Source: Nannocystales bacterium (lineage in GTDB: Bacteria; Myxococcota_A; Polyangia; Nannocystales; Nannocystaceae). Taken from it: a stretch of DNA of 64,000 bases. The stretch lies in assembly GCA_050633305.1 (NCBI GenBank), contig JBOEGF010000014.1, positions 32,001 through 96,000 on the forward strand, written 5' to 3'. The translations under genes were made by a program, and so were the position numbers. The notes below the pieces were generated by a model. That model was not told the origin of the DNA. It did not search any database and saw nothing but the letters and a program-made list of their open reading frames with translations. Shown in pieces: positions 1 to 64,000 of this stretch (position 1 is the first letter of the stretch; the number at the start of each line of letters is the position of its first letter).

Positions 1-67
1 GCGTGACGGTCTTGGTTCGGCCGCGCATCTGCGGGATCGTCATGGAGAACGCCATGCGCTTAGTCAT
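1..67 (-). CDS. Partial CDS, N-terminus resembling phage ASCH-like proteins
   Basis: ATG at 67 overlaps the end of the upstream ORF; reads MTKRMAFSMTIPQMRGRTKTVT and runs off the window edge. Confidence 0.4.
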   Translation of the reverse strand, partial: MTKRMAFSMTIPQMRGRTKTVT

Positions 68-344
68 CGGTGGCTCCCTTCATGGCGTCGCGGAACTCTT
101 CGAGAGCGCGATCCTTCGGCTCGACCGAAAGAGTCGCTCCCGGTTCGTGCTTCCGAAGGTCGTCGAGCTCGACGGGACGCCCGTAGTCCATCGAGACGGA
201 GAGGACGAGCCCATTGGAGCTCCGGACGACGAAGACAGGTTTGGCCCCCTCCCCGGGGACAAGGCAGGCGTGGCATGGGGGTCGGAAGTAGAGGACCCGG
301 TCTCCCTCAACGGGGCGCCCACAGGAGTGGCAGCGAAGCGTCAT
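60..344 (-). CDS. Small phage protein with putative Zn-ribbon
   Basis: CHSC...CHAC pair; start overlaps the upstream stop. Confidence 0.6.
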   Translation of the reverse strand: MTLRCHSCGRPVEGDRVLYFRPPCHACLVPGEGAKPVFVVRSSNGLVLSVSMDYGRPVELDDLRKHEPGATLSVEPKDRALEEFRDAMKGATDD

Positions 345-976
345 CGTGAACCCTCGTTCCCGAAGAGGGCGTCGGACAGGTGCAGCGTCGCGGGGTGTTT
401 CTCTAGACTGCTCAGGGGCTGTTCCGGGGTCTCCCCGGACACCATGCCCCGCGACGTTGCTGGGCTCGGGCGTTCCACCCGCTCTCCGCCGGGCTCCCGA
501 CCGACGGTGGAGGGCGTCTCACCCTCCTGGAAGTCACACACCGTTTGCGGGGTCGATTCGACTTCTAGGGGCACTCCCCACAAAGGCGGGCCCTGGCGCA
601 CATGCTCGCCTCCCCCGCTCGGGTTCGTCTCCGTGTCCGACCTGCCAAACCCATGACCAGCGATGCCGGTCTCTTGGCGCGGGTGCTCGGTTGCCCGGCG
701 ACATTCGCCGGTCCCTCCACTCGCTTTCAGGCTCGGAGCACGTTCGTTGCCGTTCTCCTCTTTCTGTTCGGGGCATTTTGTTGCGTGGAGTTCTTCCACG
801 GCTTGCTTCGCGTGCTTGAGGAGGCGCGCTTCTCCGAGCGTGGGACAGACCTCTCGCGGAGCCCGATACGACCAACGCCAGGCGGAGGCGCTCAGGCGTA
901 CGAGGCGGGCGACCTTGCGCTCTTCGAAGAATCCGCCGTAGTGGCCTGTCTTCTTGTCGCGCTTCCAGACGATCAT
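341..976 (-). CDS. Phage hypothetical protein
   Basis: ATG at 976 (MIVWKRDKK) overlaps the stop of the 973-1437 ORF; low-complexity C-terminus. Confidence 0.55.
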   Translation of the reverse strand: MIVWKRDKKTGHYGGFFEERKVARLVRLSASAWRWSYRAPREVCPTLGEARLLKHAKQAVEELHATKCPEQKEENGNERAPSLKASGGTGECRRATEHPRQETGIAGHGFGRSDTETNPSGGGEHVRQGPPLWGVPLEVESTPQTVCDFQEGETPSTVGREPGGERVERPSPATSRGMVSGETPEQPLSSLEKHPATLHLSDALFGNEGSR

Positions 977-1437
977 GCCGCACCTCCGGATTTGGTCGAC
1001 CGACTCAGGGGCGCTCGCGCACCCTCGAACGCTCCGGCAAGCTCCAGCGCCTGGGTTGTCTCCGACGCTTCGAGCTTGGTCTCGATGGCGGCGAGGTTGC
1101 TGGCAGCAAGTATCCGGAGTCGCAATGACGCGTTCTCGAACGGCGTGGAGGCGATCGCCCTCGGGCCGTTCGTCCATGTATCGATGAGGAACGCCCAGCC
1201 CTTCTCGCGTCGCCGGAACTCGAGCGTGAGGTGTTTGCTCCCATCCTCGCGGACAGCGATGGTCACCCGACCCGGAACTGCGAAGCGCTGGGCCCAGAGT
1301 TCGGCGGTGCGTTCGAAGATCGCGTTGAGTCCATCGGCGAGAATCGCGACCTCGCGCCGCGTCGCTGGGGTCCCGGTCCGGACCTGCTCTGAGACGCAGA
1401 TCGCTCGGTCGATGGCTTCCTGGGTCGCGTCGTTCAT
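973..1437 (-). CDS. Phage hypothetical protein
   Basis: ATGA coupling at both ends; protein-like composition. Confidence 0.65.
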   Translation of the reverse strand: MNDATQEAIDRAICVSEQVRTGTPATRREVAILADGLNAIFERTAELWAQRFAVPGRVTIAVREDGSKHLTLEFRRREKGWAFLIDTWTNGPRAIASTPFENASLRLRILAASNLAAIETKLEASETTQALELAGAFEGARAPLSRSTKSGGAA

Positions 1438-2456
1438 GATGACCTCTTTCTGTTCGCGATCAGCATCGTGGCCTCTTCAGCCGAGTGGCCTTGTTTGTCG
1501 AAGTAGCTGCGAGTCGTCGCCGGGTTGGAGTGTCCGAGGAGGTCGCAGGCCTGCTTGAGGTTCCCGTTGCTTTCTTCGAAGACGACGGTCGCGGCCGTGT
1601 GCCGGAAACCGTGGGGGCCGGAGAGTCCATGCACGTACTTGGTCCGCTTGTAGACCGAGTCGGGGTGAAGGCTCCCACCCTTCCCACGTCCCGATGTCCC
1701 GCAGAACACGGTGGCGTCGCTGGCGATGTGGCCGAGATGCAGGACCCTGAGCTGTTGCCAGCGCTGCAGGGCGGACACGGCCTGGGGCGAGAGTGGGAAT
1801 CGGCGCGTTGAGCCGCCCTTCACGATGGCTCTTGCGTGTGGACGCGTGGCGTCGAGATGCGTCTCGCTCCAGAGCATCGTGACCAGCGACTCCCGCCGCA
1901 TCGCTGTGTGATAGAGGGTCACGAACATCGCGTAGTCGCGGGCGTGGATCAGCGTCTTGGACTTGTCGTCATCGCCGTCCGCGAGTCTTTCGAGTTCGTC
2001 GATCTTCGCTTCGAGGTCTTGGACATCGGGACCCTCGGCGCGGTCGTAGGGTCGATAGGAGGGCCCGCGGACGGCGGTGAGGTCCCAGGTGAGTCCGAAG
2101 CGCCGCAGCGTGGCTGTGAGGCTGCGGAGGGAAGCGATCCGCCGGGCGATCGATGTGGGCTGAAGCTCGCGCTCCACCATCTCGGTCCACCAGTCGGCGA
2201 TGGAAGACTCGGCCACCAGCTGGCCGCCTTCGATGAGCACCAGAGTGCCGTCGACGGGGTCGGAGATGACCTCGCCCCGGACAAAGGTGGCGAACAGCCG
2301 CAGGTCGCTGAGTCGGGCGCGCACAGTGTGCTCGGACTTGCCGGAGAGCCACGCCTTGATGGCGTTCTGCAGACTCTCGCGTACGGCGTCGGCGTCGGCG
2401 TAAGTGACCGCACTGGCGGCGGGTGCCATGACCGCGAGCGTGTTCTCGGCGCTCAT
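1434..2456 (-). CDS. Tyrosine recombinase, XerC/D-like
   Basis: Catalytic motifs YHTAMRRESL (R), VKGG (K), HGFRH (HxxR), LLGHSNPATTRSY (H...Y); start MSAENTL at 2456 coupled to upstream stop. Confidence 0.9.
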   Translation of the reverse strand: MSAENTLAVMAPAASAVTYADADAVRESLQNAIKAWLSGKSEHTVRARLSDLRLFATFVRGEVISDPVDGTLVLIEGGQLVAESSIADWWTEMVERELQPTSIARRIASLRSLTATLRRFGLTWDLTAVRGPSYRPYDRAEGPDVQDLEAKIDELERLADGDDDKSKTLIHARDYAMFVTLYHTAMRRESLVTMLWSETHLDATRPHARAIVKGGSTRRFPLSPQAVSALQRWQQLRVLHLGHIASDATVFCGTSGRGKGGSLHPDSVYKRTKYVHGLSGPHGFRHTAATVVFEESNGNLKQACDLLGHSNPATTRSYFDKQGHSAEEATMLIANRKRSS

Positions 2457-2959
2457 GTCGAGGCTCCTGTCTCGCTGTCGTTGTAGAGGGCCTCTGGGTT
2501 TTCCCGGAGTAGGCAGCCGTGACACTCGCCGCACATCTGCTCGGAGAACACCTCACAGAGGCGCTCATCATCGAATCGTCGATCCGCGGCGTCCTTCCTC
2601 AGGCGCTCCACCTCTCTCTGCAGGCGCTGGTTGTGGAGCGCATAGGCCTCCGCGACTCCGACTGACGATTCCCTCATCCCGGGAAGCGTCCCTTCTCCCC
2701 GAAACGCCCGAGCCGCTTCGGAGTCGGATCCGGTTGCCCAGATGCACATGAGCGCCTTCTCCTGCCAGCTGGCGTGGCGCTTTGATTCGGAGACACTGAT
2801 GAAAAAGACCCGGACTCGCTCCTCCGCGCCCTCCTCGGGAAACGAGCTTGGGTGCACCCTCGCTTCATCCGCGGTCAACTCTGGGCCCCAGGCTGCGCAG
2901 TCCTCCGATTCCGGGTCGAAGCCGTACCAGCCTTGCGCCCATGACTCGTATGCGCTCAC
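2453..2959 (-). CDS. Phage hypothetical protein
   Basis: GTG start at 2959 overlaps the amidase stop; C-terminal CGECHGC. Confidence 0.55.
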   Translation of the reverse strand: MSAYESWAQGWYGFDPESEDCAAWGPELTADEARVHPSSFPEEGAEERVRVFFISVSESKRHASWQEKALMCIWATGSDSEAARAFRGEGTLPGMRESSVGVAEAYALHNQRLQREVERLRKDAADRRFDDERLCEVFSEQMCGECHGCLLRENPEALYNDSETGAST

Positions 2960-3780
2960 GCGTCCACCGTCCTGCACTCTGCGTAGAACTTGCTGCGCCA
3001 CGCGGCGGGGATCGGCAGCCCGCCGATCTGATAGTCGTCGCCCGGGACAGGGACATTGCACACCGCGGCCACCGACTCTGCGATCTTCCACTGCGCGGAG
3101 CCGCAACAGATCTGTCGGTTCGGGTTGCCGTCCTGGTCGCGTCCCGCCACCCGATGCGGAGCGATCATGAAGGGCTCGATGCCCCGCCGCCGCAGCTCTC
3201 CGATCTTGTCCGTGAGCCGGCTGGATGTCGCCTGCGCCCAGGCGGCGCTCATCCTCGAGCGGCCGAGCTGCTCGGGCTTGAAGAACCGGCCGCTGCCGGC
3301 AACACCTTCGAAGTTGCCCGCAAACTCGAAGTTGATCGAGTGGTACGGCTCCCGGTCAAATCGGTTGGAGGCGATGAGGTGGGTCTCGTCGGGGTGGACG
3401 ATGTAGACCGCGCCGTCTCCCCAGACCTCCTGCGCGGTCACGAGCTTCGCTCTGCGACGAAGTTGTGCCGGAGTCCGGACGACGCCCATCTGGTGGATGA
3501 CCAAGACGACCCGACGCTTCGAGAGATCAACAGGCGGGTACGCGGTCCGCTTGATGCGACCTGGGAGTCCCAGTGCCCGACGGCGCTTGCTCGGCCGATA
3601 CCGGCTGCGCTTCGCTTGGTCCCGAACGTCGACGAGGTGATAGTCGACTCCTTCACCGGCCGGGTCGGTCTCGGCCTGCTCGAGCTCGGCGGCGTCGAGC
3701 TTGCCGATCGCGTCTTGCCACCGCGTCGAGGCGTCGGAGATCGCGGGCCAGAGCGCGGACAATGTGGAGAACGGGTTCAT
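2956..3780 (-). CDS. N-acetylmuramoyl-L-alanine amidase-like protein (endolysin-like)
   Basis: Amidase_2-like layout: VLVIHQMG, GAVYIVHP, HSINFEFAGNF, IAPHR, ICCG (where CPG is expected). Confidence 0.6.
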   Translation of the reverse strand: MNPFSTLSALWPAISDASTRWQDAIGKLDAAELEQAETDPAGEGVDYHLVDVRDQAKRSRYRPSKRRRALGLPGRIKRTAYPPVDLSKRRVVLVIHQMGVVRTPAQLRRRAKLVTAQEVWGDGAVYIVHPDETHLIASNRFDREPYHSINFEFAGNFEGVAGSGRFFKPEQLGRSRMSAAWAQATSSRLTDKIGELRRRGIEPFMIAPHRVAGRDQDGNPNRQICCGSAQWKIAESVAAVCNVPVPGDDYQIGGLPIPAAWRSKFYAECRTVDA

Positions 3781-4568
3781 AGCGAGAGAGCCTCCTGTCG
3801 GGCTTTCGGGGTGGTGGTGAGAGGGAGAGACCGCTGTTCGCGTGTGGACTCAAGCCGCCGGCGAGCGGGGCCAAACATGTCGGGGTCGAGCTCCCAGCCG
3901 AGCCACCGGCGACCAGTACGGATCGCCGCGACGCCGGAGCTCGCCGACCCGGCGAAGGGGTCGAGGATCAAGTCGCCCGGGTCGGTGAACTGCTCGATCA
4001 TCCGCTCGAGCAACGGAATCGGCTTCTGCGTCTGGTGGATACGCTTCGTTCCGTCCCTCGCGGGGTAGCTCCAGAACGCCGGCAGTCCGCCCCCGTTCCA
4101 CTTCATTCGACCAGGGGGGTGACCGATCACGACACTCTCCGTCGCTTGGCCCGGGCGGTCTCCCGTGAGCTGCGGGCAGCAGCCCGGTTTGTGCCAAGTA
4201 CCGGTTCGGATGGGGCGGAGCGATTCTCGCTTGCCGTTCTTGCCAGGGATCACCCGCGCGAACTCCAAGGCGTCGTTCCACTCACGAACGGTTTCAGCGT
4301 CGGTGAAGAGCAACACCCAGCGGCGCACCACCTGGGCCGTCTTGATTGCCGTCATCGCTCGGTCGAAGGTGTCGAACGGTCGGAACCCGATCTGGACGTT
4401 CGAGCGGCCGTTGTCGACCTTCGATGTCCGATGGTTCGAGTGCACGTGCTTGCAGTACGGCGTGTCGGTGAAGACGTGGTCGCACTCGGGCCATGCGTCG
4501 AGAAGCGAGTTGCCGAGACGAAGCTCCCAGCCGGGTCCCGTCGCGGTGTCGAGGATCGCGGAGGTCAT
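3777..4568 (-). CDS. Site-specific DNA methyltransferase (N4-C/N6-A, beta class)
   Basis: Motif IV TDTPY precedes HQTQKP and motif I LDPFAGSASSG; start MTSAILD at 4568. Confidence 0.9.
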   Translation of the reverse strand: MTSAILDTATGPGWELRLGNSLLDAWPECDHVFTDTPYCKHVHSNHRTSKVDNGRSNVQIGFRPFDTFDRAMTAIKTAQVVRRWVLLFTDAETVREWNDALEFARVIPGKNGKRESLRPIRTGTWHKPGCCPQLTGDRPGQATESVVIGHPPGRMKWNGGGLPAFWSYPARDGTKRIHQTQKPIPLLERMIEQFTDPGDLILDPFAGSASSGVAAIRTGRRWLGWELDPDMFGPARRRLESTREQRSLPLTTTPKARQEALSL

Positions 4569-4939
4569 GAGAGCACCCCTCCGGTCGGCCAGTTGCACGG
4601 AGGCTCCGGGTCCCGCCCGGTGCCCGAGCAATGCGCGCAGGCGTTCGGGGTCTTCCCGCCGCACTCGAGGCACACGGCATTCCCGGTGTCGTCGACAGCG
4701 ACGGAGTCGAGGTCCCCAAGTTTGCCGGCGGCGAGGAGGGCCAGCTCGAGCGTGGGGGCCGCGGCGTAGCAGCATCGATCGCTACCGAAGACTTCAACCT
4801 CGTAGCGCTCCGACTTTGCGTCCCAGTTGATCTCGACCTTTCGCGAAGTCGCGCCGGGGTGGACGGATTGGCGGATGGCATCGATCGCACGCTCCAGGAG
4901 CGGCTGCGGTTCGGCGCGGGTGGGGTTGCTGCCGCTCAC
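4565..4939 (-). CDS. Phage hypothetical protein with C-terminal Zn-finger
   Basis: GTG at 4939 overlaps the upstream stop; CLECGG...CAHCSGTG (CxxCxGxG-type). Confidence 0.6.
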   Translation of the reverse strand: MSGSNPTRAEPQPLLERAIDAIRQSVHPGATSRKVEINWDAKSERYEVEVFGSDRCCYAAAPTLELALLAAGKLGDLDSVAVDDTGNAVCLECGGKTPNACAHCSGTGRDPEPPCNWPTGGVLS

Positions 4940-5196
4940 AGGTCCGCACCGCCGTTTTTCTCCGTCAGAAGCTCGACAACTTCGAAAAACACGAACGTTC
5001 CAGCGGCAAGAAACGCGAGACAAAACCCGGCGAATGCCGCTGTTGCCAGCGTGGCAACGATGCTCATCACCAGGACACTGGCTGCGTTCTCTAGCCCTGA
5101 CGATGCGGCGTTGAACCCGAACAGGGTGACGTTGACCCCGAGCGCAACCCCGAGCACGAAGGCCTCGATTTTCCGTCTGTTGGTGGTCTCGGTCAT
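4936..5196 (-). CDS. Small membrane protein
   Basis: 86 aa with two long hydrophobic segments; coupled at both ends. Confidence 0.6.
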   Translation of the reverse strand: MTETTNRRKIEAFVLGVALGVNVTLFGFNAASSGLENAASVLVMSIVATLATAAFAGFCLAFLAAGTFVFFEVVELLTEKNGGADL

Positions 5197-6158
5197 GTCG
5201 TTACCCCGCGGGCCTGGGCCTGAAGGTGGGCCCGTCGACGACCGTCTTCGGCGTCCTCGTCGCGCGCAGTCTTCCGGGGGTCGTTCACGCGGATTTTGTC
5301 GAGGAAGCGCTGGAGCATTCCGTCGACCTGTTCCCGGCGTCCGGGTGCCTCATCTCGGATCCGAATGAGGTCCTCGTCCTTGCATCCGAGTGACTCCTGG
5401 AGGCTCTTGAGCACGAAGCTGCGGATGTCTCCGGATTCGGTGGCGCGCAGGAGCTTGAGTGCCCGAGACGCGTCCTCGTAGCGGTTCTTGGTGTAGTCGC
5501 ATCCGCCTGAGACGCGGTAGCTCCCTTGCTCCCGTGCGCGCTTGCAGGACACCCACGACCCGCCGTCATTGACTCTGTCGACCAGGCGGGACTCGTCCGG
5601 CTTCACGCCGTCGTAGACCTGGGCGAAACGGGACTCGGGGAGGTTCGTCGTGACGACGGTGGGGCGCTCCGCGGCGTGTCGGGCGGAGAGGATCGCGCTG
5701 ATCCGTGCGACGGCCATGCCCGATGTGGTGCCAGGTCCACCGATCTCGTCGATGACCAGGTGTTGCGCCTCGAGCATGGACTGGACGCGCTTGGCCGCAG
5801 ATGCCCATTCGTCGAGCGCGAGGAGTGGGGCGTGACACCAGGCCGCCGTGGTGGTGAGCGCGTACCGGGCCGCGGCGGTCGTCTTCCCGAGTCCCACGGA
5901 GCTCGACAGGATGAGCATCCCGGTCCGCTGTTCCTTCGCCCAGCCGATCGCGGCGTCGAGCGCGTCGCACGACTCGAGATCGTAGGCCCATGCCGCAGCC
6001 AGTTCGCGGCGGGGGGCGCCAGCATTGGCAAGGGCCTCGAACCTCGAGACGCGTCCCTCCCAGCTGTCGCGAGGTGACAGACCCTTGGGTCCGGGGGTGT
6101 CTCCGAACGTGACCAGGGCGCTTGCGCGGTCTTCAGGGGACAGTGTTTCGGCGGCCAT
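5193..6158 (-). CDS. DnaC/IstB-like AAA+ ATPase (helicase loader)
   Basis: Walker A SSSVGLGKT, Walker B LVIDEIG, TVVTTNL, SRLVDR; TGATG overlap with the upstream replication gene. Confidence 0.85.
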   Translation of the reverse strand: MAAETLSPEDRASALVTFGDTPGPKGLSPRDSWEGRVSRFEALANAGAPRRELAAAWAYDLESCDALDAAIGWAKEQRTGMLILSSSVGLGKTTAAARYALTTTAAWCHAPLLALDEWASAAKRVQSMLEAQHLVIDEIGGPGTTSGMAVARISAILSARHAAERPTVVTTNLPESRFAQVYDGVKPDESRLVDRVNDGGSWVSCKRAREQGSYRVSGGCDYTKNRYEDASRALKLLRATESGDIRSFVLKSLQESLGCKDEDLIRIRDEAPGRREQVDGMLQRFLDKIRVNDPRKTARDEDAEDGRRRAHLQAQARGVTT

Positions 6159-7219
6159 CAGAGCGTCTCCTCCGCGTTGGGGTCGATGGGTTTGTCGGGG
6201 AGGGGGATCCCTCGGTTGGTGCAGTTCTCGGGTTTCGAGAAGTCGCCAGGTGCGTAGCTGGGGCTGCCACCACCGCTGCCGCTGCCACCACCGCCGTTCG
6301 ATCCTCGTCGCGGGGCGGGAATCGAGCTCGCGTGCTCCCACTTCTCCCAGTTCTTGGCCCAGTGCAGATATTGGAGCGTCAGGTGCTGAATCCAGAACTC
6401 GTCGCGTGAGGCCGCCTCGGCGAGGTGACCGATCCGGAGCTTCCAGTCCTCGAACGATGCGCCTTCTCGCTTCGTCGCCTTCTCGACCCACCTGCGTTGG
6501 GACTTACTGTCAGTTCGGAACCCGACGGCGTTCTCGATGAGGCGCGCGCGGTGTTCGTTGATCAGGGCGATGACGCGGTCGACGAGTGTTGCGTCGACCG
6601 ACGACCTCGACTTCGAGCCAGACCGAGAGCGCGGCCCAGTCGCGGAGTCGCGACTTGGCTTATTCTCTCTCTCTTGATCTCGATCTAATTCTTCATCTAA
6701 TTCTCTATCTTGGTTCCCCCAAATCGGAATCTGGTGGAGATCAGGTCCTGATCTTTTTTCGACAACCCCGTCATTGCTCGGGTTCTTGGAAATCAGGTGA
6801 GGGTACCGGTCACAGATCAGGCGCCTGATCTGATTAACCAACTTGACTACGACTTGATCTCGAATCTGATTCCAAAACTTGACCTGATCTTCGGTCCCCG
6901 GCGGCTTCTGTTCGTCGGCCATTTCGACCCACCACAGGACCTCGAACTCGCGGAACCAGACGACATGGCCCGCGCTGGCGAGGCGGGAAATCGACTCTTC
7001 GATGTCGCCGGCTGTCACAGTCACCGTCCGCCCGTCGCCCGATGCGATCCGCGCCATGGATGCGAGGGAGCGCTCGAGCAAGCCGAGTTGGTTCTCGCAT
7101 TGGCACTGCAGTCGGAGCCCGTGCTCTCGATCGGAGAACCAGTGGGTGCTCCGGTGATTCAGCACATCGACGCGAGTCTTGGTCCAGAACACGTCTGCGC
7201 TTCCAGACTTCTTAGGCAC
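6158..7219 (-). CDS. Putative phage replication initiator / replisome organizer
   Basis: Directly upstream of the DnaC-like gene; internal AT-rich repeat region; charged linker (DRELDEELDRDQERE) followed by a C-terminal helical domain. Confidence 0.65.
   Translation of the reverse strand: MPKKSGSADVFWTKTRVDVLNHRSTHWFSDREHGLRLQCQCENQLGLLERSLASMARIASGDGRTVTVTAGDIEESISRLASAGHVVWFREFEVLWWVEMADEQKPPGTEDQVKFWNQIRDQVVVKLVNQIRRLICDRYPHLISKNPSNDGVVEKRSGPDLHQIPIWGNQDRELDEELDRDQERENKPSRDSATGPRSRSGSKSRSSVDATLVDRVIALINEHRARLIENAVGFRTDSKSQRRWVEKATKREGASFEDWKLRIGHLAEAASRDEFWIQHLTLQYLHWAKNWEKWEHASSIPAPRRGSNGGGGSGSGGGSPSYAPGDFSKPENCTNRGIPLPDKPIDPNAEETL
6661..6890. repeat. Palindrome / iteron-like cluster inside the replication gene (candidate origin)
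   Basis: AGATCAGG-T-CCTGATCT (6738-6754), perfect 20-bp palindrome CAGATCAGGCGCCTGATCTG (6813-6832), further TGATCT copies near 6675, 6855 and 6885, and an AT-rich tract at 6661-6715. Confidence 0.6.
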
Positions 7220-7634
7220 GAGACGCCCCCTCCGAGGCCTTCACGCCAGCCTGAGTGGCCTGGTAGACCTTGGCCCGCCGCCCCGAGGGAGCTTTGCGGT
7301 AGTTGCCCGCGTGCTCGATGAAGCGGAGCGTCTCGAGTTCCCGGATCCGTGGGCGGATCGTGTTGCCGGGGACGCCGAGGCGCTGCTCGAGCTGTTGAGC
7401 GGTGGCATCCTGCGCGACGATGGATGCCAGGACCTGCCGCTGGACCTTGCCCGCGAGTCCGGTCTTGGCGACGTGGGACGCCGCCTCCCGGGACGTGTCG
7501 TGGTCAGAGGCAGGGGTCCATGGCGACCTGTTCCGCGACCTTCGGCGGGCCGGCGGTCGCGATGCCGGCCCAGGCGAAGGGTCGAGCGCGAGAGCCATCT
7601 GCTGGTCCTCGGGAGGTTTGGGGGACTGGGTCAA
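7212..7634 (-). CDS. Winged-helix DNA-binding protein
   Basis: ATAQQLEQRLGVPGNTIRPRIRELETLRFIEHAG...RKAPSGRRAKVY, a phage wHTH pattern. Confidence 0.75.
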   Translation of the reverse strand: MTQSPKPPEDQQMALALDPSPGPASRPPARRRSRNRSPWTPASDHDTSREAASHVAKTGLAGKVQRQVLASIVAQDATAQQLEQRLGVPGNTIRPRIRELETLRFIEHAGNYRKAPSGRRAKVYQATQAGVKASEGASRA

Positions 7635-7915
7635 CGTGCGCCCCCCATGGTGAGACGGTCGAGCGTGCCGGGGGCCCAGGACCGCTGAGGTGCCGTGTGG
7701 CGAGGGGGACGCCGATCGTGGGCCCTAGACCGCTTCGCGGCGGTCTGACGGGCGTGCTGGAGAGCCTCAAGGGCGGTGCCGAACGTTCCGGCAGAGATCA
7801 CGCTGCCATCGGTCAACTTCAGCCGGTACCGGACTCGACCCCGGGACCCTCGAACTCGGACCCACTTCACGCCGAAGCGGGTCCACTTTGAGTGGTGGAG
7901 GTCGCTACCAAACAT
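7631..7915 (-). CDS. Small basic hypothetical protein
   Basis: ATG at 7915 overlaps the integrase end; Arg-rich, 94 aa. Confidence 0.5.
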   Translation of the reverse strand: MFGSDLHHSKWTRFGVKWVRVRGSRGRVRYRLKLTDGSVISAGTFGTALEALQHARQTAAKRSRAHDRRPPRHTAPQRSWAPGTLDRLTMGGAR

Positions 7916-9095
7916 TGGACACCCCCCGGAGTTCCTCTCCGTCCGGCGTTCTCTCGTAGGCTCCCTGTCGGAGTTCGACGAAGAGGCCGCGACGCACGAG
8001 AGCCTTGGCTGCCTGAGCCTGGCCTGCGCCACGCGGAAAAACCTCCGAGCCTGGACAACACAGCAAGCTGAACTGCGCGGGCGTCAGTTGGTCCAGCGTC
8101 ACCGACTTGGGCTCCGGGATCCGGAGCTCGAGCTGGTACTGGAGCGAGCCGAGGAGCAGCCGCTCGACGCGGGTCGCCACATCTTCCATCCGATCGTCGC
8201 CCAGGTGGGCGTAGCGAGCGGTCATGTGTTCGGTGGTGTGCCCAAGCGAGATACGAAGGGCCCCCATCTTCTCGCCGCTGTCGAGCGCGAGCGATGCCCA
8301 GGTTCTGCGGAGGTCATGCAGCCAAACATCGTTGAGCCCGACCGAGTCGGCGAGCTTTCGCCACGCGTGCGAGAGACTGGTCTGCTGCAGGTGGCTCTGA
8401 GTGCGTCCGGGGAAGAGGTGTTTGAAGCGGCCGCCGGACTGAGTGGCTTGGCTGCGACGGCGGCGGACGATCTCCTGCGCCCGAGGGCCGAGCCAGACCT
8501 TGCGATCCCCGGTCTTGGCGTCTCGTAGGAAGATGTAGTCCCCCATCGGAGAGACCTCGCCGGCCACGAGGGTGACAACCTCGCCGGAGCGAAACGGGGT
8601 GGTCAGGGAGAGCCAGAGCGCGTCGACGGTGACCGCGTGCGCTCGAGGACGCTTCGAGTAGACCGACAATGCGGTCGCAATCCGAGAGAACTCCTCGTAG
8701 GTCAGGTATCGGTCCCGCTCCTGGGATCCACGCCTGAAGGCGAACGGCTTGGCGGCAGCGGCGTCCGGCCAGCCGTTCTGAGACGCCCAGGTCAGGAACG
8801 GGCTGAGAACAGTGCGTACGTTGTGGCGGCTCCCAACCGGGAATGAGTCGAGCCAGAGCTGGGAGTCCTCGGCGCAAAGGTCTGCCAGCGGCAGTTCGCC
8901 AATGGCGTCGGTAAACCGGCCGAGGTAGTAGGTGCGGTTCTCCTCGGTCTTAGGCTTGTTACGCCCAGCCTTGGCGGCGATGTACTCGTCGACCGCTTCG
9001 GCGATGGTCTCGGAGCGGGGCTCTGGGTTGGCGAGGGCGTGAAGCTCGAGGGCCTGCTTGGCGATGGCCGCCATCCTGGCGGTAGCGTCGGACAT
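7905..9095 (-). CDS. int: Phage integrase (tyrosine recombinase)
   Basis: TTPFRSGEV (R), DAKTG (K), WLHDLRRTWAS (HxxR), SLGHTTEHMTARYAHL (H...Y); adjacent to the tRNA fragment. Confidence 0.92.
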   Translation of the reverse strand: MSDATARMAAIAKQALELHALANPEPRSETIAEAVDEYIAAKAGRNKPKTEENRTYYLGRFTDAIGELPLADLCAEDSQLWLDSFPVGSRHNVRTVLSPFLTWASQNGWPDAAAAKPFAFRRGSQERDRYLTYEEFSRIATALSVYSKRPRAHAVTVDALWLSLTTPFRSGEVVTLVAGEVSPMGDYIFLRDAKTGDRKVWLGPRAQEIVRRRRSQATQSGGRFKHLFPGRTQSHLQQTSLSHAWRKLADSVGLNDVWLHDLRRTWASLALDSGEKMGALRISLGHTTEHMTARYAHLGDDRMEDVATRVERLLLGSLQYQLELRIPEPKSVTLDQLTPAQFSLLCCPGSEVFPRGAGQAQAAKALVRRGLFVELRQGAYERTPDGEELRGVSNVW

Positions 9096-9243
9096 CCCCC
9101 GAGTTCGCCACGGACTGGCGTGAGGGGGAAGTCGGCGCTCGGTGTCACGGACACCTGTCTGCCGGGCCGGCGTGGGAGCGACGTTTTTCGCGCGCTCACC
9201 ACATGCGGCAATGTTCAGTTTTTTCGGAGGACCGCGCCTATCT

Positions 9244-9302
9244 CTCGTAGCTTTGAGAGCATCTGGTTCGAAGCCAGATGCTCTATCCAGCTGAGCTACG
9301 AG
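9244..9302. repeat. Inverted repeat centred on the anticodon loop (candidate att core)
   Basis: AGAGCATCTGG-ttcgaag-CCAGATGCTCT (11-bp arms, 7-nt centre, 9256-9284) plus outer arms CTCGTAGCT (9244-9252) / AGCTACGAG (9294-9302). Confidence 0.85.
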
Positions 9303-9305
9303 TGC
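9260..9305 (-). tRNA. Truncated tRNA-Arg(TCG): 5' half only (att junction)
   Basis: Minus strand GCACTCG TA GCTC AGCTGGATA GAGC A TCTGG CTTCGAA CCAGA TG gives acceptor 5' strand, D-arm and anticodon arm (TCG). No T-arm (GTTCGA) or acceptor 3' strand follows. Confidence 0.85.
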
Positions 9306-9317
9306 AGAACGGCGGCC

Positions 9318-9346
9318 AGGTTGCCCAAGCGTCGGGGATCCGTCAA
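9318..9346 (-). promoter_or_regulatory. Sigma70-type promoter of the tRNA gene, pointing into the element
   Basis: Minus strand TTGACG-17 nt-CAACCT followed by a GC-rich discriminator (GGCCGCC), 12 nt before the tRNA 5' end. Confidence 0.6.
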
Positions 9347-9601
9347 GTCGGAACCCTGGGCCTGGCGCAGCGGACGTTTTAGGCGCTCAGAAGGCGTGCA
9401 CGGGGCCTGGGCGATCGGCCCCGTTCGGTCTCGGTCGCCTTGATATGGGCCGACGGGCGGTTGTTCGGGGCGCTTGGGGAGGCCCAAGGCAAGGCTGTCG
9501 TGGGCTCGGGTTCCGCGCGACAGGGGTGTCGCGGAAAGGGGGTTGGTCGGGACGCTTCAAAGGCGAGTTTCGTTGGTACATGGATTGCACCATCCGCCGG
9601 C

Positions 9602-10372
9602 ATGCGCTGGCTTGACCTTTCCGTACACGCTCTTGTGGCTGCAACCCTTCTTGGCGGCTGCGGCTCGGACTCGACCGCTGCCTCGGATGGTGGCGGTGGA
9701 GGAGGCTCGACGGGGACACCAGCGGACGGAAGCTCGTCGTCGCCCTCCGCGGACACGGACGCCGAGGGGGACACGGATGCGGTGGAGGAGGGCAGCTCGT
9801 CCACGGGTGGTGACGAGGCCGATCCCTTGGCAGACGAGGGCTGCGAGGTCCTGCTTTCAGGAGACCAAACACCGGAGGCGGATGCGATCGCGGAGTCGAT
9901 CGAAGCGGAGATTGCGGACGTCGGGCGTGCCGACGATATCGCGCTGCTGGACTACGGGATCGAGCTTGGTGGGGGAGCAGGAGGCGTGGACATCTTCTGT
10001 TTGTCGTTGGCCCTGCACGCGGACTGGTTCGTCTCGCAAGAGTCGATCTGCGTCCAGGACACGGACCCGGACGTGGTGCTGGCCGAGGTCTCGGAGGCAC
10101 TTGCGGACGCCCCTTCACTGCCGTCACTCGCGACGCTTGCTGACATCGAGGCGGCCGCCGGAGAGTGTCTTGGAGACTTCTCGTACATTCCCTGCCGAGG
10201 TTCGCAAGGGTTCCTCGACCCGACGTTTGACCCGAGCCTTCTCTCGTTCTCCGAGGGAGGGGATGACGGGAAGTGCACCTTCACATCGACGCGCGTGAAC
10301 CTGGATGCGGGGAGCGCAGAGGTGCTCGACTGCACCACGGACTCCAACGACCTCTGCGACACGGAGGGATAG
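9602..10372 (+). CDS. Cys-containing lipoprotein, hypothetical
   Basis: Signal peptide with lipobox LLGGC; Ser/Gly/Asp-rich linker. Confidence 0.75.
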   Translation: MRWLDLSVHALVAATLLGGCGSDSTAASDGGGGGGSTGTPADGSSSSPSADTDAEGDTDAVEEGSSSTGGDEADPLADEGCEVLLSGDQTPEADAIAESIEAEIADVGRADDIALLDYGIELGGGAGGVDIFCLSLALHADWFVSQESICVQDTDPDVVLAEVSEALADAPSLPSLATLADIEAAAGECLGDFSYIPCRGSQGFLDPTFDPSLLSFSEGGDDGKCTFTSTRVNLDAGSAEVLDCTTDSNDLCDTEG

Positions 10373-10379
10373 AAGCGCC

Positions 10380-10883
10380 TCAGAAGGCGCACTCGGTGGG
10401 CTGAGGGTCGGCGGCCTCGATGCTTGCGGCGATCTGGGGGGCGGCCCTGGCCTCCGAGAAGCCTTCAGCGGCCGTCCCGGTCAACATTCGCCCGAAGCCG
10501 CCGTTGCTCATGTGGGCCCGAACGAACACGACCTGCTCCGCATCGACAGGGACGGGGCCGCCGGTACGTGTGAAGGGCTGCTCGTCGACGTGGCTATGTC
10601 CGAGAATGCGGCGGTACAGCAGGGCGCCATCGGCATCGAGGACCTCCCACCAGTTGGCATACTGATCGCACCCGGTGTCGGGGCTCGAGAGTGTCACGGC
10701 AAACGTATACGCGCCTGCATCTCCGCTGGCCGCGACGGTGGTGACGTTGGCGACGCTCGCCTCTCCGGTGTCCGGCGTCGTGCTCTCGCCGGCCTCTGGA
10801 GCGTCGGGGTTGGCGGTGCTGTCCTCGGGCGCGTTGCTGCTACACGCGGACAGGACAAGCGCGGCGACGAGGAAGCGAGTCAT
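10380..10883 (-). CDS. Lipoprotein, hypothetical
   Basis: Lipobox VLSAC; globular domain SPDTGCDQYANWWEV...RRILGHSHVDEQPFTR. Confidence 0.8.
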   Translation of the reverse strand: MTRFLVAALVLSACSSNAPEDSTANPDAPEAGESTTPDTGEASVANVTTVAASGDAGAYTFAVTLSSPDTGCDQYANWWEVLDADGALLYRRILGHSHVDEQPFTRTGGPVPVDAEQVVFVRAHMSNGGFGRMLTGTAAEGFSEARAAPQIAASIEAADPQPTECAF

Positions 10884-10930
10884 CGACCAGAGCTTGGCAC
10901 GATGTTGCCGCGCTTGCTGCGTCGTATCGG

Positions 10931-12208
10931 TCAGGCGACGACTTGGTAGCGCTTGCTACGGCCAGGAAGACTCTCGACGACGCCGCGTCCCACGAGGCTC
11001 TCGAGGGCCATGCGTGCCTGGTAGTCGCTCAGTCCTGTTTCGCGACGGAGTGCGGCGAGCGTTTGCGGGCCCGTCTGTCGCAGCACGGCTTCAACCCGGG
11101 AGACGCGGTCATCTCCGGTGGCGGTGCCGGGATTGTCGACACGTGCGGCGAAGCTCCCCAACCGTTCGGCGGCGGCCGGGACAAGCTCGGAGAGGCCGGG
11201 CCGCGCGACGAGGTAGATGTACTCCTCGTTGCGCAGGTGGCTGATGTCGCCGACCTTATTGCCACTGGGATTGTAGATGCCGATCTGCGCGCCGACGTAT
11301 CGCTTGAAGTCCTTGGCGATCACGAAGACGTCACCGAGGGCGGACAGCGTCGCTTCGAGTTGTTCGCGGCTTTGGTAGCCCTCGTTGTTGAACGAGACGA
11401 CGAGCAGCGGCGCCTGGAGCTGCTGCATGACCTGCGTGAACGCGTTGGCGTGGCGGGGTTTCGAGTTGAAGTCGCTCTTGCGCTCTCGGCAATCCACCCG
11501 CTTGCACGCGATGCCGTAGACCTCGGGCTTGTCCCAAAGAACGAGGCTCTCCCAAATGTGATAGTTGGAGAGATAGCTGTGCTGGTTGTACGGGGGGTCG
11601 ACGTACGCGACGTGGGTCTGCACCTCGCGGGCAAAGTCGAGGGCGTCGCTGCGATGGGCACGACATGGCCCGTTGGGGACGGCGCGTTGCAGGTCGGGGA
11701 CGCGGAGCTGGATGTTGTTGTAGGCCCGTTTTGCCCACTTCTTGACGTAGGCCATCTGCAAGCCGCAGGTGGAGTCGACGCGGTCGGCGGCCTCCATGAG
11801 TGAGACCAACACGACGGCGTGAAGTTCGGGCGGGAGGTCCTTGGACGCGATGGCCTCTCGGATGGCATCGACGCGTGCGCCGTTGTGTGGCTGGAAGAAC
11901 CTCGAACGCTCGCAGAACGTTTCGGTGAAGTAGCCCGGGGTGCCCGGGAGTCGGTTGAACTCCTCCACGAGCTTCGCTGCTTCATCGTGCCAGCGTTCGC
12001 AGTCGGCCTGCACGTAGCAGGTTGCGAGGCAGTGGGCGTAGCCGTTGTGGTCATTGGCCTCGACGCGCCAGCCAGCCCCCTTGAACGCGTGCCCCACTCG
12101 GGAGGTTCCGGAGAACACGTCGCTCACGCTGCTGAGCTCGGGAAACTCACCGAGCAGGTCCACGAGCGTGGGCAGCAGCGTGCGCTTGGAGCCGAGGTAC
12201 TTGATCAT
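10931..12208 (-). CDS. DNA adenine methyltransferase (D12/Dam-like, alpha class) with C-terminal wHTH
   Basis: KYLGSKRTLL, DVFSGTSRVG (motif I), YVDPPY (motif IV); C-terminal TLAALRRETGLSDYQARMALESLVGRGVV. Confidence 0.88.
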   Translation of the reverse strand: MIKYLGSKRTLLPTLVDLLGEFPELSSVSDVFSGTSRVGHAFKGAGWRVEANDHNGYAHCLATCYVQADCERWHDEAAKLVEEFNRLPGTPGYFTETFCERSRFFQPHNGARVDAIREAIASKDLPPELHAVVLVSLMEAADRVDSTCGLQMAYVKKWAKRAYNNIQLRVPDLQRAVPNGPCRAHRSDALDFAREVQTHVAYVDPPYNQHSYLSNYHIWESLVLWDKPEVYGIACKRVDCRERKSDFNSKPRHANAFTQVMQQLQAPLLVVSFNNEGYQSREQLEATLSALGDVFVIAKDFKRYVGAQIGIYNPSGNKVGDISHLRNEEYIYLVARPGLSELVPAAAERLGSFAARVDNPGTATGDDRVSRVEAVLRQTGPQTLAALRRETGLSDYQARMALESLVGRGVVESLPGRSKRYQVVA

Positions 12209-12250
12209 CCTGCGCCGGGGGGCTCCAGGACCATAACAAAGCCGGGGCTG

Positions 12251-12952
12251 CTAGCGACGTCGGCGGCGCTTGAGGCCGAGCGCGACCCCGAACAAGCTGA
12301 AGAGGAGGCCGCCCGAGCGACCACGACCCTCGACACTGCAGCCGGAGGGATCTTCGTTGTCTTCGCCGGCGCCGCTGCTGCTGCTGCCGTCACCGCTCTC
12401 CTCGCCGCTGGGTGCGGGTCCGGTCGTGGTCGCGGGGCCGCTGTCGCCTCCGGAGGCGGTGCCGTTGGAGTCGGTATCCGAGGGGGTGGTGCTCGGGCCT
12501 GAGCCGCCCGGCGTGTCCCCAGTGCTCGAACTTCCCTCTCCGGCGGTTCCGCCGCCAGTGCTGCCCGGTCCCCCTGTGGAGCCGCTGCCAGCGCCCGAGT
12601 CGTCCCCGGTGTCCATGGCTTCGGTGGGATCGACTGTTGTGGCACCGGTCGTCGTCGTCATCCCGCCCGTGCCACCATCGGTATCCGCGAACGCGCAGAT
12701 GTCGAGCTCCGAGAGGCAGATCTCGAGGAGCTGTTCTTCGTCGAAGTCCTCCCACTCGTTCCCGCCGCCGCCCACGGTGCCGGACTCGTCGGCGCAGGCG
12801 CAGCTGGAGAAATCATTGGGGTCGTTCCGGACCGTGCAGGTGCTGCCATCTTTGAGCTCGCACTCAACCTCGATCGCTCGCGCGGTGAGTGGGGCGAGAG
12901 ACACGGCTGCGAACACGCTCGCAGTGAGGAAAATAGTCTTCAAGAAAGCCAT
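12251..12952 (-). CDS. MYXO-CTERM surface protein
   Basis: Signal peptide, Cys-rich domain, S/T/G linker, C-terminal SGCSV...hydrophobic segment...KRRRRR. Confidence 0.85.
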   Translation of the reverse strand: MAFLKTIFLTASVFAAVSLAPLTARAIEVECELKDGSTCTVRNDPNDFSSCACADESGTVGGGGNEWEDFDEEQLLEICLSELDICAFADTDGGTGGMTTTTGATTVDPTEAMDTGDDSGAGSGSTGGPGSTGGGTAGEGSSSTGDTPGGSGPSTTPSDTDSNGTASGGDSGPATTTGPAPSGEESGDGSSSSGAGEDNEDPSGCSVEGRGRSGGLLFSLFGVALGLKRRRRR

Positions 12953-13009
12953 GCGGACGAGCCTACATTGCTCCCGGCGACCGGCGCAAAGCTTGGAGCG
13001 TCCGGCGAC

Positions 13010-13801
13010 TCAAGCGGGGATCCACTCGGCCAGAACAACACCGGCGCCGGCATCGACGACCTCGAGCTGTGTGAACTCATCGGTCTCGGAGTCGAAAACG
13101 ATGGTGAGCTCGAGGGCCTCGGGTTCCAGGGGTTCGCCAGCGAGGTCGACGTAGTCCTGCTCCAAGAAGGCGGCGGTCAGATTCTTGATGGTGAACTCGC
13201 TGCCCATCCGGGAGACTGGTGAGGAGTTGTCGTCCTGTAAGACTCCCTCGACGTTGCCGACCAACGCGCTGTCCGTGGTCTCCATCCTGATCTCGAGCCC
13301 AAGGTGAAGCCCTCCGAGGCAACCCGGGGTGAACGGGCAGGGCTCCCCCGTTTCATAGACGATGTCCTCGGGTTGGGGAATGAACTCGAAGGCGAGGACG
13401 GTCGCTGGCGTCCCAACCACACCGACCCAGGTGATCGGGACTTCGGTGGGGAACGCGGTCAGTCGCTCGGCGGGCGTTGACCCGCCCACGACCGTGTCCA
13501 AGTTCGGGTGCTCGGTCACGCAGCCGCACCGAGCTGGTCCCGTCGATGCGGAGCTTTCGCTCGCTGTACCGGTCTCGGACCCGGAGGTCCCGACCTTGTC
13601 TGTGGTTGAGTCCGGCTCGCCGGACGTGACGGTTGTGTCGTCGGCTGTGGACGTGGCGCTCGACGACGAGGAGGGGGTGGCTTGCCCCGAGGAAGGGTCG
13701 GCTTGCCCCGATGACGTTGTGGGTTGCCCGCCTGTGTTCGTGGCCACGGCGGACCCGCATGCTGTCACGAATGAGACGCTGATCAACATGCTGCGGATCA
13801 T
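13010..13801 (-). CDS. Lipoprotein, hypothetical
   Basis: Start MIRSMLISVSFVTAC (lipobox), S/T-rich linker; TACACT 8 nt upstream. Confidence 0.7.
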   Translation of the reverse strand: MIRSMLISVSFVTACGSAVATNTGGQPTTSSGQADPSSGQATPSSSSSATSTADDTTVTSGEPDSTTDKVGTSGSETGTASESSASTGPARCGCVTEHPNLDTVVGGSTPAERLTAFPTEVPITWVGVVGTPATVLAFEFIPQPEDIVYETGEPCPFTPGCLGGLHLGLEIRMETTDSALVGNVEGVLQDDNSSPVSRMGSEFTIKNLTAAFLEQDYVDLAGEPLEPEALELTIVFDSETDEFTQLEVVDAGAGVVLAEWIPA

Positions 13802-13880
13802 GGGCTCGGAGTGTACTGTGCGTTGAAGGCACCTTGGGGGTTCTGCCACTCGTCGCGGTCGATCCTGGTACGGTCCGCGC

Positions 13881-16169
13881 TTGATGCGACGTGCCGCGCT
13901 GCTCTCCACAATGCTCCTGGGGGCCTGTCGTCCCGCTCCGAATCTGGAGCCGCCCAGGGAACCGCCCCCGCCGACCGACACGCCGATCGGAGCCGACGCC
14001 CGAGACGAAGGGCCGACGTCGGTGTCGACCTCGATGCCCTCCGACCGAGCGGCCGAGATCCGCGAGTCCGCATACGATCCTTCGGCCGACCCTCGCAACA
14101 CCGGTGGATGGGTGTTCTCCGACGACCGAGACCCCGCAGCGCGCGATGACGCGAAACGGAAGCCGTTTTCGATCGATGCGCTGTACCAGCTGAAGAGCGT
14201 GGGAAGCCCTGTCGCTTCGCCGGATGGACAGTCGATCTTGTTCACGGTCACGCGGCACAACCTCGCGAAGGGAAAGTCGAACACGGACATCCATGTGGTG
14301 CGTCGCGACGGGTCGGGCATGCGCCGGCTCACCCGAAACGCGGCAAGCGATGGGTCCCCGGCGTGGCTACCCGACGGGAAGTCGTTCGTATTCGTGTCGA
14401 GCCGGGAGGGCGGGGCTCAGCTGTGGCGTATGTCCGTGGACGGAGGCGAGCCCGAGCAGCTCACCCACCTCTCGACCGGTGTGGGTGGTCCGAAGGTCTC
14501 CCCCGATGGGTCGAGGGTCGCGTTCACCTCGAGCGTTTTTCCCGAACACGGGGCGGATGACGAAGCGAACGCCAAAGCGCTGGAGGCCCGGGAGGACAAC
14601 CAGATCAAGGCCCACGTAGCCGACGACCTCCTCTACCGGCACTGGACCTCCTACGACGACGGTCGCCGGACCCACATCCTGTCACTGGACCTTGCGACCG
14701 AGAAGGTCATCGACCTGACGCCCGGCGATTTTCACAGCCCGTCGTTTGGGGCCGGCGCTCATGGCTTTGCATGGTCGCCCGACAGTGCAGAGGTGTGTTT
14801 CGTCAGCAATCGCGACGTCCCGTCGAAGCGCAGCTGGTCAACCAACAAGGACCTGTTCGTCGTCTCGGCGAAAGGGGGCCGCGCAGCCAACATCACCGAC
14901 TCGAACGAGGCGTACGACGGTGACCCGGTCTACTCGCCGGACGGGCGCTACATTGCGTTTCGGCGACAGAACGAGCCTGGCTACGAGGCCGACCGTTTTC
15001 GGCTCGCGCTGTACGATCGCAAGAGCGGGGATGTCTCGGTGCTGACCGAGTCGTTTGACAACTGGGTGACCGGGATCGCGTGGGCGGATGCAGGCACGTC
15101 TGTGGTGTTCCAAGCGGCGCAGAAGGGCCGCACGCCACTGTTCCGCGTGGGGGTCGACGGCGGTGACATCAAGAAGCTCTCTTTGCCGGCTGTACGGGCA
15201 TGGGACGTCGCAGCAGATGGCAGCCTGGCGTTCACGTTCACCAGCATCGGGAAGCCGGTCGAGCTGTTTACGGCGGACAAAGACGGCGACGGAGCGCGAC
15301 GTCTGACCGGTCTCAACGACGCCGTCGCTCAGGAGTTCGACATTCGCCCACCGGAAGAAGTCTGGGTCGAAGGGAAGAACGGTCGCAAGATCCACATGTT
15401 TGTGGTCAAGCCTCACGGCTTCCGCAAGGGCAAGCGCTACCCGTTGATCCTCAACGTGCACGGCGGTCCTCAGTCGCAGTGGCAGGACTCTCTGCGTGGC
15501 GACTGGCAGGTCTACCCCGGCGCTGGCTACGTCGTCGCGTTTCCGAACCCGACCGGCTCAACCGGATACGGTCAAGCCACGACAGCGGGGATCTCGGAGG
15601 ATTGGGGAGGTAAGGTCTACGAGGACGTCATGGCAGCGGCCGACTTCTTGGAGAAGCAGCCCTATGTCGACCCCAAACGCATGGGTGCGATGGGCTGGTC
15701 GTACGGCGGCTACATGATGAACTGGTTGCTCGGCCACACCGACCGCTTCAAAGCGATTGCCTCGATGATGGGCATCTACGAGTTGGAGTCGTTCTACGGC
15801 GCCACCGAGGAACTGTGGTTCCCCGAGAAAGACTTTGGCGGCCCTTCGTGGAAAGGCGGCGAGAGCTACACCAAGTTCTCTCCGTCAGCGTTCGCAAAGA
15901 ACTTCAAGACCCCCACGTTGATCGTCACCGGGGAACTCGACTACCGGGTGCCATACACCCAGAGCTTGCAGCTGTTTACCGCGCTGCGACGACAGGACGT
16001 GCCCTCGCGGTTGGTGGTGTTCCCGAATGACGGGCACTGGCCCAGTCACGTGCGTTCGATGCCGCTGTACTACGCCTCGCACCTAGACTGGTTCCACCGG
16101 TACCTCGGCGGGAAGGCCAGCCCCTACGAGATCGAGGCGCTCGTCGAAGGCACCGCGTTCTCCGAATAG
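13881..16169 (+). CDS. S9 family (dipeptidyl/acylaminoacyl) peptidase, lipoprotein
   Basis: PD40-like beta-propeller repeats (SPDG/WSPD), VHGGP, GWSYGG nucleophile, DYRVP, DGHW; lipobox LLGAC. Confidence 0.93.
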   Translation: MMRRAALLSTMLLGACRPAPNLEPPREPPPPTDTPIGADARDEGPTSVSTSMPSDRAAEIRESAYDPSADPRNTGGWVFSDDRDPAARDDAKRKPFSIDALYQLKSVGSPVASPDGQSILFTVTRHNLAKGKSNTDIHVVRRDGSGMRRLTRNAASDGSPAWLPDGKSFVFVSSREGGAQLWRMSVDGGEPEQLTHLSTGVGGPKVSPDGSRVAFTSSVFPEHGADDEANAKALEAREDNQIKAHVADDLLYRHWTSYDDGRRTHILSLDLATEKVIDLTPGDFHSPSFGAGAHGFAWSPDSAEVCFVSNRDVPSKRSWSTNKDLFVVSAKGGRAANITDSNEAYDGDPVYSPDGRYIAFRRQNEPGYEADRFRLALYDRKSGDVSVLTESFDNWVTGIAWADAGTSVVFQAAQKGRTPLFRVGVDGGDIKKLSLPAVRAWDVAADGSLAFTFTSIGKPVELFTADKDGDGARRLTGLNDAVAQEFDIRPPEEVWVEGKNGRKIHMFVVKPHGFRKGKRYPLILNVHGGPQSQWQDSLRGDWQVYPGAGYVVAFPNPTGSTGYGQATTAGISEDWGGKVYEDVMAAADFLEKQPYVDPKRMGAMGWSYGGYMMNWLLGHTDRFKAIASMMGIYELESFYGATEELWFPEKDFGGPSWKGGESYTKFSPSAFAKNFKTPTLIVTGELDYRVPYTQSLQLFTALRRQDVPSRLVVFPNDGHWPSHVRSMPLYYASHLDWFHRYLGGKASPYEIEALVEGTAFSE

Positions 16170-16255
16170 GTCGCGCTGGACCGTGTTGACCGGGCCTCCG
16201 TCGCGATCCCCTTCGCGGATACGGCGGCGAGCTCTGTCCGCGATACACTCCGGGG

Positions 16256-17734
16256 GTGGTGCACTTGCCTGTCCTCGATTCCGCGCCTGCCGAGGCAGCG
16301 GAGCTCGTGGAGATCCAGCTGGGGCACATGTGCAACAACCGCTGCGTCTTCTGTAGCAGCGGTCAGGCCACAGAGATGGGTCAAGCCCTCCCGATGGAGC
16401 TGGCTCCGGTCCTGGGAGCGTTGGAGCGGGCGAAGAAGCAGCGCGCCCGCAAGGTGACGTTTCTCGGGGGGGAGCCGACCTTGCAGCGAGCCTTCCTACC
16501 GGCGCTACGGCGTGCGACGGACCTTGGCTTCGAGGAGATCGAGATCTTCACCAACGGGGTGAAGGCCGCGCGTCGAAGCTTCGTGGACGAGGTGGCTGCG
16601 ATCGGCCCGTTCTCGTGGAGGTTCTCGATCCAAGGGGGAAACCAGCAGGCGCACGACGAGGCGGTGGTGAAGCCGGGGGCGTTCGTTCGGATCTGTCGGG
16701 CGATGGACAACGTCCGAGCGCGCGGCCACCGCATCACGGCAAACGCCTGCATCAACGAGCTGAGCTATCGGTCGCTGCCCGACTACGTTGCGCTCGTGAA
16801 ACGACATGGCATCGAGCAGTTGCACATCGACGTGGTGCGACCGTCTTCGGCTGGGCAACGCACGGACGCGTACCTCGGTGAGGTGATGCCACGCCATGTC
16901 GACATGGCGCCGTACTTCGATGAGATGCTCAGCGCCTTCGAGGCATGGGACCCGTCGTTTGACGTGAACGTGGGCAACTTCCCGTACTGTCTGCTGCCCA
17001 AGTGGTCCCACCGGATTCACCACGGCGGCATGGAGACGCTCACCCTCGCGGCCGATCTGGAGAACGACCTCACCGAGAAGGACAAGTACGAGGCGCAGCA
17101 CAGCGACAAGCTGCACGGGCCGCGCTGCCGCGCCTGCGCGTTTGAGAACCGGTGCTCAGGGGTGTTTGATGCATACGCTCGCATCCATGGGACGCAGGAG
17201 CTTCGACCCGTCACGGCCGCGGCCTGGGCTGCGCTCGAGCCCGTGGGTGAACGCTCGGCCTTGGTGGATGCGGCGCGTTCTGTTGCGAGCGTGCTGGGGG
17301 TCGGGGCGGAGGCCTTGCGGGTTGTGGATCCGGGGCTCCGCTTCCACGCCCGTGGGGTGGATGTGACGCTTGCACCTCGCGGACGAGCAGGACTTGCGGT
17401 CGGTCGGACCGCTGGGGTGGACATGGTCATCGACGCCGCGGGGGCGCTGAGCCAAGCCGAGGCCGAAACCTGGGTCGACGAGGCGCGAGTGGTGGTGCCG
17501 TTGGAGGTCGCGCCTCGGGCTGTGTGGATCGCCGCGTTGATGGGTGCCGAGCACGTCGCACGGGGCAGAGCTGCAATCGCGAAGCTGGCAGGCCGAGCTC
17601 GAGCGGGCAGCCGAACCGAGCCAAACTCGACCTGGCCGGGGGTGCGGATGGTCGGCCAGGACGGCGGGCCCATGAGCCTGTTGATCGCGTGGCCGGGCGC
17701 CTCAGCGCTGCTTGTGCGCGACACGGAAGCGTGA
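16256..17734 (+). CDS. Radical SAM protein, HxsC-like, with C-terminal extension
   Basis: CNNRCVFC, LGGEPTL, TNG, FPYC, C-terminal CRACAFENRCSG...YARIHGTQELRP. Confidence 0.85.
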   Translation: MVHLPVLDSAPAEAAELVEIQLGHMCNNRCVFCSSGQATEMGQALPMELAPVLGALERAKKQRARKVTFLGGEPTLQRAFLPALRRATDLGFEEIEIFTNGVKAARRSFVDEVAAIGPFSWRFSIQGGNQQAHDEAVVKPGAFVRICRAMDNVRARGHRITANACINELSYRSLPDYVALVKRHGIEQLHIDVVRPSSAGQRTDAYLGEVMPRHVDMAPYFDEMLSAFEAWDPSFDVNVGNFPYCLLPKWSHRIHHGGMETLTLAADLENDLTEKDKYEAQHSDKLHGPRCRACAFENRCSGVFDAYARIHGTQELRPVTAAAWAALEPVGERSALVDAARSVASVLGVGAEALRVVDPGLRFHARGVDVTLAPRGRAGLAVGRTAGVDMVIDAAGALSQAEAETWVDEARVVVPLEVAPRAVWIAALMGAEHVARGRAAIAKLAGRARAGSRTEPNSTWPGVRMVGQDGGPMSLLIAWPGASALLVRDTEA

Positions 17735-17857
17735 GCCCGAAAATCGTGCGGCAGTGTTCCGCGGTGCGACGCAACAAGATCGGCCGGCCACAAGGTGGAA
17801 GCCGCATACATCGACATGTCGGCCCACACGGGGCAGTGAGGCCCCCAGGGACGCCCG

Positions 17858-18538
17858 CTAGAGCTCGACCCGACGAAACAGCAACGTGGCACCGACCATC
17901 ATGCCCATCGCGACGACGACGGTGCCCGCCATGAACGGCCAGAAGTATTCCTCGAGCCCGAAGTAGTTGGGGATCATGGGGATGACTGCGAGGTTCTGAC
18001 CCGCGTAGAGGACCACGATGACGGCCACCAACGTTGATGTGGTGATCGATCCGACGAACACGCCAATGGCGGTGGAGATCGCGATCACACCCGCGGTCGA
18101 GACTAGGGAGCGGGCAAGCTCGCTCCAGGCCTCGGCAGGCAGCGGCGTCCCTCGAACGAGATCGACTGCGACCCCAGTGCCCAGGGCGATCAGGCACGCC
18201 AGCGTGACGCACGTGAAGACCGCGATGTACTTGGCCCACAGGATCGCGTCGCGGGGGAGCGGGCGGATGACGAGAAGCTGGTAGACACCGCTCTTGCGCT
18301 CACTGCCGATGTCGACTGCGACCATGATCGCAGACACCGTGCCCGCGAGGCTCGACACCAGAAGCGCCGCGAGGGCGGCCATCGAGCGCTGCGAGTCGGC
18401 GGGCTCCTTGTTCAGAAGAATCGGCAGCACGAAGATGAGCAGCGCCAGGATCGGCAGGCCAATCCACAGGATGAGCATGACCTTGGACTTGGCGAATCCA
18501 AGCAGCTCGTCTCGGGTCAGTAGCTTCAGGTTACGCAT
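17858..18538 (-). CDS. ABC-2 type transporter permease
   Basis: Multiple TM segments; ERKSGVYQLLVIRPLPRDAILWAKY motif; start MRNLKLL at 18538. Confidence 0.88.
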   Translation of the reverse strand: MRNLKLLTRDELLGFAKSKVMLILWIGLPILALLIFVLPILLNKEPADSQRSMAALAALLVSSLAGTVSAIMVAVDIGSERKSGVYQLLVIRPLPRDAILWAKYIAVFTCVTLACLIALGTGVAVDLVRGTPLPAEAWSELARSLVSTAGVIAISTAIGVFVGSITTSTLVAVIVVLYAGQNLAVIPMIPNYFGLEEYFWPFMAGTVVVAMGMMVGATLLFRRVEL

Positions 18539-19490
18539 GTCCGTGACCCTCCCCGTGGGCGTCAACGTAGCGGACGTAGAGTTCGTCCAGGTCGGGGTCG
18601 AACGGGCCGATGCTTCGGATTCGACCTCCCGCAGCGAGGGCCCCCTCGACGATGTGGTGCACCGCCGCGTCGAGGCCTTGGCCCTCTCGCAGCCGTACTC
18701 GCCAGGCTTTTCCAGTTCGCTCGCGTCCCACGAAGAGCTCCGGCGTGTCGAGAAATGCGTCGTCGTCCGGAGGCTCGGAGAACTCGACCGCAACAATCAT
18801 GGGCGCACCGAACTGTCGCTTGAGCTCGTCGAGCGTGCCGGTGGCCACCATGGAGCCCTGACGCACGACTCCAATACGGTCCGCGACGTCTTCGACATCG
18901 CTGAGAATGTGTGATGAGAAGATCACCGTGGTCCCCTCAGCCCGAACCTCGCGAATCACGTCCTTCACCACGTTGCGGCTGGCGGGATCGAGCCCCGAGA
19001 GCGGCTCGTCCAACACGAGGAGCTTGGGTCGATGCAGCATTGCCTGGACGAACCCCAGTTTTTGCTGCATCCCGCCGGAGAGCTGCTTGACCTTCTTGTG
19101 ACGCGAGTCGTTGAGTGAGAACCGCGTCAGTAGCCGGTCAAGTTCTGGGGCGATCGCCTCTCGCGTCATCCCGCTGAGCTCTCCGAGCGCGAACAATGCA
19201 CCCTCGGCGGTCCGCCAGGCGTGAAAACCAACCGCCTGTGGAAGGAAGCCGATCAGGTGGTGGGACTCGTCGCGCTGCGCCCCAACCTCGTGTCCTGCAA
19301 TGCGGAGCGTTCCCGTGAAGTCTCTGATGAGCCCGACGAGGACTCGGAGGGTTGTTGTCTTCCCTGCTCCGTTGGGGCCGATGTAGCCGAAAACCTCGCC
19401 GGGTTGCAGGGCAAACGTGATGTCGCTCAGCGCATGGACGGGCCCAAACCTCTTCCCGACGCCCTCGAACTCGACCAACGCTTCGCTCAT
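18531..19490 (-). CDS. ABC transporter ATP-binding protein
   Basis: GPNGAGKTT, LSGGMQQK, LVLDEP, SSH. Confidence 0.95.
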   Translation of the reverse strand: MSEALVEFEGVGKRFGPVHALSDITFALQPGEVFGYIGPNGAGKTTTLRVLVGLIRDFTGTLRIAGHEVGAQRDESHHLIGFLPQAVGFHAWRTAEGALFALGELSGMTREAIAPELDRLLTRFSLNDSRHKKVKQLSGGMQQKLGFVQAMLHRPKLLVLDEPLSGLDPASRNVVKDVIREVRAEGTTVIFSSHILSDVEDVADRIGVVRQGSMVATGTLDELKRQFGAPMIVAVEFSEPPDDDAFLDTPELFVGRERTGKAWRVRLREGQGLDAAVHHIVEGALAAGGRIRSIGPFDPDLDELYVRYVDAHGEGHGHA

Positions 19491-19597
19491 CGCGGTCCCC
19501 GAATACCACGGCCTACGACACGCGCTCATGAGTCTTCTGCGGATGCACGCACCCGCGGTAAGGCTGGGCCCGCTCGGAAGGCGCTACGGTCGGCAGC

Positions 19598-20647
19598 ATG
19601 CGCTACGCCACTATTGGACTCTCCGCCGTATGGACCGCTGTCGCAGTTTTGGGCGGATGCGGAGCCGATGAATCGACGGAGCCTGGCATCGAGGCCACCG
19701 CCACTTCGACCTCCGGAGGCGCCGAGACCTTGACTAGCACGTCGAGCGGTCAGGGCACGAGGGCGAGTACGGGTGAAGCGGGTCCGGCTTCGACCTCCGG
19801 CGAGGAGACCACGGTGGCCGAGACCATGGGTGCAGAGACGGGTGAGGTTGTTGTGGGCTATTCGCCGTGCTTGGCCGCTGGGTTTGACCAGGGGACGGAT
19901 CAAAGTGCGGCTGTCGGCCCCGGAGCCTTTCCGCAGGAGAACTCGGAGGTCTTCTCCAGGACGATCCACGACCACGCCCGAGCCTTCGACGGGACAGGGT
20001 CTGCGCAACTCGGGGTGGCCGAAGGCGCACAGGGATTTGGGCAGTTCGGCGGCATCCTCTACGTCGGCCAGGCGTGCGCGCCGACCGGGCGACTCGAGGC
20101 AGGAAGCGAGGTTTGGATCCGAGGACGCTATTTCGTTCCCTCCGACTGGGAATGGCTGGAGCCGGGCCACTCGAACAAGTTTTTGCGCCTACGGACCTTC
20201 ACCGCGAAGGGACCCTCGGCGGGCTACGACGACCTCTACGTCCAGCCCCACCCCGGGGATAATCTCGGCTTCCGGTTCATCTACGAGGGTGTTCAACAGT
20301 GGCGCGACATTCCGACTCCGGCCCCGTTCGCGGTCGATGAGTGGACCACGATCGAGTACTACGTCGCGTTCGACCACGTTACGGCGGCGGACGGTGGACA
20401 GGCCCGGGTTCGGGTGTGGCGCGACGGAGCGCTGCTGGCGGATATCGATGACCGGGCCACGCTGACCGAGGGCGGGTACGCGGACGACTTCCTGCTGTTC
20501 ACCTACTTTGGCAACGACGGGGCGCCCAAGGACCAACACTTGTGGGTCGACGACCTGGTCATCGCGACCGACCAAGACCCGCCCACGGCGGTCGACGCCG
20601 CGGGCAATGCGATGGTCGGTGCGGAGATCGTCGCCGCCGACTTCTAG
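19598..20647 (+). CDS. Lipoprotein with ConA/polysaccharide-lyase-like beta-sandwich
   Basis: Lipobox LGGC; WIRGRYFVPSDW...NKFLR...WTTIEYY...VRVWRDG...LWVDDLVI. Confidence 0.65.
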   Translation: MRYATIGLSAVWTAVAVLGGCGADESTEPGIEATATSTSGGAETLTSTSSGQGTRASTGEAGPASTSGEETTVAETMGAETGEVVVGYSPCLAAGFDQGTDQSAAVGPGAFPQENSEVFSRTIHDHARAFDGTGSAQLGVAEGAQGFGQFGGILYVGQACAPTGRLEAGSEVWIRGRYFVPSDWEWLEPGHSNKFLRLRTFTAKGPSAGYDDLYVQPHPGDNLGFRFIYEGVQQWRDIPTPAPFAVDEWTTIEYYVAFDHVTAADGGQARVRVWRDGALLADIDDRATLTEGGYADDFLLFTYFGNDGAPKDQHLWVDDLVIATDQDPPTAVDAAGNAMVGAEIVAADF

Positions 20648-20672
20648 CACGGTCGGTTGCCGCTCGGCTCGC

Positions 20673-22109
20673 TCAAGCGTCTTCAAACAACGCGTCGAGC
20701 GTGCCCTCGATCTCTCCGAGATTCTCGTTCACACCCACCGCTCGCATGGCGGTGTTCATCACCATGGCCGGGTGCAGGTCCTGTCCGCTGAGGTCGAGGT
20801 GCTGTCCGGGGACCAGCCCGCCGGAGCGTCCGGCCAGCATCATCACGGCATTGTCGACCGAGTGGTTGGAGTCGCCGCCGCCATCGCCCGACCGCATCGG
20901 GTCGGCGGACAGGCCTTTGCCTCCCTCCATCATGTACATCGCGGCGACGTTGTCGAGCATGGTCCCTGCGCCCTCGGGGATCTCCGCGAAGCTCGCGAGC
21001 ACGCGGGCATAGACATCCACGAACCAGCGGTTGGCAGCGTCGAGCTCGGCCTGTGGGGAAGCGTGCTGCACCTCGCCGTGCAGTCCTCCCACGTGGTTCC
21101 ATTGCTCGTGGCGCATCCCGGTACCGGTGAGTGCCGAGGCCCCACCGAGGGTCATCACCCGGGTCATGTCGCACGCGAAGGCCATCTGAATGAGGTCGAC
21201 GAAGAGCGCTGCACGAGCGTCTTGGTCGGGGAGGTCTTGTCCGAGGTCGGCTGGGTCGTCGGCGGGAAGCATCGGGTCTGCACAGCCCTCGCCCGTGGGC
21301 ACCGTATCCGCGAGGAGCCGCATCTCGAGCTCCCGTACCCGGGTGAGGTGCTGGTCCATCAGCTGCCGATCGGCGGCGCCCAGCTCGTTTTGGAGCATGG
21401 AGATCTGGTCTCCTGCGTAGGATAGGCTGCTGACCCGCAACCGTCGTTCCAGCTCGGCGGTGGGGTCGGGTTCGGCGTCCGGCGGCTGGAAGTTGGTGAA
21501 CAGGCTGAGGTACGCGAGCGCGGGCGAGACTTGCGGTGTGATGCCTCGGAAGACGATCGGGTCCTCGCCCTCGAATCCCTTCGTCTCCTCGTAGCAGAGC
21601 TTGTGCCCCTCCGGCTGGGAGTCGAGCTGATAGTAGAGATACGGGTGCACGGTTTGCCGGCCGATCGCAGCGGCGACGAGCTGGTCCGGGGACAAGCCCT
21701 GAGGGCGCCACGTGGTCCCCGAGAAGCCCGAGCGCAGACCCGTCAACAGCGCGAATGTGGCCTGCCCGTGATAGTCGACATTGTAGCCGCCGGGTACGTC
21801 CAATGGCGCCACGAACAAGCCCGAGATGACGCTGACCTCGTCCTTGATCCCGTGGTCCAGCAACGGTTGCAGCACGGGGCGGACGTCGTAGTCGAACCCC
21901 GGTTGGGTCGGCGTGAGTCCTTCCTCGGTCGAGCCGCTGACCACCAGCGCGGTGGGTGACTGACTGAGGAAGTAGCGACACGGGAGCTCGCCACCGTCGG
22001 CGAGCGCCTCCCCGTGGGAGTCGAGCATCAGCTCGAGCATCGGGAGGCCGAGCACGGTGCCGGCGGCTCCCCGCAAGAAGCGTCGACGACTGGATTTCGT
22101 GCGGCTCAT
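20673..22109 (-). CDS. DUF1552 domain protein
   Basis: Tat-like SRRRFLRG...LGLPMLE, SPDQLVA, HLTRVRELE, AFACDMTRV, GTMLDN; follows a DUF1592 gene. Confidence 0.85.
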   Translation of the reverse strand: MSRTKSSRRRFLRGAAGTVLGLPMLELMLDSHGEALADGGELPCRYFLSQSPTALVVSGSTEEGLTPTQPGFDYDVRPVLQPLLDHGIKDEVSVISGLFVAPLDVPGGYNVDYHGQATFALLTGLRSGFSGTTWRPQGLSPDQLVAAAIGRQTVHPYLYYQLDSQPEGHKLCYEETKGFEGEDPIVFRGITPQVSPALAYLSLFTNFQPPDAEPDPTAELERRLRVSSLSYAGDQISMLQNELGAADRQLMDQHLTRVRELEMRLLADTVPTGEGCADPMLPADDPADLGQDLPDQDARAALFVDLIQMAFACDMTRVMTLGGASALTGTGMRHEQWNHVGGLHGEVQHASPQAELDAANRWFVDVYARVLASFAEIPEGAGTMLDNVAAMYMMEGGKGLSADPMRSGDGGGDSNHSVDNAVMMLAGRSGGLVPGQHLDLSGQDLHPAMVMNTAMRAVGVNENLGEIEGTLDALFEDA

Positions 22110-23815
22110 CAGAGTGCCTCCTTGCGATAGCGGAACGCGGGATCTGTGACCGCCGCAACCATCAGGGCGCGGAAGTCCTGTTCATCGGATTCGAATGCCT
22201 CGACCAGTCGCTCGACCACGTCGTCTCGATCGCTCGAACTGCGGGTCGCGAACCGGCTGAGTTGGCGGACGCCGCACTGGGCGGCGAGCCCCGCCTCGTC
22301 CAACGCGCTCGCAAACTCTCGGGGGCCGGAGAAGGGCTGTCCCGCCACCGTTCCTTGAGCGGCGATGTTGCACTGCGGCTTGTCTGGCTCGGACTCCCGA
22401 TACTGGCCTAGCCCGTTGTAGCGTTCGAAGCCGAAGCCCAGCGGGTCGAGCTGTACGTGGCATCCGTTGCAGGAGCTGCCAGCGTTGCTATGCACCGCGT
22501 ACGCGTCGATCTTGCACTCGTCGTCCCCGACCTCGACGCCATCATCGACATCGACGTCGGGCGGAGGGGGCGGGATCGAGATGCACAGGATCCTCTGCGC
22601 GAGCATTGAGCCGCGCCGACTGGGGAGGGTCTTGGAGCCTTGCGTCGAACTCAGCGACAGGAAGCTCCCGTGCGAGAGCAAGCCCGCCCGGCCGTCGTCT
22701 CCATAGGTCACCCAGCCCGCTTCGGAGGGGACCTCGTCCAACCCATAGTGTTCCGCGAGTGAGGGGGTTACGAACGTCTCGGAGGAGGTGAGCAGGGTCG
22801 ACCACCGGGTGCCCGAACCGGAGAGCACCCTGTCGACGAGAGCATCGCTCTCCATTCGCATGTCGGTCGCCAATGCTTCATCGGTGACCAACAGCTCGTC
22901 ATAGCGCAGCCACAACGCGTGGAATGCCCGCATCTGTTCCTCGGCGCGAGGATCATCGATCGCCGCAAGCGCGAGTTCCTCGAGTGCGTCGTCGTCGATA
23001 TCGGGGCCCCCGGCGCGCTCCAGCATCTCGACGCTGGGACCTTGGCCCCACAGGAGAAACGACATCCGGCTGACGAGTTCGTAGTTGTCCAGGAATCGAA
23101 GGCCGTCCCCGGCATCCACACCCAACTCGTGGTGGTAGGCGAAGTACGGGCTCTGCAGCAGACCCTGTGTCACCATCCGGACCGCGAACTCGTGCCCGCC
23201 TTCTTCGCCGAACTCGGTCGCGGTGGCGAGCAGGACATCGACCTCTTCGGCCGTCAGTGGCCGCCGCCAAAGTCGTAGCCCCAGCCCGTCGATCAAGTTG
23301 CGCAGGCAGTCGGGGTCCCATGCTCCCTGCGGGGTGCAGCCTGCCATCGTCTCGACGCGGGTTGTGTCCGCCGCGAACTCCCTCGCGACATCGCCGGCCA
23401 TCGACTCCAGACCCTCGACGAACACCACACTTGGGTCCTTGGAAGCTGCGTGGGTGTCGTAGGCCTCAATCTCAGCGCCCGTGAGGGGGTCGACGACGGT
23501 CCGTGGGTCCTCGGGTAGGAAGCGCTCTGCTGCGCCTTCGATCCCGAAGAGGTCCTCCAAAGTCGCGTCGATCTCGCGTCGGGAGAGTCGCGGAAGCGCG
23601 GTCGTCTCCGGGATATCCAGCGCCTCGTCGGGGGTCTCGGGAATGCCACCGCTGTCGTCCGAGCCACTGTCAGACTGGCCGTCGCTCGTGCCTTCGCCGG
23701 AATCGGTCTCACCGCTGCCTGAGGCCTCAGTCGCGCCGCTGTAGCAGCCCCCACCCAGGGCTAGCAGGGTCGCGAGCGCCGTTTTCGCCCCTCTTGTCCT
23801 CGATCGAACCCCCAT
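22109..23815 (-). CDS. DUF1592/DUF1588 family (PSCyt-type) lipoprotein
   Basis: RLSRREIDATLEDL, WRRPLT, LLQSPYF, ELVSRMSFLLW, RAGLLSHGSFL, CNGCH, DPLGFGFERY. Confidence 0.88.
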   Translation of the reverse strand: MGVRSRTRGAKTALATLLALGGGCYSGATEASGSGETDSGEGTSDGQSDSGSDDSGGIPETPDEALDIPETTALPRLSRREIDATLEDLFGIEGAAERFLPEDPRTVVDPLTGAEIEAYDTHAASKDPSVVFVEGLESMAGDVAREFAADTTRVETMAGCTPQGAWDPDCLRNLIDGLGLRLWRRPLTAEEVDVLLATATEFGEEGGHEFAVRMVTQGLLQSPYFAYHHELGVDAGDGLRFLDNYELVSRMSFLLWGQGPSVEMLERAGGPDIDDDALEELALAAIDDPRAEEQMRAFHALWLRYDELLVTDEALATDMRMESDALVDRVLSGSGTRWSTLLTSSETFVTPSLAEHYGLDEVPSEAGWVTYGDDGRAGLLSHGSFLSLSSTQGSKTLPSRRGSMLAQRILCISIPPPPPDVDVDDGVEVGDDECKIDAYAVHSNAGSSCNGCHVQLDPLGFGFERYNGLGQYRESEPDKPQCNIAAQGTVAGQPFSGPREFASALDEAGLAAQCGVRQLSRFATRSSSDRDDVVERLVEAFESDEQDFRALMVAAVTDPAFRYRKEAL

Positions 23816-24024
23816 TCAGGAACTCTAGACTGGGCGGTGGGCTTGCGGTTCACCACTTTCTTCGATTTCGAAACGCACCGCCATTTGCGTGGCGACGATG
23901 GTCGATCCTGAACGGCGTCGTGGGAGGGAATTGTGCGTGCCCCACCTACGCGCGACGCGTTCGTGCCCCGTATCGTGCCGTCGATGTTGGGGGAGCTGTT
24001 GTCTCCGTCTGGTAGCGTGGATCG

Positions 24025-25317
24025 ATGGATCGTCGGCTGAGGATTTCGTGGGTCCTTTGGTTGGCCGCGTGCACCCCTGCTGAAACCCAAACTGCCTCGA
24101 AGTCGGATGATGTCCCCCAGAAGGTCGCGAAGGCTGGGACCCCCTCCGAGCGGAGTCCTGACGCACGGACGGTGGTCCCTCCCTCGCCAGAGCCCGAATC
24201 CGAGCTTGCCGAGTTGCCGACCGACCAGCCACCTCAGCGAGAACTGGAGGGGCTTCCGGAGCCCGTCGATCCGCAGGAGCCGAGTGAACCTGTCGCCGCA
24301 CCTGAGCCTGCCGAGCCCGTGGAGGTTCCGGTCTCTGACCCGTCTCGGAGCCCGAAGGCTGTCTCTTGGCGGACCGTGACCAACACCGCGGAGACCGTCT
24401 CCATGCTCTCGATCTCGCGAGGCGTTCTTGGGCAGGGGAAGAGCGGGTATTACGACGTCGACGCGAACGCGGCCTTTGTGCTTCGCCCTGAGATCAACGC
24501 GCCCAACGGGACGATTCTCGGACGCTGGCCCCGCAACGCCTGGGTCATCGAGGAACGCATCAAGAAGGTCCCCGGTGATCGGATGGACGAGGAGATCCGC
24601 CAGCTTCGACTGATGCGTCTTCGAGGAGAACGGCGCTGGGTGCCCCAGATGTACGAGGGCGAGCAGCGGTTCGAGGACGAAGGGCAGGCGTTTGTCGTCG
24701 GTACGAAGGGCGGAATGCTCGCCGAGGATGGCGGGTACATCGTGCGCGTCGCGGGGAACGCTGGTGACCCGGAGGTGGGCGTCGGGCGCTCGGGGGAACT
24801 TCTCGCGTTCTTCGAGACTGGGTCGGGGAGAATCTACACCGTGCGGCGCGATGGTGAAGCCGCCTACGTGCAGCGGAACTGCGAGGACACCGAATGTCGC
24901 GACCAAAACGCGATGAAGCTGCCGATCACGAAGTACTGGCAGTTTCCGATGTCAGCCGCACGCGGCAAGCACAGCATCAGTGTCGTTGCCAAGGTACGAG
25001 AGGATGGCGAAGACAAGCCGATGCTGCTCCACTACGGCGGCGGGAGCTGGAAGCTCGAGCGAATCGCGGCCGCGCCGGCTGGCCTTTGGGGCGCACGAGA
25101 TGGCGGACTGTGGGTAAACGTCGAGGGGGCGCTGGAATATCGTGCTCCCGATGGCCTCTGGCATTCCGTCGAGCTCCCCGAAGGTGCGACGACGATGACC
25201 GCAGCGGTCCGCGACGACTTGTCGGAGCTCTGGATCGCGACAGCCAGCGGGGAGGGAAGCACCATCTATGCGACGTCTGCCGTCCCCGAGCTGCCCCCCG
25301 CCGCACAGACGCCATGA
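24025..25317 (+). CDS. Lipoprotein, hypothetical (Pro/Glu linker, probable beta-propeller)
   Basis: Lipobox LAAC; PE-rich linker; Trp/Gly-rich repeats. Confidence 0.75.
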   Translation: MDRRLRISWVLWLAACTPAETQTASKSDDVPQKVAKAGTPSERSPDARTVVPPSPEPESELAELPTDQPPQRELEGLPEPVDPQEPSEPVAAPEPAEPVEVPVSDPSRSPKAVSWRTVTNTAETVSMLSISRGVLGQGKSGYYDVDANAAFVLRPEINAPNGTILGRWPRNAWVIEERIKKVPGDRMDEEIRQLRLMRLRGERRWVPQMYEGEQRFEDEGQAFVVGTKGGMLAEDGGYIVRVAGNAGDPEVGVGRSGELLAFFETGSGRIYTVRRDGEAAYVQRNCEDTECRDQNAMKLPITKYWQFPMSAARGKHSISVVAKVREDGEDKPMLLHYGGGSWKLERIAAAPAGLWGARDGGLWVNVEGALEYRAPDGLWHSVELPEGATTMTAAVRDDLSELWIATASGEGSTIYATSAVPELPPAAQTP

Positions 25318-26348
25318 GGAGGTTCGTGTGGGCAACGCTTGTCTGCCTCGGGTGTGATGCGAACGAGCCCCACATCGGTGCCTCGCCCGCTGCGCGATCG
25401 GGAGTTCACTCCCCGGACCAGGAGTGCGGCGCGTGTCACCGAGTCGCAAGGGCACAGTGGGCTCGATCGCGTCACCGTCACGCATTCACAAACCCCGACT
25501 TTCAGCGGTCCTATGCGCGCGAGCCCGAGCCGTTCTGCCGCGAGTGCCACGCCCCAGGGACGAAAGAGGTGGGCTCCGAGCATGCGGCCGCGGCCGAGCG
25601 CAGGGGCATCGGCTGTCGCGACTGCCATGGCGCAGGGCCTGCCGTTCTGACGGGCCCGGGTGCTGGGGTCGATGCACCACACGAGGTCGTTCGCTTGGAC
25701 GGCTTCGGAACGCAGAGCTGTGCACGCTGTCACGAGTTCGCCTTTCCGGAGTCGAGTCGACGCCCGGCGGGCCTGCTGATGCAGAGCACGATGCTCGAGC
25801 ACGCGCAGTCCCAGTTCGCTGAGCAGTCGTGCGCGTCGTGTCATCTTCGGTCGGGCAAGCTCGCCGCCGTCGATCACTCGCTCGCGTCGACGCGAAACCC
25901 CGATGCATGGCGCCGCGCGCTCGAGGTCGAAACACGGGCTGAGGGCGATGGCGTCGCCTTCACGCTTCGGCCGATCGGGGTTGGCCACGCTCTGCCGACG
26001 GGGGACCTCTTTCGTAGGCTCGCGCTCCACGTTGAATGGTGGGTCGACGAACAGCACGTCACTTCGGTGACCCGGTATCTCGCCCGCCATTTCGAACCCT
26101 GGCGTCACGACAACGGCCAGCTCAACCCCGCCTACGCATGGCCGGTCCGCGACGACCGGGTGTTCGCAGAGACGGAGGTCTTCGTCGAGATCGAGCCGGA
26201 GACCTCTGCCGACGGGGAATGGCGGTGGTGGGTCGACATTCAGCGTGTCGACGCCCGCGAAGACGACCGACCTGAAGACGCGACGATCGCGAGCGCGGTA
26301 CGGATCGCTGAGGGACGGATCGCTGCCTCCGCCGACGACGGGACCTGA
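25314..26348 (+). CDS. Multiheme cytochrome c (c554-like), lipoprotein
   Basis: Five CxxCH motifs (CGACH, CRECH, CRDCH, CARCH, CASCH), WARSRH, GHALPTGD; ATGA overlap with upstream gene. Confidence 0.88.
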   Translation: MRRFVWATLVCLGCDANEPHIGASPAARSGVHSPDQECGACHRVARAQWARSRHRHAFTNPDFQRSYAREPEPFCRECHAPGTKEVGSEHAAAAERRGIGCRDCHGAGPAVLTGPGAGVDAPHEVVRLDGFGTQSCARCHEFAFPESSRRPAGLLMQSTMLEHAQSQFAEQSCASCHLRSGKLAAVDHSLASTRNPDAWRRALEVETRAEGDGVAFTLRPIGVGHALPTGDLFRRLALHVEWWVDEQHVTSVTRYLARHFEPWRHDNGQLNPAYAWPVRDDRVFAETEVFVEIEPETSADGEWRWWVDIQRVDAREDDRPEDATIASAVRIAEGRIAASADDGT

Positions 26349-26351
26349 GGC

Positions 26352-26897
26352 CTACTTGCTCTGCGCGGAGATCTCGGCGCTTGCGGAGAACTTCAGCTTT
26401 GAGCCAAAGACGCGCCGCAGGTGGTCCTCGTCGCCCTCGTCCTTCCGATGATGAAAGAAGTAGATCTGCACGCGCCGGTTTTGCGCTTTGCCGTCTTCAT
26501 CTTCGTTGTTGGCCAGTGGTCGTTCTTCGCCGTAGTAGGCAAGGCGCGTTCTGTCGGAGACCTCGAGTTCGGAGAGTTCCTCGAGTTGGACCTGAATCTC
26601 TGCAGCGCGGCGGAACGCCAGGTCTCGATTGTACTCCGGGTCGCCGTCGGAGTCGGTATGTCCGACGATCACGGCGCGCAGCCAGGGGTCCGCATCGAGA
26701 GCGGCTGCAGCCGAGGCCAACGTGTCAGTTTGTCCCTTGAGAGGTTGCTCCGCGGCCGATGCGAAGTAGACATAGGAGGCACTCGGTTCTGGATTCGCAC
26801 CTGTCGTTCCCTGTGTCGCGCACGCCACACTGCTCCACAGCGCCAGCACAAAAAAGCAGTTTCGTATCCCGGTACGTTTCGACGTCGTCATCTGCAT
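26352..26897 (-). CDS. OmpA-family peptidoglycan-binding lipoprotein
   Basis: GHTDSDG..EYNRDLAFRRA, YGEERP, QNRRV; GGAGG RBS upstream. Confidence 0.88.
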   Translation of the reverse strand: MQMTTSKRTGIRNCFFVLALWSSVACATQGTTGANPEPSASYVYFASAAEQPLKGQTDTLASAAAALDADPWLRAVIVGHTDSDGDPEYNRDLAFRRAAEIQVQLEELSELEVSDRTRLAYYGEERPLANNEDEDGKAQNRRVQIYFFHHRKDEGDEDHLRRVFGSKLKFSASAEISAQSK

Positions 26898-27128
26898 CCC
26901 TCCTGGAATCTCGTCGGAGGTCCTATCACGGGGAAGACACCTACGCTGTACCTCGCGCGTACTCCGAGGCACGGTAGCGTGAACGTCGTTTCTGTCGTAA
27001 GTGCCGGCGCCTCATGAGAGAGAACGGCGTGTCCTTCTCGAACATTGTGGCCCAGAGCCAACGTCCGCGGCCCCGATCGATAGTGGAGAACCGAGCACAC
27101 ACGGGCCGCCCAATGGGCCCGAGGTGAC

Positions 27129-28610
27129 TCACCCGTCTTCGTGGACGAAATGCTCGCGGGGTCGAATCGTCGTCCACCGTTCGAACGCCTTGTCCGTATC
27201 CGCGTTCTTCTCGCCGAGCTTTTCGAACAGGTAGTCCTGGATGCCCTTGTGCACCATGCAGATGTTGTTGTCGGGCATGTGCCCGTAGATCGAGCCCTGC
27301 GTCTTGAGGTTGTGGGCGGGAACCGTGCCGCAGTACGGGTTGTAGGCGCACTGCTCGCAGTCTGGTTGACCGTCGAGGTTGGACGCCAAGGCCACCGCGC
27401 GCACGGTCTCGTGCCCCATCAGTTCTCGGTAGCTGCTGTCGTTGACGTGTCCGAGCTTGAGCGCGTCGTCCCCCATCGCGGCGAGCATCCGGCCTTCGTC
27501 GCAGGTGTAGATGCTTCCGTCGTAGTTGTAGGCGAGCGCTCCGATTCCGGTCCCCGATGGGCTACGCAAGTCGAGGAAGTTGGGGTCGGTACCCTGAAGG
27601 ATCTTGGTCAGGAAGATACTCGCGTAGCGTTCGAGAATCTCGACTCCCTGGGCATTGAGTTCGAGGATGTAGTCGACAGCACGCCGATAAAACTCGAGGT
27701 AGTCACTGCGCGGATACTCGATCTTCAGCCGAGTCCGTTCGGCAAACCCAAACGGGTCGACGGGACGCAGGAAGATCGTCTTGCAACCCAAGGCCACGTA
27801 GGTGTCGATGATCTCCTTGTGCTGGGCGAGCGAACTCTTGGTGAGCGTGAGCAGGGCCTCGACGTGATAGAGGGTCTTGTCGAGACCCATTTCGCCGTAG
27901 CGCTCGTTGATGCGGCGGATCCAGTACCGCGCCTTCTGAAAGGCATCGAGGGTATTGAGCTTGCGTTGCGAGTTGTGGAGCTTCTCGGGCCCGTCGATGC
28001 TCGTGCACATCTGGACCTTGTGCTCGAGCAAGAAGTCGAGCTTGTCCTCGGTCATCAGCGACATGTTGCTGACCATCGTGAACTCGAGACGCTTGCCCAC
28101 GTCTGCGTTCTTCTTCAGCGCGTACTCCACGACGTGCTTGACGACCTCGAAGTTGACCAACGGCTCACCCCCCTGGAACTCGATCGTGACGAAGGAGTTG
28201 GTGCTGGCGAGGATGATGTCGACCGCCTTCTCGGCGGTCTCCTTGGACATGTCCGTCTGGACCTGGTCCATGTTGGCGCGCGATGCATGGCAGTACAGGC
28301 ACGTCTCGTTGCAGCGCAGGGTGACGACCAGCATGTGCAGCAGGGGACCCTGGTCGAGGAAGTGCTTGCGCTCGCGCAGCGCGGCGGCTGCCTCGTGAAC
28401 CCGGTAGGTCTCGCGCAGGAAGTTGCGTTGTTCCAGCCGCGTCCACAGTTCGCTGTCGCGAGGAACGGTGCCTTCGACAAAGTCGCGGAACTCGCCAGGG
28501 GGGAGGATGAGGTGGTTGCCCTCGAAGTTGGTCAGCACCACCTTGCCCGCCACCGTGCGGTGACGGAAGTAGGCCGGGAATCCGATGTTGGGTCGCAGCG
28601 GGGCGTTCAC
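27129..28610 (-). CDS. hxsB: His-Xaa-Ser system radical SAM/SPASM maturase HxsB
   Basis: LHMLVVTLRCNETCLYCHAS, TIEFQGGEPL, CTSIDGP, IFLRPVDPFGFA, DLRSPSG, YNYDGSIYTCDEGRML, CEQCAYNPYCG, all characteristic of HxsB. Confidence 0.88.
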   Translation of the reverse strand: MNAPLRPNIGFPAYFRHRTVAGKVVLTNFEGNHLILPPGEFRDFVEGTVPRDSELWTRLEQRNFLRETYRVHEAAAALRERKHFLDQGPLLHMLVVTLRCNETCLYCHASRANMDQVQTDMSKETAEKAVDIILASTNSFVTIEFQGGEPLVNFEVVKHVVEYALKKNADVGKRLEFTMVSNMSLMTEDKLDFLLEHKVQMCTSIDGPEKLHNSQRKLNTLDAFQKARYWIRRINERYGEMGLDKTLYHVEALLTLTKSSLAQHKEIIDTYVALGCKTIFLRPVDPFGFAERTRLKIEYPRSDYLEFYRRAVDYILELNAQGVEILERYASIFLTKILQGTDPNFLDLRSPSGTGIGALAYNYDGSIYTCDEGRMLAAMGDDALKLGHVNDSSYRELMGHETVRAVALASNLDGQPDCEQCAYNPYCGTVPAHNLKTQGSIYGHMPDNNICMVHKGIQDYLFEKLGEKNADTDKAFERWTTIRPREHFVHEDG

Positions 28611-29092
28611 TTGGAGTCCTCCTCTTTCGTTTCGGTGGCAGCGGTGGGCGCCTCGGGGGCGGGGCGCCCGTGCTTCTCTTCCCAGGTCTGGGCGATCCCC
28701 AGCGGGTCGTCGAACGCGTCCTCCGAGAAGTCGAACGCCTCGAGATCCTCGAGTCCGGGGGAACTCGCAGGCACCTCGCCAAACCCAAATGCTTGGGCAA
28801 CGACGGCGTCGGTGAGCACCTGGTTGTCCGCGGCGACGCGGTGGTAGAGGTCGCTGCTCAGCAGGCGAGCCTCGAAAGCATCGGCGATCTTGGCCAGCGT
28901 GCCTTCGTCTTCGACGGCCTCTTTCGCCGAGAGGGTCACACGAATCTCGGACGCGCTGGGGCGGTCCATCAGCACGTAGCAGCGGTCGATGAAGCTGACC
29001 GCGGCGCCCTGCACGACGTGGGGAGGGTGAGAGTCGGCGGGGAGCGTGACCGAGACGCTCAGGGGGTCGAACTTTCGTTGCGGTGCGTTCAT
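28607..29092 (-). CDS. hxsD: HxsD-like accessory protein
   Basis: 161 aa coupled directly to hxsB; GAAVSFIDRCYVLMD...FEARLLSSDLYHRVAADN..L...VVAQA resembles HxsD; acidic tail DDPLGIAQTWEEKHG. Confidence 0.7.
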   Translation of the reverse strand: MNAPQRKFDPLSVSVTLPADSHPPHVVQGAAVSFIDRCYVLMDRPSASEIRVTLSAKEAVEDEGTLAKIADAFEARLLSSDLYHRVAADNQVLTDAVVAQAFGFGEVPASSPGLEDLEAFDFSEDAFDDPLGIAQTWEEKHGRPAPEAPTAATETKEEDSK

Positions 29093-31422
29093 GAGGTCTC
29101 CGAGTCTTCGGCCAGCCGCTGCGCGACGCGGCCTTGAAATCCGGTGGGCACGGATTCGTGCCGCCTGGGGTCGTCCAGAGGGCGCACGAGGTCGGACGCT
29201 TCGATGAGCCAGGGCGGCTCGGGCACGTTGTCCAGCTCGTAGAACCCGCCGCAGAAACACGCGTGCGGGCAGGTTGTGCACTGCGGCTTGCGGGTGCGTC
29301 GCTCGGCCAGGTACCCGGCCAGGTTCACGGTCTCGTTGTTGACGAACACCATGTGCCGCTCGAGCTTGAGCAGGTCGCCCTGGAGGTACTGCTCGTAGCC
29401 CGGCATGAAGCAGTACGGCAGGTTGATCACCTGGATCTTCATGCGGTCGCCATACGCGTCGATGACCGACCGCGTTTGGTCCGCAGCCGCCTGCGTATCG
29501 GGGGCGACGTAGTGGGTTGCGCGCCCGAAGGGGGTGAGAAACTGGATGTTGAGCCACTTCAGGCCCAACGACCACGCGAGCTCGGTCAGCTCGTGCTGCT
29601 TGTCGTGGTTGCCCTTGGTGATCGTGACGTTCATGCCGAGCTCCACGCTTGCAGGTCGCAGACGGACACAGTTCCGAATGCCTTGTGTGGTCTGCTCGAA
29701 CGCTTCGGCCACACCGACTTGCTGGGCGTGGGTCCTGGCGTCGTGCCCATGCACGGAGAACAGGAGGGTGGTCAGCCCGCTCTGCACGAGTTTGGACGCA
29801 TAGCCCTCGTAGGCGCACATGCGGCCGTTGGTCGTGACGTTGACCATGCGATAGCCGATCTGTCGGCTGTATCGGATGAGCCCTACGAGTTCGGGGTTGA
29901 GCGTGGGCTCGCCCCCGTCGAAGTCGACCATCTCCACGCCTTGCGCCCGGTAGCGGTCGAGTTGCTCTCGTTGTCGCGGCGGGTGCCCGTCGATCTGCGT
30001 CCGCGTACCCACCGCGCAGAACGTGCAGTGGTTGTTGCACGCGTAGGTGACGTTCATGATCAGCTTCTTCGGCCCGCTCGAGGCATCGAGCCGGCTCTGG
30101 AACGTGTCCATGAACGCGGTGAGGAGCTCCGGAGGAACGTCGCACCCGGTGATCGAGGCCGCCTTCTGAAATCGAGGGCCCCAGTCTTCGACGATCGGAA
30201 GCTTGGTATGGGCCGCAAGTTCCGTCCCCGGAAGAGGTGTTGCGAACTGGACCGCGGGGTACGCCCCGAACTCGTCCCACTGGCGCAGGGCGAACGCCAA
30301 CGTCTCGTTGATCTGCTCGGCGGTCTCCCCGGGGAGCCCGATCATGTAGTGGATCAGCAGCGAGACGCCGGCCTGGTGGGCGTGCTTGGCCGCGTCCTCG
30401 ATGTGCGAGAGGTCGAGCTTCTTTTGCACGACTTCGCGCACCACGTCGGCGCTGCCGCTCTCTGCACTCACGCTGATCGTCGTGACGCGTTCACGGAGCC
30501 GGACGAAGTCCTCGGCGCGTAGGTAGTCCGCGCGCATTCCGTTGGGAACCTCGAGCAACAAGTCCGCACTCTCGACCGCATCGAGCACGGTCTCGAAGTG
30601 GGAGCGGTGCACGTTGACCATCTCGTCGAGTACCGCGACCCGGCCGGCCCCGAGTGCGGACATCGTACCGAGCGCTTGCTGCACAGAGTGGGCGGGAAGG
30701 CGCCGCTGCGTCTTGGGTTCGTTCGGGCGGCGGTCGGGGTTGCTCGAGCAATGGATGCACGTGAACGGGCACCCGCGACTGGTGACCATTGGAAGCGTGC
30801 GCTGGGTGATCGGGAATGCCCATGCGGCGCGTCCGAGGTCCGCGACGATGCGTTCGTGAAAGCGCCAGTACGCCTGTACGTCGACCAGGCTCCAGTCCGG
30901 CGGGGGAAGCTCGGCGAGGTCGGGTTGCTCGCCCCGAATCACCCCCGACGCGGTCCCGGCCCCCAGGACCTCGGGGACCGTTCGCTCGCCTTCGTATTGA
31001 ACGTATGCGGAGAGTTCTGGGTAGGAGGCGAGCACCGAGGCGCCGGGCACTTGCACATAGTGCTGCCCCGACTGATAGAGGTCGGCGAGGATGAGCGGTC
31101 CGCGCAGTCCTTGAAGCAGCCTGGCCAGCACGTCGTCGCGGTGTGGTGGGCGGTGGAACGGGGTGTACGAGATGACGGTTGCGTCAACCTCGCTCTGGGC
31201 GGCGGACAGCGTCGCCTCGACCGATGCGCCCAGAAGCAAGCGCCCATCACTTCGACGTTGGAGCCCTGCCCCGGGAAGCGCAAACGCATCTACGAGGCTG
31301 ACCTCGTGCCCGCGCTCTCGCAGAACGGTCGCCAGCTGGACGGCCCCGAGGTCGGAGAAGTACGGGTAGTCGATGAAGTCCTCGGCCACACTGACCGGGG
31401 GAGACACGACGCGCAACCGCAC
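29089..31422 (-). CDS. Fusion: B12-binding radical SAM domain + second HxsC-like radical SAM domain
   Basis: N-terminal DLGAVQLATVLRERGHEVSLVDA (B12-binding type), TSRGCPFTCIHC, ESGS, MIGLPGET, TPLPGT; then CNNHCTFC, DGGEPTL, TTNG, LPYC, CTTCPHACFCGG. GTG start at 31422 with TATCGT 6 nt upstream. Confidence 0.88.
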   Translation of the reverse strand: MRLRVVSPPVSVAEDFIDYPYFSDLGAVQLATVLRERGHEVSLVDAFALPGAGLQRRSDGRLLLGASVEATLSAAQSEVDATVISYTPFHRPPHRDDVLARLLQGLRGPLILADLYQSGQHYVQVPGASVLASYPELSAYVQYEGERTVPEVLGAGTASGVIRGEQPDLAELPPPDWSLVDVQAYWRFHERIVADLGRAAWAFPITQRTLPMVTSRGCPFTCIHCSSNPDRRPNEPKTQRRLPAHSVQQALGTMSALGAGRVAVLDEMVNVHRSHFETVLDAVESADLLLEVPNGMRADYLRAEDFVRLRERVTTISVSAESGSADVVREVVQKKLDLSHIEDAAKHAHQAGVSLLIHYMIGLPGETAEQINETLAFALRQWDEFGAYPAVQFATPLPGTELAAHTKLPIVEDWGPRFQKAASITGCDVPPELLTAFMDTFQSRLDASSGPKKLIMNVTYACNNHCTFCAVGTRTQIDGHPPRQREQLDRYRAQGVEMVDFDGGEPTLNPELVGLIRYSRQIGYRMVNVTTNGRMCAYEGYASKLVQSGLTTLLFSVHGHDARTHAQQVGVAEAFEQTTQGIRNCVRLRPASVELGMNVTITKGNHDKQHELTELAWSLGLKWLNIQFLTPFGRATHYVAPDTQAAADQTRSVIDAYGDRMKIQVINLPYCFMPGYEQYLQGDLLKLERHMVFVNNETVNLAGYLAERRTRKPQCTTCPHACFCGGFYELDNVPEPPWLIEASDLVRPLDDPRRHESVPTGFQGRVAQRLAEDSETS

Positions 31423-31470
31423 CTCGTGACGATACCAGCATGTGCGCGCCGCTGGGCCTATACTGCGGCC

Positions 31471-32891
31471 ATGGCTTTGATGGAGGCTTCTCGGTGGGCT
31501 GCGAACGCGGCCGTCGCGGTGATCTTGTGCGGATGCTTCACCCCGGGCGATCCACCCGCGGGTGCGGAAACGGACGATGCATCGAGCTCTGGCAGTGATG
31601 GATCGGGCCAACCCAGCGGTCCGGGCGAGGACACCAGTGGGTCAACCTCTAGCGACCCTGGCACCACGAGCCCCACGGCAACGGACCCTACGGACACGAA
31701 TCCGACCGATCCCAGCGACACCGACCCGACCGACCCCACCACCAGCGGCCCCACCACCACGGACCCCACGGAGACAACCGGGCCCGCGCCTGCGTGTGGC
31801 GACGGGTCCGCGACCGCCGGTGAGCTGTGCCTCGACGTGACGCCCAACTCGCTCATGACCCCTCCGGGTCCGATTGACGTCGCTTTGGGGGACATCTCCT
31901 CCAACGGGTTGCTCGACATCGCACTCATCGCGGGCGGCGACACGCCCAGTGACGAGAACCGGTTCGTCGTGCTCGAGGCCGATGGCGTGGGGGGCTTCAT
32001 CGAGGAGCACAACGTCTCCATCGCGCGGTCGGCCGGACGTCTCCGTTTGGCAGACCTCGACGCCGACGACGACCTCGACGGCATCGTCAACGGAGACTCT
32101 CTGACTCGGTTGCGAAACCAGGGGGCATTTTTCAACGCAACCGTGGTGGTCAACAACTTGTTCGGCAACCAGTTCGATCTATCCGACGTCTTCATCGCCG
32201 ATCTCAACGGGGACGACATCTTGGACGTCGCGTACACCGAGGCCTACGGACGTGCCTGGGTCACGGGCGTGCTCTCCAACGGCAACTGGCAGGTTGGCGG
32301 AGACGGCGACTTCCCCGGTCCTGGTGAGGGCGCCTCAGGCATGGCGGCGGGCGCATTGTCGGCGGACGGTGCCGACGACGACATCGATGCGTTGATGTTC
32401 AACCAGTACGACTCGAGCAGCATGGTGGTCGTCAACGGCGGCAGCGGGGGCCCAGCTTCACGATGTGTCCAGGAGACGTTGCTGGCACACGGTATGGCGA
32501 GATCGCCGACTTCAACGATGACGGCTTCAGCGACGTCGTCGTCACGTGCATGGACGGTGATGGAGCTGTGAGTCTGGGCGAAGAAGGGGGCTTCGGTCCT
32601 CCCACCGCTCTGCCTCTCGCGGGCGCCTTCAAGCCGTCCGTCGCCGACCTCGATGGCGATGGCGACCTCGACGTCTTGCTGAGCAGCCGCACGCTCGACC
32701 GAGCGGTGATGTTCATCAACGACGGCGCGGCGGACTTCGAGCTTTCCGACATCCAGTTCATGGCGCCCGGCGCGGTGTGGGGTGCTGTCGCAGGGGACCT
32801 CGACGATGATGGAGCCACGGACGTCGTCGTGATCTCCAATGCCGGCGTCGACGGCCCGGGGCGCGTCGACGTTTACACGGCGGATCCGTAA
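31471..32891 (+). pseudogene. FG-GAP/VCBS-repeat lipoprotein split by a frameshift near 32445-32460
   Basis: Repeats ADLDADDDLD, ADLNGDDILD in the frame starting at 31471 continue as ADFNDDGFSD, ADLDGDGDLD, GDLDDDGATD in the frame of ORF 32463-32891. Confidence 0.7.
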
Positions 32892-32931
32892 GTCCGAGAG
32901 CTCGGCGGAATAGACCTGACCGCTCGCAGGT

Positions 32932-33636
32932 ATGGCGCGGACCGTGTTCGACCGCATGATGTCCATGATCCGCGCCAACCTCGACCACATGCTTTCGAAG
33001 GCAGAGGACCCGCGGAAGGTGTTGGACCTCGCGATCCTCGACATGCAGGCCGCCCTGGTCGAAGCGAAGAAGCAGGTGGCCGTTGTCATCGCCGATGAGC
33101 GCCGACTACACAAGCAGGCCTCCGAGGCGGGGAGCGCGGCGTCGCAGTGGGAGCAAAAGGCCATGCTCGCGGTTCGGTCTGGCGCCGAGGACCTGGCTCG
33201 TGCCGCGCTGATCCGCAAGAAGGAGCACGACGAGCTCGCGACGATGTACAGCGAGCAATGGCAGTCCCAGAAAAACTCCAGCGATGCGCTTCGCTCCGCG
33301 CTGGTGGGCCTGAGCCAGAAGATCGCGGAAGCCCACCGCACGCGCCGGATGCTGGTCGCGAGGATGCGTAGGGCAGAAGCGCAGCGAACGATCAACGCCA
33401 CGCTTGCAGGCCTCAATGCCTCGGGTCACGACGGAGCGCTGGAGCGGATGGAGAACCGAGTCACGCAGATCGAAGCGGAAGCCGATGCCACGCTCGAACT
33501 CGGCGGTGGTTTTGAGCCCTCGCTCGAGGAACAGTTCAGGGCGCTCGAAGCCGGTTCGGTGGACGACGAGCTAGCGGAACTCAAACAGCGCGTGGCGCTG
33601 GAGGGACACCGTCCCAAGGCGCTGGCCTCGGCGTAG
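32932..33636 (+). CDS. pspA: PspA/IM30 family protein
   Basis: ANLDHMLSKAEDPRKVLD, EDLARAAL, LERMENRV, VDDELAELK. Confidence 0.92.
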   Translation: MARTVFDRMMSMIRANLDHMLSKAEDPRKVLDLAILDMQAALVEAKKQVAVVIADERRLHKQASEAGSAASQWEQKAMLAVRSGAEDLARAALIRKKEHDELATMYSEQWQSQKNSSDALRSALVGLSQKIAEAHRTRRMLVARMRRAEAQRTINATLAGLNASGHDGALERMENRVTQIEAEADATLELGGGFEPSLEEQFRALEAGSVDDELAELKQRVALEGHRPKALASA

Positions 33637-33637
33637 C

Positions 33638-34387
33638 TCAACGACCGATGTTGGCTGACGCGGCCTTCTCCAAGAACGCCGCGACGCCGTCGCCGAACCG
33701 GTTCAGGTTTTTCGTGAAGCGGTCGTCGGAGGTGTAGCGCGACGCGACCTCCCGGAACATGTGCGGCGGGCAGGGGTAGAAGTAGCGGTCAATGTGCAGT
33801 CGGTACGCATCGGCGAGTGCGTTGCCTTCGGTCGATGAGGGGGAGTCGCCCCGTTCGACCGCAGCGGCGACCCGTCGGAGGATCGCGTCGGCCTCGCCCT
33901 TGATTCGCACCCAGTCTTCTTCGGAGTACGACTGCGTCCGCCGACGGCTCTCGGCGTAGGCTTCGGTTCCACCCCATCGCTCTTCGACCTCGCGCTCGTA
34001 TCGCTCTGGCTCGAAACCGTCGAACAGGGATGCGGGCTCGACGCGGGCGTCTCCGCGAAGTCGGGCCAGCGCTTGGTCCACCGAGGCGAGCATCCGCGCG
34101 GTGGCCTCGGCCCTCTGCGCGAGTTTGACCCGTTGCTCCTCAAGCGCTCTCTCGGGGGAGAATCCGGGCTCATCGAGGAGCGCCTTGATGCGCTGCAGTG
34201 GCAGGCCGAGTTCTCTGTAGATCAGGATCTGCTGGAGCCGGAGCAGATCCTCCGAGCTGTAAATCCGGTAGTCCGCCTTGCCACGAGCAGGGCTGAGCAG
34301 CCCGATCTCATCGTAGTAGTGCAGGGCGCGCGGTGTGACCCCGCTGAGTTCGGCTACGGCTTGGACGGTGAGTCGTTGCTTGGACAT
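33638..34387 (-). CDS. MerR-family regulator with TipAS-like C-terminal domain
   Basis: VAELSGVTPRALHYYDEIGLLSP, YRIYS..DLLRLQQILIYRELG, YEREVEERWG, YTSDDRF. Confidence 0.92.
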   Translation of the reverse strand: MSKQRLTVQAVAELSGVTPRALHYYDEIGLLSPARGKADYRIYSSEDLLRLQQILIYRELGLPLQRIKALLDEPGFSPERALEEQRVKLAQRAEATARMLASVDQALARLRGDARVEPASLFDGFEPERYEREVEERWGGTEAYAESRRRTQSYSEEDWVRIKGEADAILRRVAAAVERGDSPSSTEGNALADAYRLHIDRYFYPCPPHMFREVASRYTSDDRFTKNLNRFGDGVAAFLEKAASANIGR

Positions 34388-34393
34388 GGGGAA

Positions 34394-34424
34394 ACCCTGC
34401 GGCCTCACGCCGCGAGAGGGTCAA
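34394..34424 (-). promoter_or_regulatory. MerR-type promoter with 19-bp spacer and TipA-like dyad operator
   Basis: Minus strand TTGACC-19 nt-CAGGGT containing the dyad CCTCTCG-CGG-CGTGAGG; ATG 6 nt downstream. Confidence 0.75.
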
Positions 34425-34621
34425 GGACCGAGCGGGGATGGGACAGCCCCCGAGTCGGGTGCGGGTGGAAAATATGCTTTGATTCCGAAGGTATACCGGT
34501 TGGACTCTAAAAATCGTCACGGGGCGTGTCATTGAGGGCCACGTCATTGCGAACGAAGTTCGCCGGCTCGCAATCCGGCTCGCCTGTCGCCGACTCTTAG
34601 AACTCAAAGCACCTCTCCAAC

Positions 34622-36607
34622 ATGAAATTTAGCACGCTCCTCACCCGTCACCTGACCTGCTTCCTCCTGAGCTCCAGCGCGTTCGCGTGTTCGGCGGAGG
34701 GGGAACTCGACGCTCCCGAGGCGACTCCTCGAGCCGCGCCCACTGAAGCTGAGTCGCGGGCTGAGGTGTGCGACCTGTCTAACCAGGTCGTCGTTTTCAG
34801 CCAGGAGAGTAGTTGCGACGACGTTGGACCTTGGGAGGGGGAGCGGATCTTTGGCGGGTCCGGAGAGCCTCAGCCACCGGCAGGGTTGAGGGGCTACTGC
34901 CGCTACACGAAAGCGAGCAACACAACCCAGGGCCATGTCGACGCGCTTGCTGCCGGGCTGACTGCCGGGGACAACTCTCCAGCCTTTGAGATCGGCACGG
35001 ACTGCCGGGCTGTCGAGACTCAGAACTCCGCAATCGCGGATGAGGTTGGCACAGATCTGGAGGACTTCTTTGGCTGGCTGTCTGGCCGTTTCGACCCGCA
35101 GGACATCACCGTTCCCCCGCCGATCTCAGTCCACACTGCCATCGTCGACACCTATCCCAACGACTCACCGGACAAGCCCAAATCGAGTCATGGGCCCGTT
35201 GTCGCCAGCATCGTCGAATCATTTCTCTGTCCGACCGGCGTCGGTTGCACCCATCCGGTTCGCAACTACCTCGGGCTGCCTCGAACCAACGACGGTCTCA
35301 ATCTCGAGAAGGGAGGCCAGATTGGGCTTCAGTCCGATCTGGCGAAGGGCATCTACGCCGCACTGGTGGAAGACTCGCAGCTCGGCACCGACCGTCTGAT
35401 CATTAACCTGAGCGTCGCCTGGGAGGCAGAGCAGTTCGGCGGAATGGGGCTCGCCGACATGGACCCCGCTGCCCGCTCCGTCTTCGACATCATTCGTGTT
35501 GCTCGCTGTCGCGGCGCACTTATTATCGCAGCTGCGGGCAATGAAAGCAGTCTGTCATGCACCGGGGAGCCCATGGCCCCCGGGCGCTGGGAACAAATCC
35601 CCGCCCCGGACGAGGCGGAGTGCGTCCAGCTGGGCGTCCTAGACTGGGTCGAAGACACTGCTGCGTACACGCCGCTGGTCCATGCCGTCGGCGGACTGTT
35701 TGGCCCGGACACCGCGATGGCGACATCGCGGTCTGCCGGCATGCCACGGCTCGCCGCAGCCTCGAGCCACGCCGTCGCGCCGGCGCGCCTACCAGGCCTG
35801 CCCGGCGCGGCAATTCGGACCGGCACATCGGTTGGTACCGCTGTTGCGAGCGCGACCGCGGCCATGGTCTGGGGCTACGCTCCGGCCCTGACTCCTTCCG
35901 GGGTGATGGAGAGGCTCTACCTGTCCGGTCACCCCGTTGGGGACCTGACAGCCGACTTCGGCTCGGCCGGATCCACGCCCGTGCATCGCATCGATGCCTG
36001 CGCTGCCGTTGCCCTGTCCATTCCCGGCCCCGGCCCAACATGCGACTTCAGCACGCAGCCGGTCACCATTGGCCAGCTCGTTGGTGACCTGGAGGCGGTC
36101 GTGTCGATTTCGCACTCTCTCTCCGTCGACGATCCGCTCGAGTGCACGAACGTCTGCGGCGAGCAGTACTCGTTCCATCCTGTCCCCGGGTCTGCCAGAG
36201 ACTGCGCCGAAGTCGAACCTGACCCCTGGCGTTGGCTCACCACTCCGCAGCCTACCGAGGCAGGCTGCGACGAGTGCGTGCTGACAACGGAGACGTCGAC
36301 GGACCAGGCGACGGCATTGCTCACCGTCGGGGACCACTTCGATGCCGGCAATATCAAGTCGGTAGACCTCGAGATTATCGACGTCTTTGGGATGCCGCAC
36401 TTCTTCGGGATCACCGACAAGGAGCTTCAGCAAGCGGCTGTTGTGGAGCCGCGCTCCGGGTTCATTGATGAGTTCGTGGTGCCTATGAAGCTCGACGGAG
36501 TCTTGGCTGAGCGTGGCTTTGTCATCATGTCGTTCCTCGACCCAGCCGATCCCAACGGGGCGTCGATCGAGACCCGGGACCCGCTGATCCTGCGGACCTT
36601 GCCGTAG
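34622..36607 (+). CDS. Subtilisin-like (S8) serine peptidase lipoprotein
   Basis: AIVDT (D), SSHGPVVA (H), IINLS, AAAGNES (oxyanion N), TGTSVGTA (S); lipobox AFAC. Confidence 0.8.
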   Translation: MKFSTLLTRHLTCFLLSSSAFACSAEGELDAPEATPRAAPTEAESRAEVCDLSNQVVVFSQESSCDDVGPWEGERIFGGSGEPQPPAGLRGYCRYTKASNTTQGHVDALAAGLTAGDNSPAFEIGTDCRAVETQNSAIADEVGTDLEDFFGWLSGRFDPQDITVPPPISVHTAIVDTYPNDSPDKPKSSHGPVVASIVESFLCPTGVGCTHPVRNYLGLPRTNDGLNLEKGGQIGLQSDLAKGIYAALVEDSQLGTDRLIINLSVAWEAEQFGGMGLADMDPAARSVFDIIRVARCRGALIIAAAGNESSLSCTGEPMAPGRWEQIPAPDEAECVQLGVLDWVEDTAAYTPLVHAVGGLFGPDTAMATSRSAGMPRLAAASSHAVAPARLPGLPGAAIRTGTSVGTAVASATAAMVWGYAPALTPSGVMERLYLSGHPVGDLTADFGSAGSTPVHRIDACAAVALSIPGPGPTCDFSTQPVTIGQLVGDLEAVVSISHSLSVDDPLECTNVCGEQYSFHPVPGSARDCAEVEPDPWRWLTTPQPTEAGCDECVLTTETSTDQATALLTVGDHFDAGNIKSVDLEIIDVFGMPHFFGITDKELQQAAVVEPRSGFIDEFVVPMKLDGVLAERGFVIMSFLDPADPNGASIETRDPLILRTLP

Positions 36608-36610
36608 CGG

Positions 36611-39184
36611 CTACGGTGTGATGACCCTGAACTGTTCCCATGGCAGCTCGGGGTCATCTGCACGCAGACGAAGAAGGGCCTCTCGGAGTCGCGTCGGGCC
36701 ATCGAGGGCGACTGCGTTATGGACAGCGACACCGACATCCGCCGCGAAACGATCCGCGACCTCCGCGTCGGCCGCGATGACCCAATCGCTGCCAGAGAGT
36801 ACGAAGGCTCGCCCGATATTCATGCCGCCGCCGACGGTGTCCGGGCTGGGCGCAGCGGTCTCGCAGCCTGTCAGTACGACCCCGCGGGGCACGTCAGGAA
36901 GTGTGAAGACGTCGTGGATGCCAAAGCGCTCGTCGTTGGCGAGCAGCAGAGCGGAGTCCCACCCCGAGAGTCCCGAGCGGACGCCGTGTCCGGCGTAGTG
37001 GAGCAGGTCGACCGAGGCGGTGTGCTCGAAGAGGCTTGAGCGCGTCGCGTCCGAGCCTCGGAGGTCGATGACCGTCCAGTCTTCGGCCTCCAAAACGTGT
37101 CCGATGGCGTCCGCTTCGCTTCGGGCCATCGGCAGATCGTCGCGAGGGTCGGAGAGAATGAGCGCAGCGCGAGCTTCCGTGTCCAAGACGTCGCGTGGTG
37201 GCAGGTCGAGACTGTAGCTGACCGGGGCAAGGTCGAGGAGTGACTTTGCATGTCGCCAGGGCCTGAGATGCAGTGGCTCGGCCACCTCGGCACCTGTCTC
37301 GACGAGGGTGAGCCGAGAGGCTTCGGCCAGGGTCTGCAGCGATGACAAGTCGGTTCGTTGAGACACTTCGATCTCCGAATCGCTGAGTGCAAATACATCG
37401 GATCCGAACGCCACGAGGATGACCTCGCCCGGTGAGGGCGGTCGAAGCTCGGCACACGAGCGAGCGTTCGGCTCGAGACCTAGCCCCCGAATCGCGGCGT
37501 CGAGTGCTTCGCGGTTCCTTCGGGCCTCGGCTGCAAGCTTCGCCGCGGCCGAGACCTGTTTGTCTTCTGAGAGCTCCCAAAGGCTCGCCTCCCCGCGCGC
37601 AACAGCACGTCGGTCGTTCGCGATCTCGGCGACCGCTCGCTCCCAACGTGCCCGCTCGTCTCCTGTCGCAGCACCCAGTCGAGCTGTTCGGTCGAGCCGG
37701 GAAAACTCCCTTGCGCGTGCGAGGCGGATGGCGCATGCGGCTTCCCCAGGACGGCCCATACGCACAAGGGCCTGGACGAGACCCTCGAGGCTCGCGGAGC
37801 GGCCCGCCAGGTACAACTCGCCGCCTTTGTGGGTCCCAACCTGTTCGAATGCTGAACTTAGCTGGGCTTCGCTTGCTGAGTAGGCCTCCACGGCCAGTGC
37901 GTCAAAGCCCCACGCCGCGAGCAGGTTGCCGCGTTGCACGTTTTGGTTCCATGCCAGCTCGATGTCGGACGTCTGGCTTGGCTGTGCGAGCAGCGGAGGT
38001 TGGTTTGACACGTCTCCGCTCTCAAGTGCGGCCGCAGACTCGGCCAGCTCGATCCAACCCCGATGTCTCGCGGGAGTGATGTCGAGTTGTGCCAGCCATC
38101 CCTGCGCCTCCAGCGGTCGCCCGTATTCGAGTTCGGCCAAGGCGAGGTCGAGAAAGAGGGCGGCTTCCCGGCGTGGATGCGGACAGCTGCGAGCCCGCTC
38201 CAGGGCGGCAAGGAGAAGCGGGCGTGGGTCGTCGTGTTCGTGACCTGCGGCCGCGAGTACGAGCTGGCCCCATGCGAGGTTGTTGGCGACGCGGAGCCAC
38301 TGAGAGCAACCCGGGTCCTTGTCCGATTGTCCGGTCTCCAGCTTCCGCAGCAAGGCTCGAGCTTCCTCGGCTCGTCCGAGCTCCGCCAACGTGTTCGCAA
38401 GCATGTCGAGGACGTTGGGTTGACCGTAGTTGAGCCGCTCGGAGAGCACCCGCGCATTCTCGAATCCTGCGATCGCGGTGCCGAGGTCTCCTGCACGCCG
38501 TGCGAGTAGGGCGTTGTAGTACTGCCATCGAGCTTCAGCGTACGGGTTTGTCTCAGTCAAGGGCTCGAGGGCGCCGAGAGCGTCCCGCGCTCGTCGGTGA
38601 TCGTGCGTGAACTCGGTGTGGGTGTACGCGCGCGAAGCCAGAGCCGAGATCTGGTGACGTACCGCGTTCAACTCGCGGGCGAGCTCCAGTTCGGCGTCCC
38701 CGTAGCGTAGTCCGGCCGGTTTTCCTCCCGACCCGCGCCGGAGTAGTTCGAGGGCACGAAGCTTTGCCCAGCCCGAGTTCTCGTTTGCGAACGCTTCGAG
38801 CGCCTTGGGGGAGATACCATCGATGGGAGGTCGAGCCCTCCACTCAAACGCCAGCGTGACCTCAGGGCTCCAGCGTCGGCCGGGGGTTTCGACCTGGACG
38901 GACTTGGCACCTTCGGGAATCGCAACACGGAGCCGTACGCCGCCTTCGATCACGCGTCCGGTCGCTGGGACCGCCACTCCATCGACGCGGACGAGCAGCG
39001 GCGTGGTTGGCTGTACGTCGAGCCAGATGCTGAGCCGGGGTGAGCTTTCTAGGATGCACGTCGCGGGCGCAAACTCCACGCATCCTCCGTAGACGACCTC
39101 CGGCGCAGGGTCGACTCGAGGTTCCTCGCTCGCTTCACATCCACCGGCCAGCAGTGCGGCCGCCATCCATCGAGTCCAGCTCAA
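36611..39184 (-). CDS. CHAT-domain (caspase-like) protein with TPR-like region
   Basis: LHYAGHG and VVLTGCET catalytic His/Cys, DLPMARSEA; TTG start overlapping upstream stop; LLAGGC lipobox-like. Confidence 0.85.
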   Translation of the reverse strand: MSWTRWMAAALLAGGCEASEEPRVDPAPEVVYGGCVEFAPATCILESSPRLSIWLDVQPTTPLLVRVDGVAVPATGRVIEGGVRLRVAIPEGAKSVQVETPGRRWSPEVTLAFEWRARPPIDGISPKALEAFANENSGWAKLRALELLRRGSGGKPAGLRYGDAELELARELNAVRHQISALASRAYTHTEFTHDHRRARDALGALEPLTETNPYAEARWQYYNALLARRAGDLGTAIAGFENARVLSERLNYGQPNVLDMLANTLAELGRAEEARALLRKLETGQSDKDPGCSQWLRVANNLAWGQLVLAAAGHEHDDPRPLLLAALERARSCPHPRREAALFLDLALAELEYGRPLEAQGWLAQLDITPARHRGWIELAESAAALESGDVSNQPPLLAQPSQTSDIELAWNQNVQRGNLLAAWGFDALAVEAYSASEAQLSSAFEQVGTHKGGELYLAGRSASLEGLVQALVRMGRPGEAACAIRLARAREFSRLDRTARLGAATGDERARWERAVAEIANDRRAVARGEASLWELSEDKQVSAAAKLAAEARRNREALDAAIRGLGLEPNARSCAELRPPSPGEVILVAFGSDVFALSDSEIEVSQRTDLSSLQTLAEASRLTLVETGAEVAEPLHLRPWRHAKSLLDLAPVSYSLDLPPRDVLDTEARAALILSDPRDDLPMARSEADAIGHVLEAEDWTVIDLRGSDATRSSLFEHTASVDLLHYAGHGVRSGLSGWDSALLLANDERFGIHDVFTLPDVPRGVVLTGCETAAPSPDTVGGGMNIGRAFVLSGSDWVIAADAEVADRFAADVGVAVHNAVALDGPTRLREALLRLRADDPELPWEQFRVITP

Positions 39185-39879
39185 GAGGGGAGGATGATGA
39201 CCTCGATCGGCAGCCGCTGCCAGTGACTGTCTCGAACCTCGTCGGGCGATGACGGGGCTTCGGAAGCGTGGGAGAAGACGACCTCGACGGTCCACTGACC
39301 GGGGGGGAGATCGATGAAGCCGTCGAGTGGACCGCGGAGGCGGGCAGAGCCCGAAGCCTTCAGGTTCGCATCCACCGCTTTCGCGAACACAACCTGGCCG
39401 TCCTTGGAGGTTGCGAGCAGACTGACCGCGACGGACTGCTCCACCGAAGATGCTGCCGAGAACTTCCAGTCGATGTTGTCGTCGGGGCCACGCAACTCTA
39501 GCTGACTCGCCACGGCGTCGTGGTCTCCACGTATTGCCGCAGGACCCCCTGCAATCTCGATCGCGTTGTAGGTCGGCAATGCGTCGACGACGGGTGCGCG
39601 GACTGCGAACCAGAGCACAAGCGCGGCGGCAGCCGCCAAGGCCACGGCGGCTGCGACCCACACCGTCGAGCGGCGTTGCGGCAGCTCGGTGACGTTCGGC
39701 GGTTGTGCGGCGATCGACGGCGCCGCGGCAATTGCTGCCTTCGCATCCAGCTCGGCAAACATGTCGTCCAACAACGCGTCCCCGGCTTCACCGTCGAAGT
39801 CGTCGAGCGGGATCGGGGGGTCCTTCGCGTCCGTCTCTCGCTGATGTTGGGCGAGTGCTTCGAGGAGCTCGTCAGCCAT
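39181..39879 (-). CDS. Putative single-pass anti-sigma factor
   Basis: One TM helix (VWVAAAVALAAAAALVLWF) and an extracytoplasmic domain; coupled to the ECF sigma gene. Confidence 0.65.
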   Translation of the reverse strand: MADELLEALAQHQRETDAKDPPIPLDDFDGEAGDALLDDMFAELDAKAAIAAAPSIAAQPPNVTELPQRRSTVWVAAAVALAAAAALVLWFAVRAPVVDALPTYNAIEIAGGPAAIRGDHDAVASQLELRGPDDNIDWKFSAASSVEQSVAVSLLATSKDGQVVFAKAVDANLKASGSARLRGPLDGFIDLPPGQWTVEVVFSHASEAPSSPDEVRDSHWQRLPIEVIILPS

Positions 39880-40516
39880 GCGTTGCACCCCCACAGGCGG
39901 CGGTCTCAGCTGGCCTTGCATCCGCGCACAGGGCGGTGGCTCGGGCCAGTTTCCGCATCCTATACGACCAAGCATTGACCGCCCCCCGCGTCATGTCCAT
40001 GTGCTCGGCAACCGCATCGGGGGACATCTCCTGGACGAAAAGCAGGTCGAACAGCTCGTGGTCGCGCTCGTTCATCTTGGCGTGCATCGCAGCGAGGACC
40101 TGATCGAGTTGGTTGCGCTGCTCGAGCCGCTTGGCAAGGTCCGCGTCGTCGGCAGTGTCGATATCGGCCGGATCGAGGGGGGCATCGGCCCAAGGATTGC
40201 CGCGCCCACCGCTGAGCATTCGCGGAATGCGCCGCCGGGCGATGAGTTGCACGAAGCTCTCGAGGCTGCGGCCGCGCTGCGGGTCCCACCGGCGGAGCTG
40301 ATTGCCATCGTTCTCGAACAAGCCCAACAGGATATCGTGGACGAGGTCCTTGACCTCTTGCCGGGGGTCCCGGCCCTCGGCGGCGGCAAGCCGGGAGACC
40401 GCGAACGATGCTTCGCGAGCGACGGCCTGCATGAGTCGCCGCCCAAGCTCCCGACGCGCCGCGGCGTCCCCCGCCAGAGCGCGGGCTACGAGCTCGACAT
40501 CGTCCAGATCGGACAC
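39872..40516 (-). CDS. ECF RNA polymerase sigma factor
   Basis: DVELVARALAGD, KDLVHDILLGLF, RWDPQRG, region 4 MSPDAVAEHMDMTRGAVNAWSYR. Confidence 0.85.
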   Translation of the reverse strand: MSDLDDVELVARALAGDAAARRELGRRLMQAVAREASFAVSRLAAAEGRDPRQEVKDLVHDILLGLFENDGNQLRRWDPQRGRSLESFVQLIARRRIPRMLSGGRGNPWADAPLDPADIDTADDADLAKRLEQRNQLDQVLAAMHAKMNERDHELFDLLFVQEMSPDAVAEHMDMTRGAVNAWSYRMRKLARATALCADARPAETAACGGATHG

Positions 40517-40698
40517 GCGCCGAGCGTAGCAGGATGTGTGGCCGGTGGTTGCCCAGGACCCTCATTCACGCCGAGCGGAACGCGAATGACGCAGCGTCTG
40601 ACAAATTGTCGAAACCGCACCCTCTGGGTCCGTGTCCCCGTCGCGAGGCCACCCCCACAGACAGATTTGGTCGGCGGTTGGCTCGGAAACCCGAGGCC

Positions 40699-41544
40699 TC
40701 ACCCGAACGGGATGGAGATCCCGAGCGCGGGACCAATACCCATCGTGCAGTTGCCGCGGACCGGCCCGCACGTGAACGTCTGGTTCCATTTTCTGGTGGG
40801 GACGCGCCCGTCGACCTCGACGCCAACGGTCAGCATGAATCGGCGACCCAACAACATGATGAGGCCACCACCGGCGGACCAACGGCCGTAGGTTCCCAAG
40901 CCTTTGTTGAAGGTATCCAGCCCGAAGCCACCCCAGAACAACGGAGAGAGGCGACGTCGCGGGAGCATGAGGAAGGTGGCCTGGGGCGTGAGCTGGAACT
41001 CGTAGTAGCTGCCCTGGGGATCCCACGAGAAGACGTTGACCAACTCCGCTCCCAACCCGATGTGGGGAATGACGAAGTAGGTCGCGGACGCTCCAATCGC
41101 GAACAGACTTCCGCCCGCGCCGATGACGGGCCCGGCCCAAAAACGCCCGTACAACGAGTCAGGCTTGCGTCTCCCCTCGGAGTCCCCCGGCGGCTGCAGT
41201 TCGGCGATCTCGGACTTGGGTTCAGTCGGCGTGAACTCAACCGCGGCGGGCTCGGGCTCGGGCTGACGCGGGGGAAGGACCGGGGCTGGACTCGCCTCGG
41301 TCGGCGACGGCTCGGCCGGGGCGGCCTCCGTTGGTGGCACCTCGCCCTCGGGCGAACCCTCGGGTGGACTCGCCTCGGCAGGCGGCGTCGCCTCAGCGGG
41401 TGGAGCGGCCTCGACAGGCGGGGTTGCCTCGGCGGGGGCGGGCGCGTCGGGGTCGTCCAGCTCCTCCCACTGCATGGCATCCGGATTGCTGGGGGCGGGT
41501 GGGGCGAGACCGACCCAGGCGGCAATGATGATCGCTGCAGACAT
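40699..41544 (-). CDS. Secreted protein with Pro/Ala/Glu linker and probable outer-membrane beta-barrel
   Basis: Signal peptide, EATPP repeats, alternating beta-strands, C-terminal GISIPFG. Confidence 0.7.
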   Translation of the reverse strand: MSAAIIIAAWVGLAPPAPSNPDAMQWEELDDPDAPAPAEATPPVEAAPPAEATPPAEASPPEGSPEGEVPPTEAAPAEPSPTEASPAPVLPPRQPEPEPAAVEFTPTEPKSEIAELQPPGDSEGRRKPDSLYGRFWAGPVIGAGGSLFAIGASATYFVIPHIGLGAELVNVFSWDPQGSYYEFQLTPQATFLMLPRRRLSPLFWGGFGLDTFNKGLGTYGRWSAGGGLIMLLGRRFMLTVGVEVDGRVPTRKWNQTFTCGPVRGNCTMGIGPALGISIPFG

Positions 41545-41637
41545 CTTCGAAGCTCCTGCTCGGCCCCTTCCTTGTAGCAGAACCGCACCAGCGCGACATC
41601 AGCGCGATGCGGCCCGGTGTGGGCTATCCTGGAAGAC

Positions 41638-43386
41638 GTGAGTCAGGCCGATGCCAAGATCGTGGAGCACGAAGAGGCGGCCCACGAGAAGCGCAACTGG
41701 GTTCGGCTGACGTACGACTGCAACGACCGCTGCATCTTCTGCCTCGACTCACACACGCACGATGGGACGAACCGCGACCGCGAAGAAGTTCGGGCGCAGA
41801 TCCTCGACGGGCGGCGCAAGGGCGCGCAGCGGCTGATCCTCTCGGGGGGAGAGCCGACGATCCACCCGGACTTCGTCAAGTTCGTGAAGCTCGGGGCCCT
41901 GGCCGGTTACCGCAAAGTGCAAACCGTCACGAACGGCCGGATGTTCGCGTACCCCGACTTCCTCAAGCGGAGCCTGGACGCTGGCCTCTCGGAGATCACG
42001 TTTTCGATCCACGGTCCCAACGCCCGGGTTCACGACGCGTTGGTCGGAACGAAGGGGGCATTCGAGCAAGAGGTCACGGGCCTGAAGCACGCGATGGCGG
42101 ATGGTCGGCCGATCATCAACATCGATGTCTGCGTGAACAAGGGCAACGTGAAGGTGCTGCCCGACATCCTGGAGACGTTCGTCGGCATGGGCGTCAAGGA
42201 GTACGACCTGCTCCACGTGATCCCGTTCGGACGCGCGTACACCGAGGGCAAGGAAACGCTCTTCTACGACCTTGAAGAGATGCGCCCGTTTCTCCTCGAG
42301 GCGTTCGAATATTCGAAGCGTCCGGACATCCACATCTGGCTCAACCGCTTTCCCGTTCCTCACCTCGAGGGCTACGAGTCGCTCATCCAGGACCCGTACA
42401 AGCTCGGTGATGAGGTGCGCGGTCGCAAGGAAGAGTATGCGCAGCTGCTCGAGCGAGGCATCCCGTTGGACTGCCGAGAGCCGGACCGGTGTCGCCACTG
42501 TTACCTCGAGCCGCTGTGCGACCGGCTCGATGAGGTTCGGGAAACGGTCGCGGAGCAGACCTACGCCCGGGTGCGTCTCGAGCCCGGGTTCGAGGCGTCG
42601 ATGCAGCCGGTCTACGGCGGAGACCCGGCGACCAAGAAGCGCACAGAGGAGCGCAGTCAGATCGCTCAGGAGGCGCAGGCGGGCAACGTTCAAGCTCGGC
42701 ATCGTCTTCAGGTGATCGGGGCGGGCAAGTCGGTGCAGTACCCCAGCGTGGCGCACCACGTTGCCGCGGCCAAGACGGTGTGGATCGTTGCACCGACGCT
42801 GGCGGACGCACAGCGGGCGCTGAAGGGGTTGGAGGTCGCGGCGGTGGAACTCGAACTTGCGGACCCCACCGGCATCGAGCCAACCCTCGATGGAGTTGCG
42901 GTGACCCGCGTGCTGGTCAAGACCACCGAGCACGCGCAAGCGCTGCTCGAGATGGAGGCGCCCTTCGAGGTTGCGATCACGTTGTCGAAGGCCACAGCAC
43001 CGTGGCTCCTGTCGCTGGATGCGGCGCCAGATCGCCTGTGCATCGTGCAACCCAGCCACGATCGGCTCACAACCGCGGCGTCCGAAGATGTTGAGCTGGA
43101 TGCCTTCTTCGAGGCGTTCGAGCTCCCCGTTCCGGTCGAGGGTGTTCCGGCCTGCATCAGCGCAGAGCGAGCCCGCGCGACACCATCCACCCTGGACGCA
43201 GCGATGATGACGCCGCAGGGCGAACTCGAGATCTTCCGTTTCGCAAGGCGGTACGTGCAGTCCGACTACCGGGTGAAATCGCTGCGCTGCAAGACATGCA
43301 AACACGTCGGGTCGTGCGAAGGGCTGCATGTCAACCACGTGCGGGCGTTCGGATTCGCAGCGTTGCAACCGGTGACCGACGGATGA
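41638..43386 (+). CDS. Radical SAM protein, HxsC-like, with large internal insertion
   Basis: WVRLTYDCNDRCIFC, LSGGEPTIH, TNGRMF, FSIHG, PFGRA, internal CREPDRCRHCYLEPLC, terminal CKTCKHVGSCEG...AFGFAALQP; GTG at 41638 has TATCCT 7 nt upstream. Confidence 0.88.
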   Translation: MSQADAKIVEHEEAAHEKRNWVRLTYDCNDRCIFCLDSHTHDGTNRDREEVRAQILDGRRKGAQRLILSGGEPTIHPDFVKFVKLGALAGYRKVQTVTNGRMFAYPDFLKRSLDAGLSEITFSIHGPNARVHDALVGTKGAFEQEVTGLKHAMADGRPIINIDVCVNKGNVKVLPDILETFVGMGVKEYDLLHVIPFGRAYTEGKETLFYDLEEMRPFLLEAFEYSKRPDIHIWLNRFPVPHLEGYESLIQDPYKLGDEVRGRKEEYAQLLERGIPLDCREPDRCRHCYLEPLCDRLDEVRETVAEQTYARVRLEPGFEASMQPVYGGDPATKKRTEERSQIAQEAQAGNVQARHRLQVIGAGKSVQYPSVAHHVAAAKTVWIVAPTLADAQRALKGLEVAAVELELADPTGIEPTLDGVAVTRVLVKTTEHAQALLEMEAPFEVAITLSKATAPWLLSLDAAPDRLCIVQPSHDRLTTAASEDVELDAFFEAFELPVPVEGVPACISAERARATPSTLDAAMMTPQGELEIFRFARRYVQSDYRVKSLRCKTCKHVGSCEGLHVNHVRAFGFAALQPVTDG

Positions 43387-44480
43387 AGTGGCCCGATGCC
43401 GAAGGGCTGGTGCTGGATGACCTCACGGTCCCGAGGCCCGGCTCGAGCACGTTGCGTGGCGTATGGTCCAGAGCGCTCCGTCGAACGGTCCTCGATTTGC
43501 TTTCGCTCGAGGCCCCGCCGACCTGCCGCACGTGGGGCGTGAGCCGGGCCGCCGTCGCAGGGTTGGCAAAGTCGAACCCCGGGGCGTTGTTCAGCGTGTT
43601 GCGTCAGCCCGGTGTTGGAACGCGGATCCGGTGCCTCCGAGATCCGTCGCGCGATGACATCGATCGCGTTGCCGTCTGTGAATCCCTGCAGGCGGTGCTG
43701 GCACACGAGTTGGGAGCGTCGTGGACGGGCCCGGTCGTTCTCGATGCCACGTTTACCTCGTGGCGCGAGCGAGGCGAGGTCCGCGGCGGTCGGGTGATGA
43801 CCCAAGACGAGCACGGCCTACTGTTCGCGCCATTGGGTGCAGGCGTGATGTTGTGCCGGGCGGACGACAGCCCGCTCGCCATGCACGAGGCGCACCCGGA
43901 CAAGGATGGCAACCGCACCTCGCTCGGGGGGCAAGCGCAGTCACAATGGGTCGAGAGCCTGCGAGCCGCACTGGAGCTGATCGGAGTCGGACTCCCGGAC
44001 TTACACGCAGAGATCGAGCTCGCCCTGCATCAGATCGTCCCGGTCGGCTACGAGGAGTCCCGCCATCTCTCCGCATCGTTTCAGGAAAACCTCGGCACGG
44101 CGTACATGACGCTGCACCCGCAGCGGATGACGATGGTCGAGGCGATCGTGCACGAGTTCTCCCACAACAAGCTCAACGCCCTGCTCGAAATCGATCCGGT
44201 GCTTCACAACGCTTTCGAGCCGCTGTTCTCATCTCCAGTACGGCCGGATCCGCGGCCACTGCACGGCGTCCTTCTTGCGGTACACGCGTTCACGGCGGTG
44301 GAGTCGCTGTATCGCTCACTTCGCCGCCAGGGCCACCGTGTCAGCGAGGGACAAGGTTTTGAGCAACGCCTGAGAACGATCGCGGAAGGGAATCGCGAGG
44401 GGCTCGAAACGCTCGAAAACGCCGAGCCGACAGCGGCGGGGAAGTCGTTGTTGTCCGAGCTTCGCCGCCTCGCGGTGTAG
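43383..44480 (+). CDS. HExxH-motif peptide-modification protein (aKG-HExxH type)
   Basis: HLSAS...GTAY, EAIVHEFSHNKLNAL, SPVRPDPRPLHGVLLAVHAF; ATGA overlap with the radical SAM gene. Confidence 0.85.
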   Translation: MKWPDAEGLVLDDLTVPRPGSSTLRGVWSRALRRTVLDLLSLEAPPTCRTWGVSRAAVAGLAKSNPGALFSVLRQPGVGTRIRCLRDPSRDDIDRVAVCESLQAVLAHELGASWTGPVVLDATFTSWRERGEVRGGRVMTQDEHGLLFAPLGAGVMLCRADDSPLAMHEAHPDKDGNRTSLGGQAQSQWVESLRAALELIGVGLPDLHAEIELALHQIVPVGYEESRHLSASFQENLGTAYMTLHPQRMTMVEAIVHEFSHNKLNALLEIDPVLHNAFEPLFSSPVRPDPRPLHGVLLAVHAFTAVESLYRSLRRQGHRVSEGQGFEQRLRTIAEGNREGLETLENAEPTAAGKSLLSELRRLAV

Positions 44481-44591
44481 CGTCCGGCGCCACCGGATAC
44501 GCGCGGAGTCGCCCAAAACCGGCTGGCAGAGCACCTTGCGGCTGTATGCCGGTTCAGGCATCACAAGGGGCGGGGTATTGGGTTTGTTGTT

Positions 44592-44618
44592 CGCGGAGGT
44601 CTACGCCGCGGCTTTTTT
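44592..44618 (+). terminator. Possible intrinsic terminator
   Basis: CGCGG-9 nt-CCGCG stem followed by GCTTTTTT; the stem is short. Confidence 0.35.
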
Positions 44619-44666
44619 CGTCGTGTTCACGCGCCCTGCCATCCTGTGTGCTCGAGGGCACCAGCC

Positions 44667-46118
44667 ATGCTTACTGCTAGTACTTCCGTTCTCATCGCTC
44701 TTGCTCTGACCCAGGCGGCCCCGGAAGGGGATGCTGATGCCTCGGGCAGCATCTCCCTTGGAGGCGGTGATGGCTCGGCGTCGGCCGAAGGGGGCGCGGA
44801 GGGGACGGAGGACCCGAACAAGCGCAAGGACCAGCGCTGGATCAAGCGTTGGGCGCCCGAGCGCAACATGGTCGAGCTCGGGGTGTTTGGCGGGCTGATG
44901 TTCCCACACCCTCGACTCGAGCTCTTCGAGCCGATCGAAGGAGCCCCCGATCAGGGGTTCAAGCCGCTAGCATCACTCTCACCCGAAGTCGGTGGCAGAC
45001 TCGGATACTACCCGGCGCGGTTCCTCGGTCTGGAGGCAGAGGGCGCCTGGTTACCCACAGAGACGGACGCGGGCGACGCGGTCAACCTCTGGGCGGTTCG
45101 TGGACACTTGGTGGCTCAGGTCGCGCGATGGAGCATCACGCCGTTTGCGTTGGCCGGGGTCTCCGGGCTGGCAGTGGCCAGTGGGAGTGACGCGGTGGGC
45201 AACGACGTCGATCTTGGCTTCCATTTCGGAGGCGGTCTCAAGTTCTTCTTCACGCGCCGCTTCATGATGCGGCTCGACGTTCGCGACACGATGACCGCGC
45301 GGCGGGGGTTGGGGCTGGGCGTGGTGCACTCGCCCGAGGTGCTGCTCGGCATTGGCTTGGCGCTCAACCGCAAGAAATCCCCGCCGCCACCCGATCTCGA
45401 TCGCGACGATGACGGCATCCTCGATGCCGACGACAAGTGTATCGACGTACCAGGGGTCGTCGAGTACGAGGGGTGCCCGGTGCCGGATACTGACGGCGAT
45501 GGCATCATGGATCCGGACGACAAGTGCGTCGACGTGCCGGGCGTACCCGAGTACGAGGGATGCCCGATCCCGGATACGGATGGGGACGGCATCATGGATC
45601 CGGACGACAAGTGTGTCGACGTGCCGGGCGTGCCCGAATACGACGGCTGTCCCATCCCCGACACCGATGGGGACGGCATCCTGGACCCGGACGACAAGTG
45701 CGTGGACGAGCCGGAGACGGTCAACCAGTACGAGGACGAGGACGGCTGTCCCGATATTGTGCCGGAGAAGGTCCAGCAGTTCACCGGGGTCATCGAAGGC
45801 ATCTTCTTCGACACCGCGAAGGCCTCGATCAAGAAGCGCTCCACGGCCAAGCTCGACAACGCGATTTCGGTCCTCAAAGAGTTCCCGAAGCTCCGGATCG
45901 AGATCAGCGGACACACCGACGACCGTGGCAACGACGATTACAACACGAAGCTGTCCGCCGACCGGGCGGAGTCTGTGAAGGAGTACATGGTCGCAGCAGG
46001 TATCGACGGAAGTCGGATCGAAACGCGTGGCGCCGGCGAACTCGAGCCACGCGAGAGCAACAAGTCCAAGACCGGGCGAGCCAAGAACCGCCGGATCGAG
46101 TTCAAGCTGCTCAAGTAG
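44667..46118 (+). CDS. OmpA family protein: beta-barrel + thrombospondin type 3 repeats + OmpA C-terminal domain
   Basis: Signal peptide, beta-barrel, DxDGDGIxDxDDKC repeats, GHTDDRG..YNTKLSADRA, KNRRIEF. Confidence 0.92.
   Translation: MLTASTSVLIALALTQAAPEGDADASGSISLGGGDGSASAEGGAEGTEDPNKRKDQRWIKRWAPERNMVELGVFGGLMFPHPRLELFEPIEGAPDQGFKPLASLSPEVGGRLGYYPARFLGLEAEGAWLPTETDAGDAVNLWAVRGHLVAQVARWSITPFALAGVSGLAVASGSDAVGNDVDLGFHFGGGLKFFFTRRFMMRLDVRDTMTARRGLGLGVVHSPEVLLGIGLALNRKKSPPPPDLDRDDDGILDADDKCIDVPGVVEYEGCPVPDTDGDGIMDPDDKCVDVPGVPEYEGCPIPDTDGDGIMDPDDKCVDVPGVPEYDGCPIPDTDGDGILDPDDKCVDEPETVNQYEDEDGCPDIVPEKVQQFTGVIEGIFFDTAKASIKKRSTAKLDNAISVLKEFPKLRIEISGHTDDRGNDDYNTKLSADRAESVKEYMVAAGIDGSRIETRGAGELEPRESNKSKTGRAKNRRIEFKLLK
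45400..45710 (+). repeat. 87-bp coding tandem repeat (TSP3 units)
   Basis: DDKCVDVPGVPEYEGCPIPDTDGDGIMDP (29 aa) about 3.5 times; GACAAGTG recurs at 87-nt spacing. Confidence 0.85.
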
Positions 46119-46140
46119 GCACACGTAGGGGGGATTGACG

Positions 46141-48507
46141 ATGGATACGAAAACGATGCGCTGGCTTCTGTCGAGTGGACTTGTGGCGACCGGACTCACG
46201 GGGTGTGCGGACCCGTGTTCAGACGATGGGCTTCTCCAGGACGAGGTCTCGGAGTGCCCTGTGGACGTCGGTGGCGGAGGTGAATCCGACACCGAATCCG
46301 ACACCGACTCTGTGACGGACTCGGACTCGGACTCGGATTCGGATTCGGACTCGGACTCCGACTCGGATTCAGGCACGGACTCGGACACCGACTCGGAGAC
46401 GGAGAGCGGCACGGACTCGGACACCGAGGGTGGCGGCGACTGCATGGACGGGATGCAGAACGGCGACGAGACCGACGTGGACTGCGGCAATACCTGTGGC
46501 GCCACGTGCGAGGACGGCGAGGGCTGCGATGACGGAGACGATTGTGTCTCCGGTGTCTGCAACGAGGACACGCTGACCTGTGAGCAGGGGGAGCCGGTGT
46601 CCTACTGCGAGGATGCCGACGCCGACGGGTTTGGTGACCCGGACACCTGTGTCGACGTGCCTCCGGGCGAGGATCCTCCCGACGGCAGCGTGCCCAACGG
46701 GGACGATTGCGCCGACGACAACGGCAACGCATACCCCGGGGCGGCGGCGGAAGAGCCGGACCTGTGTGCCGAGGACGAGGACGGCGATGGCTACGGTGAT
46801 GCTGACCCTCCCGATGGCGTCGACCCCGGTTCTGACTGCGTCGACACCGAGGCGGACATCTATCCCGGTGCCGCCGAGCTGGAGCCGGAGTTGTGTACCG
46901 CTGATGTCGACGACGACGGCTATGGTGATGACAGCGCGACCGAGATCGACCCGGGCGCAGACGACGGCACCGACTGTGCCGATGACAACCCGAACGCATT
47001 CCCGGGGTCGGCCCCCAACGATAGCCCCACCGCGTGTCTCGAAGACGAGGATGGCGACGACTACGGCGACGCCGATCCCCCCGAGGGCGTTGAGGCGGGC
47101 ACGGACTGCAACGACATGGATGAGTCCGTGCCGTTCATCGTCGAGGGCATTCCCGACGACTGTCCCACCGCGGAACTCCTCGATGGGTCGCTAGGTTGCG
47201 AGTTCTACGCGATGCCACTGGCCAACGACGCTGGGGCTCCGCCGACCTACCAGCTGCTGCTGGCGAATGCGCATCCGTCCAACACGGCGTCGGTCACCAT
47301 CGAGACGCTCATCGGTGGTGTGTGGACTCCGCTGGTCGGACCCGTCGACATCCCGCCCGAGGCTCAGATCGTTGAGGATGTTCCGTACAACGCGTCGGGA
47401 TCGACGGCGATCTCCGTGGGCGGTGCGTATCGGGTCGTGTCCGATGTTCCGATCGCTGCGTACCAGGCATCGATCTCCCAATTCACCTCTGACGCCTCGC
47501 TTCTCATCCCGGTGGCGTCGTGGGACTCCGACTACGACGTCGTTGGATACGACGGTGTCAACGGGACCTTCGGAGAGTATGTCGCAGTCGTCGCGGGGGA
47601 GGATGCGACCGACGTGACGATCTCCCCGTCTCAGACGATCATCGGTGGCGGTGGAGTGCCGGCCATCCCAGCCGGGGGCTCCGATGTGATCACGCTCGAT
47701 GAGGGTGACGTTGTCGTCATGATGGCGACGGGCACGAACGGGACCTCGGACGCCTCTCTCACCGGGACGCTCATTTCCTCGAGCGCCCCCGTCGGGGTCT
47801 TCACGGGGAGCGAGTGCAGCAACGTCCCCGGTGGGAACAGCTTCTGCGACCACCTCGAGGAGATGCAGACGCCCACCAATACGGCTTCCAACACCGTTGT
47901 CGCCGCTCGTATGCCTCCACGCGGCGTGGTGGTCGAGGATGCGGTGTGGCAGATCTACGCCGTCGAAGACGCGGAGGTCAGCTTCGATGCGCTTCCGGGC
48001 GTGACGGGACTTCCTGGCGCTCCGGTCAGCATTGCAGCGGGAGAATCCCTGGAGTTGTCCGTCGGCGGGACGGTCGCCGAGCCCGGTGACTTCGTGGCGG
48101 AGTCCGACGCTCCGATCATCATCTCTCAGTTCCTCGCTGGCTCCACCACCGTCGGTACCGTGGCTCCCGGGATGGCCTCGGGCGACCCTGCCCACGTGAT
48201 CATGCCCGGCGCTTCCCAGTTGCTCGAGGCCTACGTCGTGAGCACCGTGAGCGGCAACGTCGCCAACCACCTCACGGTCACGCGCCAGACCGGGTCCGGC
48301 GACATCGACCTCAACGGGGTCGCGCTGGCGGCCGCAGACTTCGTCGCGATCTCGGGCGAATGGGAGGTCGCGCGGGTCGCGATCACCGAAGGCTCGCACG
48401 TACTGACGAGCGCGGATGCGTTTGCGGTTGTTGTGTCCGGCTACAACGAAGACAACAGCTACGCGTATCTCGGTGGTGGCCAGGCACGCGCGTTGGTCTG
48501 CGAATAG
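46141..48507 (+). CDS. Surface lipoprotein: Ser-Asp repeats, DxDGDGYGD/DCxD metal-binding repeats, IgGFc-binding domain
   Basis: Lipobox LTGC, (SD)n tract, NGDETDVDCG, GCEFYA, SDASLLIP, CDHLEE, GDPA, SYAYLGG. Confidence 0.85.
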   Translation: MDTKTMRWLLSSGLVATGLTGCADPCSDDGLLQDEVSECPVDVGGGGESDTESDTDSVTDSDSDSDSDSDSDSDSDSGTDSDTDSETESGTDSDTEGGGDCMDGMQNGDETDVDCGNTCGATCEDGEGCDDGDDCVSGVCNEDTLTCEQGEPVSYCEDADADGFGDPDTCVDVPPGEDPPDGSVPNGDDCADDNGNAYPGAAAEEPDLCAEDEDGDGYGDADPPDGVDPGSDCVDTEADIYPGAAELEPELCTADVDDDGYGDDSATEIDPGADDGTDCADDNPNAFPGSAPNDSPTACLEDEDGDDYGDADPPEGVEAGTDCNDMDESVPFIVEGIPDDCPTAELLDGSLGCEFYAMPLANDAGAPPTYQLLLANAHPSNTASVTIETLIGGVWTPLVGPVDIPPEAQIVEDVPYNASGSTAISVGGAYRVVSDVPIAAYQASISQFTSDASLLIPVASWDSDYDVVGYDGVNGTFGEYVAVVAGEDATDVTISPSQTIIGGGGVPAIPAGGSDVITLDEGDVVVMMATGTNGTSDASLTGTLISSSAPVGVFTGSECSNVPGGNSFCDHLEEMQTPTNTASNTVVAARMPPRGVVVEDAVWQIYAVEDAEVSFDALPGVTGLPGAPVSIAAGESLELSVGGTVAEPGDFVAESDAPIIISQFLAGSTTVGTVAPGMASGDPAHVIMPGASQLLEAYVVSTVSGNVANHLTVTRQTGSGDIDLNGVALAAADFVAISGEWEVARVAITEGSHVLTSADAFAVVVSGYNEDNSYAYLGGGQARALVCE
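46283..46425 (+). repeat. GACTCG/GATTCG hexamer repeat (Ser-Asp tract)
   Basis: Visible directly; encodes DSDSDSDSDSDSDSDSDS. Confidence 0.85.
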
Positions 48508-48673
48508 GGCTTGCGCTTCTCGCGCCGAAAAAAGGGGCGAACCAGGGTTAAACCGTTTGCGGCAAGCGAGGCTCTTAGGGGGGACCGCCATGAAAGCCTG
48601 CGCGTTTGCTTCCCACAGTCTTGTCACAACAACCCTTTCCGAGATGCCCGTGCGTCGTGGAGAAGGGGCGTAG

Positions 48674-50059
48674 ATGGGACCTGCCTACTCTATCGCCCTG
48701 CTGGGCGTGATTGTCGCGTTCGGAAACTCCGGCAACCTGGCCGCGCAACGCGATCCGCAGGCCATCCTCGGAGGTGCGCCGGTGGATGCATGCGCGTGGC
48801 CTTCGGCGGCTCGGGTCACGGTCGGCCCCGCCATCCAGGGGGCAGTGCTCATCCATCCGCGTGTCGCTCTGCTGACCAGTGCCCTTCAGAGATACGCCGG
48901 GCCTGGTGACTCATACCGGTTCATCTTCGGCCACTCCGGGACCGGGGACCTGGATGGCGTCGCCGACCTCCAGAACTGCCATTTCGACGGGGTCTTTGGT
49001 GTTTGCGTGCTCAACGAACCCGTTGATCTGCCGTTCGCACCGCCGCTGTTCGGGTGCGAAACGACGAACCTTGGGGTGGGTGCCGCAACCACGCTCGTCG
49101 GTTTTGGTGACGTCGGAAAACAGCCGAATGACGTTAGGCGAGCGGCTCTGGCGACGGTCGACGAGGTCCTCGATACAGGCATCTTCCTGCTGGACGGAGG
49201 GGTGGGCCCGTGTGCGGGCGACGCTGGTTCCCCTGCGTTCCTGCGACTCGAAGATGGCTCCTGGCGGACGGTAGGGATTGCGAGCACCACCGGGTGTAGC
49301 GGTGTTCCGTATCTCACCGTCAGCGACCGGGTGCCTTGGGTCGAGGAAGTGACCGGGATCGACGTGACACCATGTCACGACGCAGACGGGTTTCCCGACG
49401 CTGGGTCTGACTGTGCAGGGTTCTTCGCCGGAGATGCAGATAACATCGGAACTTGGGCCGACGTTTTCTGCGAAGACGGACCGAGGGGAGGGAGTGGAGG
49501 AGTCTGCAGTTCGGACGAACTGCCGCCGAGTGTGACCATCGATGCGCCTGGCGCTGGCACGAGCTACCCCGACGCGCCGTCCTCTGTTGTCGTCGAGGTG
49601 AGTGCCGACGATGCGGAGGGCTTGGGGGTCCGTGACGTCCGGCTGGTGATCAACGGCGAGGTGTTGGGGAGCGAGCGTTCCCAACCTCCGTACACCTTCG
49701 ATGTAGACCTGCCCGAAGGGATTTGGGTTCTCAGGGCCCTGGCTCGCGACTGGGGCGGCAACGAAGCCGAGTCCAGAGAGGTGGAGGTGCTGGTCGGAGA
49801 CGTGATGGTTCCGCCGACGCCAGGCACGGGCACAAGCACAGGCGCAGGACACCCGGGTGAAACCGAATCGGGTGAGTCCTCAGAAACGACGACCTCGGAC
49901 GGTTCCGGTGTTCCGCCCATTGACACCAGCGGTGGCACTGACGTCGACGGTGGGCAAGCCGAACCCGTCGGAGGAGGCTGTGGCGTGGGCGGTCGCAGTC
50001 ATCCCGGGTTGATGGCGGTGTTGCTGATGTGCGGGGTGCTTTTTACTCGGCGACGGTGA
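48674..50059 (+). CDS. Trypsin-like (S1) domain + Ig-like domain + MYXO-CTERM; catalytically degenerate
   Basis: ILGGAPV, LIHPRVALLTSA, CAGDAGSP (cf. GDSGGP), Big-like PPYTFDV...ARDWGGN, C-terminal GGCGV...TM...TRRR. Confidence 0.8.
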   Translation: MGPAYSIALLGVIVAFGNSGNLAAQRDPQAILGGAPVDACAWPSAARVTVGPAIQGAVLIHPRVALLTSALQRYAGPGDSYRFIFGHSGTGDLDGVADLQNCHFDGVFGVCVLNEPVDLPFAPPLFGCETTNLGVGAATTLVGFGDVGKQPNDVRRAALATVDEVLDTGIFLLDGGVGPCAGDAGSPAFLRLEDGSWRTVGIASTTGCSGVPYLTVSDRVPWVEEVTGIDVTPCHDADGFPDAGSDCAGFFAGDADNIGTWADVFCEDGPRGGSGGVCSSDELPPSVTIDAPGAGTSYPDAPSSVVVEVSADDAEGLGVRDVRLVINGEVLGSERSQPPYTFDVDLPEGIWVLRALARDWGGNEAESREVEVLVGDVMVPPTPGTGTSTGAGHPGETESGESSETTTSDGSGVPPIDTSGGTDVDGGQAEPVGGGCGVGGRSHPGLMAVLLMCGVLFTRRR

Positions 50060-50106
50060 TTGGGCGTCGCGATGCCCTGCCGGGTCAGTACCAGCCTTGT
50101 CGTGGT

Positions 50107-51267
50107 CTACGCGTCCTCGCCCTGCTCGCGCTCCATCGCGATCCCGCTTGCCTCGGTCTTGCGAGCCTCAGCCTTGCGCTTCGCTACATACAGCCGTTCT
50201 CCGCGATCCGTCACCCGACCGACTGGGATGAGAGACGCGTCGCGTTGCGGCGGTGCAGTGTCCATTCCTCGCTCCGCCCGTGTGAACCGCTTCTTCCACT
50301 GTGGGAACGTCAGCGGCTTCTGACTCGGGTCCGTGCCATCGCCCAGAACGTGCTCGACCACGGGTTGGAGCGGAACGAACACGGGGTGGAGTTCGGCGGG
50401 GTCATACCCATCGCCGCGGTCGAACAACCCGCCGCAGATCGATCGCAGCGAACATGCATCGCAGGCCTCGGTGTAGATGTGTCCCCAGGCGGTCTGCCGT
50501 ACGGTCTGCTTGTCGTCCAGGAAGTGAACGATGCGTTCTTCTCCTTTGACGATCTTGCGGGTCTCGGTGCTGGCCCACGCGAAGTCGGTCATGTAGCACA
50601 GCGGAACCTTCTCCACGCGGAAGGTCCGGCCGCTGCGATGCAGGAGCTTCATCGCTCGGTGCAGCGAGAGCTCAAACTCGGCCAGCCGGGGGGTGAATGT
50701 GGCCTGGTTGACCTCGGCACGACCCATCGAGGGGTCGAGGTTGTTCCAGACGAAGTGCCGGATGTGCGGGTGCTGCTTCACCAACACGCGGATGTTCTCG
50801 TGTAGGTGGTCGGCGTTGAGCTTGTTGATGACGCAGTTGATGTTGACTTCGATTCCGAATCGAGCCGCGTTGTCAATGGCGGCGTAGGCTTTGGACAGGG
50901 TGTCTTCGGTGCCGCGGAGCCTGGCCTCGATCTCGGGTCGAACCGAGTAGACCGACACGTGGACCAGCCGAACGCCCGCCTCGGCCAGCGCCTGGGCGAA
51001 GTCGGGTTGTGAGAGCCGCGAGCCGTTGGTGATGAGCCGAACATGCAGTCCTTGCTCGCTTGCGTAGGCGGCGATCTTGGGGAGCTCGGGGTGCAGCGTT
51101 GGTTCGCCCCCGGTGAGGATGATGCCGAAGTATCCGCGCTCGACAAAGTCGTCGACGAGCACGCGCATGCTGTCGAAGTCGTGGGTGTACGGCGTCGTCG
51201 GGTTCGAGCAGAAGCCGCAGACGTGGTTGCAGTGCCGGACGACCTGCAGGTAGCCGATGTTGGCCAG
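50107..51267 (-). CDS. Radical SAM protein, HxsC-like; apparent CTG start
   Basis: The frame is open 33 codons upstream of the ATG at 51168 and contains the essential CNHVCGFC motif; then LTGGEPTLH, TNG, VPLC, CDACSLRSICGG...AELHP. Confidence 0.85.
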   Translation of the reverse strand: MANIGYLQVVRHCNHVCGFCSNPTTPYTHDFDSMRVLVDDFVERGYFGIILTGGEPTLHPELPKIAAYASEQGLHVRLITNGSRLSQPDFAQALAEAGVRLVHVSVYSVRPEIEARLRGTEDTLSKAYAAIDNAARFGIEVNINCVINKLNADHLHENIRVLVKQHPHIRHFVWNNLDPSMGRAEVNQATFTPRLAEFELSLHRAMKLLHRSGRTFRVEKVPLCYMTDFAWASTETRKIVKGEERIVHFLDDKQTVRQTAWGHIYTEACDACSLRSICGGLFDRGDGYDPAELHPVFVPLQPVVEHVLGDGTDPSQKPLTFPQWKKRFTRAERGMDTAPPQRDASLIPVGRVTDRGERLYVAKRKAEARKTEASGIAMEREQGEDA

Positions 51268-51488
51268 AGTCTACACAGTCTACCCGCCCTCTTGCGATCG
51301 GGGCACCACAGTCGCGCGCACCGACACGAATGTCGCGGTGTGGGGCGAGGTGGCGCGGCGGTTACACGGATGGAAGCTTGGCACGGCAGTTGTATTCAAG
51401 GCCGTCGGCTTGACTGGATTGGCGGCGAAGCTCCTTGGGGGAGAGCGCTGCAGAATTGGCTTGGTGAATGGGACAACTTCTAGGTCTG

Positions 51489-52241
51489 ATGACGAGCCTG
51501 CTCGAACAACACGAGCAGGTTCCGGGTTGCTGGGGTGGTACGACGGCGGTGGCGGATGCTGCTCGCGCGCTGCGGGGCCGAGGTCATGCCTCGATCTGCC
51601 CTTCCATGACGTTCGCCTCGGGTGCGGACGACGTGGTGGGATCCTGGTTGGCTGAGGCTGCGCATGCGGAGAGTGGCTCTTGGATGGCGTTGCGGGCGGT
51701 TGGGCGAGAGCTCCGAGCCCACGACGCGCCGCGAGAGTTGGTGAGCACGGCCCGCGCTGTCTCGGCAGCCGCGCTCAACAATGCGGCGATGCTCGAGACG
51801 CTTGCGTTGCGGTGGGGTGTTCGGCCTCGACAGCCCAAGGTGGTGTCGATCGCGGTTCGGCCCTTGGAGTCCCTCGCGGTCGAGAACGCGATGGAGGGCT
51901 GTGTGCGCGAGACTTGGGCTGCACTGGAGGCGCGGTACCAATCATTGGCGGCCCGTGACCCCGTGATTCGCCGAACGATGGAGCGAGTCGCGTGCGATGG
52001 AGTCCGACATGCGGAGTTCTCGTGGGCAGTCGATGCTTGGGCGCGCCGCCGCCTGGAGCGCGAGGCCCGAAAGCGTGTCGAACGGTCTCGCCTGGATGCT
52101 GCGCAGGACCTTCTGGGTGCCCTGTGCATCGAGAGGCAACGGGATCTGTGCGTGGAAGCGGGCCTTCCGACCGTCGCGACCGCGCGGGGGTTGGCAGGGG
52201 CGCTTTGCGAAGCGCTCTGGTCACCGATCCTTGCGAACTGA
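51489..52241 (+). CDS. Myxobacterial ferritin-like domain protein (degenerate)
   Basis: AAHAESGS, ENAMEGCVRETWAAL, DGVRHAEFSWAV; start uncertain (51468 or 51489). Confidence 0.7.
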   Translation: MTSLLEQHEQVPGCWGGTTAVADAARALRGRGHASICPSMTFASGADDVVGSWLAEAAHAESGSWMALRAVGRELRAHDAPRELVSTARAVSAAALNNAAMLETLALRWGVRPRQPKVVSIAVRPLESLAVENAMEGCVRETWAALEARYQSLAARDPVIRRTMERVACDGVRHAEFSWAVDAWARRRLEREARKRVERSRLDAAQDLLGALCIERQRDLCVEAGLPTVATARGLAGALCEALWSPILAN

Positions 52242-52275
52242 GTTCACCGTCGGGATGCTGTATCGTCCTCGTGAC

Positions 52276-53271
52276 GTGAGCGGGACGAAGTGGACAAAGG
52301 GTGTTCTGTGGGCAGCGGTGCTGGTTGCGGCTGGATGCCCGGCGGACTCGGACGAGACAGGATCTGGCACGGATGGTGAGACGTCGACCGGCGATGTCGC
52401 GACGACGGGCACGGACCCTTCGGGCACCACCGCTGAGCCGGGCTCGACTTCGGGTGTCAACGAGAGCGAGACGTCCGACGGGGATAGCTCGAGTGGCGCT
52501 GCCGAGGAGACCGGCGACCCCTCGGGAGGCGATGTGTGCGGCGACATCCCGACGCGCATGATGTTCTTCGGGGACAGTCTGTTCGCCTGCTTTGGGCAAG
52601 ACGGAAAGATCGAGTCGGAGACGTGCAGTGCTCGTCTCTCGCACGAGTACCTGGCCGAGAACTACGCACCCGATGCGACCTACGAAAACCTGGCGGTCAG
52701 TGGAGCGGTCACCCGGGATGTGGTCAACATGCAGCTTCCCGGAGCGCCCGTAGGCATGCCCGGGCACACGCTGGTGGTCGTTTGGGTGGGAGGCAACGAC
52801 ATCTCGCCGCTTCTGTTGCAGTCGGATGCGGCGGCTGAGGATGCGTACCGCAACGAGCTTGTCCCCGAGTTTGAGATGCTCTGGGATGGGATCGAAGCTT
52901 GGGTCGACGACCCCGCGAACTTCCCCGACGGTGCGACGCTGATCATCAACACCCAGTTCAATCCTTTTGACGACTGCAGCGCTGACCCGTACGCGTTCAT
53001 GAGTCCGCTCAAGACGCAGCTGCTCGGCGAGTACAACGACACCCTCAGAGCGCGGGTCGACGCGCGACCCAACACCTACCTCTCCGACCAGTACCCCGTG
53101 TTCCTGGGCCATGGGCACCACTTCGGAACCGAGGGCTGTCCCAACTACGCGGACGGGTCCGCGTACTGGATGCTGGGCGGCGCAGACTTGGTGCACCCCA
53201 ACGGACTCGGCCACGTCTCGATCGCTGGTACGCTCAACGGGGCGCTCGACGAAGTGTTCGCCTGCGAGTGA
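52276..53271 (+). CDS. SGNH/GDSL hydrolase lipoprotein
   Basis: FGDSL, NLAVSGA, VGGND, DLVHPN; lipobox AAGC; start may be ATG 52255. Confidence 0.88.
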   Translation: MSGTKWTKGVLWAAVLVAAGCPADSDETGSGTDGETSTGDVATTGTDPSGTTAEPGSTSGVNESETSDGDSSSGAAEETGDPSGGDVCGDIPTRMMFFGDSLFACFGQDGKIESETCSARLSHEYLAENYAPDATYENLAVSGAVTRDVVNMQLPGAPVGMPGHTLVVVWVGGNDISPLLLQSDAAAEDAYRNELVPEFEMLWDGIEAWVDDPANFPDGATLIINTQFNPFDDCSADPYAFMSPLKTQLLGEYNDTLRARVDARPNTYLSDQYPVFLGHGHHFGTEGCPNYADGSAYWMLGGADLVHPNGLGHVSIAGTLNGALDEVFACE

Positions 53272-53273
53272 GC

Positions 53274-54593
53274 TCAGCCGCCGACCTGGGCAAACATCTG
53301 ACCGAAGAAGTCGGTGTAGGTGCTGGAGCAGACCGAGAACAGCGAAGTGCCCACTTGGTCCCCGTCTTGTGTGAACTCCAGCATCCGCACCGGGGGCACG
53401 GCCTCAATTCCACCACCCAGGCACCCAGAGCCGATCCCGAAGGTCGCCTGGAACGAGTTCGGGTTCGAGGCATCGGGGCCGTCGGCGTAGACGACGTCTT
53501 CGGGCCCCTCGTAGAAGTCCGGGACCCCGGTGATGCCGTACGTGTAGACGCCTGCGCCTGCGACCTTGCTCGCCCGAATGGAAGCAAGACTTTTGGCGTA
53601 TCGCGCGAGTGGACGAATGACGGAGTCGGCTTCGCTTGTCGCATCGGAGCCATCCACAGCCTTGTCATGTGCAACACAAGCGTCGTACTGCGGCGTGCCC
53701 GGGCCTGAGCATTGAACCCCGGCGTTCCAGCAGACGGCGGACGTGGGGGAGATCTGCACATCGGGAAGCGACCAGAACACCTGGTTCCCGACCGATTCCT
53801 CACCCACCACGGTTTGTTCGTGGGTGGGATTGAGGGAGCAGTCGACCTCGTCGGTTACGAAGATCACCACGAGGTGTGCGTTGGGTCGGATGAAACCGTT
53901 CTCCGCGGAGCCCGGGGTCTCGCTCAGGGCCATCGCGAGGTGCATCGCCTCGAGCGGCTGTTCGAAGCCACAGCCGTTGATCCCCATCGGAAGAGAGCAC
54001 GTCAGGGCATCGACCATCGACGTGCCAGCGAGAGTGTTCGAGGACAACCATGGCGGTGCGCCGGGGGCCAAGGACAGTTCGTCGAGGCCGCACAGGTCGG
54101 CGCAAGCTTCGTTGTACGCGTCCGTGTCGGTGCCGACGAAGTAGAAGTCTTCGGAACGACTACGACAACTGGCGGGTGGGACCAGGTGCCCATTGTCGGG
54201 GTCGCCCGTTGCTGAACCCACGCACCAGTAGTTCCCGTTGTCCGTCGTCGTCGATCCGATCCGGTAGTCCAAGCCTGTCGCGTCGAGAGCCGCCACGATG
54301 GAAGCGGCGCTCTCCTGAAGCCGTCGTTGCGCCGCTTCCATGGAACCGGAGTTGTCGAGCACGAACAAGACGTCGAGTCCCTCGACATCCCCTTCTGGCT
54401 GGGCGTCGGTGTCGCTGTCCGTCGTTGTGCCCGCACTCTCGGCCGTCGATGTTCCATCCGTCTGAGCGGTGTCGCCTGCGCTGCCCGAGCCTCCCTCTGT
54501 TTCTCCAGGGAGGTCGCCGAGGTCGATGCTGGGGTTGCAGCCGAGGGTCACGGGAGTGGAGAGGATGAGCAGGGCGGTCAGGTAGGATTTCAC
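53274..54593 (-). CDS. VWA-domain lipoprotein (CglB-like myxobacterial family)
   Basis: DVLFVLDNSGSM (MIDAS), GCGFEQPLEA, FIRPNAHLVVIFVTDEVDCS; GTG start, lipobox TLGC. Confidence 0.85.
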   Translation of the reverse strand: MKSYLTALLILSTPVTLGCNPSIDLGDLPGETEGGSGSAGDTAQTDGTSTAESAGTTTDSDTDAQPEGDVEGLDVLFVLDNSGSMEAAQRRLQESAASIVAALDATGLDYRIGSTTTDNGNYWCVGSATGDPDNGHLVPPASCRSRSEDFYFVGTDTDAYNEACADLCGLDELSLAPGAPPWLSSNTLAGTSMVDALTCSLPMGINGCGFEQPLEAMHLAMALSETPGSAENGFIRPNAHLVVIFVTDEVDCSLNPTHEQTVVGEESVGNQVFWSLPDVQISPTSAVCWNAGVQCSGPGTPQYDACVAHDKAVDGSDATSEADSVIRPLARYAKSLASIRASKVAGAGVYTYGITGVPDFYEGPEDVVYADGPDASNPNSFQATFGIGSGCLGGGIEAVPPVRMLEFTQDGDQVGTSLFSVCSSTYTDFFGQMFAQVGG

Positions 54594-54678
54594 AAGCGAC
54601 TCCAGGATATGTCCACGCCACAGCGACGCGCACGGTTCGATGCGGGAAGGAGCCCGAGAAGGGCGGGGGGATAGTTGA

Positions 54679-55470
54679 CTACTCGCAGGCCGCTTCGATG
54701 CGATCTCGGTGCATCGACTCGGGCCAGCGTTTGTGGAAACGGGATGCGGTGGTGGGACCTGCGGCGTCGCCGGACTCGCACACTGCGAGGGCCCGCAACG
54801 CTTCCCGGTCTTCTGCAAAGGCACCCGACGGATAGGTCGTTGCGTGCCGTCGCGCCAGGTTCAGCACATGCTCATGAGCGCTGCTTCGGAGAGCTGTTTG
54901 CATGCGCTGAATCAACGCGAGCTCCTCCTGAACCGAGGCCTTCGGCTTCGCGGGCGGGCGGACCCGGGTAGGCTTGCTATCGGCACGCGGAGTTCGGGAC
55001 GCCGCATGGGCTGGTGGAGTTGGAGGTGTTGGCTGGGGCCGGACCGCCGGATCGGCTGGCTGGAGCGGCGGTTGCTTGGGCACTGCCGTTGCGGTCGGGA
55101 CGTTCCGAGGCGGGCCCGATGAAGGGCGGGGGGGGCTCGTCGCCGCTCCGCGACCCTGGGGTGTCGAAGAAGCGCGCTCGGTCACCCGGGCCTCGTCGCC
55201 TTCGTCCAAGGTGGTGACACCGACGGCTCCGCCCCCGACGAGTGTGGTTGCGAGCACGACTTTGCCGGCGGTCGTGGAGAGGACGCCCGAGAGCTTTCCA
55301 AGCCCGAGCTTGCCGAGGGTGGAGGCCTTGGCCGTGGCCGTGGGGGCTCCGACGATCGGGACGACGGAAACGAAGCCGCGCTCGATCGAGCGCCAGACCT
55401 CGACGGTTTCGGACTCTGTGGCTTCCGCTGGGGCGGAGCGCTCCGCTGCGATCAGGTCGTCGAGGTTCAT
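54679..55470 (-). CDS. Putative anti-sigma factor (TM + Pro linker + TPR-like C-terminus)
   Basis: Coupled to ECF gene; EELALI...HATTYPSGAFAEDREAL...FHKRWPES. Confidence 0.7.
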   Translation of the reverse strand: MNLDDLIAAERSAPAEATESETVEVWRSIERGFVSVVPIVGAPTATAKASTLGKLGLGKLSGVLSTTAGKVVLATTLVGGGAVGVTTLDEGDEARVTERASSTPQGRGAATSPPRPSSGPPRNVPTATAVPKQPPLQPADPAVRPQPTPPTPPAHAASRTPRADSKPTRVRPPAKPKASVQEELALIQRMQTALRSSAHEHVLNLARRHATTYPSGAFAEDREALRALAVCESGDAAGPTTASRFHKRWPESMHRDRIEAACE

Positions 55471-56102
55471 CGAGCGTCTCCCACCTCACGTCGCTCTCGC
55501 GCGTGCTGTCGTTGTACTGCGCGTTCGAGCTCGGCTCGGGCGAGACGGAGCCGGGAGTAGACGGTGGCGGGCTTGATGCCGAGAACCGATGCGATCTCGG
55601 GCGCGGTCATTTCCTCGAGCTCAGCCATGATGAACACGGCGCGCTTGTCCTCACCGAGCTGTTGCAAGAGGTCGCGAAGCGTACGTGCGGCGTCAGCCTG
55701 GCCGTGAGGGTCGGTGTGGGTCCCGGGGCGGGTCAGCCCATACTGCTCTCGTCGCTTCTGTTCCCGCGCGTAGTCGCGACGCTTCGAGCGGGCGATTCGC
55801 AAGCAGATCGCGAACAACCAAGTCTTGATCGACGCGCGCGCTTCGAACTCGGAGAGGCGTCGGGCGACAACCATGAACACGTCATGCGTCGCGTCAGACA
55901 GCGCGGGGTCGGCGACGCCAAGTCGGGCGAGGGACCGCCAGACGAAGCGCTGATGCTGGCGGTATACGTCTTCGAGGGCTTGCTTGGCGCTCGCCTGTTC
56001 TCCGGCCCGCCCAGGCTCGGAGAGCGGCGGGGCGGTCGGGCCGACCGCGGCGGCGAGGGCTTCCACGCCCAGTCCGTTCCGCGCCGCCGACGAATCCATC
56101 AC
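55467..56102 (-). CDS. ECF RNA polymerase sigma factor
   Basis: VYRQHQRFVWRSL, DATHDVF, IKTWLFAI, EIASVLGIKPATVYSRL. Confidence 0.92.
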   Translation of the reverse strand: MMDSSAARNGLGVEALAAAVGPTAPPLSEPGRAGEQASAKQALEDVYRQHQRFVWRSLARLGVADPALSDATHDVFMVVARRLSEFEARASIKTWLFAICLRIARSKRRDYAREQKRREQYGLTRPGTHTDPHGQADAARTLRDLLQQLGEDKRAVFIMAELEEMTAPEIASVLGIKPATVYSRLRLARAELERAVQRQHARERREVGDAR

Positions 56103-56142
56103 TCAATCTTCGCCCGATCCCGCATTTTTCTTCAAAAGCTGC

Positions 56143-57225
56143 TCACAACGGCTTTCCCAGCCGTATTTCGACCCCTGCAAAGCCGCTGACGCCCACGGGG
56201 AGGGTGCGGGCGACCGTGCCAACGCCGCCGACCTTGTACGCCGGTCGCGCCAGCGGGACCAAGGCCTCAGCCCCTGCCCACAGTCCTGCGCGTGGGAGGA
56301 AGCGCCAGTTGACGTGGGGGCCAGCGCGCACGGCGAGCCAGGTCGGGGCCCGGGTTGCTCGGTCCTCAAGCCCTTCGGGAGTCGAGACCATCTGTCCGAC
56401 CTCCATCCCGCCACAGGGTTCGAGCGAGATGCTCTCGGCGAGCGGAATGCGCCAGCAGCCCCCAGCGGCAATGCCCCATTGCGTGAATCGGACCTGTGCA
56501 GCGTTGTCGACGGCGACCACACGCTGCGGAGCGACGACAGCCTCGAGTGAAACGCGTGCACGGCGGAGAAGCAGGCCGCCGCGCAGGTTGAGGACGCCGA
56601 CCGCCTGGTCGAGCGAGCCGTATCGGACGCCGCCTGCGATGCCGAGGTGCCCACCGACGGTCAGGCGCACCGGGGTGGGGGCGGGCGATCGCAACGGAGC
56701 TGGCTCAGGTTGTGCGGCAGGAACGGGTTCGGGTTCGGGCTGCGGGACCAGCTCGGGCTCAGGCTCGGGAGCCCGCCCCGGCACAGACCCGGGTTCGGGA
56801 ACCAGCTTGGGCTCGGGCTCGGGCTCGGGAACTAGCTCGGGCTCGGGCTCGGGTTCTGGACCCGATGCTTTCTGAGGTGCGGCCGTGGACGGTTGCAGGG
56901 CGATGGCGACGACGAGCGCAGCGGCCTCGCTCGCCTCCCGGCAACTGTCGACGGCCGGAAGCGTTCGCGTCGAGTTTGAGGCGCTGGAGCGCATGCCGAT
57001 GATCGCGGACCAACCCTGAGAACCCTTGGACAAGGTGACGGCAAAGTCCGCGTTCGTCTCGATCTCGTTCAGCGCCACGCCGAGGTTCGCCTCGATCATC
57101 GCTTGACCCTGGGCAGCACCTGGGCAAAGCGCGGGGGCTTCCCATCGCACGGCGGGACTCGCCGTGACAGCGAGGGTCCAGAGTGCTCCAGCGGTGGTCA
57201 GCGCGACCAGCAAGGCGCTGAACAT
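56143..57225 (-). CDS. Secreted protein with PE-repeat linker and probable beta-barrel C-terminus
   Basis: Signal peptide, WEAPALCP, SCREASEAAALVVAIAL, (PE)n tract, beta-strand C-terminus; start approximate. Confidence 0.7.
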   Translation of the reverse strand: MFSALLVALTTAGALWTLAVTASPAVRWEAPALCPGAAQGQAMIEANLGVALNEIETNADFAVTLSKGSQGWSAIIGMRSSASNSTRTLPAVDSCREASEAAALVVAIALQPSTAAPQKASGPEPEPEPELVPEPEPEPKLVPEPGSVPGRAPEPEPELVPQPEPEPVPAAQPEPAPLRSPAPTPVRLTVGGHLGIAGGVRYGSLDQAVGVLNLRGGLLLRRARVSLEAVVAPQRVVAVDNAAQVRFTQWGIAAGGCWRIPLAESISLEPCGGMEVGQMVSTPEGLEDRATRAPTWLAVRAGPHVNWRFLPRAGLWAGAEALVPLARPAYKVGGVGTVARTLPVGVSGFAGVEIRLGKPL

Positions 57226-57259
57226 ACCGCGTCGGCTTGGGTCTGCTACGTTCGGCTGC

Positions 57260-57607
57260 ATGAGCGCGTCTGGCTTCAACGTCGGAAAGTTCCTCGGCCT
57301 CACGGCGGCGCTCGCCGTGGGCGCAGGGGCGGGGGCGGGGGCGTACTACGGCGTGAGGGCTTCGTCGTCGGGTTCGGGCGACGCGGTGCCGAGTCCAGAG
57401 GCGGGCGCAGACACAGACGCTGTACCCGCAGAGCCCCAACCCAAGCTCGACATACCCAGTGGTCCCAAGCGGGACATACCCCCGGTGGACGAACCCTCTG
57501 ACCCCAACAACCTGCGACTCGATGTTCCCGCCCCGTGGGGTGCCGACGTCAAAGGCGGGGGCGGCGGTGGTGGAGGCGGCGGCGGAGTCACGCAAGAGAC
57601 GTTCTGA
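57260..57607 (+). CDS. Small protein (115 aa): hydrophobic N-terminus, acidic Pro-rich middle, C-terminal poly-Gly
   Basis: MSASGFNVGKFLGLTAALAVGAGAGAGAYYGV...LRLDVPAPWGADVKG11VTQETF; TACGTT 7 nt upstream of ATG; hairpin downstream. Confidence 0.7.
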   Translation: MSASGFNVGKFLGLTAALAVGAGAGAGAYYGVRASSSGSGDAVPSPEAGADTDAVPAEPQPKLDIPSGPKRDIPPVDEPSDPNNLRLDVPAPWGADVKGGGGGGGGGGGVTQETF

Positions 57608-57616
57608 CGTTCACAA

Positions 57617-57639
57617 ACAGGCCGCCTGTGCGGCCCTGT
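57617..57639 (+). terminator. GC-rich hairpin after the small gene
   Basis: ACAGGCCGC-ctgt-GCGGCC(C)TGT; no U-tract. Confidence 0.4.
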
Positions 57640-57691
57640 CCGCGGAGATCTGCCCCACATCGGATCGCGGATCCGCGGTTATGCTCCGTCG

Positions 57692-58882
57692 GTGAGCCAG
57701 TCGCCTCTTCGTGCCCAAGCCGATGCCCACCTCTACGCGTCGCTGATGAACAACGCCGATGTGCGGCGTGCCGCTGAGGCGGCGCTCGAAGACAGCGAGC
57801 AGGTCAAGGTTCGTCGGCAGCTCCTCTCCACCTCGGTCCGGCTCACGCCCACGTTGGCGCCCGAGCTGCACAAGATGATCGACACGTGCAAGGAGAAGCT
57901 CGAACTCGACTCCAAGTTCGAACCGTACGTCTACCCGGACTCCCAAGCCAACGCCGCCGTCGTCAAGCCGGAGGACGGTCGCGTGTTCCTCTTGTTCAGC
58001 TCGCAGCTGCTCGAGATGTTCGATCAGGGCGAGCTGACGTATGTGGTCGGTCACGAGCTGGGGCACCACAAGTTTGGCCACCACGGCCTGCCGGTTCGCG
58101 CGGTCCTCAAGGGGGCGAAGGTTCGCCACGCGGTGGCGCTGCAGCTGTTCTCCTGGTCACGTTTCGCCGAGGTCTCCGCGGACCGAGCGGGGCTGTACTG
58201 CGCGGGGTCGATCGATGCGGTTGGGCGAGGCTTGTTCAAGCTCGCTTCGGGCCTGCGCGGGACCAAGACCAACCTTGCCGTCGACGCGTTGCTCGCCCAG
58301 ATGGAGGAGATCCGGGCCGACGGTATCGCCACCGGAAACGACGGCGATCGTGGGGAGTGGTTCTCCACCCACCCGTTCAGCCCGCTACGACTCAAGGCCG
58401 CTCAGCTCTTCGCGGGCTCGGAGGCCATGAAGAAGGGCGGAGCCTCGCTGGAGCAGGTCGAGATGGAGGTCGGCTCGGTCATGGGAATCATGGAGCCTGG
58501 CTATCTCAAGGCGAAGACCGACCAAGGGCAGGCGTTGCGCCGAGTGCTGCTGGCTGGCGGCATGATGGTGGCCGCTGCGTCCGGAGACATTTCGGAGGAA
58601 GAAATCGACGCACTCGATGGGTTCCTCGGCGAGGGCACGGTCACCGGCAAGCTCAGCGTGGACGCATTGCGCGACGACCTTCCCTCTCGTGTCAGGGCCG
58701 CGAACGCCGAAGCGCCCGTCATGCGTCGGGCCCAGCTCATCCGCGACCTGTGTGTCATCGCAATCGCCGACGGTCACGCCGACTCGAAGGAGCGCGCCGT
58801 AATGGTCGACATCGCGAAGCAGCTCGAAGTGGATCCTGCGCTCGTCGACGAGACGCTCGAAGCATCGCTCGAGCTAGACTAG
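57692..58882 (+). CDS. M48 family metallopeptidase with C-terminal TerB-like domain
   Basis: GHELGH, EVSADRAG, STHPF; C-terminal AASGDISEEEI...IAIADGHADSKERAVM. Confidence 0.85.
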   Translation: MSQSPLRAQADAHLYASLMNNADVRRAAEAALEDSEQVKVRRQLLSTSVRLTPTLAPELHKMIDTCKEKLELDSKFEPYVYPDSQANAAVVKPEDGRVFLLFSSQLLEMFDQGELTYVVGHELGHHKFGHHGLPVRAVLKGAKVRHAVALQLFSWSRFAEVSADRAGLYCAGSIDAVGRGLFKLASGLRGTKTNLAVDALLAQMEEIRADGIATGNDGDRGEWFSTHPFSPLRLKAAQLFAGSEAMKKGGASLEQVEMEVGSVMGIMEPGYLKAKTDQGQALRRVLLAGGMMVAAASGDISEEEIDALDGFLGEGTVTGKLSVDALRDDLPSRVRAANAEAPVMRRAQLIRDLCVIAIADGHADSKERAVMVDIAKQLEVDPALVDETLEASLELD

Positions 58883-58887
58883 CCGGG

Positions 58888-59505
58888 CTACTTTGCGGGT
58901 TGCGCTGCGGTCTCTCGGAGCGCTCTCGCCCAGGACTCCAGGTCGTCGGTCGCGCGCTGGGAAGGGGCGCCGTCATCCTCGAACGTCCCGAGTTCGCGCG
59001 CGAGCGCTTCCCGAGCTCTGCGCAGGCGGCTCTTCACCGTGCCCTGCGGAATCTCCATGATCTGCGAGAGCTCGGACGTCGTGAGGTCCTCCCAGTAGTG
59101 GAGCTCGACCGTCATTTGGAGCTCCAGGGGAATTCTCCGCAGGGCGGCAAGCAGGAGCGTGTGCTCCTTGGCCCGGGCCACGAGCTGGCTTGGAGAAGTC
59201 CGAAGGTCTTCCACCGAGAGCGACTCGATGTCTTCGCCGTTGTGCCGGGCCGCGCGCTCGTAGAACCGGATCAACTGCCGGCGGGCGAGCACGAACAGCA
59301 GTGTTCGGAAGCTGGCACGACCTTCGAAGGTGTTCTTGGCCTTGGTGCACGCGAGGAACGTGCGCTGGACGAGGTCGTCGACCTCGCGGTCCACCTTGTT
59401 GTGGAAGAACCGACGAAGGCTCGCGACATGTTTGCGGAGCAGCCGGTCTCCCGCGTCTCGGTCACCCTCGCGCCACGCGAAGAACAGCTGCAGGTCCGAA
59501 TCCAC
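58888..59505 (-). CDS. ECF RNA polymerase sigma factor
   Basis: WREGDRDAG, DDLVQRTFL, FRTLLF, IPQGTVKSRLRRAR; start GTG 59505 or ATG 59523. Confidence 0.92.
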   Translation of the reverse strand: MDSDLQLFFAWREGDRDAGDRLLRKHVASLRRFFHNKVDREVDDLVQRTFLACTKAKNTFEGRASFRTLLFVLARRQLIRFYERAARHNGEDIESLSVEDLRTSPSQLVARAKEHTLLLAALRRIPLELQMTVELHYWEDLTTSELSQIMEIPQGTVKSRLRRAREALARELGTFEDDGAPSQRATDDLESWARALRETAAQPAK

Positions 59506-59529
59506 TTCGGCAGACGCTACCATGCAGGC

Positions 59530-62424
<2,895 letters not shown>

Positions 62425-62430
62425 GCAGCC

Positions 62431-63030
62431 CTACCGTTTGACCTTCGGCATCACGAACAACAGCGTCGCGATCATAAAGGACAACAGCGTGATCGGTGGC
62501 AACGACCCCGGCCACGACGGGAGGTCGAACCACCCGCGCACCCCGATCAGCGCGACGTGAACCGCGGTGAAAAACAGCAGGGCGCGCCCGAGGCCCGGCA
62601 CCAAGCTCGTGCGGTGTCGTTGGCCTTCGACGGGGCGCACCTTCGTCGAGTGAAACAGCCACAGCAAGGCGCCCGAGCCGAGAGCGCCTGCGAGCATCGA
62701 CAATGCAGCTGCGCCTGTCATCTGCCCGGAGGCGGTGTACAGCGATGGGAAGTACTCCGGCCCTGCCAAGATCAGCGAGAGCAGCAGGTGCACCGCGACG
62801 AAGCCGGCACCGGCAAGTCCCAGCCCCTTGCGGCGCCCTTTGTCGACGACAACGCGTGAGAGCCCGAGCAGCAACAGGCCGACGAACGCGATCGCCTTGT
62901 TGCTGACGTAGACCGGGAGTTGTTCCCAGGGCACGCCCTTGAAGACGTTGTAGCGAACGATGGCGTATGCCATGCCGGCCGCCGTCAGGCCGGTGATGAG
63001 ACGACGCTCGCTCACGCCCAAATCATACAC
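62431..63030 (-). CDS. Membrane protein, ferric-reductase/STEAP-like transmembrane domain
   Basis: About six TM helices; NKAIA, RRKGLGL, two His in TM (VAVH, TAVH), LPP motif. Confidence 0.6.
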   Translation of the reverse strand: MYDLGVSERRLITGLTAAGMAYAIVRYNVFKGVPWEQLPVYVSNKAIAFVGLLLLGLSRVVVDKGRRKGLGLAGAGFVAVHLLLSLILAGPEYFPSLYTASGQMTGAAALSMLAGALGSGALLWLFHSTKVRPVEGQRHRTSLVPGLGRALLFFTAVHVALIGVRGWFDLPSWPGSLPPITLLSFMIATLLFVMPKVKR

Positions 63031-63036
63031 GCCCGA

Positions 63037-63624
63037 TCAGCACGGTCCGGCGCTTTGCACGTCGGACCATTGGTCGCTGCAGGATGTGTTCGCTGGGTTA
63101 TACGCATCGGGGTTGTAGTCGTCGCACGCGATCTCGGACATGCACGCGCCGAAGCCATCCAGTGCGTCGGTGACCTCTGCGCATTCGCCCCAGTAGCCCA
63201 CGGTCGCGTCGATGCAGTCCTGTTCGTCGCTGTAGTACGCGCCGCCGCACTCGAAGAAGCGACGGCAGAACGCCTCGAGTCCGCCCTCCCCGGGAAGCAC
63301 GCCGGGACCCGAGGTGGGGCCCTCTCCCGTGGAGCTCTCGGCCTCGCCGGTGCCGGAGGTCGTGGTCACCGTGCCCGAGGTGTCCGAACCGTCGTCTGTG
63401 GTCTCGTCGCCAGGATCGGTCGTGCTGCTGGTGGAAGTTCCTGTGGTCGCCGGACCCCCCGAGGTTCCGGCAGGGTTCGCGGTGGGGTCCTCATCGGCGT
63501 CCGTCCCAGAGGCGTCGGTTTCGGAACTGGTCCCTGCCGGCATCTCGCCTCCGTCGTTGGTGTCGTCGTCACACCCCAAGGGGCTGAGGAGGGGAAACAC
63601 GAGCAGCAGTCGCTGGAGTCGCAT
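63037..63624 (-). CDS. Lipoprotein with S/T linker and Cys-rich C-terminus
   Basis: Lipobox PLGC; multiple Cys in the C-terminal domain. Confidence 0.75.
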   Translation of the reverse strand: MRLQRLLLVFPLLSPLGCDDDTNDGGEMPAGTSSETDASGTDADEDPTANPAGTSGGPATTGTSTSSTTDPGDETTDDGSDTSGTVTTTSGTGEAESSTGEGPTSGPGVLPGEGGLEAFCRRFFECGGAYYSDEQDCIDATVGYWGECAEVTDALDGFGACMSEIACDDYNPDAYNPANTSCSDQWSDVQSAGPC

Positions 63625-63682
63625 GCGAACCATGACGTGGCACCTTGTGTCAGGTTGCACGTGAAAGGGTTATCCTTCGCTC

Positions 63683-64000
63683 GTGCGGTGCGGTCGTTGG
63701 GTTCTGGTGTCGTTGATGGCGAGTGGGGCGTGCGGAGGGGAGAGCTCCACGCCGGAATCGATGGGCTCAGCCTCGAGCGAAAGCACGGCGGGGGAGACAA
63801 CCGCGGCGTCCTCCTCGACTGGGCTCGAGACCTCCTCGACCTCGGGTCTCGACGGATCGAGTTCGTCGGGTACCGGTGAGCCCATGGTCTTTGATGGCGA
63901 GCCTATTGACGTACCCGCCGACGGCGCGTGGCACTTCGTCGAGGTGGAAGGCATGGCGTGCAACGGCGGAGTACAGGGCGGCGTCGGTGTGCGCCGGGTC
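63683..64000 (+). CDS. Partial lipoprotein, possibly pectin-acetylesterase-like hydrolase (runs off window)
   Basis: GTG at 63683 with TATCCT 6 nt upstream; RWVLVSLMASGAC, S/T linker, then WHFVEVEGMACNGG. Confidence 0.55.
   Translation, partial: MRCGRWVLVSLMASGACGGESSTPESMGSASSESTAGETTAASSSTGLETSSTSGLDGSSSSGTGEPMVFDGEPIDVPADGAWHFVEVEGMACNGGVQGGVGVRRV

Follow-up and report, generated by a model that had tools for sequence, protein, structure and literature searches.

The radical SAM genes scattered through the window, a 64,000-nucleotide stretch of contig C14 in the genome analysed here (G000, 92% complete), are, as judged from sequence comparison, pieces of one conserved myxobacterial pathway, a relative of the HXS anti-phage system that is much larger than the latter's four genes. 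Most likely it acts on a small peptide of His-Gly-Ser repeats, whose gene lies outside the window in the same genome, and sends the product to the cell envelope. Two unnamed candidate partners, a twin-arginine protein (Y8) and a C-terminal domain (LP), emerged from the analysis. For comparison we used 251 genomes of the phylum (Myxococcota), 72 of the order and 7 of the genus (G000 included), and scored a genome as system-positive if it carried the HxsA4 precursor and/or the enzyme W7 (91/251 phylum genomes; the remaining 160 have neither).

Radical SAM enzymes and their partners in the window

Seven open reading frames at four loci, with six CxxxCxxC radical SAM domains among them, bear out the inventory of the first-pass annotation. 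W1 (16256..17734, plus strand; CNNRCVFC) is an HxsC-like enzyme with a C-terminal extension, probably an accessory component. The second locus, on the minus strand, holds the presumed core maturase HxsB (27129..28610; radical SAM/SPASM, CNETCLYC), a myxobacterial long form of HxsD with a conserved acidic C-terminal tail (28607..29092), and W2 (29089..31422), in which motifs and profile matches suggest a class-B/AprD4-like radical SAM half (CPFTCIHC) fused to an HxsC-like domain (CNNHCTFC); the W2 gene and hxsD overlap by 4 bases. On the plus strand follow W5 (41638..43386; CNDRCIFC), a widespread component in which an HxsC-like radical SAM domain is joined to a degenerate second half, and W6 (43383..44480), an alpha-ketoglutarate HExxH peptide hydroxylase (HEFSH). 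W7 (50107..51267, minus strand; CNHVCGFC), an HxsC-like enzyme and putative core component, is the best marker of the system by its co-distribution with HxsA4; its gene must start at CTG because a TAG lies in frame just upstream. The linkage of all four loci recurs in G001 and G003, both of the same genus, and three of them are also linked in G004; the grouping is not due to chance. Two neighbours of W1 were excluded from the system: an S9 peptidase (14034-16169), which adjoins it only within the genus, and an ABC pair (17858-19490), adjacent only in G000 among the fetched regions.

The earlier labels of HxsB and the HExxH protein held: HxsB scores 570.6 bits on TIGR03978 (cut-off 370) and W6 scores 95 on TIGR04267 (cut-off 40). 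HxsB, single copy in G000 and present in 59/72 order genomes, has PDB 5wgg, 8vpo and ChlB as its best profile matches. W6 matches ChlH (8s5f) with an E-value of 1.3e-6, its HEFSH and PVRPDPRP aligning to ChlH and fitting the HExxH and PxRxDxRP motifs, and is found in 47/72 order and 52/251 phylum genomes.

The four proteins described at first as HxsC-like paralogues all carry the terminal CxxC-x5-C-x-G motif, though in W5 it lies at residue 551, on the degenerate second half and off the catalytic domain. None of the HxsC-like domains of the window reaches the cut-off for HxsC (TIGR03977; best 101.7 against 267.9, with the C18 paralogues left out of scoring), and in G000 the best HxsC4 scores are 107.7-113 against 500 (NF038332). 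HxsC4 was found in 0/7 genomes of the genus and in none of genera g2 and g3; it is above cut-off in 46/72 order genomes. The paralogues are 21-33% identical to one another, yet form separate clades in our tree; by these comparisons the HxsC-like enzymes of this genus are unnamed ancient paralogues. No NCBIfam equivalog match gave a name to W1, W2, W5, W7, Y8 or the LP domain. W1 forms its own clade below both cut-offs, with orthologues in 28/72 order genomes, all from system-positive genera; it adjoins HxsB in G003 and W7 in G038 and G039, and it occurs in 0/26 fetched cluster regions. These regions were picked for holding system genes, and adjacency counts in them are therefore inflated, including the 16/26 for W5, whose clade spans many families. 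W7 occurs in 58/72 order genomes. Two identities were rejected: a Y8-type domain as the tail of W1 (profile comparison probability 0.3%; no usable Atlas match), and viperin for the enzymes, the PADLOC matches reflecting generic radical SAM similarity.

The N-terminal half of W2 had been called a B12-radical SAM domain. Its radical SAM motif stands, but the B12 label is uncertain: the G000 protein scores 16.4 on the B12-binding family PF02310 (cut-off 32.1), and five orthologues gave no match. Its closest solved structure is AprD4. Orthologues of this half occur in 13/251 phylum genomes; every one of these is system-positive, and none of the 11 system-positive genomes of the class of G000 lacks it.

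A second HxsD copy lies at C18:685706-686170; HxsD scores on TIGR03976 are 31.4 (window HxsD) and 19.9, below the cut-off of 50, and the homologues are named HxsD by their sources. The structure model is a small alpha/beta fold (beta-beta-alpha-beta-beta-alpha) whose listed matches are ACT/RPB11-like (top Z 7.8, rmsd 2.5, 80 aligned); among these listed matches, no PqqD-type chain (the RiPP recognition element, a three-strand/three-helix winged fold) appeared. A 79-amino-acid HxsD-like protein, homologous to HxsD, scores 70.5 on NF038315 (cut-off 41). Predicted complexes between the leader of HxsA4 and HxsB, HxsD or the HxsD-like protein were uninformative (score 0.02) and carry no weight here.

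HxsA4 precursors and distribution of the system

HxSHxS is absent from all six frames of the window, as had been reported; the genome nonetheless encodes two tandem precursors on C18, of 107 amino acids (C18:686453-686776; 99.6 bits on NF038313 HxsA4, cut-off 55) and 100 amino acids (C18:686887-687189; 64.4 bits). They are the only (HxS)3 matches among 205,263 six-frame ORFs of G000. Each has a leader (LPxF..L..REIS..A), a core of HCS(HGS)14 or HCS(HGS)10, and a terminal Trp, and synonymous codons vary within the repeats. Cores in relatives have 9-50 His/repeats, with a composition invariant across the phylum. The HxsA4 core lacks Arg and Lys, and the protein lacks a peptidoglycan-binding domain. 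Searching for canonical HxsA (TIGR03979, cut-off 121.65) returned two weak matches, at 32.8 and 25.1 bits, covering only the C-terminal end of the model. A collagen triple helix for (GSH)n was rejected: its one basis was Pfam Collagen scores of 31.4 and 25.9 (cut-off 27.2), which are uninformative because any Gly-X-Y repeat yields such scores.

In G000 the system is dispersed over at least three contigs (C14, C18 and C23) with no compact D-B-C-A operon; the window would hold four fragments of an HxsA4-type maturation system, with the rest on C18 and C23. In seven relatives (G058, G039, G021, G008, G047, G050 and G062) a single cluster gathers most window genes together with HxsD, HxsB and the precursor, and this form spans 15-20 kb. 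The 20 kb cluster of G058 contains 10 radical SAM domains, HExxH, Y8, LP, HxsD, the HxsD-like protein, HxsB and HxsA4. Across the phylum HxsA4 occurs in 85 genomes, W7 in 89 and both in 83. System-positive genomes carry LP (86 of 91), Y8 (57), HExxH (51) and W2 (13), against 4, 2, 1 and 0 of the 160 system-negative genomes. Clustering in relatives and co-occurrence across the phylum thus uphold the original proposal of a single expanded Hxs-type system broken into fragments. Half of what the first-pass annotation named as refuting its reading is seen: a precursor does exist elsewhere in the genome. The gene set, on the other hand, differs from the trio in the catalogue (HxsA4, HxsC4 and HxsD-like), since all seven genomes of the genus lack HxsC4 and about ten other components are unnamed. 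About a third of the sampled Myxococcota genomes (91/251) would keep the pathway, often in pieces missed by cluster-based mining. A prepilin peptidase was identified by eye near the cluster in one myxobacterial map only (G235).

Y8, the precursor leader and the LP domain

Y8 (C18:615581-616102) has a twin arginine, which is invariant in 17/17 aligned sequences and falls within the first 45 amino acids of 142/150 further matches. The Pfam TAT_signal model (PF10518) gave no match to the G000 protein and matched 2/4 relatives, both below cut-off; TatC is present. A fold search found no clear match (top Z 5.2, rmsd 5.4, 96 aligned).

The distribution of Y8 is complementary to a feature of the precursor: a hydrophobic, signal-like leader segment, by a motif that we defined post hoc after inspecting the data, occurs in 0/50 Y8-positive and 28/30 Y8-negative genomes. 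Median leader hydrophobicity (best 12-residue mean) is 0.82 in the 50 Y8-positive and 1.73 in the 30 Y8-negative genomes, and no family is mixed. One precursor (G074) has a textbook TRRNFL signal; most Y8-negative leaders carry RK, KK or RG, not RR. We consider it an even chance that the leader of this lineage lost its hydrophobic export segment and that Y8 would export the folded product as its Tat hitchhiker, a mode of export with precedent (PMC10924467).

Alternatively, Y8 may be no carrier at all: it could be exported in its own right, as a client or partner of the V/HExxH module, and its complementarity with the leader segment could be a coincidence of two lineages. Two changes suffice to place the Y8 label on the HxsB tree (25 rows), and the Y8/leader split, as read from this tree, reflects few evolutionary events. 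Y8 moreover occurs in 50 of the 52 HExxH-positive phylum genomes and, in many clusters, is a neighbour of HExxH and of the pseudo-enzyme V, and may therefore serve that module instead; structurally it resembles portions of radical SAM proteins from Myxococcota (TM 0.61-0.64). Against this, the Y8-positive family f18 keeps a recognisable, charge-disrupted version of the leader segment (FLSSEEGAISEKQEERVSTFL vs FLSSEEGKITRKQAAQISTFL), and G062 has Y8 without an HExxH orthologue. We regard this account as tentative, falling well short of an even chance. The complementarity itself bears on how HxsA proteins are exported.

LP is a C-terminal domain of lipoproteins and large surface proteins (C-terminal in 152/152 proteins) that reaches 6 copies per genome and occurs in open frames of up to about 6,200 amino acids; several LP proteins carry MopE-type putative metal-binding repeats. 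Sequence and profile searches gave it no family or fold assignment. A PPC/collagen-binding identity is only weakly indicated: all 5 PDB matches are collagenase binding domains, at E-values of 0.66-1.8, and comparison with 6 PPC domains of the same genome gave a probability of 4%, with no Pfam PPC match. The association with LP hints at a role in the envelope that goes further than defence against phages.

Relation to known systems and the proposed pathway

The canonical HXS system was reportedly predicted by Haft and Basu in 2011. It is now described as an HxsD-HxsB-HxsC-HxsA anti-phage system (Li et al., 2026; PMC13128918), with 99.7% of its occurrences in Pseudomonadota and neither Myxococcota nor HxsA4 mentioned. 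E. coli HxsA is periplasmic and signal-dependent and carries a reported +8 Da modification on SHRSS, whereas the first-pass annotation had called Hxs chemistry uncharacterised; this system, the only Hxs system tested, blocks phage DNA entry and needs every HxS repeat, and its DNA binding is ascribed to basic repeats (PMC13128918). The pathway described here shares with it an HxsB that scores over its cut-off, an HxsD, radical SAM domains of the HxsC-like type, a substrate built of His-x-Ser repeats and signs of export. It differs in lacking HxsC and HxsA above their cut-offs (TIGR03977, TIGR03979), in its substrate (a ~100-amino-acid (HGS)11-15 peptide without a peptidoglycan-binding domain or basic core), in having ten radical SAM domains instead of two, in its additional HExxH, methyltransferase, Y8 and LP components, and in its spread over at least three contigs instead of a four-gene D-B-C-A operon. 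Compared by model names, the NCBIfam HxsA4 subtype shares both precursors and the HxsD-like protein above cut-offs, and differs in HxsC4 and in the components that have no equivalog name. Three-residue cyclophane RiPPs (ChlB/ChlH; PflC/PosC) share aromatic-x-x repeats, a SPASM-type enzyme matching ChlB and an HExxH enzyme matching ChlH; here, in contrast, the HExxH enzyme is free-standing and many extra short HxsC-type enzymes are present. ChlH hydroxylates His/Asp and PflC/PosC cleave the backbone (PMC12636437), and HtkB/HaaB are described as His-crosslinking enzymes (PMC11499958). Our literature searches found no report of crosslinking on any HxS substrate and no paper describing a myxobacterial HxsA4 pathway.

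On balance, and at somewhat better than an even chance, we favour multi-enzyme modification of the repeat core followed by Tat-dependent export and an envelope role, with chemistry and function inferred. The two C18 precursors are, on genomic evidence, very probably the substrates. Their repeats would then, quite probably, be modified in the cytoplasm by HxsB, helped by HxsD and the HxsD-like protein, and by eight HxsC-like domains. The likely chemistry would be three-residue His-to-Ser crosslinks or related oxidations, with methylation by a methyltransferase fusion and perhaps also W2, while the HExxH enzyme would beta-hydroxylate His or cleave the leader oxidatively. The short, defined and uniform substrate makes it possible to assay about ten unnamed radical SAM enzymes directly for new peptide chemistry, including whatever underlies the still unexplained +8 Da of E. 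coli HxsA. The number of domains itself weighs against this model: simple crosslinking of a uniform repeat would not call for ten. After export, the product may be a constitutive envelope component, a rigid and probably metal-binding poly-histidine array that lipoproteins and large surface proteins ending in the co-distributed LP domain would hold or recognise, and not carried as a mobile defence cassette; this last step we rate somewhat below an even chance.

The same maturation and export could instead serve anti-phage defence, the exported His array blocking periplasmic entry of phage DNA with an LP lipoprotein or Y8 in place of the peptidoglycan-binding anchor. The canonical score of HxsB, the blocking of DNA entry by the one Hxs system tested and the conservation of an export signal in cis or in trans all fit this reading. 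It is nevertheless unlikely: the core has neither the basic residues ascribed to DNA binding in E. coli nor the peptidoglycan-binding domain; in 11/17 genera nearly every genome has the system, mostly in single copy, and it survives fragmentation; and PADLOC (1e-25) matched only 4/136 flanking genes, of which three look like generic domains (kinase, helicase, AAA) and none lies next to another. A diffusible RiPP is less likely still: the product would be a histidine-rich metallophore or predation antibiotic that leader removal sets free, and the lipoprotein its receptor or an immunity factor. Its classic leader-plus-core layout, 9-50 His per core, RiPP-typical tailoring enzymes and the MopE-type repeats of several LP proteins speak for it, but the cluster maps show no conserved exporter or protease, repeat number varies freely, and the invariant core composition is unlike that of a diversifying antibiotic.

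A substrate other than an HxS peptide, as the first-pass annotation proposed, we now judge highly improbable for these enzymes. The precursors sit on another contig, HxsC4 was not found in the genus, and other targets are conceivable for some paralogues (such as W1 or the double enzyme Y1); yet both C18 precursors pass the HxsA4 model, HxsB is single copy, HxsA4 and W7 co-occur in 83/91 system-positive genomes, and in most relatives examined HxsB lies directly upstream of HxsA4. A bolder version of the favoured envelope reading, which we put forward as improbable, sees in the HxsA4 system a pathway of surface assembly. A hydroxylase and about ten radical SAM domains would make the (Gly-Ser-His)n Gly-X-Y repeat a rigid polymer or tag of the envelope, a separately encoded Y8-type carrier split off from the precursor's own signal would export it, and lipoproteins and giant surface proteins would dock on it via the LP domain. 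If so, the E. coli anti-phage HXS would be a reduced offshoot.

Radical-SAM genes and precursors in the source genome

The window is C14:32001-96000 of the source genome, which its named homologues assign to Nannocystaceae (Myxococcota). An ORF and profile check confirmed all seven genes that the first-pass annotation had placed there, with their six radical-SAM domains. HxsB (window 27129-28610) and the HExxH protein (43383-44480) score above their NCBIfam cut-offs; HxsD (28607-29092) and the four HxsC-like domains of W1 (16256-17734), W2 (29089-31422), W5 (41638-43386) and W7 (50107-51267) score below theirs. The terminal motif noted in W5 belongs to a degenerate second half of that protein, and the B12 label of W2's N-terminal half is uncertain. 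Four-base overlaps join W2 to hxsD, hxsD to hxsB, and W5 to the HExxH gene; the start of W7 (window 51265-51267) must be CTG, the same position in relatives being TTG, GTG or ATG.

A six-frame ORF search revealed the substrate candidates: three consecutive HxS units occurred in 2 of 205,263 ORFs, in tandem on contig C18, encoding proteins of 107 and 100 amino acids with a leader, then 15 or 11 HxS repeats (the first HCS), then Trp. Both pass the model for HxsA4, the His-x-Ser repeat precursor; the first-pass finding of no HxS-repeat ORF is right for the window only. The pair closes an operon with X1 (C18:683916-685709; an HxsC-like domain and a class I methyltransferase), another copy of HxsD and a gene for an HxsD-like protein, which is homologous to HxsD (profile probability 88%). 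A third locus (C18:604-617 kb) encodes Y1 (two HxsC-like domains), a further HxsC-like enzyme Y9, the putative twin-arginine protein Y8, and a truncated form of the enzyme V that lacks the CxxxCxxC motif. Ten intact radical-SAM domains in total are assignable to the system in this genome; the subtype enzyme HxsC4 was not found in its assembly (11.0 Mb, 65% GC, 92% complete). The system resembles canonical HXS, the hxsABCD anti-phage system, in its mode of working, but falls outside it, and carries two of the three HxsA4-subtype markers. A literature search largely confined to non-subscription journals found no paper on this myxobacterial HxsA4-type branch, and the distribution tables of PMC13128918 may list some of these genomes.

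Several smaller features were also seen. The CxxxCxxC half of V (C18:615081-615716; regions L038, L054, L068, L090, L102) is lost in several genera while its C-terminal cysteine motif is kept, and truncated V is possibly a pseudo-enzyme adaptor. Between Y1 and Y8/Y9 (C18:605926-614035; L004, L005) lie a SPASM enzyme, an NAD-dependent epimerase and a membrane glycosyltransferase-like gene. A short motif, (R/K/H)xLP(V/I)(V/L), recurs in linkers and ends (raw counts of a loose pattern: W1 7/14, W2 8/10, V 8/14, Y9 4/7, W5 5/14), with sites in the window at the W1 N-terminus (16256) and the W2 and W5 linkers, and in regions L036, L038, L072 and L073; HxsB had it in 0/30 and HxsD in none. Similar to the LPxF of precursor leaders, it may be a docking motif. 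HxsA4 repeats (L099:7585-8220, L143, L132) number up to 50 in G187 and G132, are masked by N in several assemblies, and in G074 follow a textbook twin-arginine signal.

Linkage and distribution in relatives

The window genes are fragments of one system. Their components are contiguous in relatives: a single 20 kb stretch of G058 carries W2, W5, Y1, Y9, the lipoprotein domain LP, HExxH, V, Y8, X1, HxsD, HxsD-like, HxsB, HxsA4 and HxsC4, and similar blocks occur in G039, G021, G008, G047, G050 and G062. Among 26 cluster regions, selected for carrying system genes and scored with our own BLAST thresholds, HxsA4 was present in 24, HxsB in 23, HxsD in 25, W7 in 18, W5, HExxH and X1 in 16 each, W2 in 7 and W1 in none; outside these regions W1 adjoins HxsB in G003 and W7 in G038 and G039. 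Genus mates share the window's arrangement, with differing insertions between the pieces. The first-pass interpretation is partly supported: as to a single fragmented system, but not as to a different substrate lacking His-Xaa-Ser repeats.

Within the order (72 genomes), HxsB was found in 59, W7 in 58, HExxH in 47, HxsC4 in 48, W1 in 28 and HxsA4 in 64 at E<=1e-5 (51 above cut-off). Ten genomes from six genera had none of HxsB, W7, W1, HExxH and HxsC4, and in three of these HxsA4 matches were weak and sub-cut-off. Phylogenetic profiling of 251 phylum genomes, in which kin are not independent and scoring of best candidates per genome may miss some, placed HxsA4 in 85 and W7 in 89, with both in 83 and neither in 160. 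The N-terminal half of W2 occurred in 13 genomes, all system-positive (carrying HxsA4 or W7), and HExxH in 52, 51 of them system-positive. In a tree of 193 domains, W1, W2C, W5, W7, X1, Y1N, Y1C, Y9 and HxsC4 formed separate clades (support 0.95-1.0; weaker for V). Identity between the paralogues is 21-33%; these enzymes are old and probably functionally distinct.

A lipoprotein domain, Y8 and the precursor leader

Clusters of both types contain lipoproteins ending in LP, a Cys-containing domain of ~175 amino acids to which family and profile searches gave no name and whose resemblance to PPC domains is weak. LP was C-terminal in 152/152 proteins. A loose lipobox pattern was seen in 85 of 118 long carriers, and the domain occurred in 86/91 system-positive versus 4/160 other phylum genomes. 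The source genome has two copies (C23:67483-68874 and C18:596491-597489).

At its N-terminus, Y8 (173 amino acids; no Pfam or NCBIfam match) combines an RR pair with a hydrophobic stretch and a site resembling AxA. Its profile matched 1,031 clusters, with RR within the first 45 residues in 142 of the best 150. It was present in 57/91 system-positive versus 2/160 other genomes, one of these two (G234) having other system genes in the surrounding region. We parsed leaders from 80 genomes, namely 79 of the 85 with HxsA4 plus G296, leaving out G085, G139, G197, G300, G303 and G308 (masked bases or no anchor). Y8-positive genomes (n = 50) had a median best 12-residue hydropathy of 0.82, and Y8-negative genomes (n = 30) one of 1.73; only 2 of the 1,500 pairs broke this order. 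The motif FLxxEEGK(I/V/L)(T/A)(R/K)x, defined post hoc, occurred in 0/50 versus 28/30. Families were Y8-positive (15) or Y8-negative (13), never mixed. Three observations caution against over-reading this split: two changes of the Y8 label suffice on an HxsB tree, the cis leader segments mostly carry RK, KK or RG, not RR, and the FLxSEEG form of the motif is also reminiscent of Flp prepilin leaders.

A 109-residue Y8 paralogue (C18:614158-614487, L005:2158-2487; profile probability 79%, E 1.6e-5) has no evident signal peptide. Extra radical-SAM genes beside the G047 and G044 clusters (L044:18408-19643, L045:4766-13580, L075:16240-20000) have weakly Y8-like terminal segments (pairwise E 0.002-0.7), in agreement with Atlas structure matches.

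Proposed chemistry and function

From the genes, substrate candidates, linkage, co-distribution and signal features observed, we infer the chemistry, export route and function of the system. The best matches of the HxsB profile are RiPP SPASM enzymes. In E. coli, according to PMC13128918, HxsA processing requires both radical-SAM enzymes and HxsD, and adds 8 Da, given as +C/-4H, on SHRSS; this mass equals CH2 minus 6H, and on one reading would reflect one SAM carbon and three two-hydrogen oxidations. HExxH tracks Y8 (50/52 HExxH genomes are Y8-positive), so the enzyme might act on His as a tailoring enzyme, or cut off the leader where no signal-peptidase site is left. PMC12636437 describes His and Asp hydroxylation by ChlH in pre-formed cyclophanes, and backbone cutting by PflC/PosC at small residues too. 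HExxH is dispensable: it was found in none of the 11 genomes of genus g17. A rigidified peptide could be carried out via Tat with a tagged partner, which fits the co-export of untagged partners described in PMC10924467.

As to function, we tentatively favour a role as a constitutive part of the envelope over defence against phage entry, which is somewhat less likely, and over a diffusible metallophore or antibiotic, which is less likely still. The grounds are that the system has been retained vertically and withstands scattering, that its core is not basic, and that defence genes are rare beside it (4 of 136 neighbour genes). The three are not mutually exclusive.

Other genes accompany the fragments. 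An S9 peptidase with a lipobox-like start (window 13881-16169) adjoins W1 in G000 (the source genome), G001 and G003; PMC12957482 describes a different radical-SAM RiPP processed by an S9 protease. Inserted between system fragments are a DUF1592-type gene pair (20673-23815) and, at 34622-40516, an S8 protease and a CHAT-domain protein, with two probable sigma/anti-sigma genes judged by eye. Outside the system, window 341-12208 is a mobile-element-like block with tyrosine recombinases (1434-2534, 7905-9095), DNA methyltransferases (3777-4775, 10931-12208) and a DnaC-like ATPase. At other places in the genome there is one more HExxH protein, a weak match, along with several unrelated radical SAM/SPASM genes (C10:599974-600453, C24:108508-121428, C23:241644, C6:197198, C14:165345, C12:92764).
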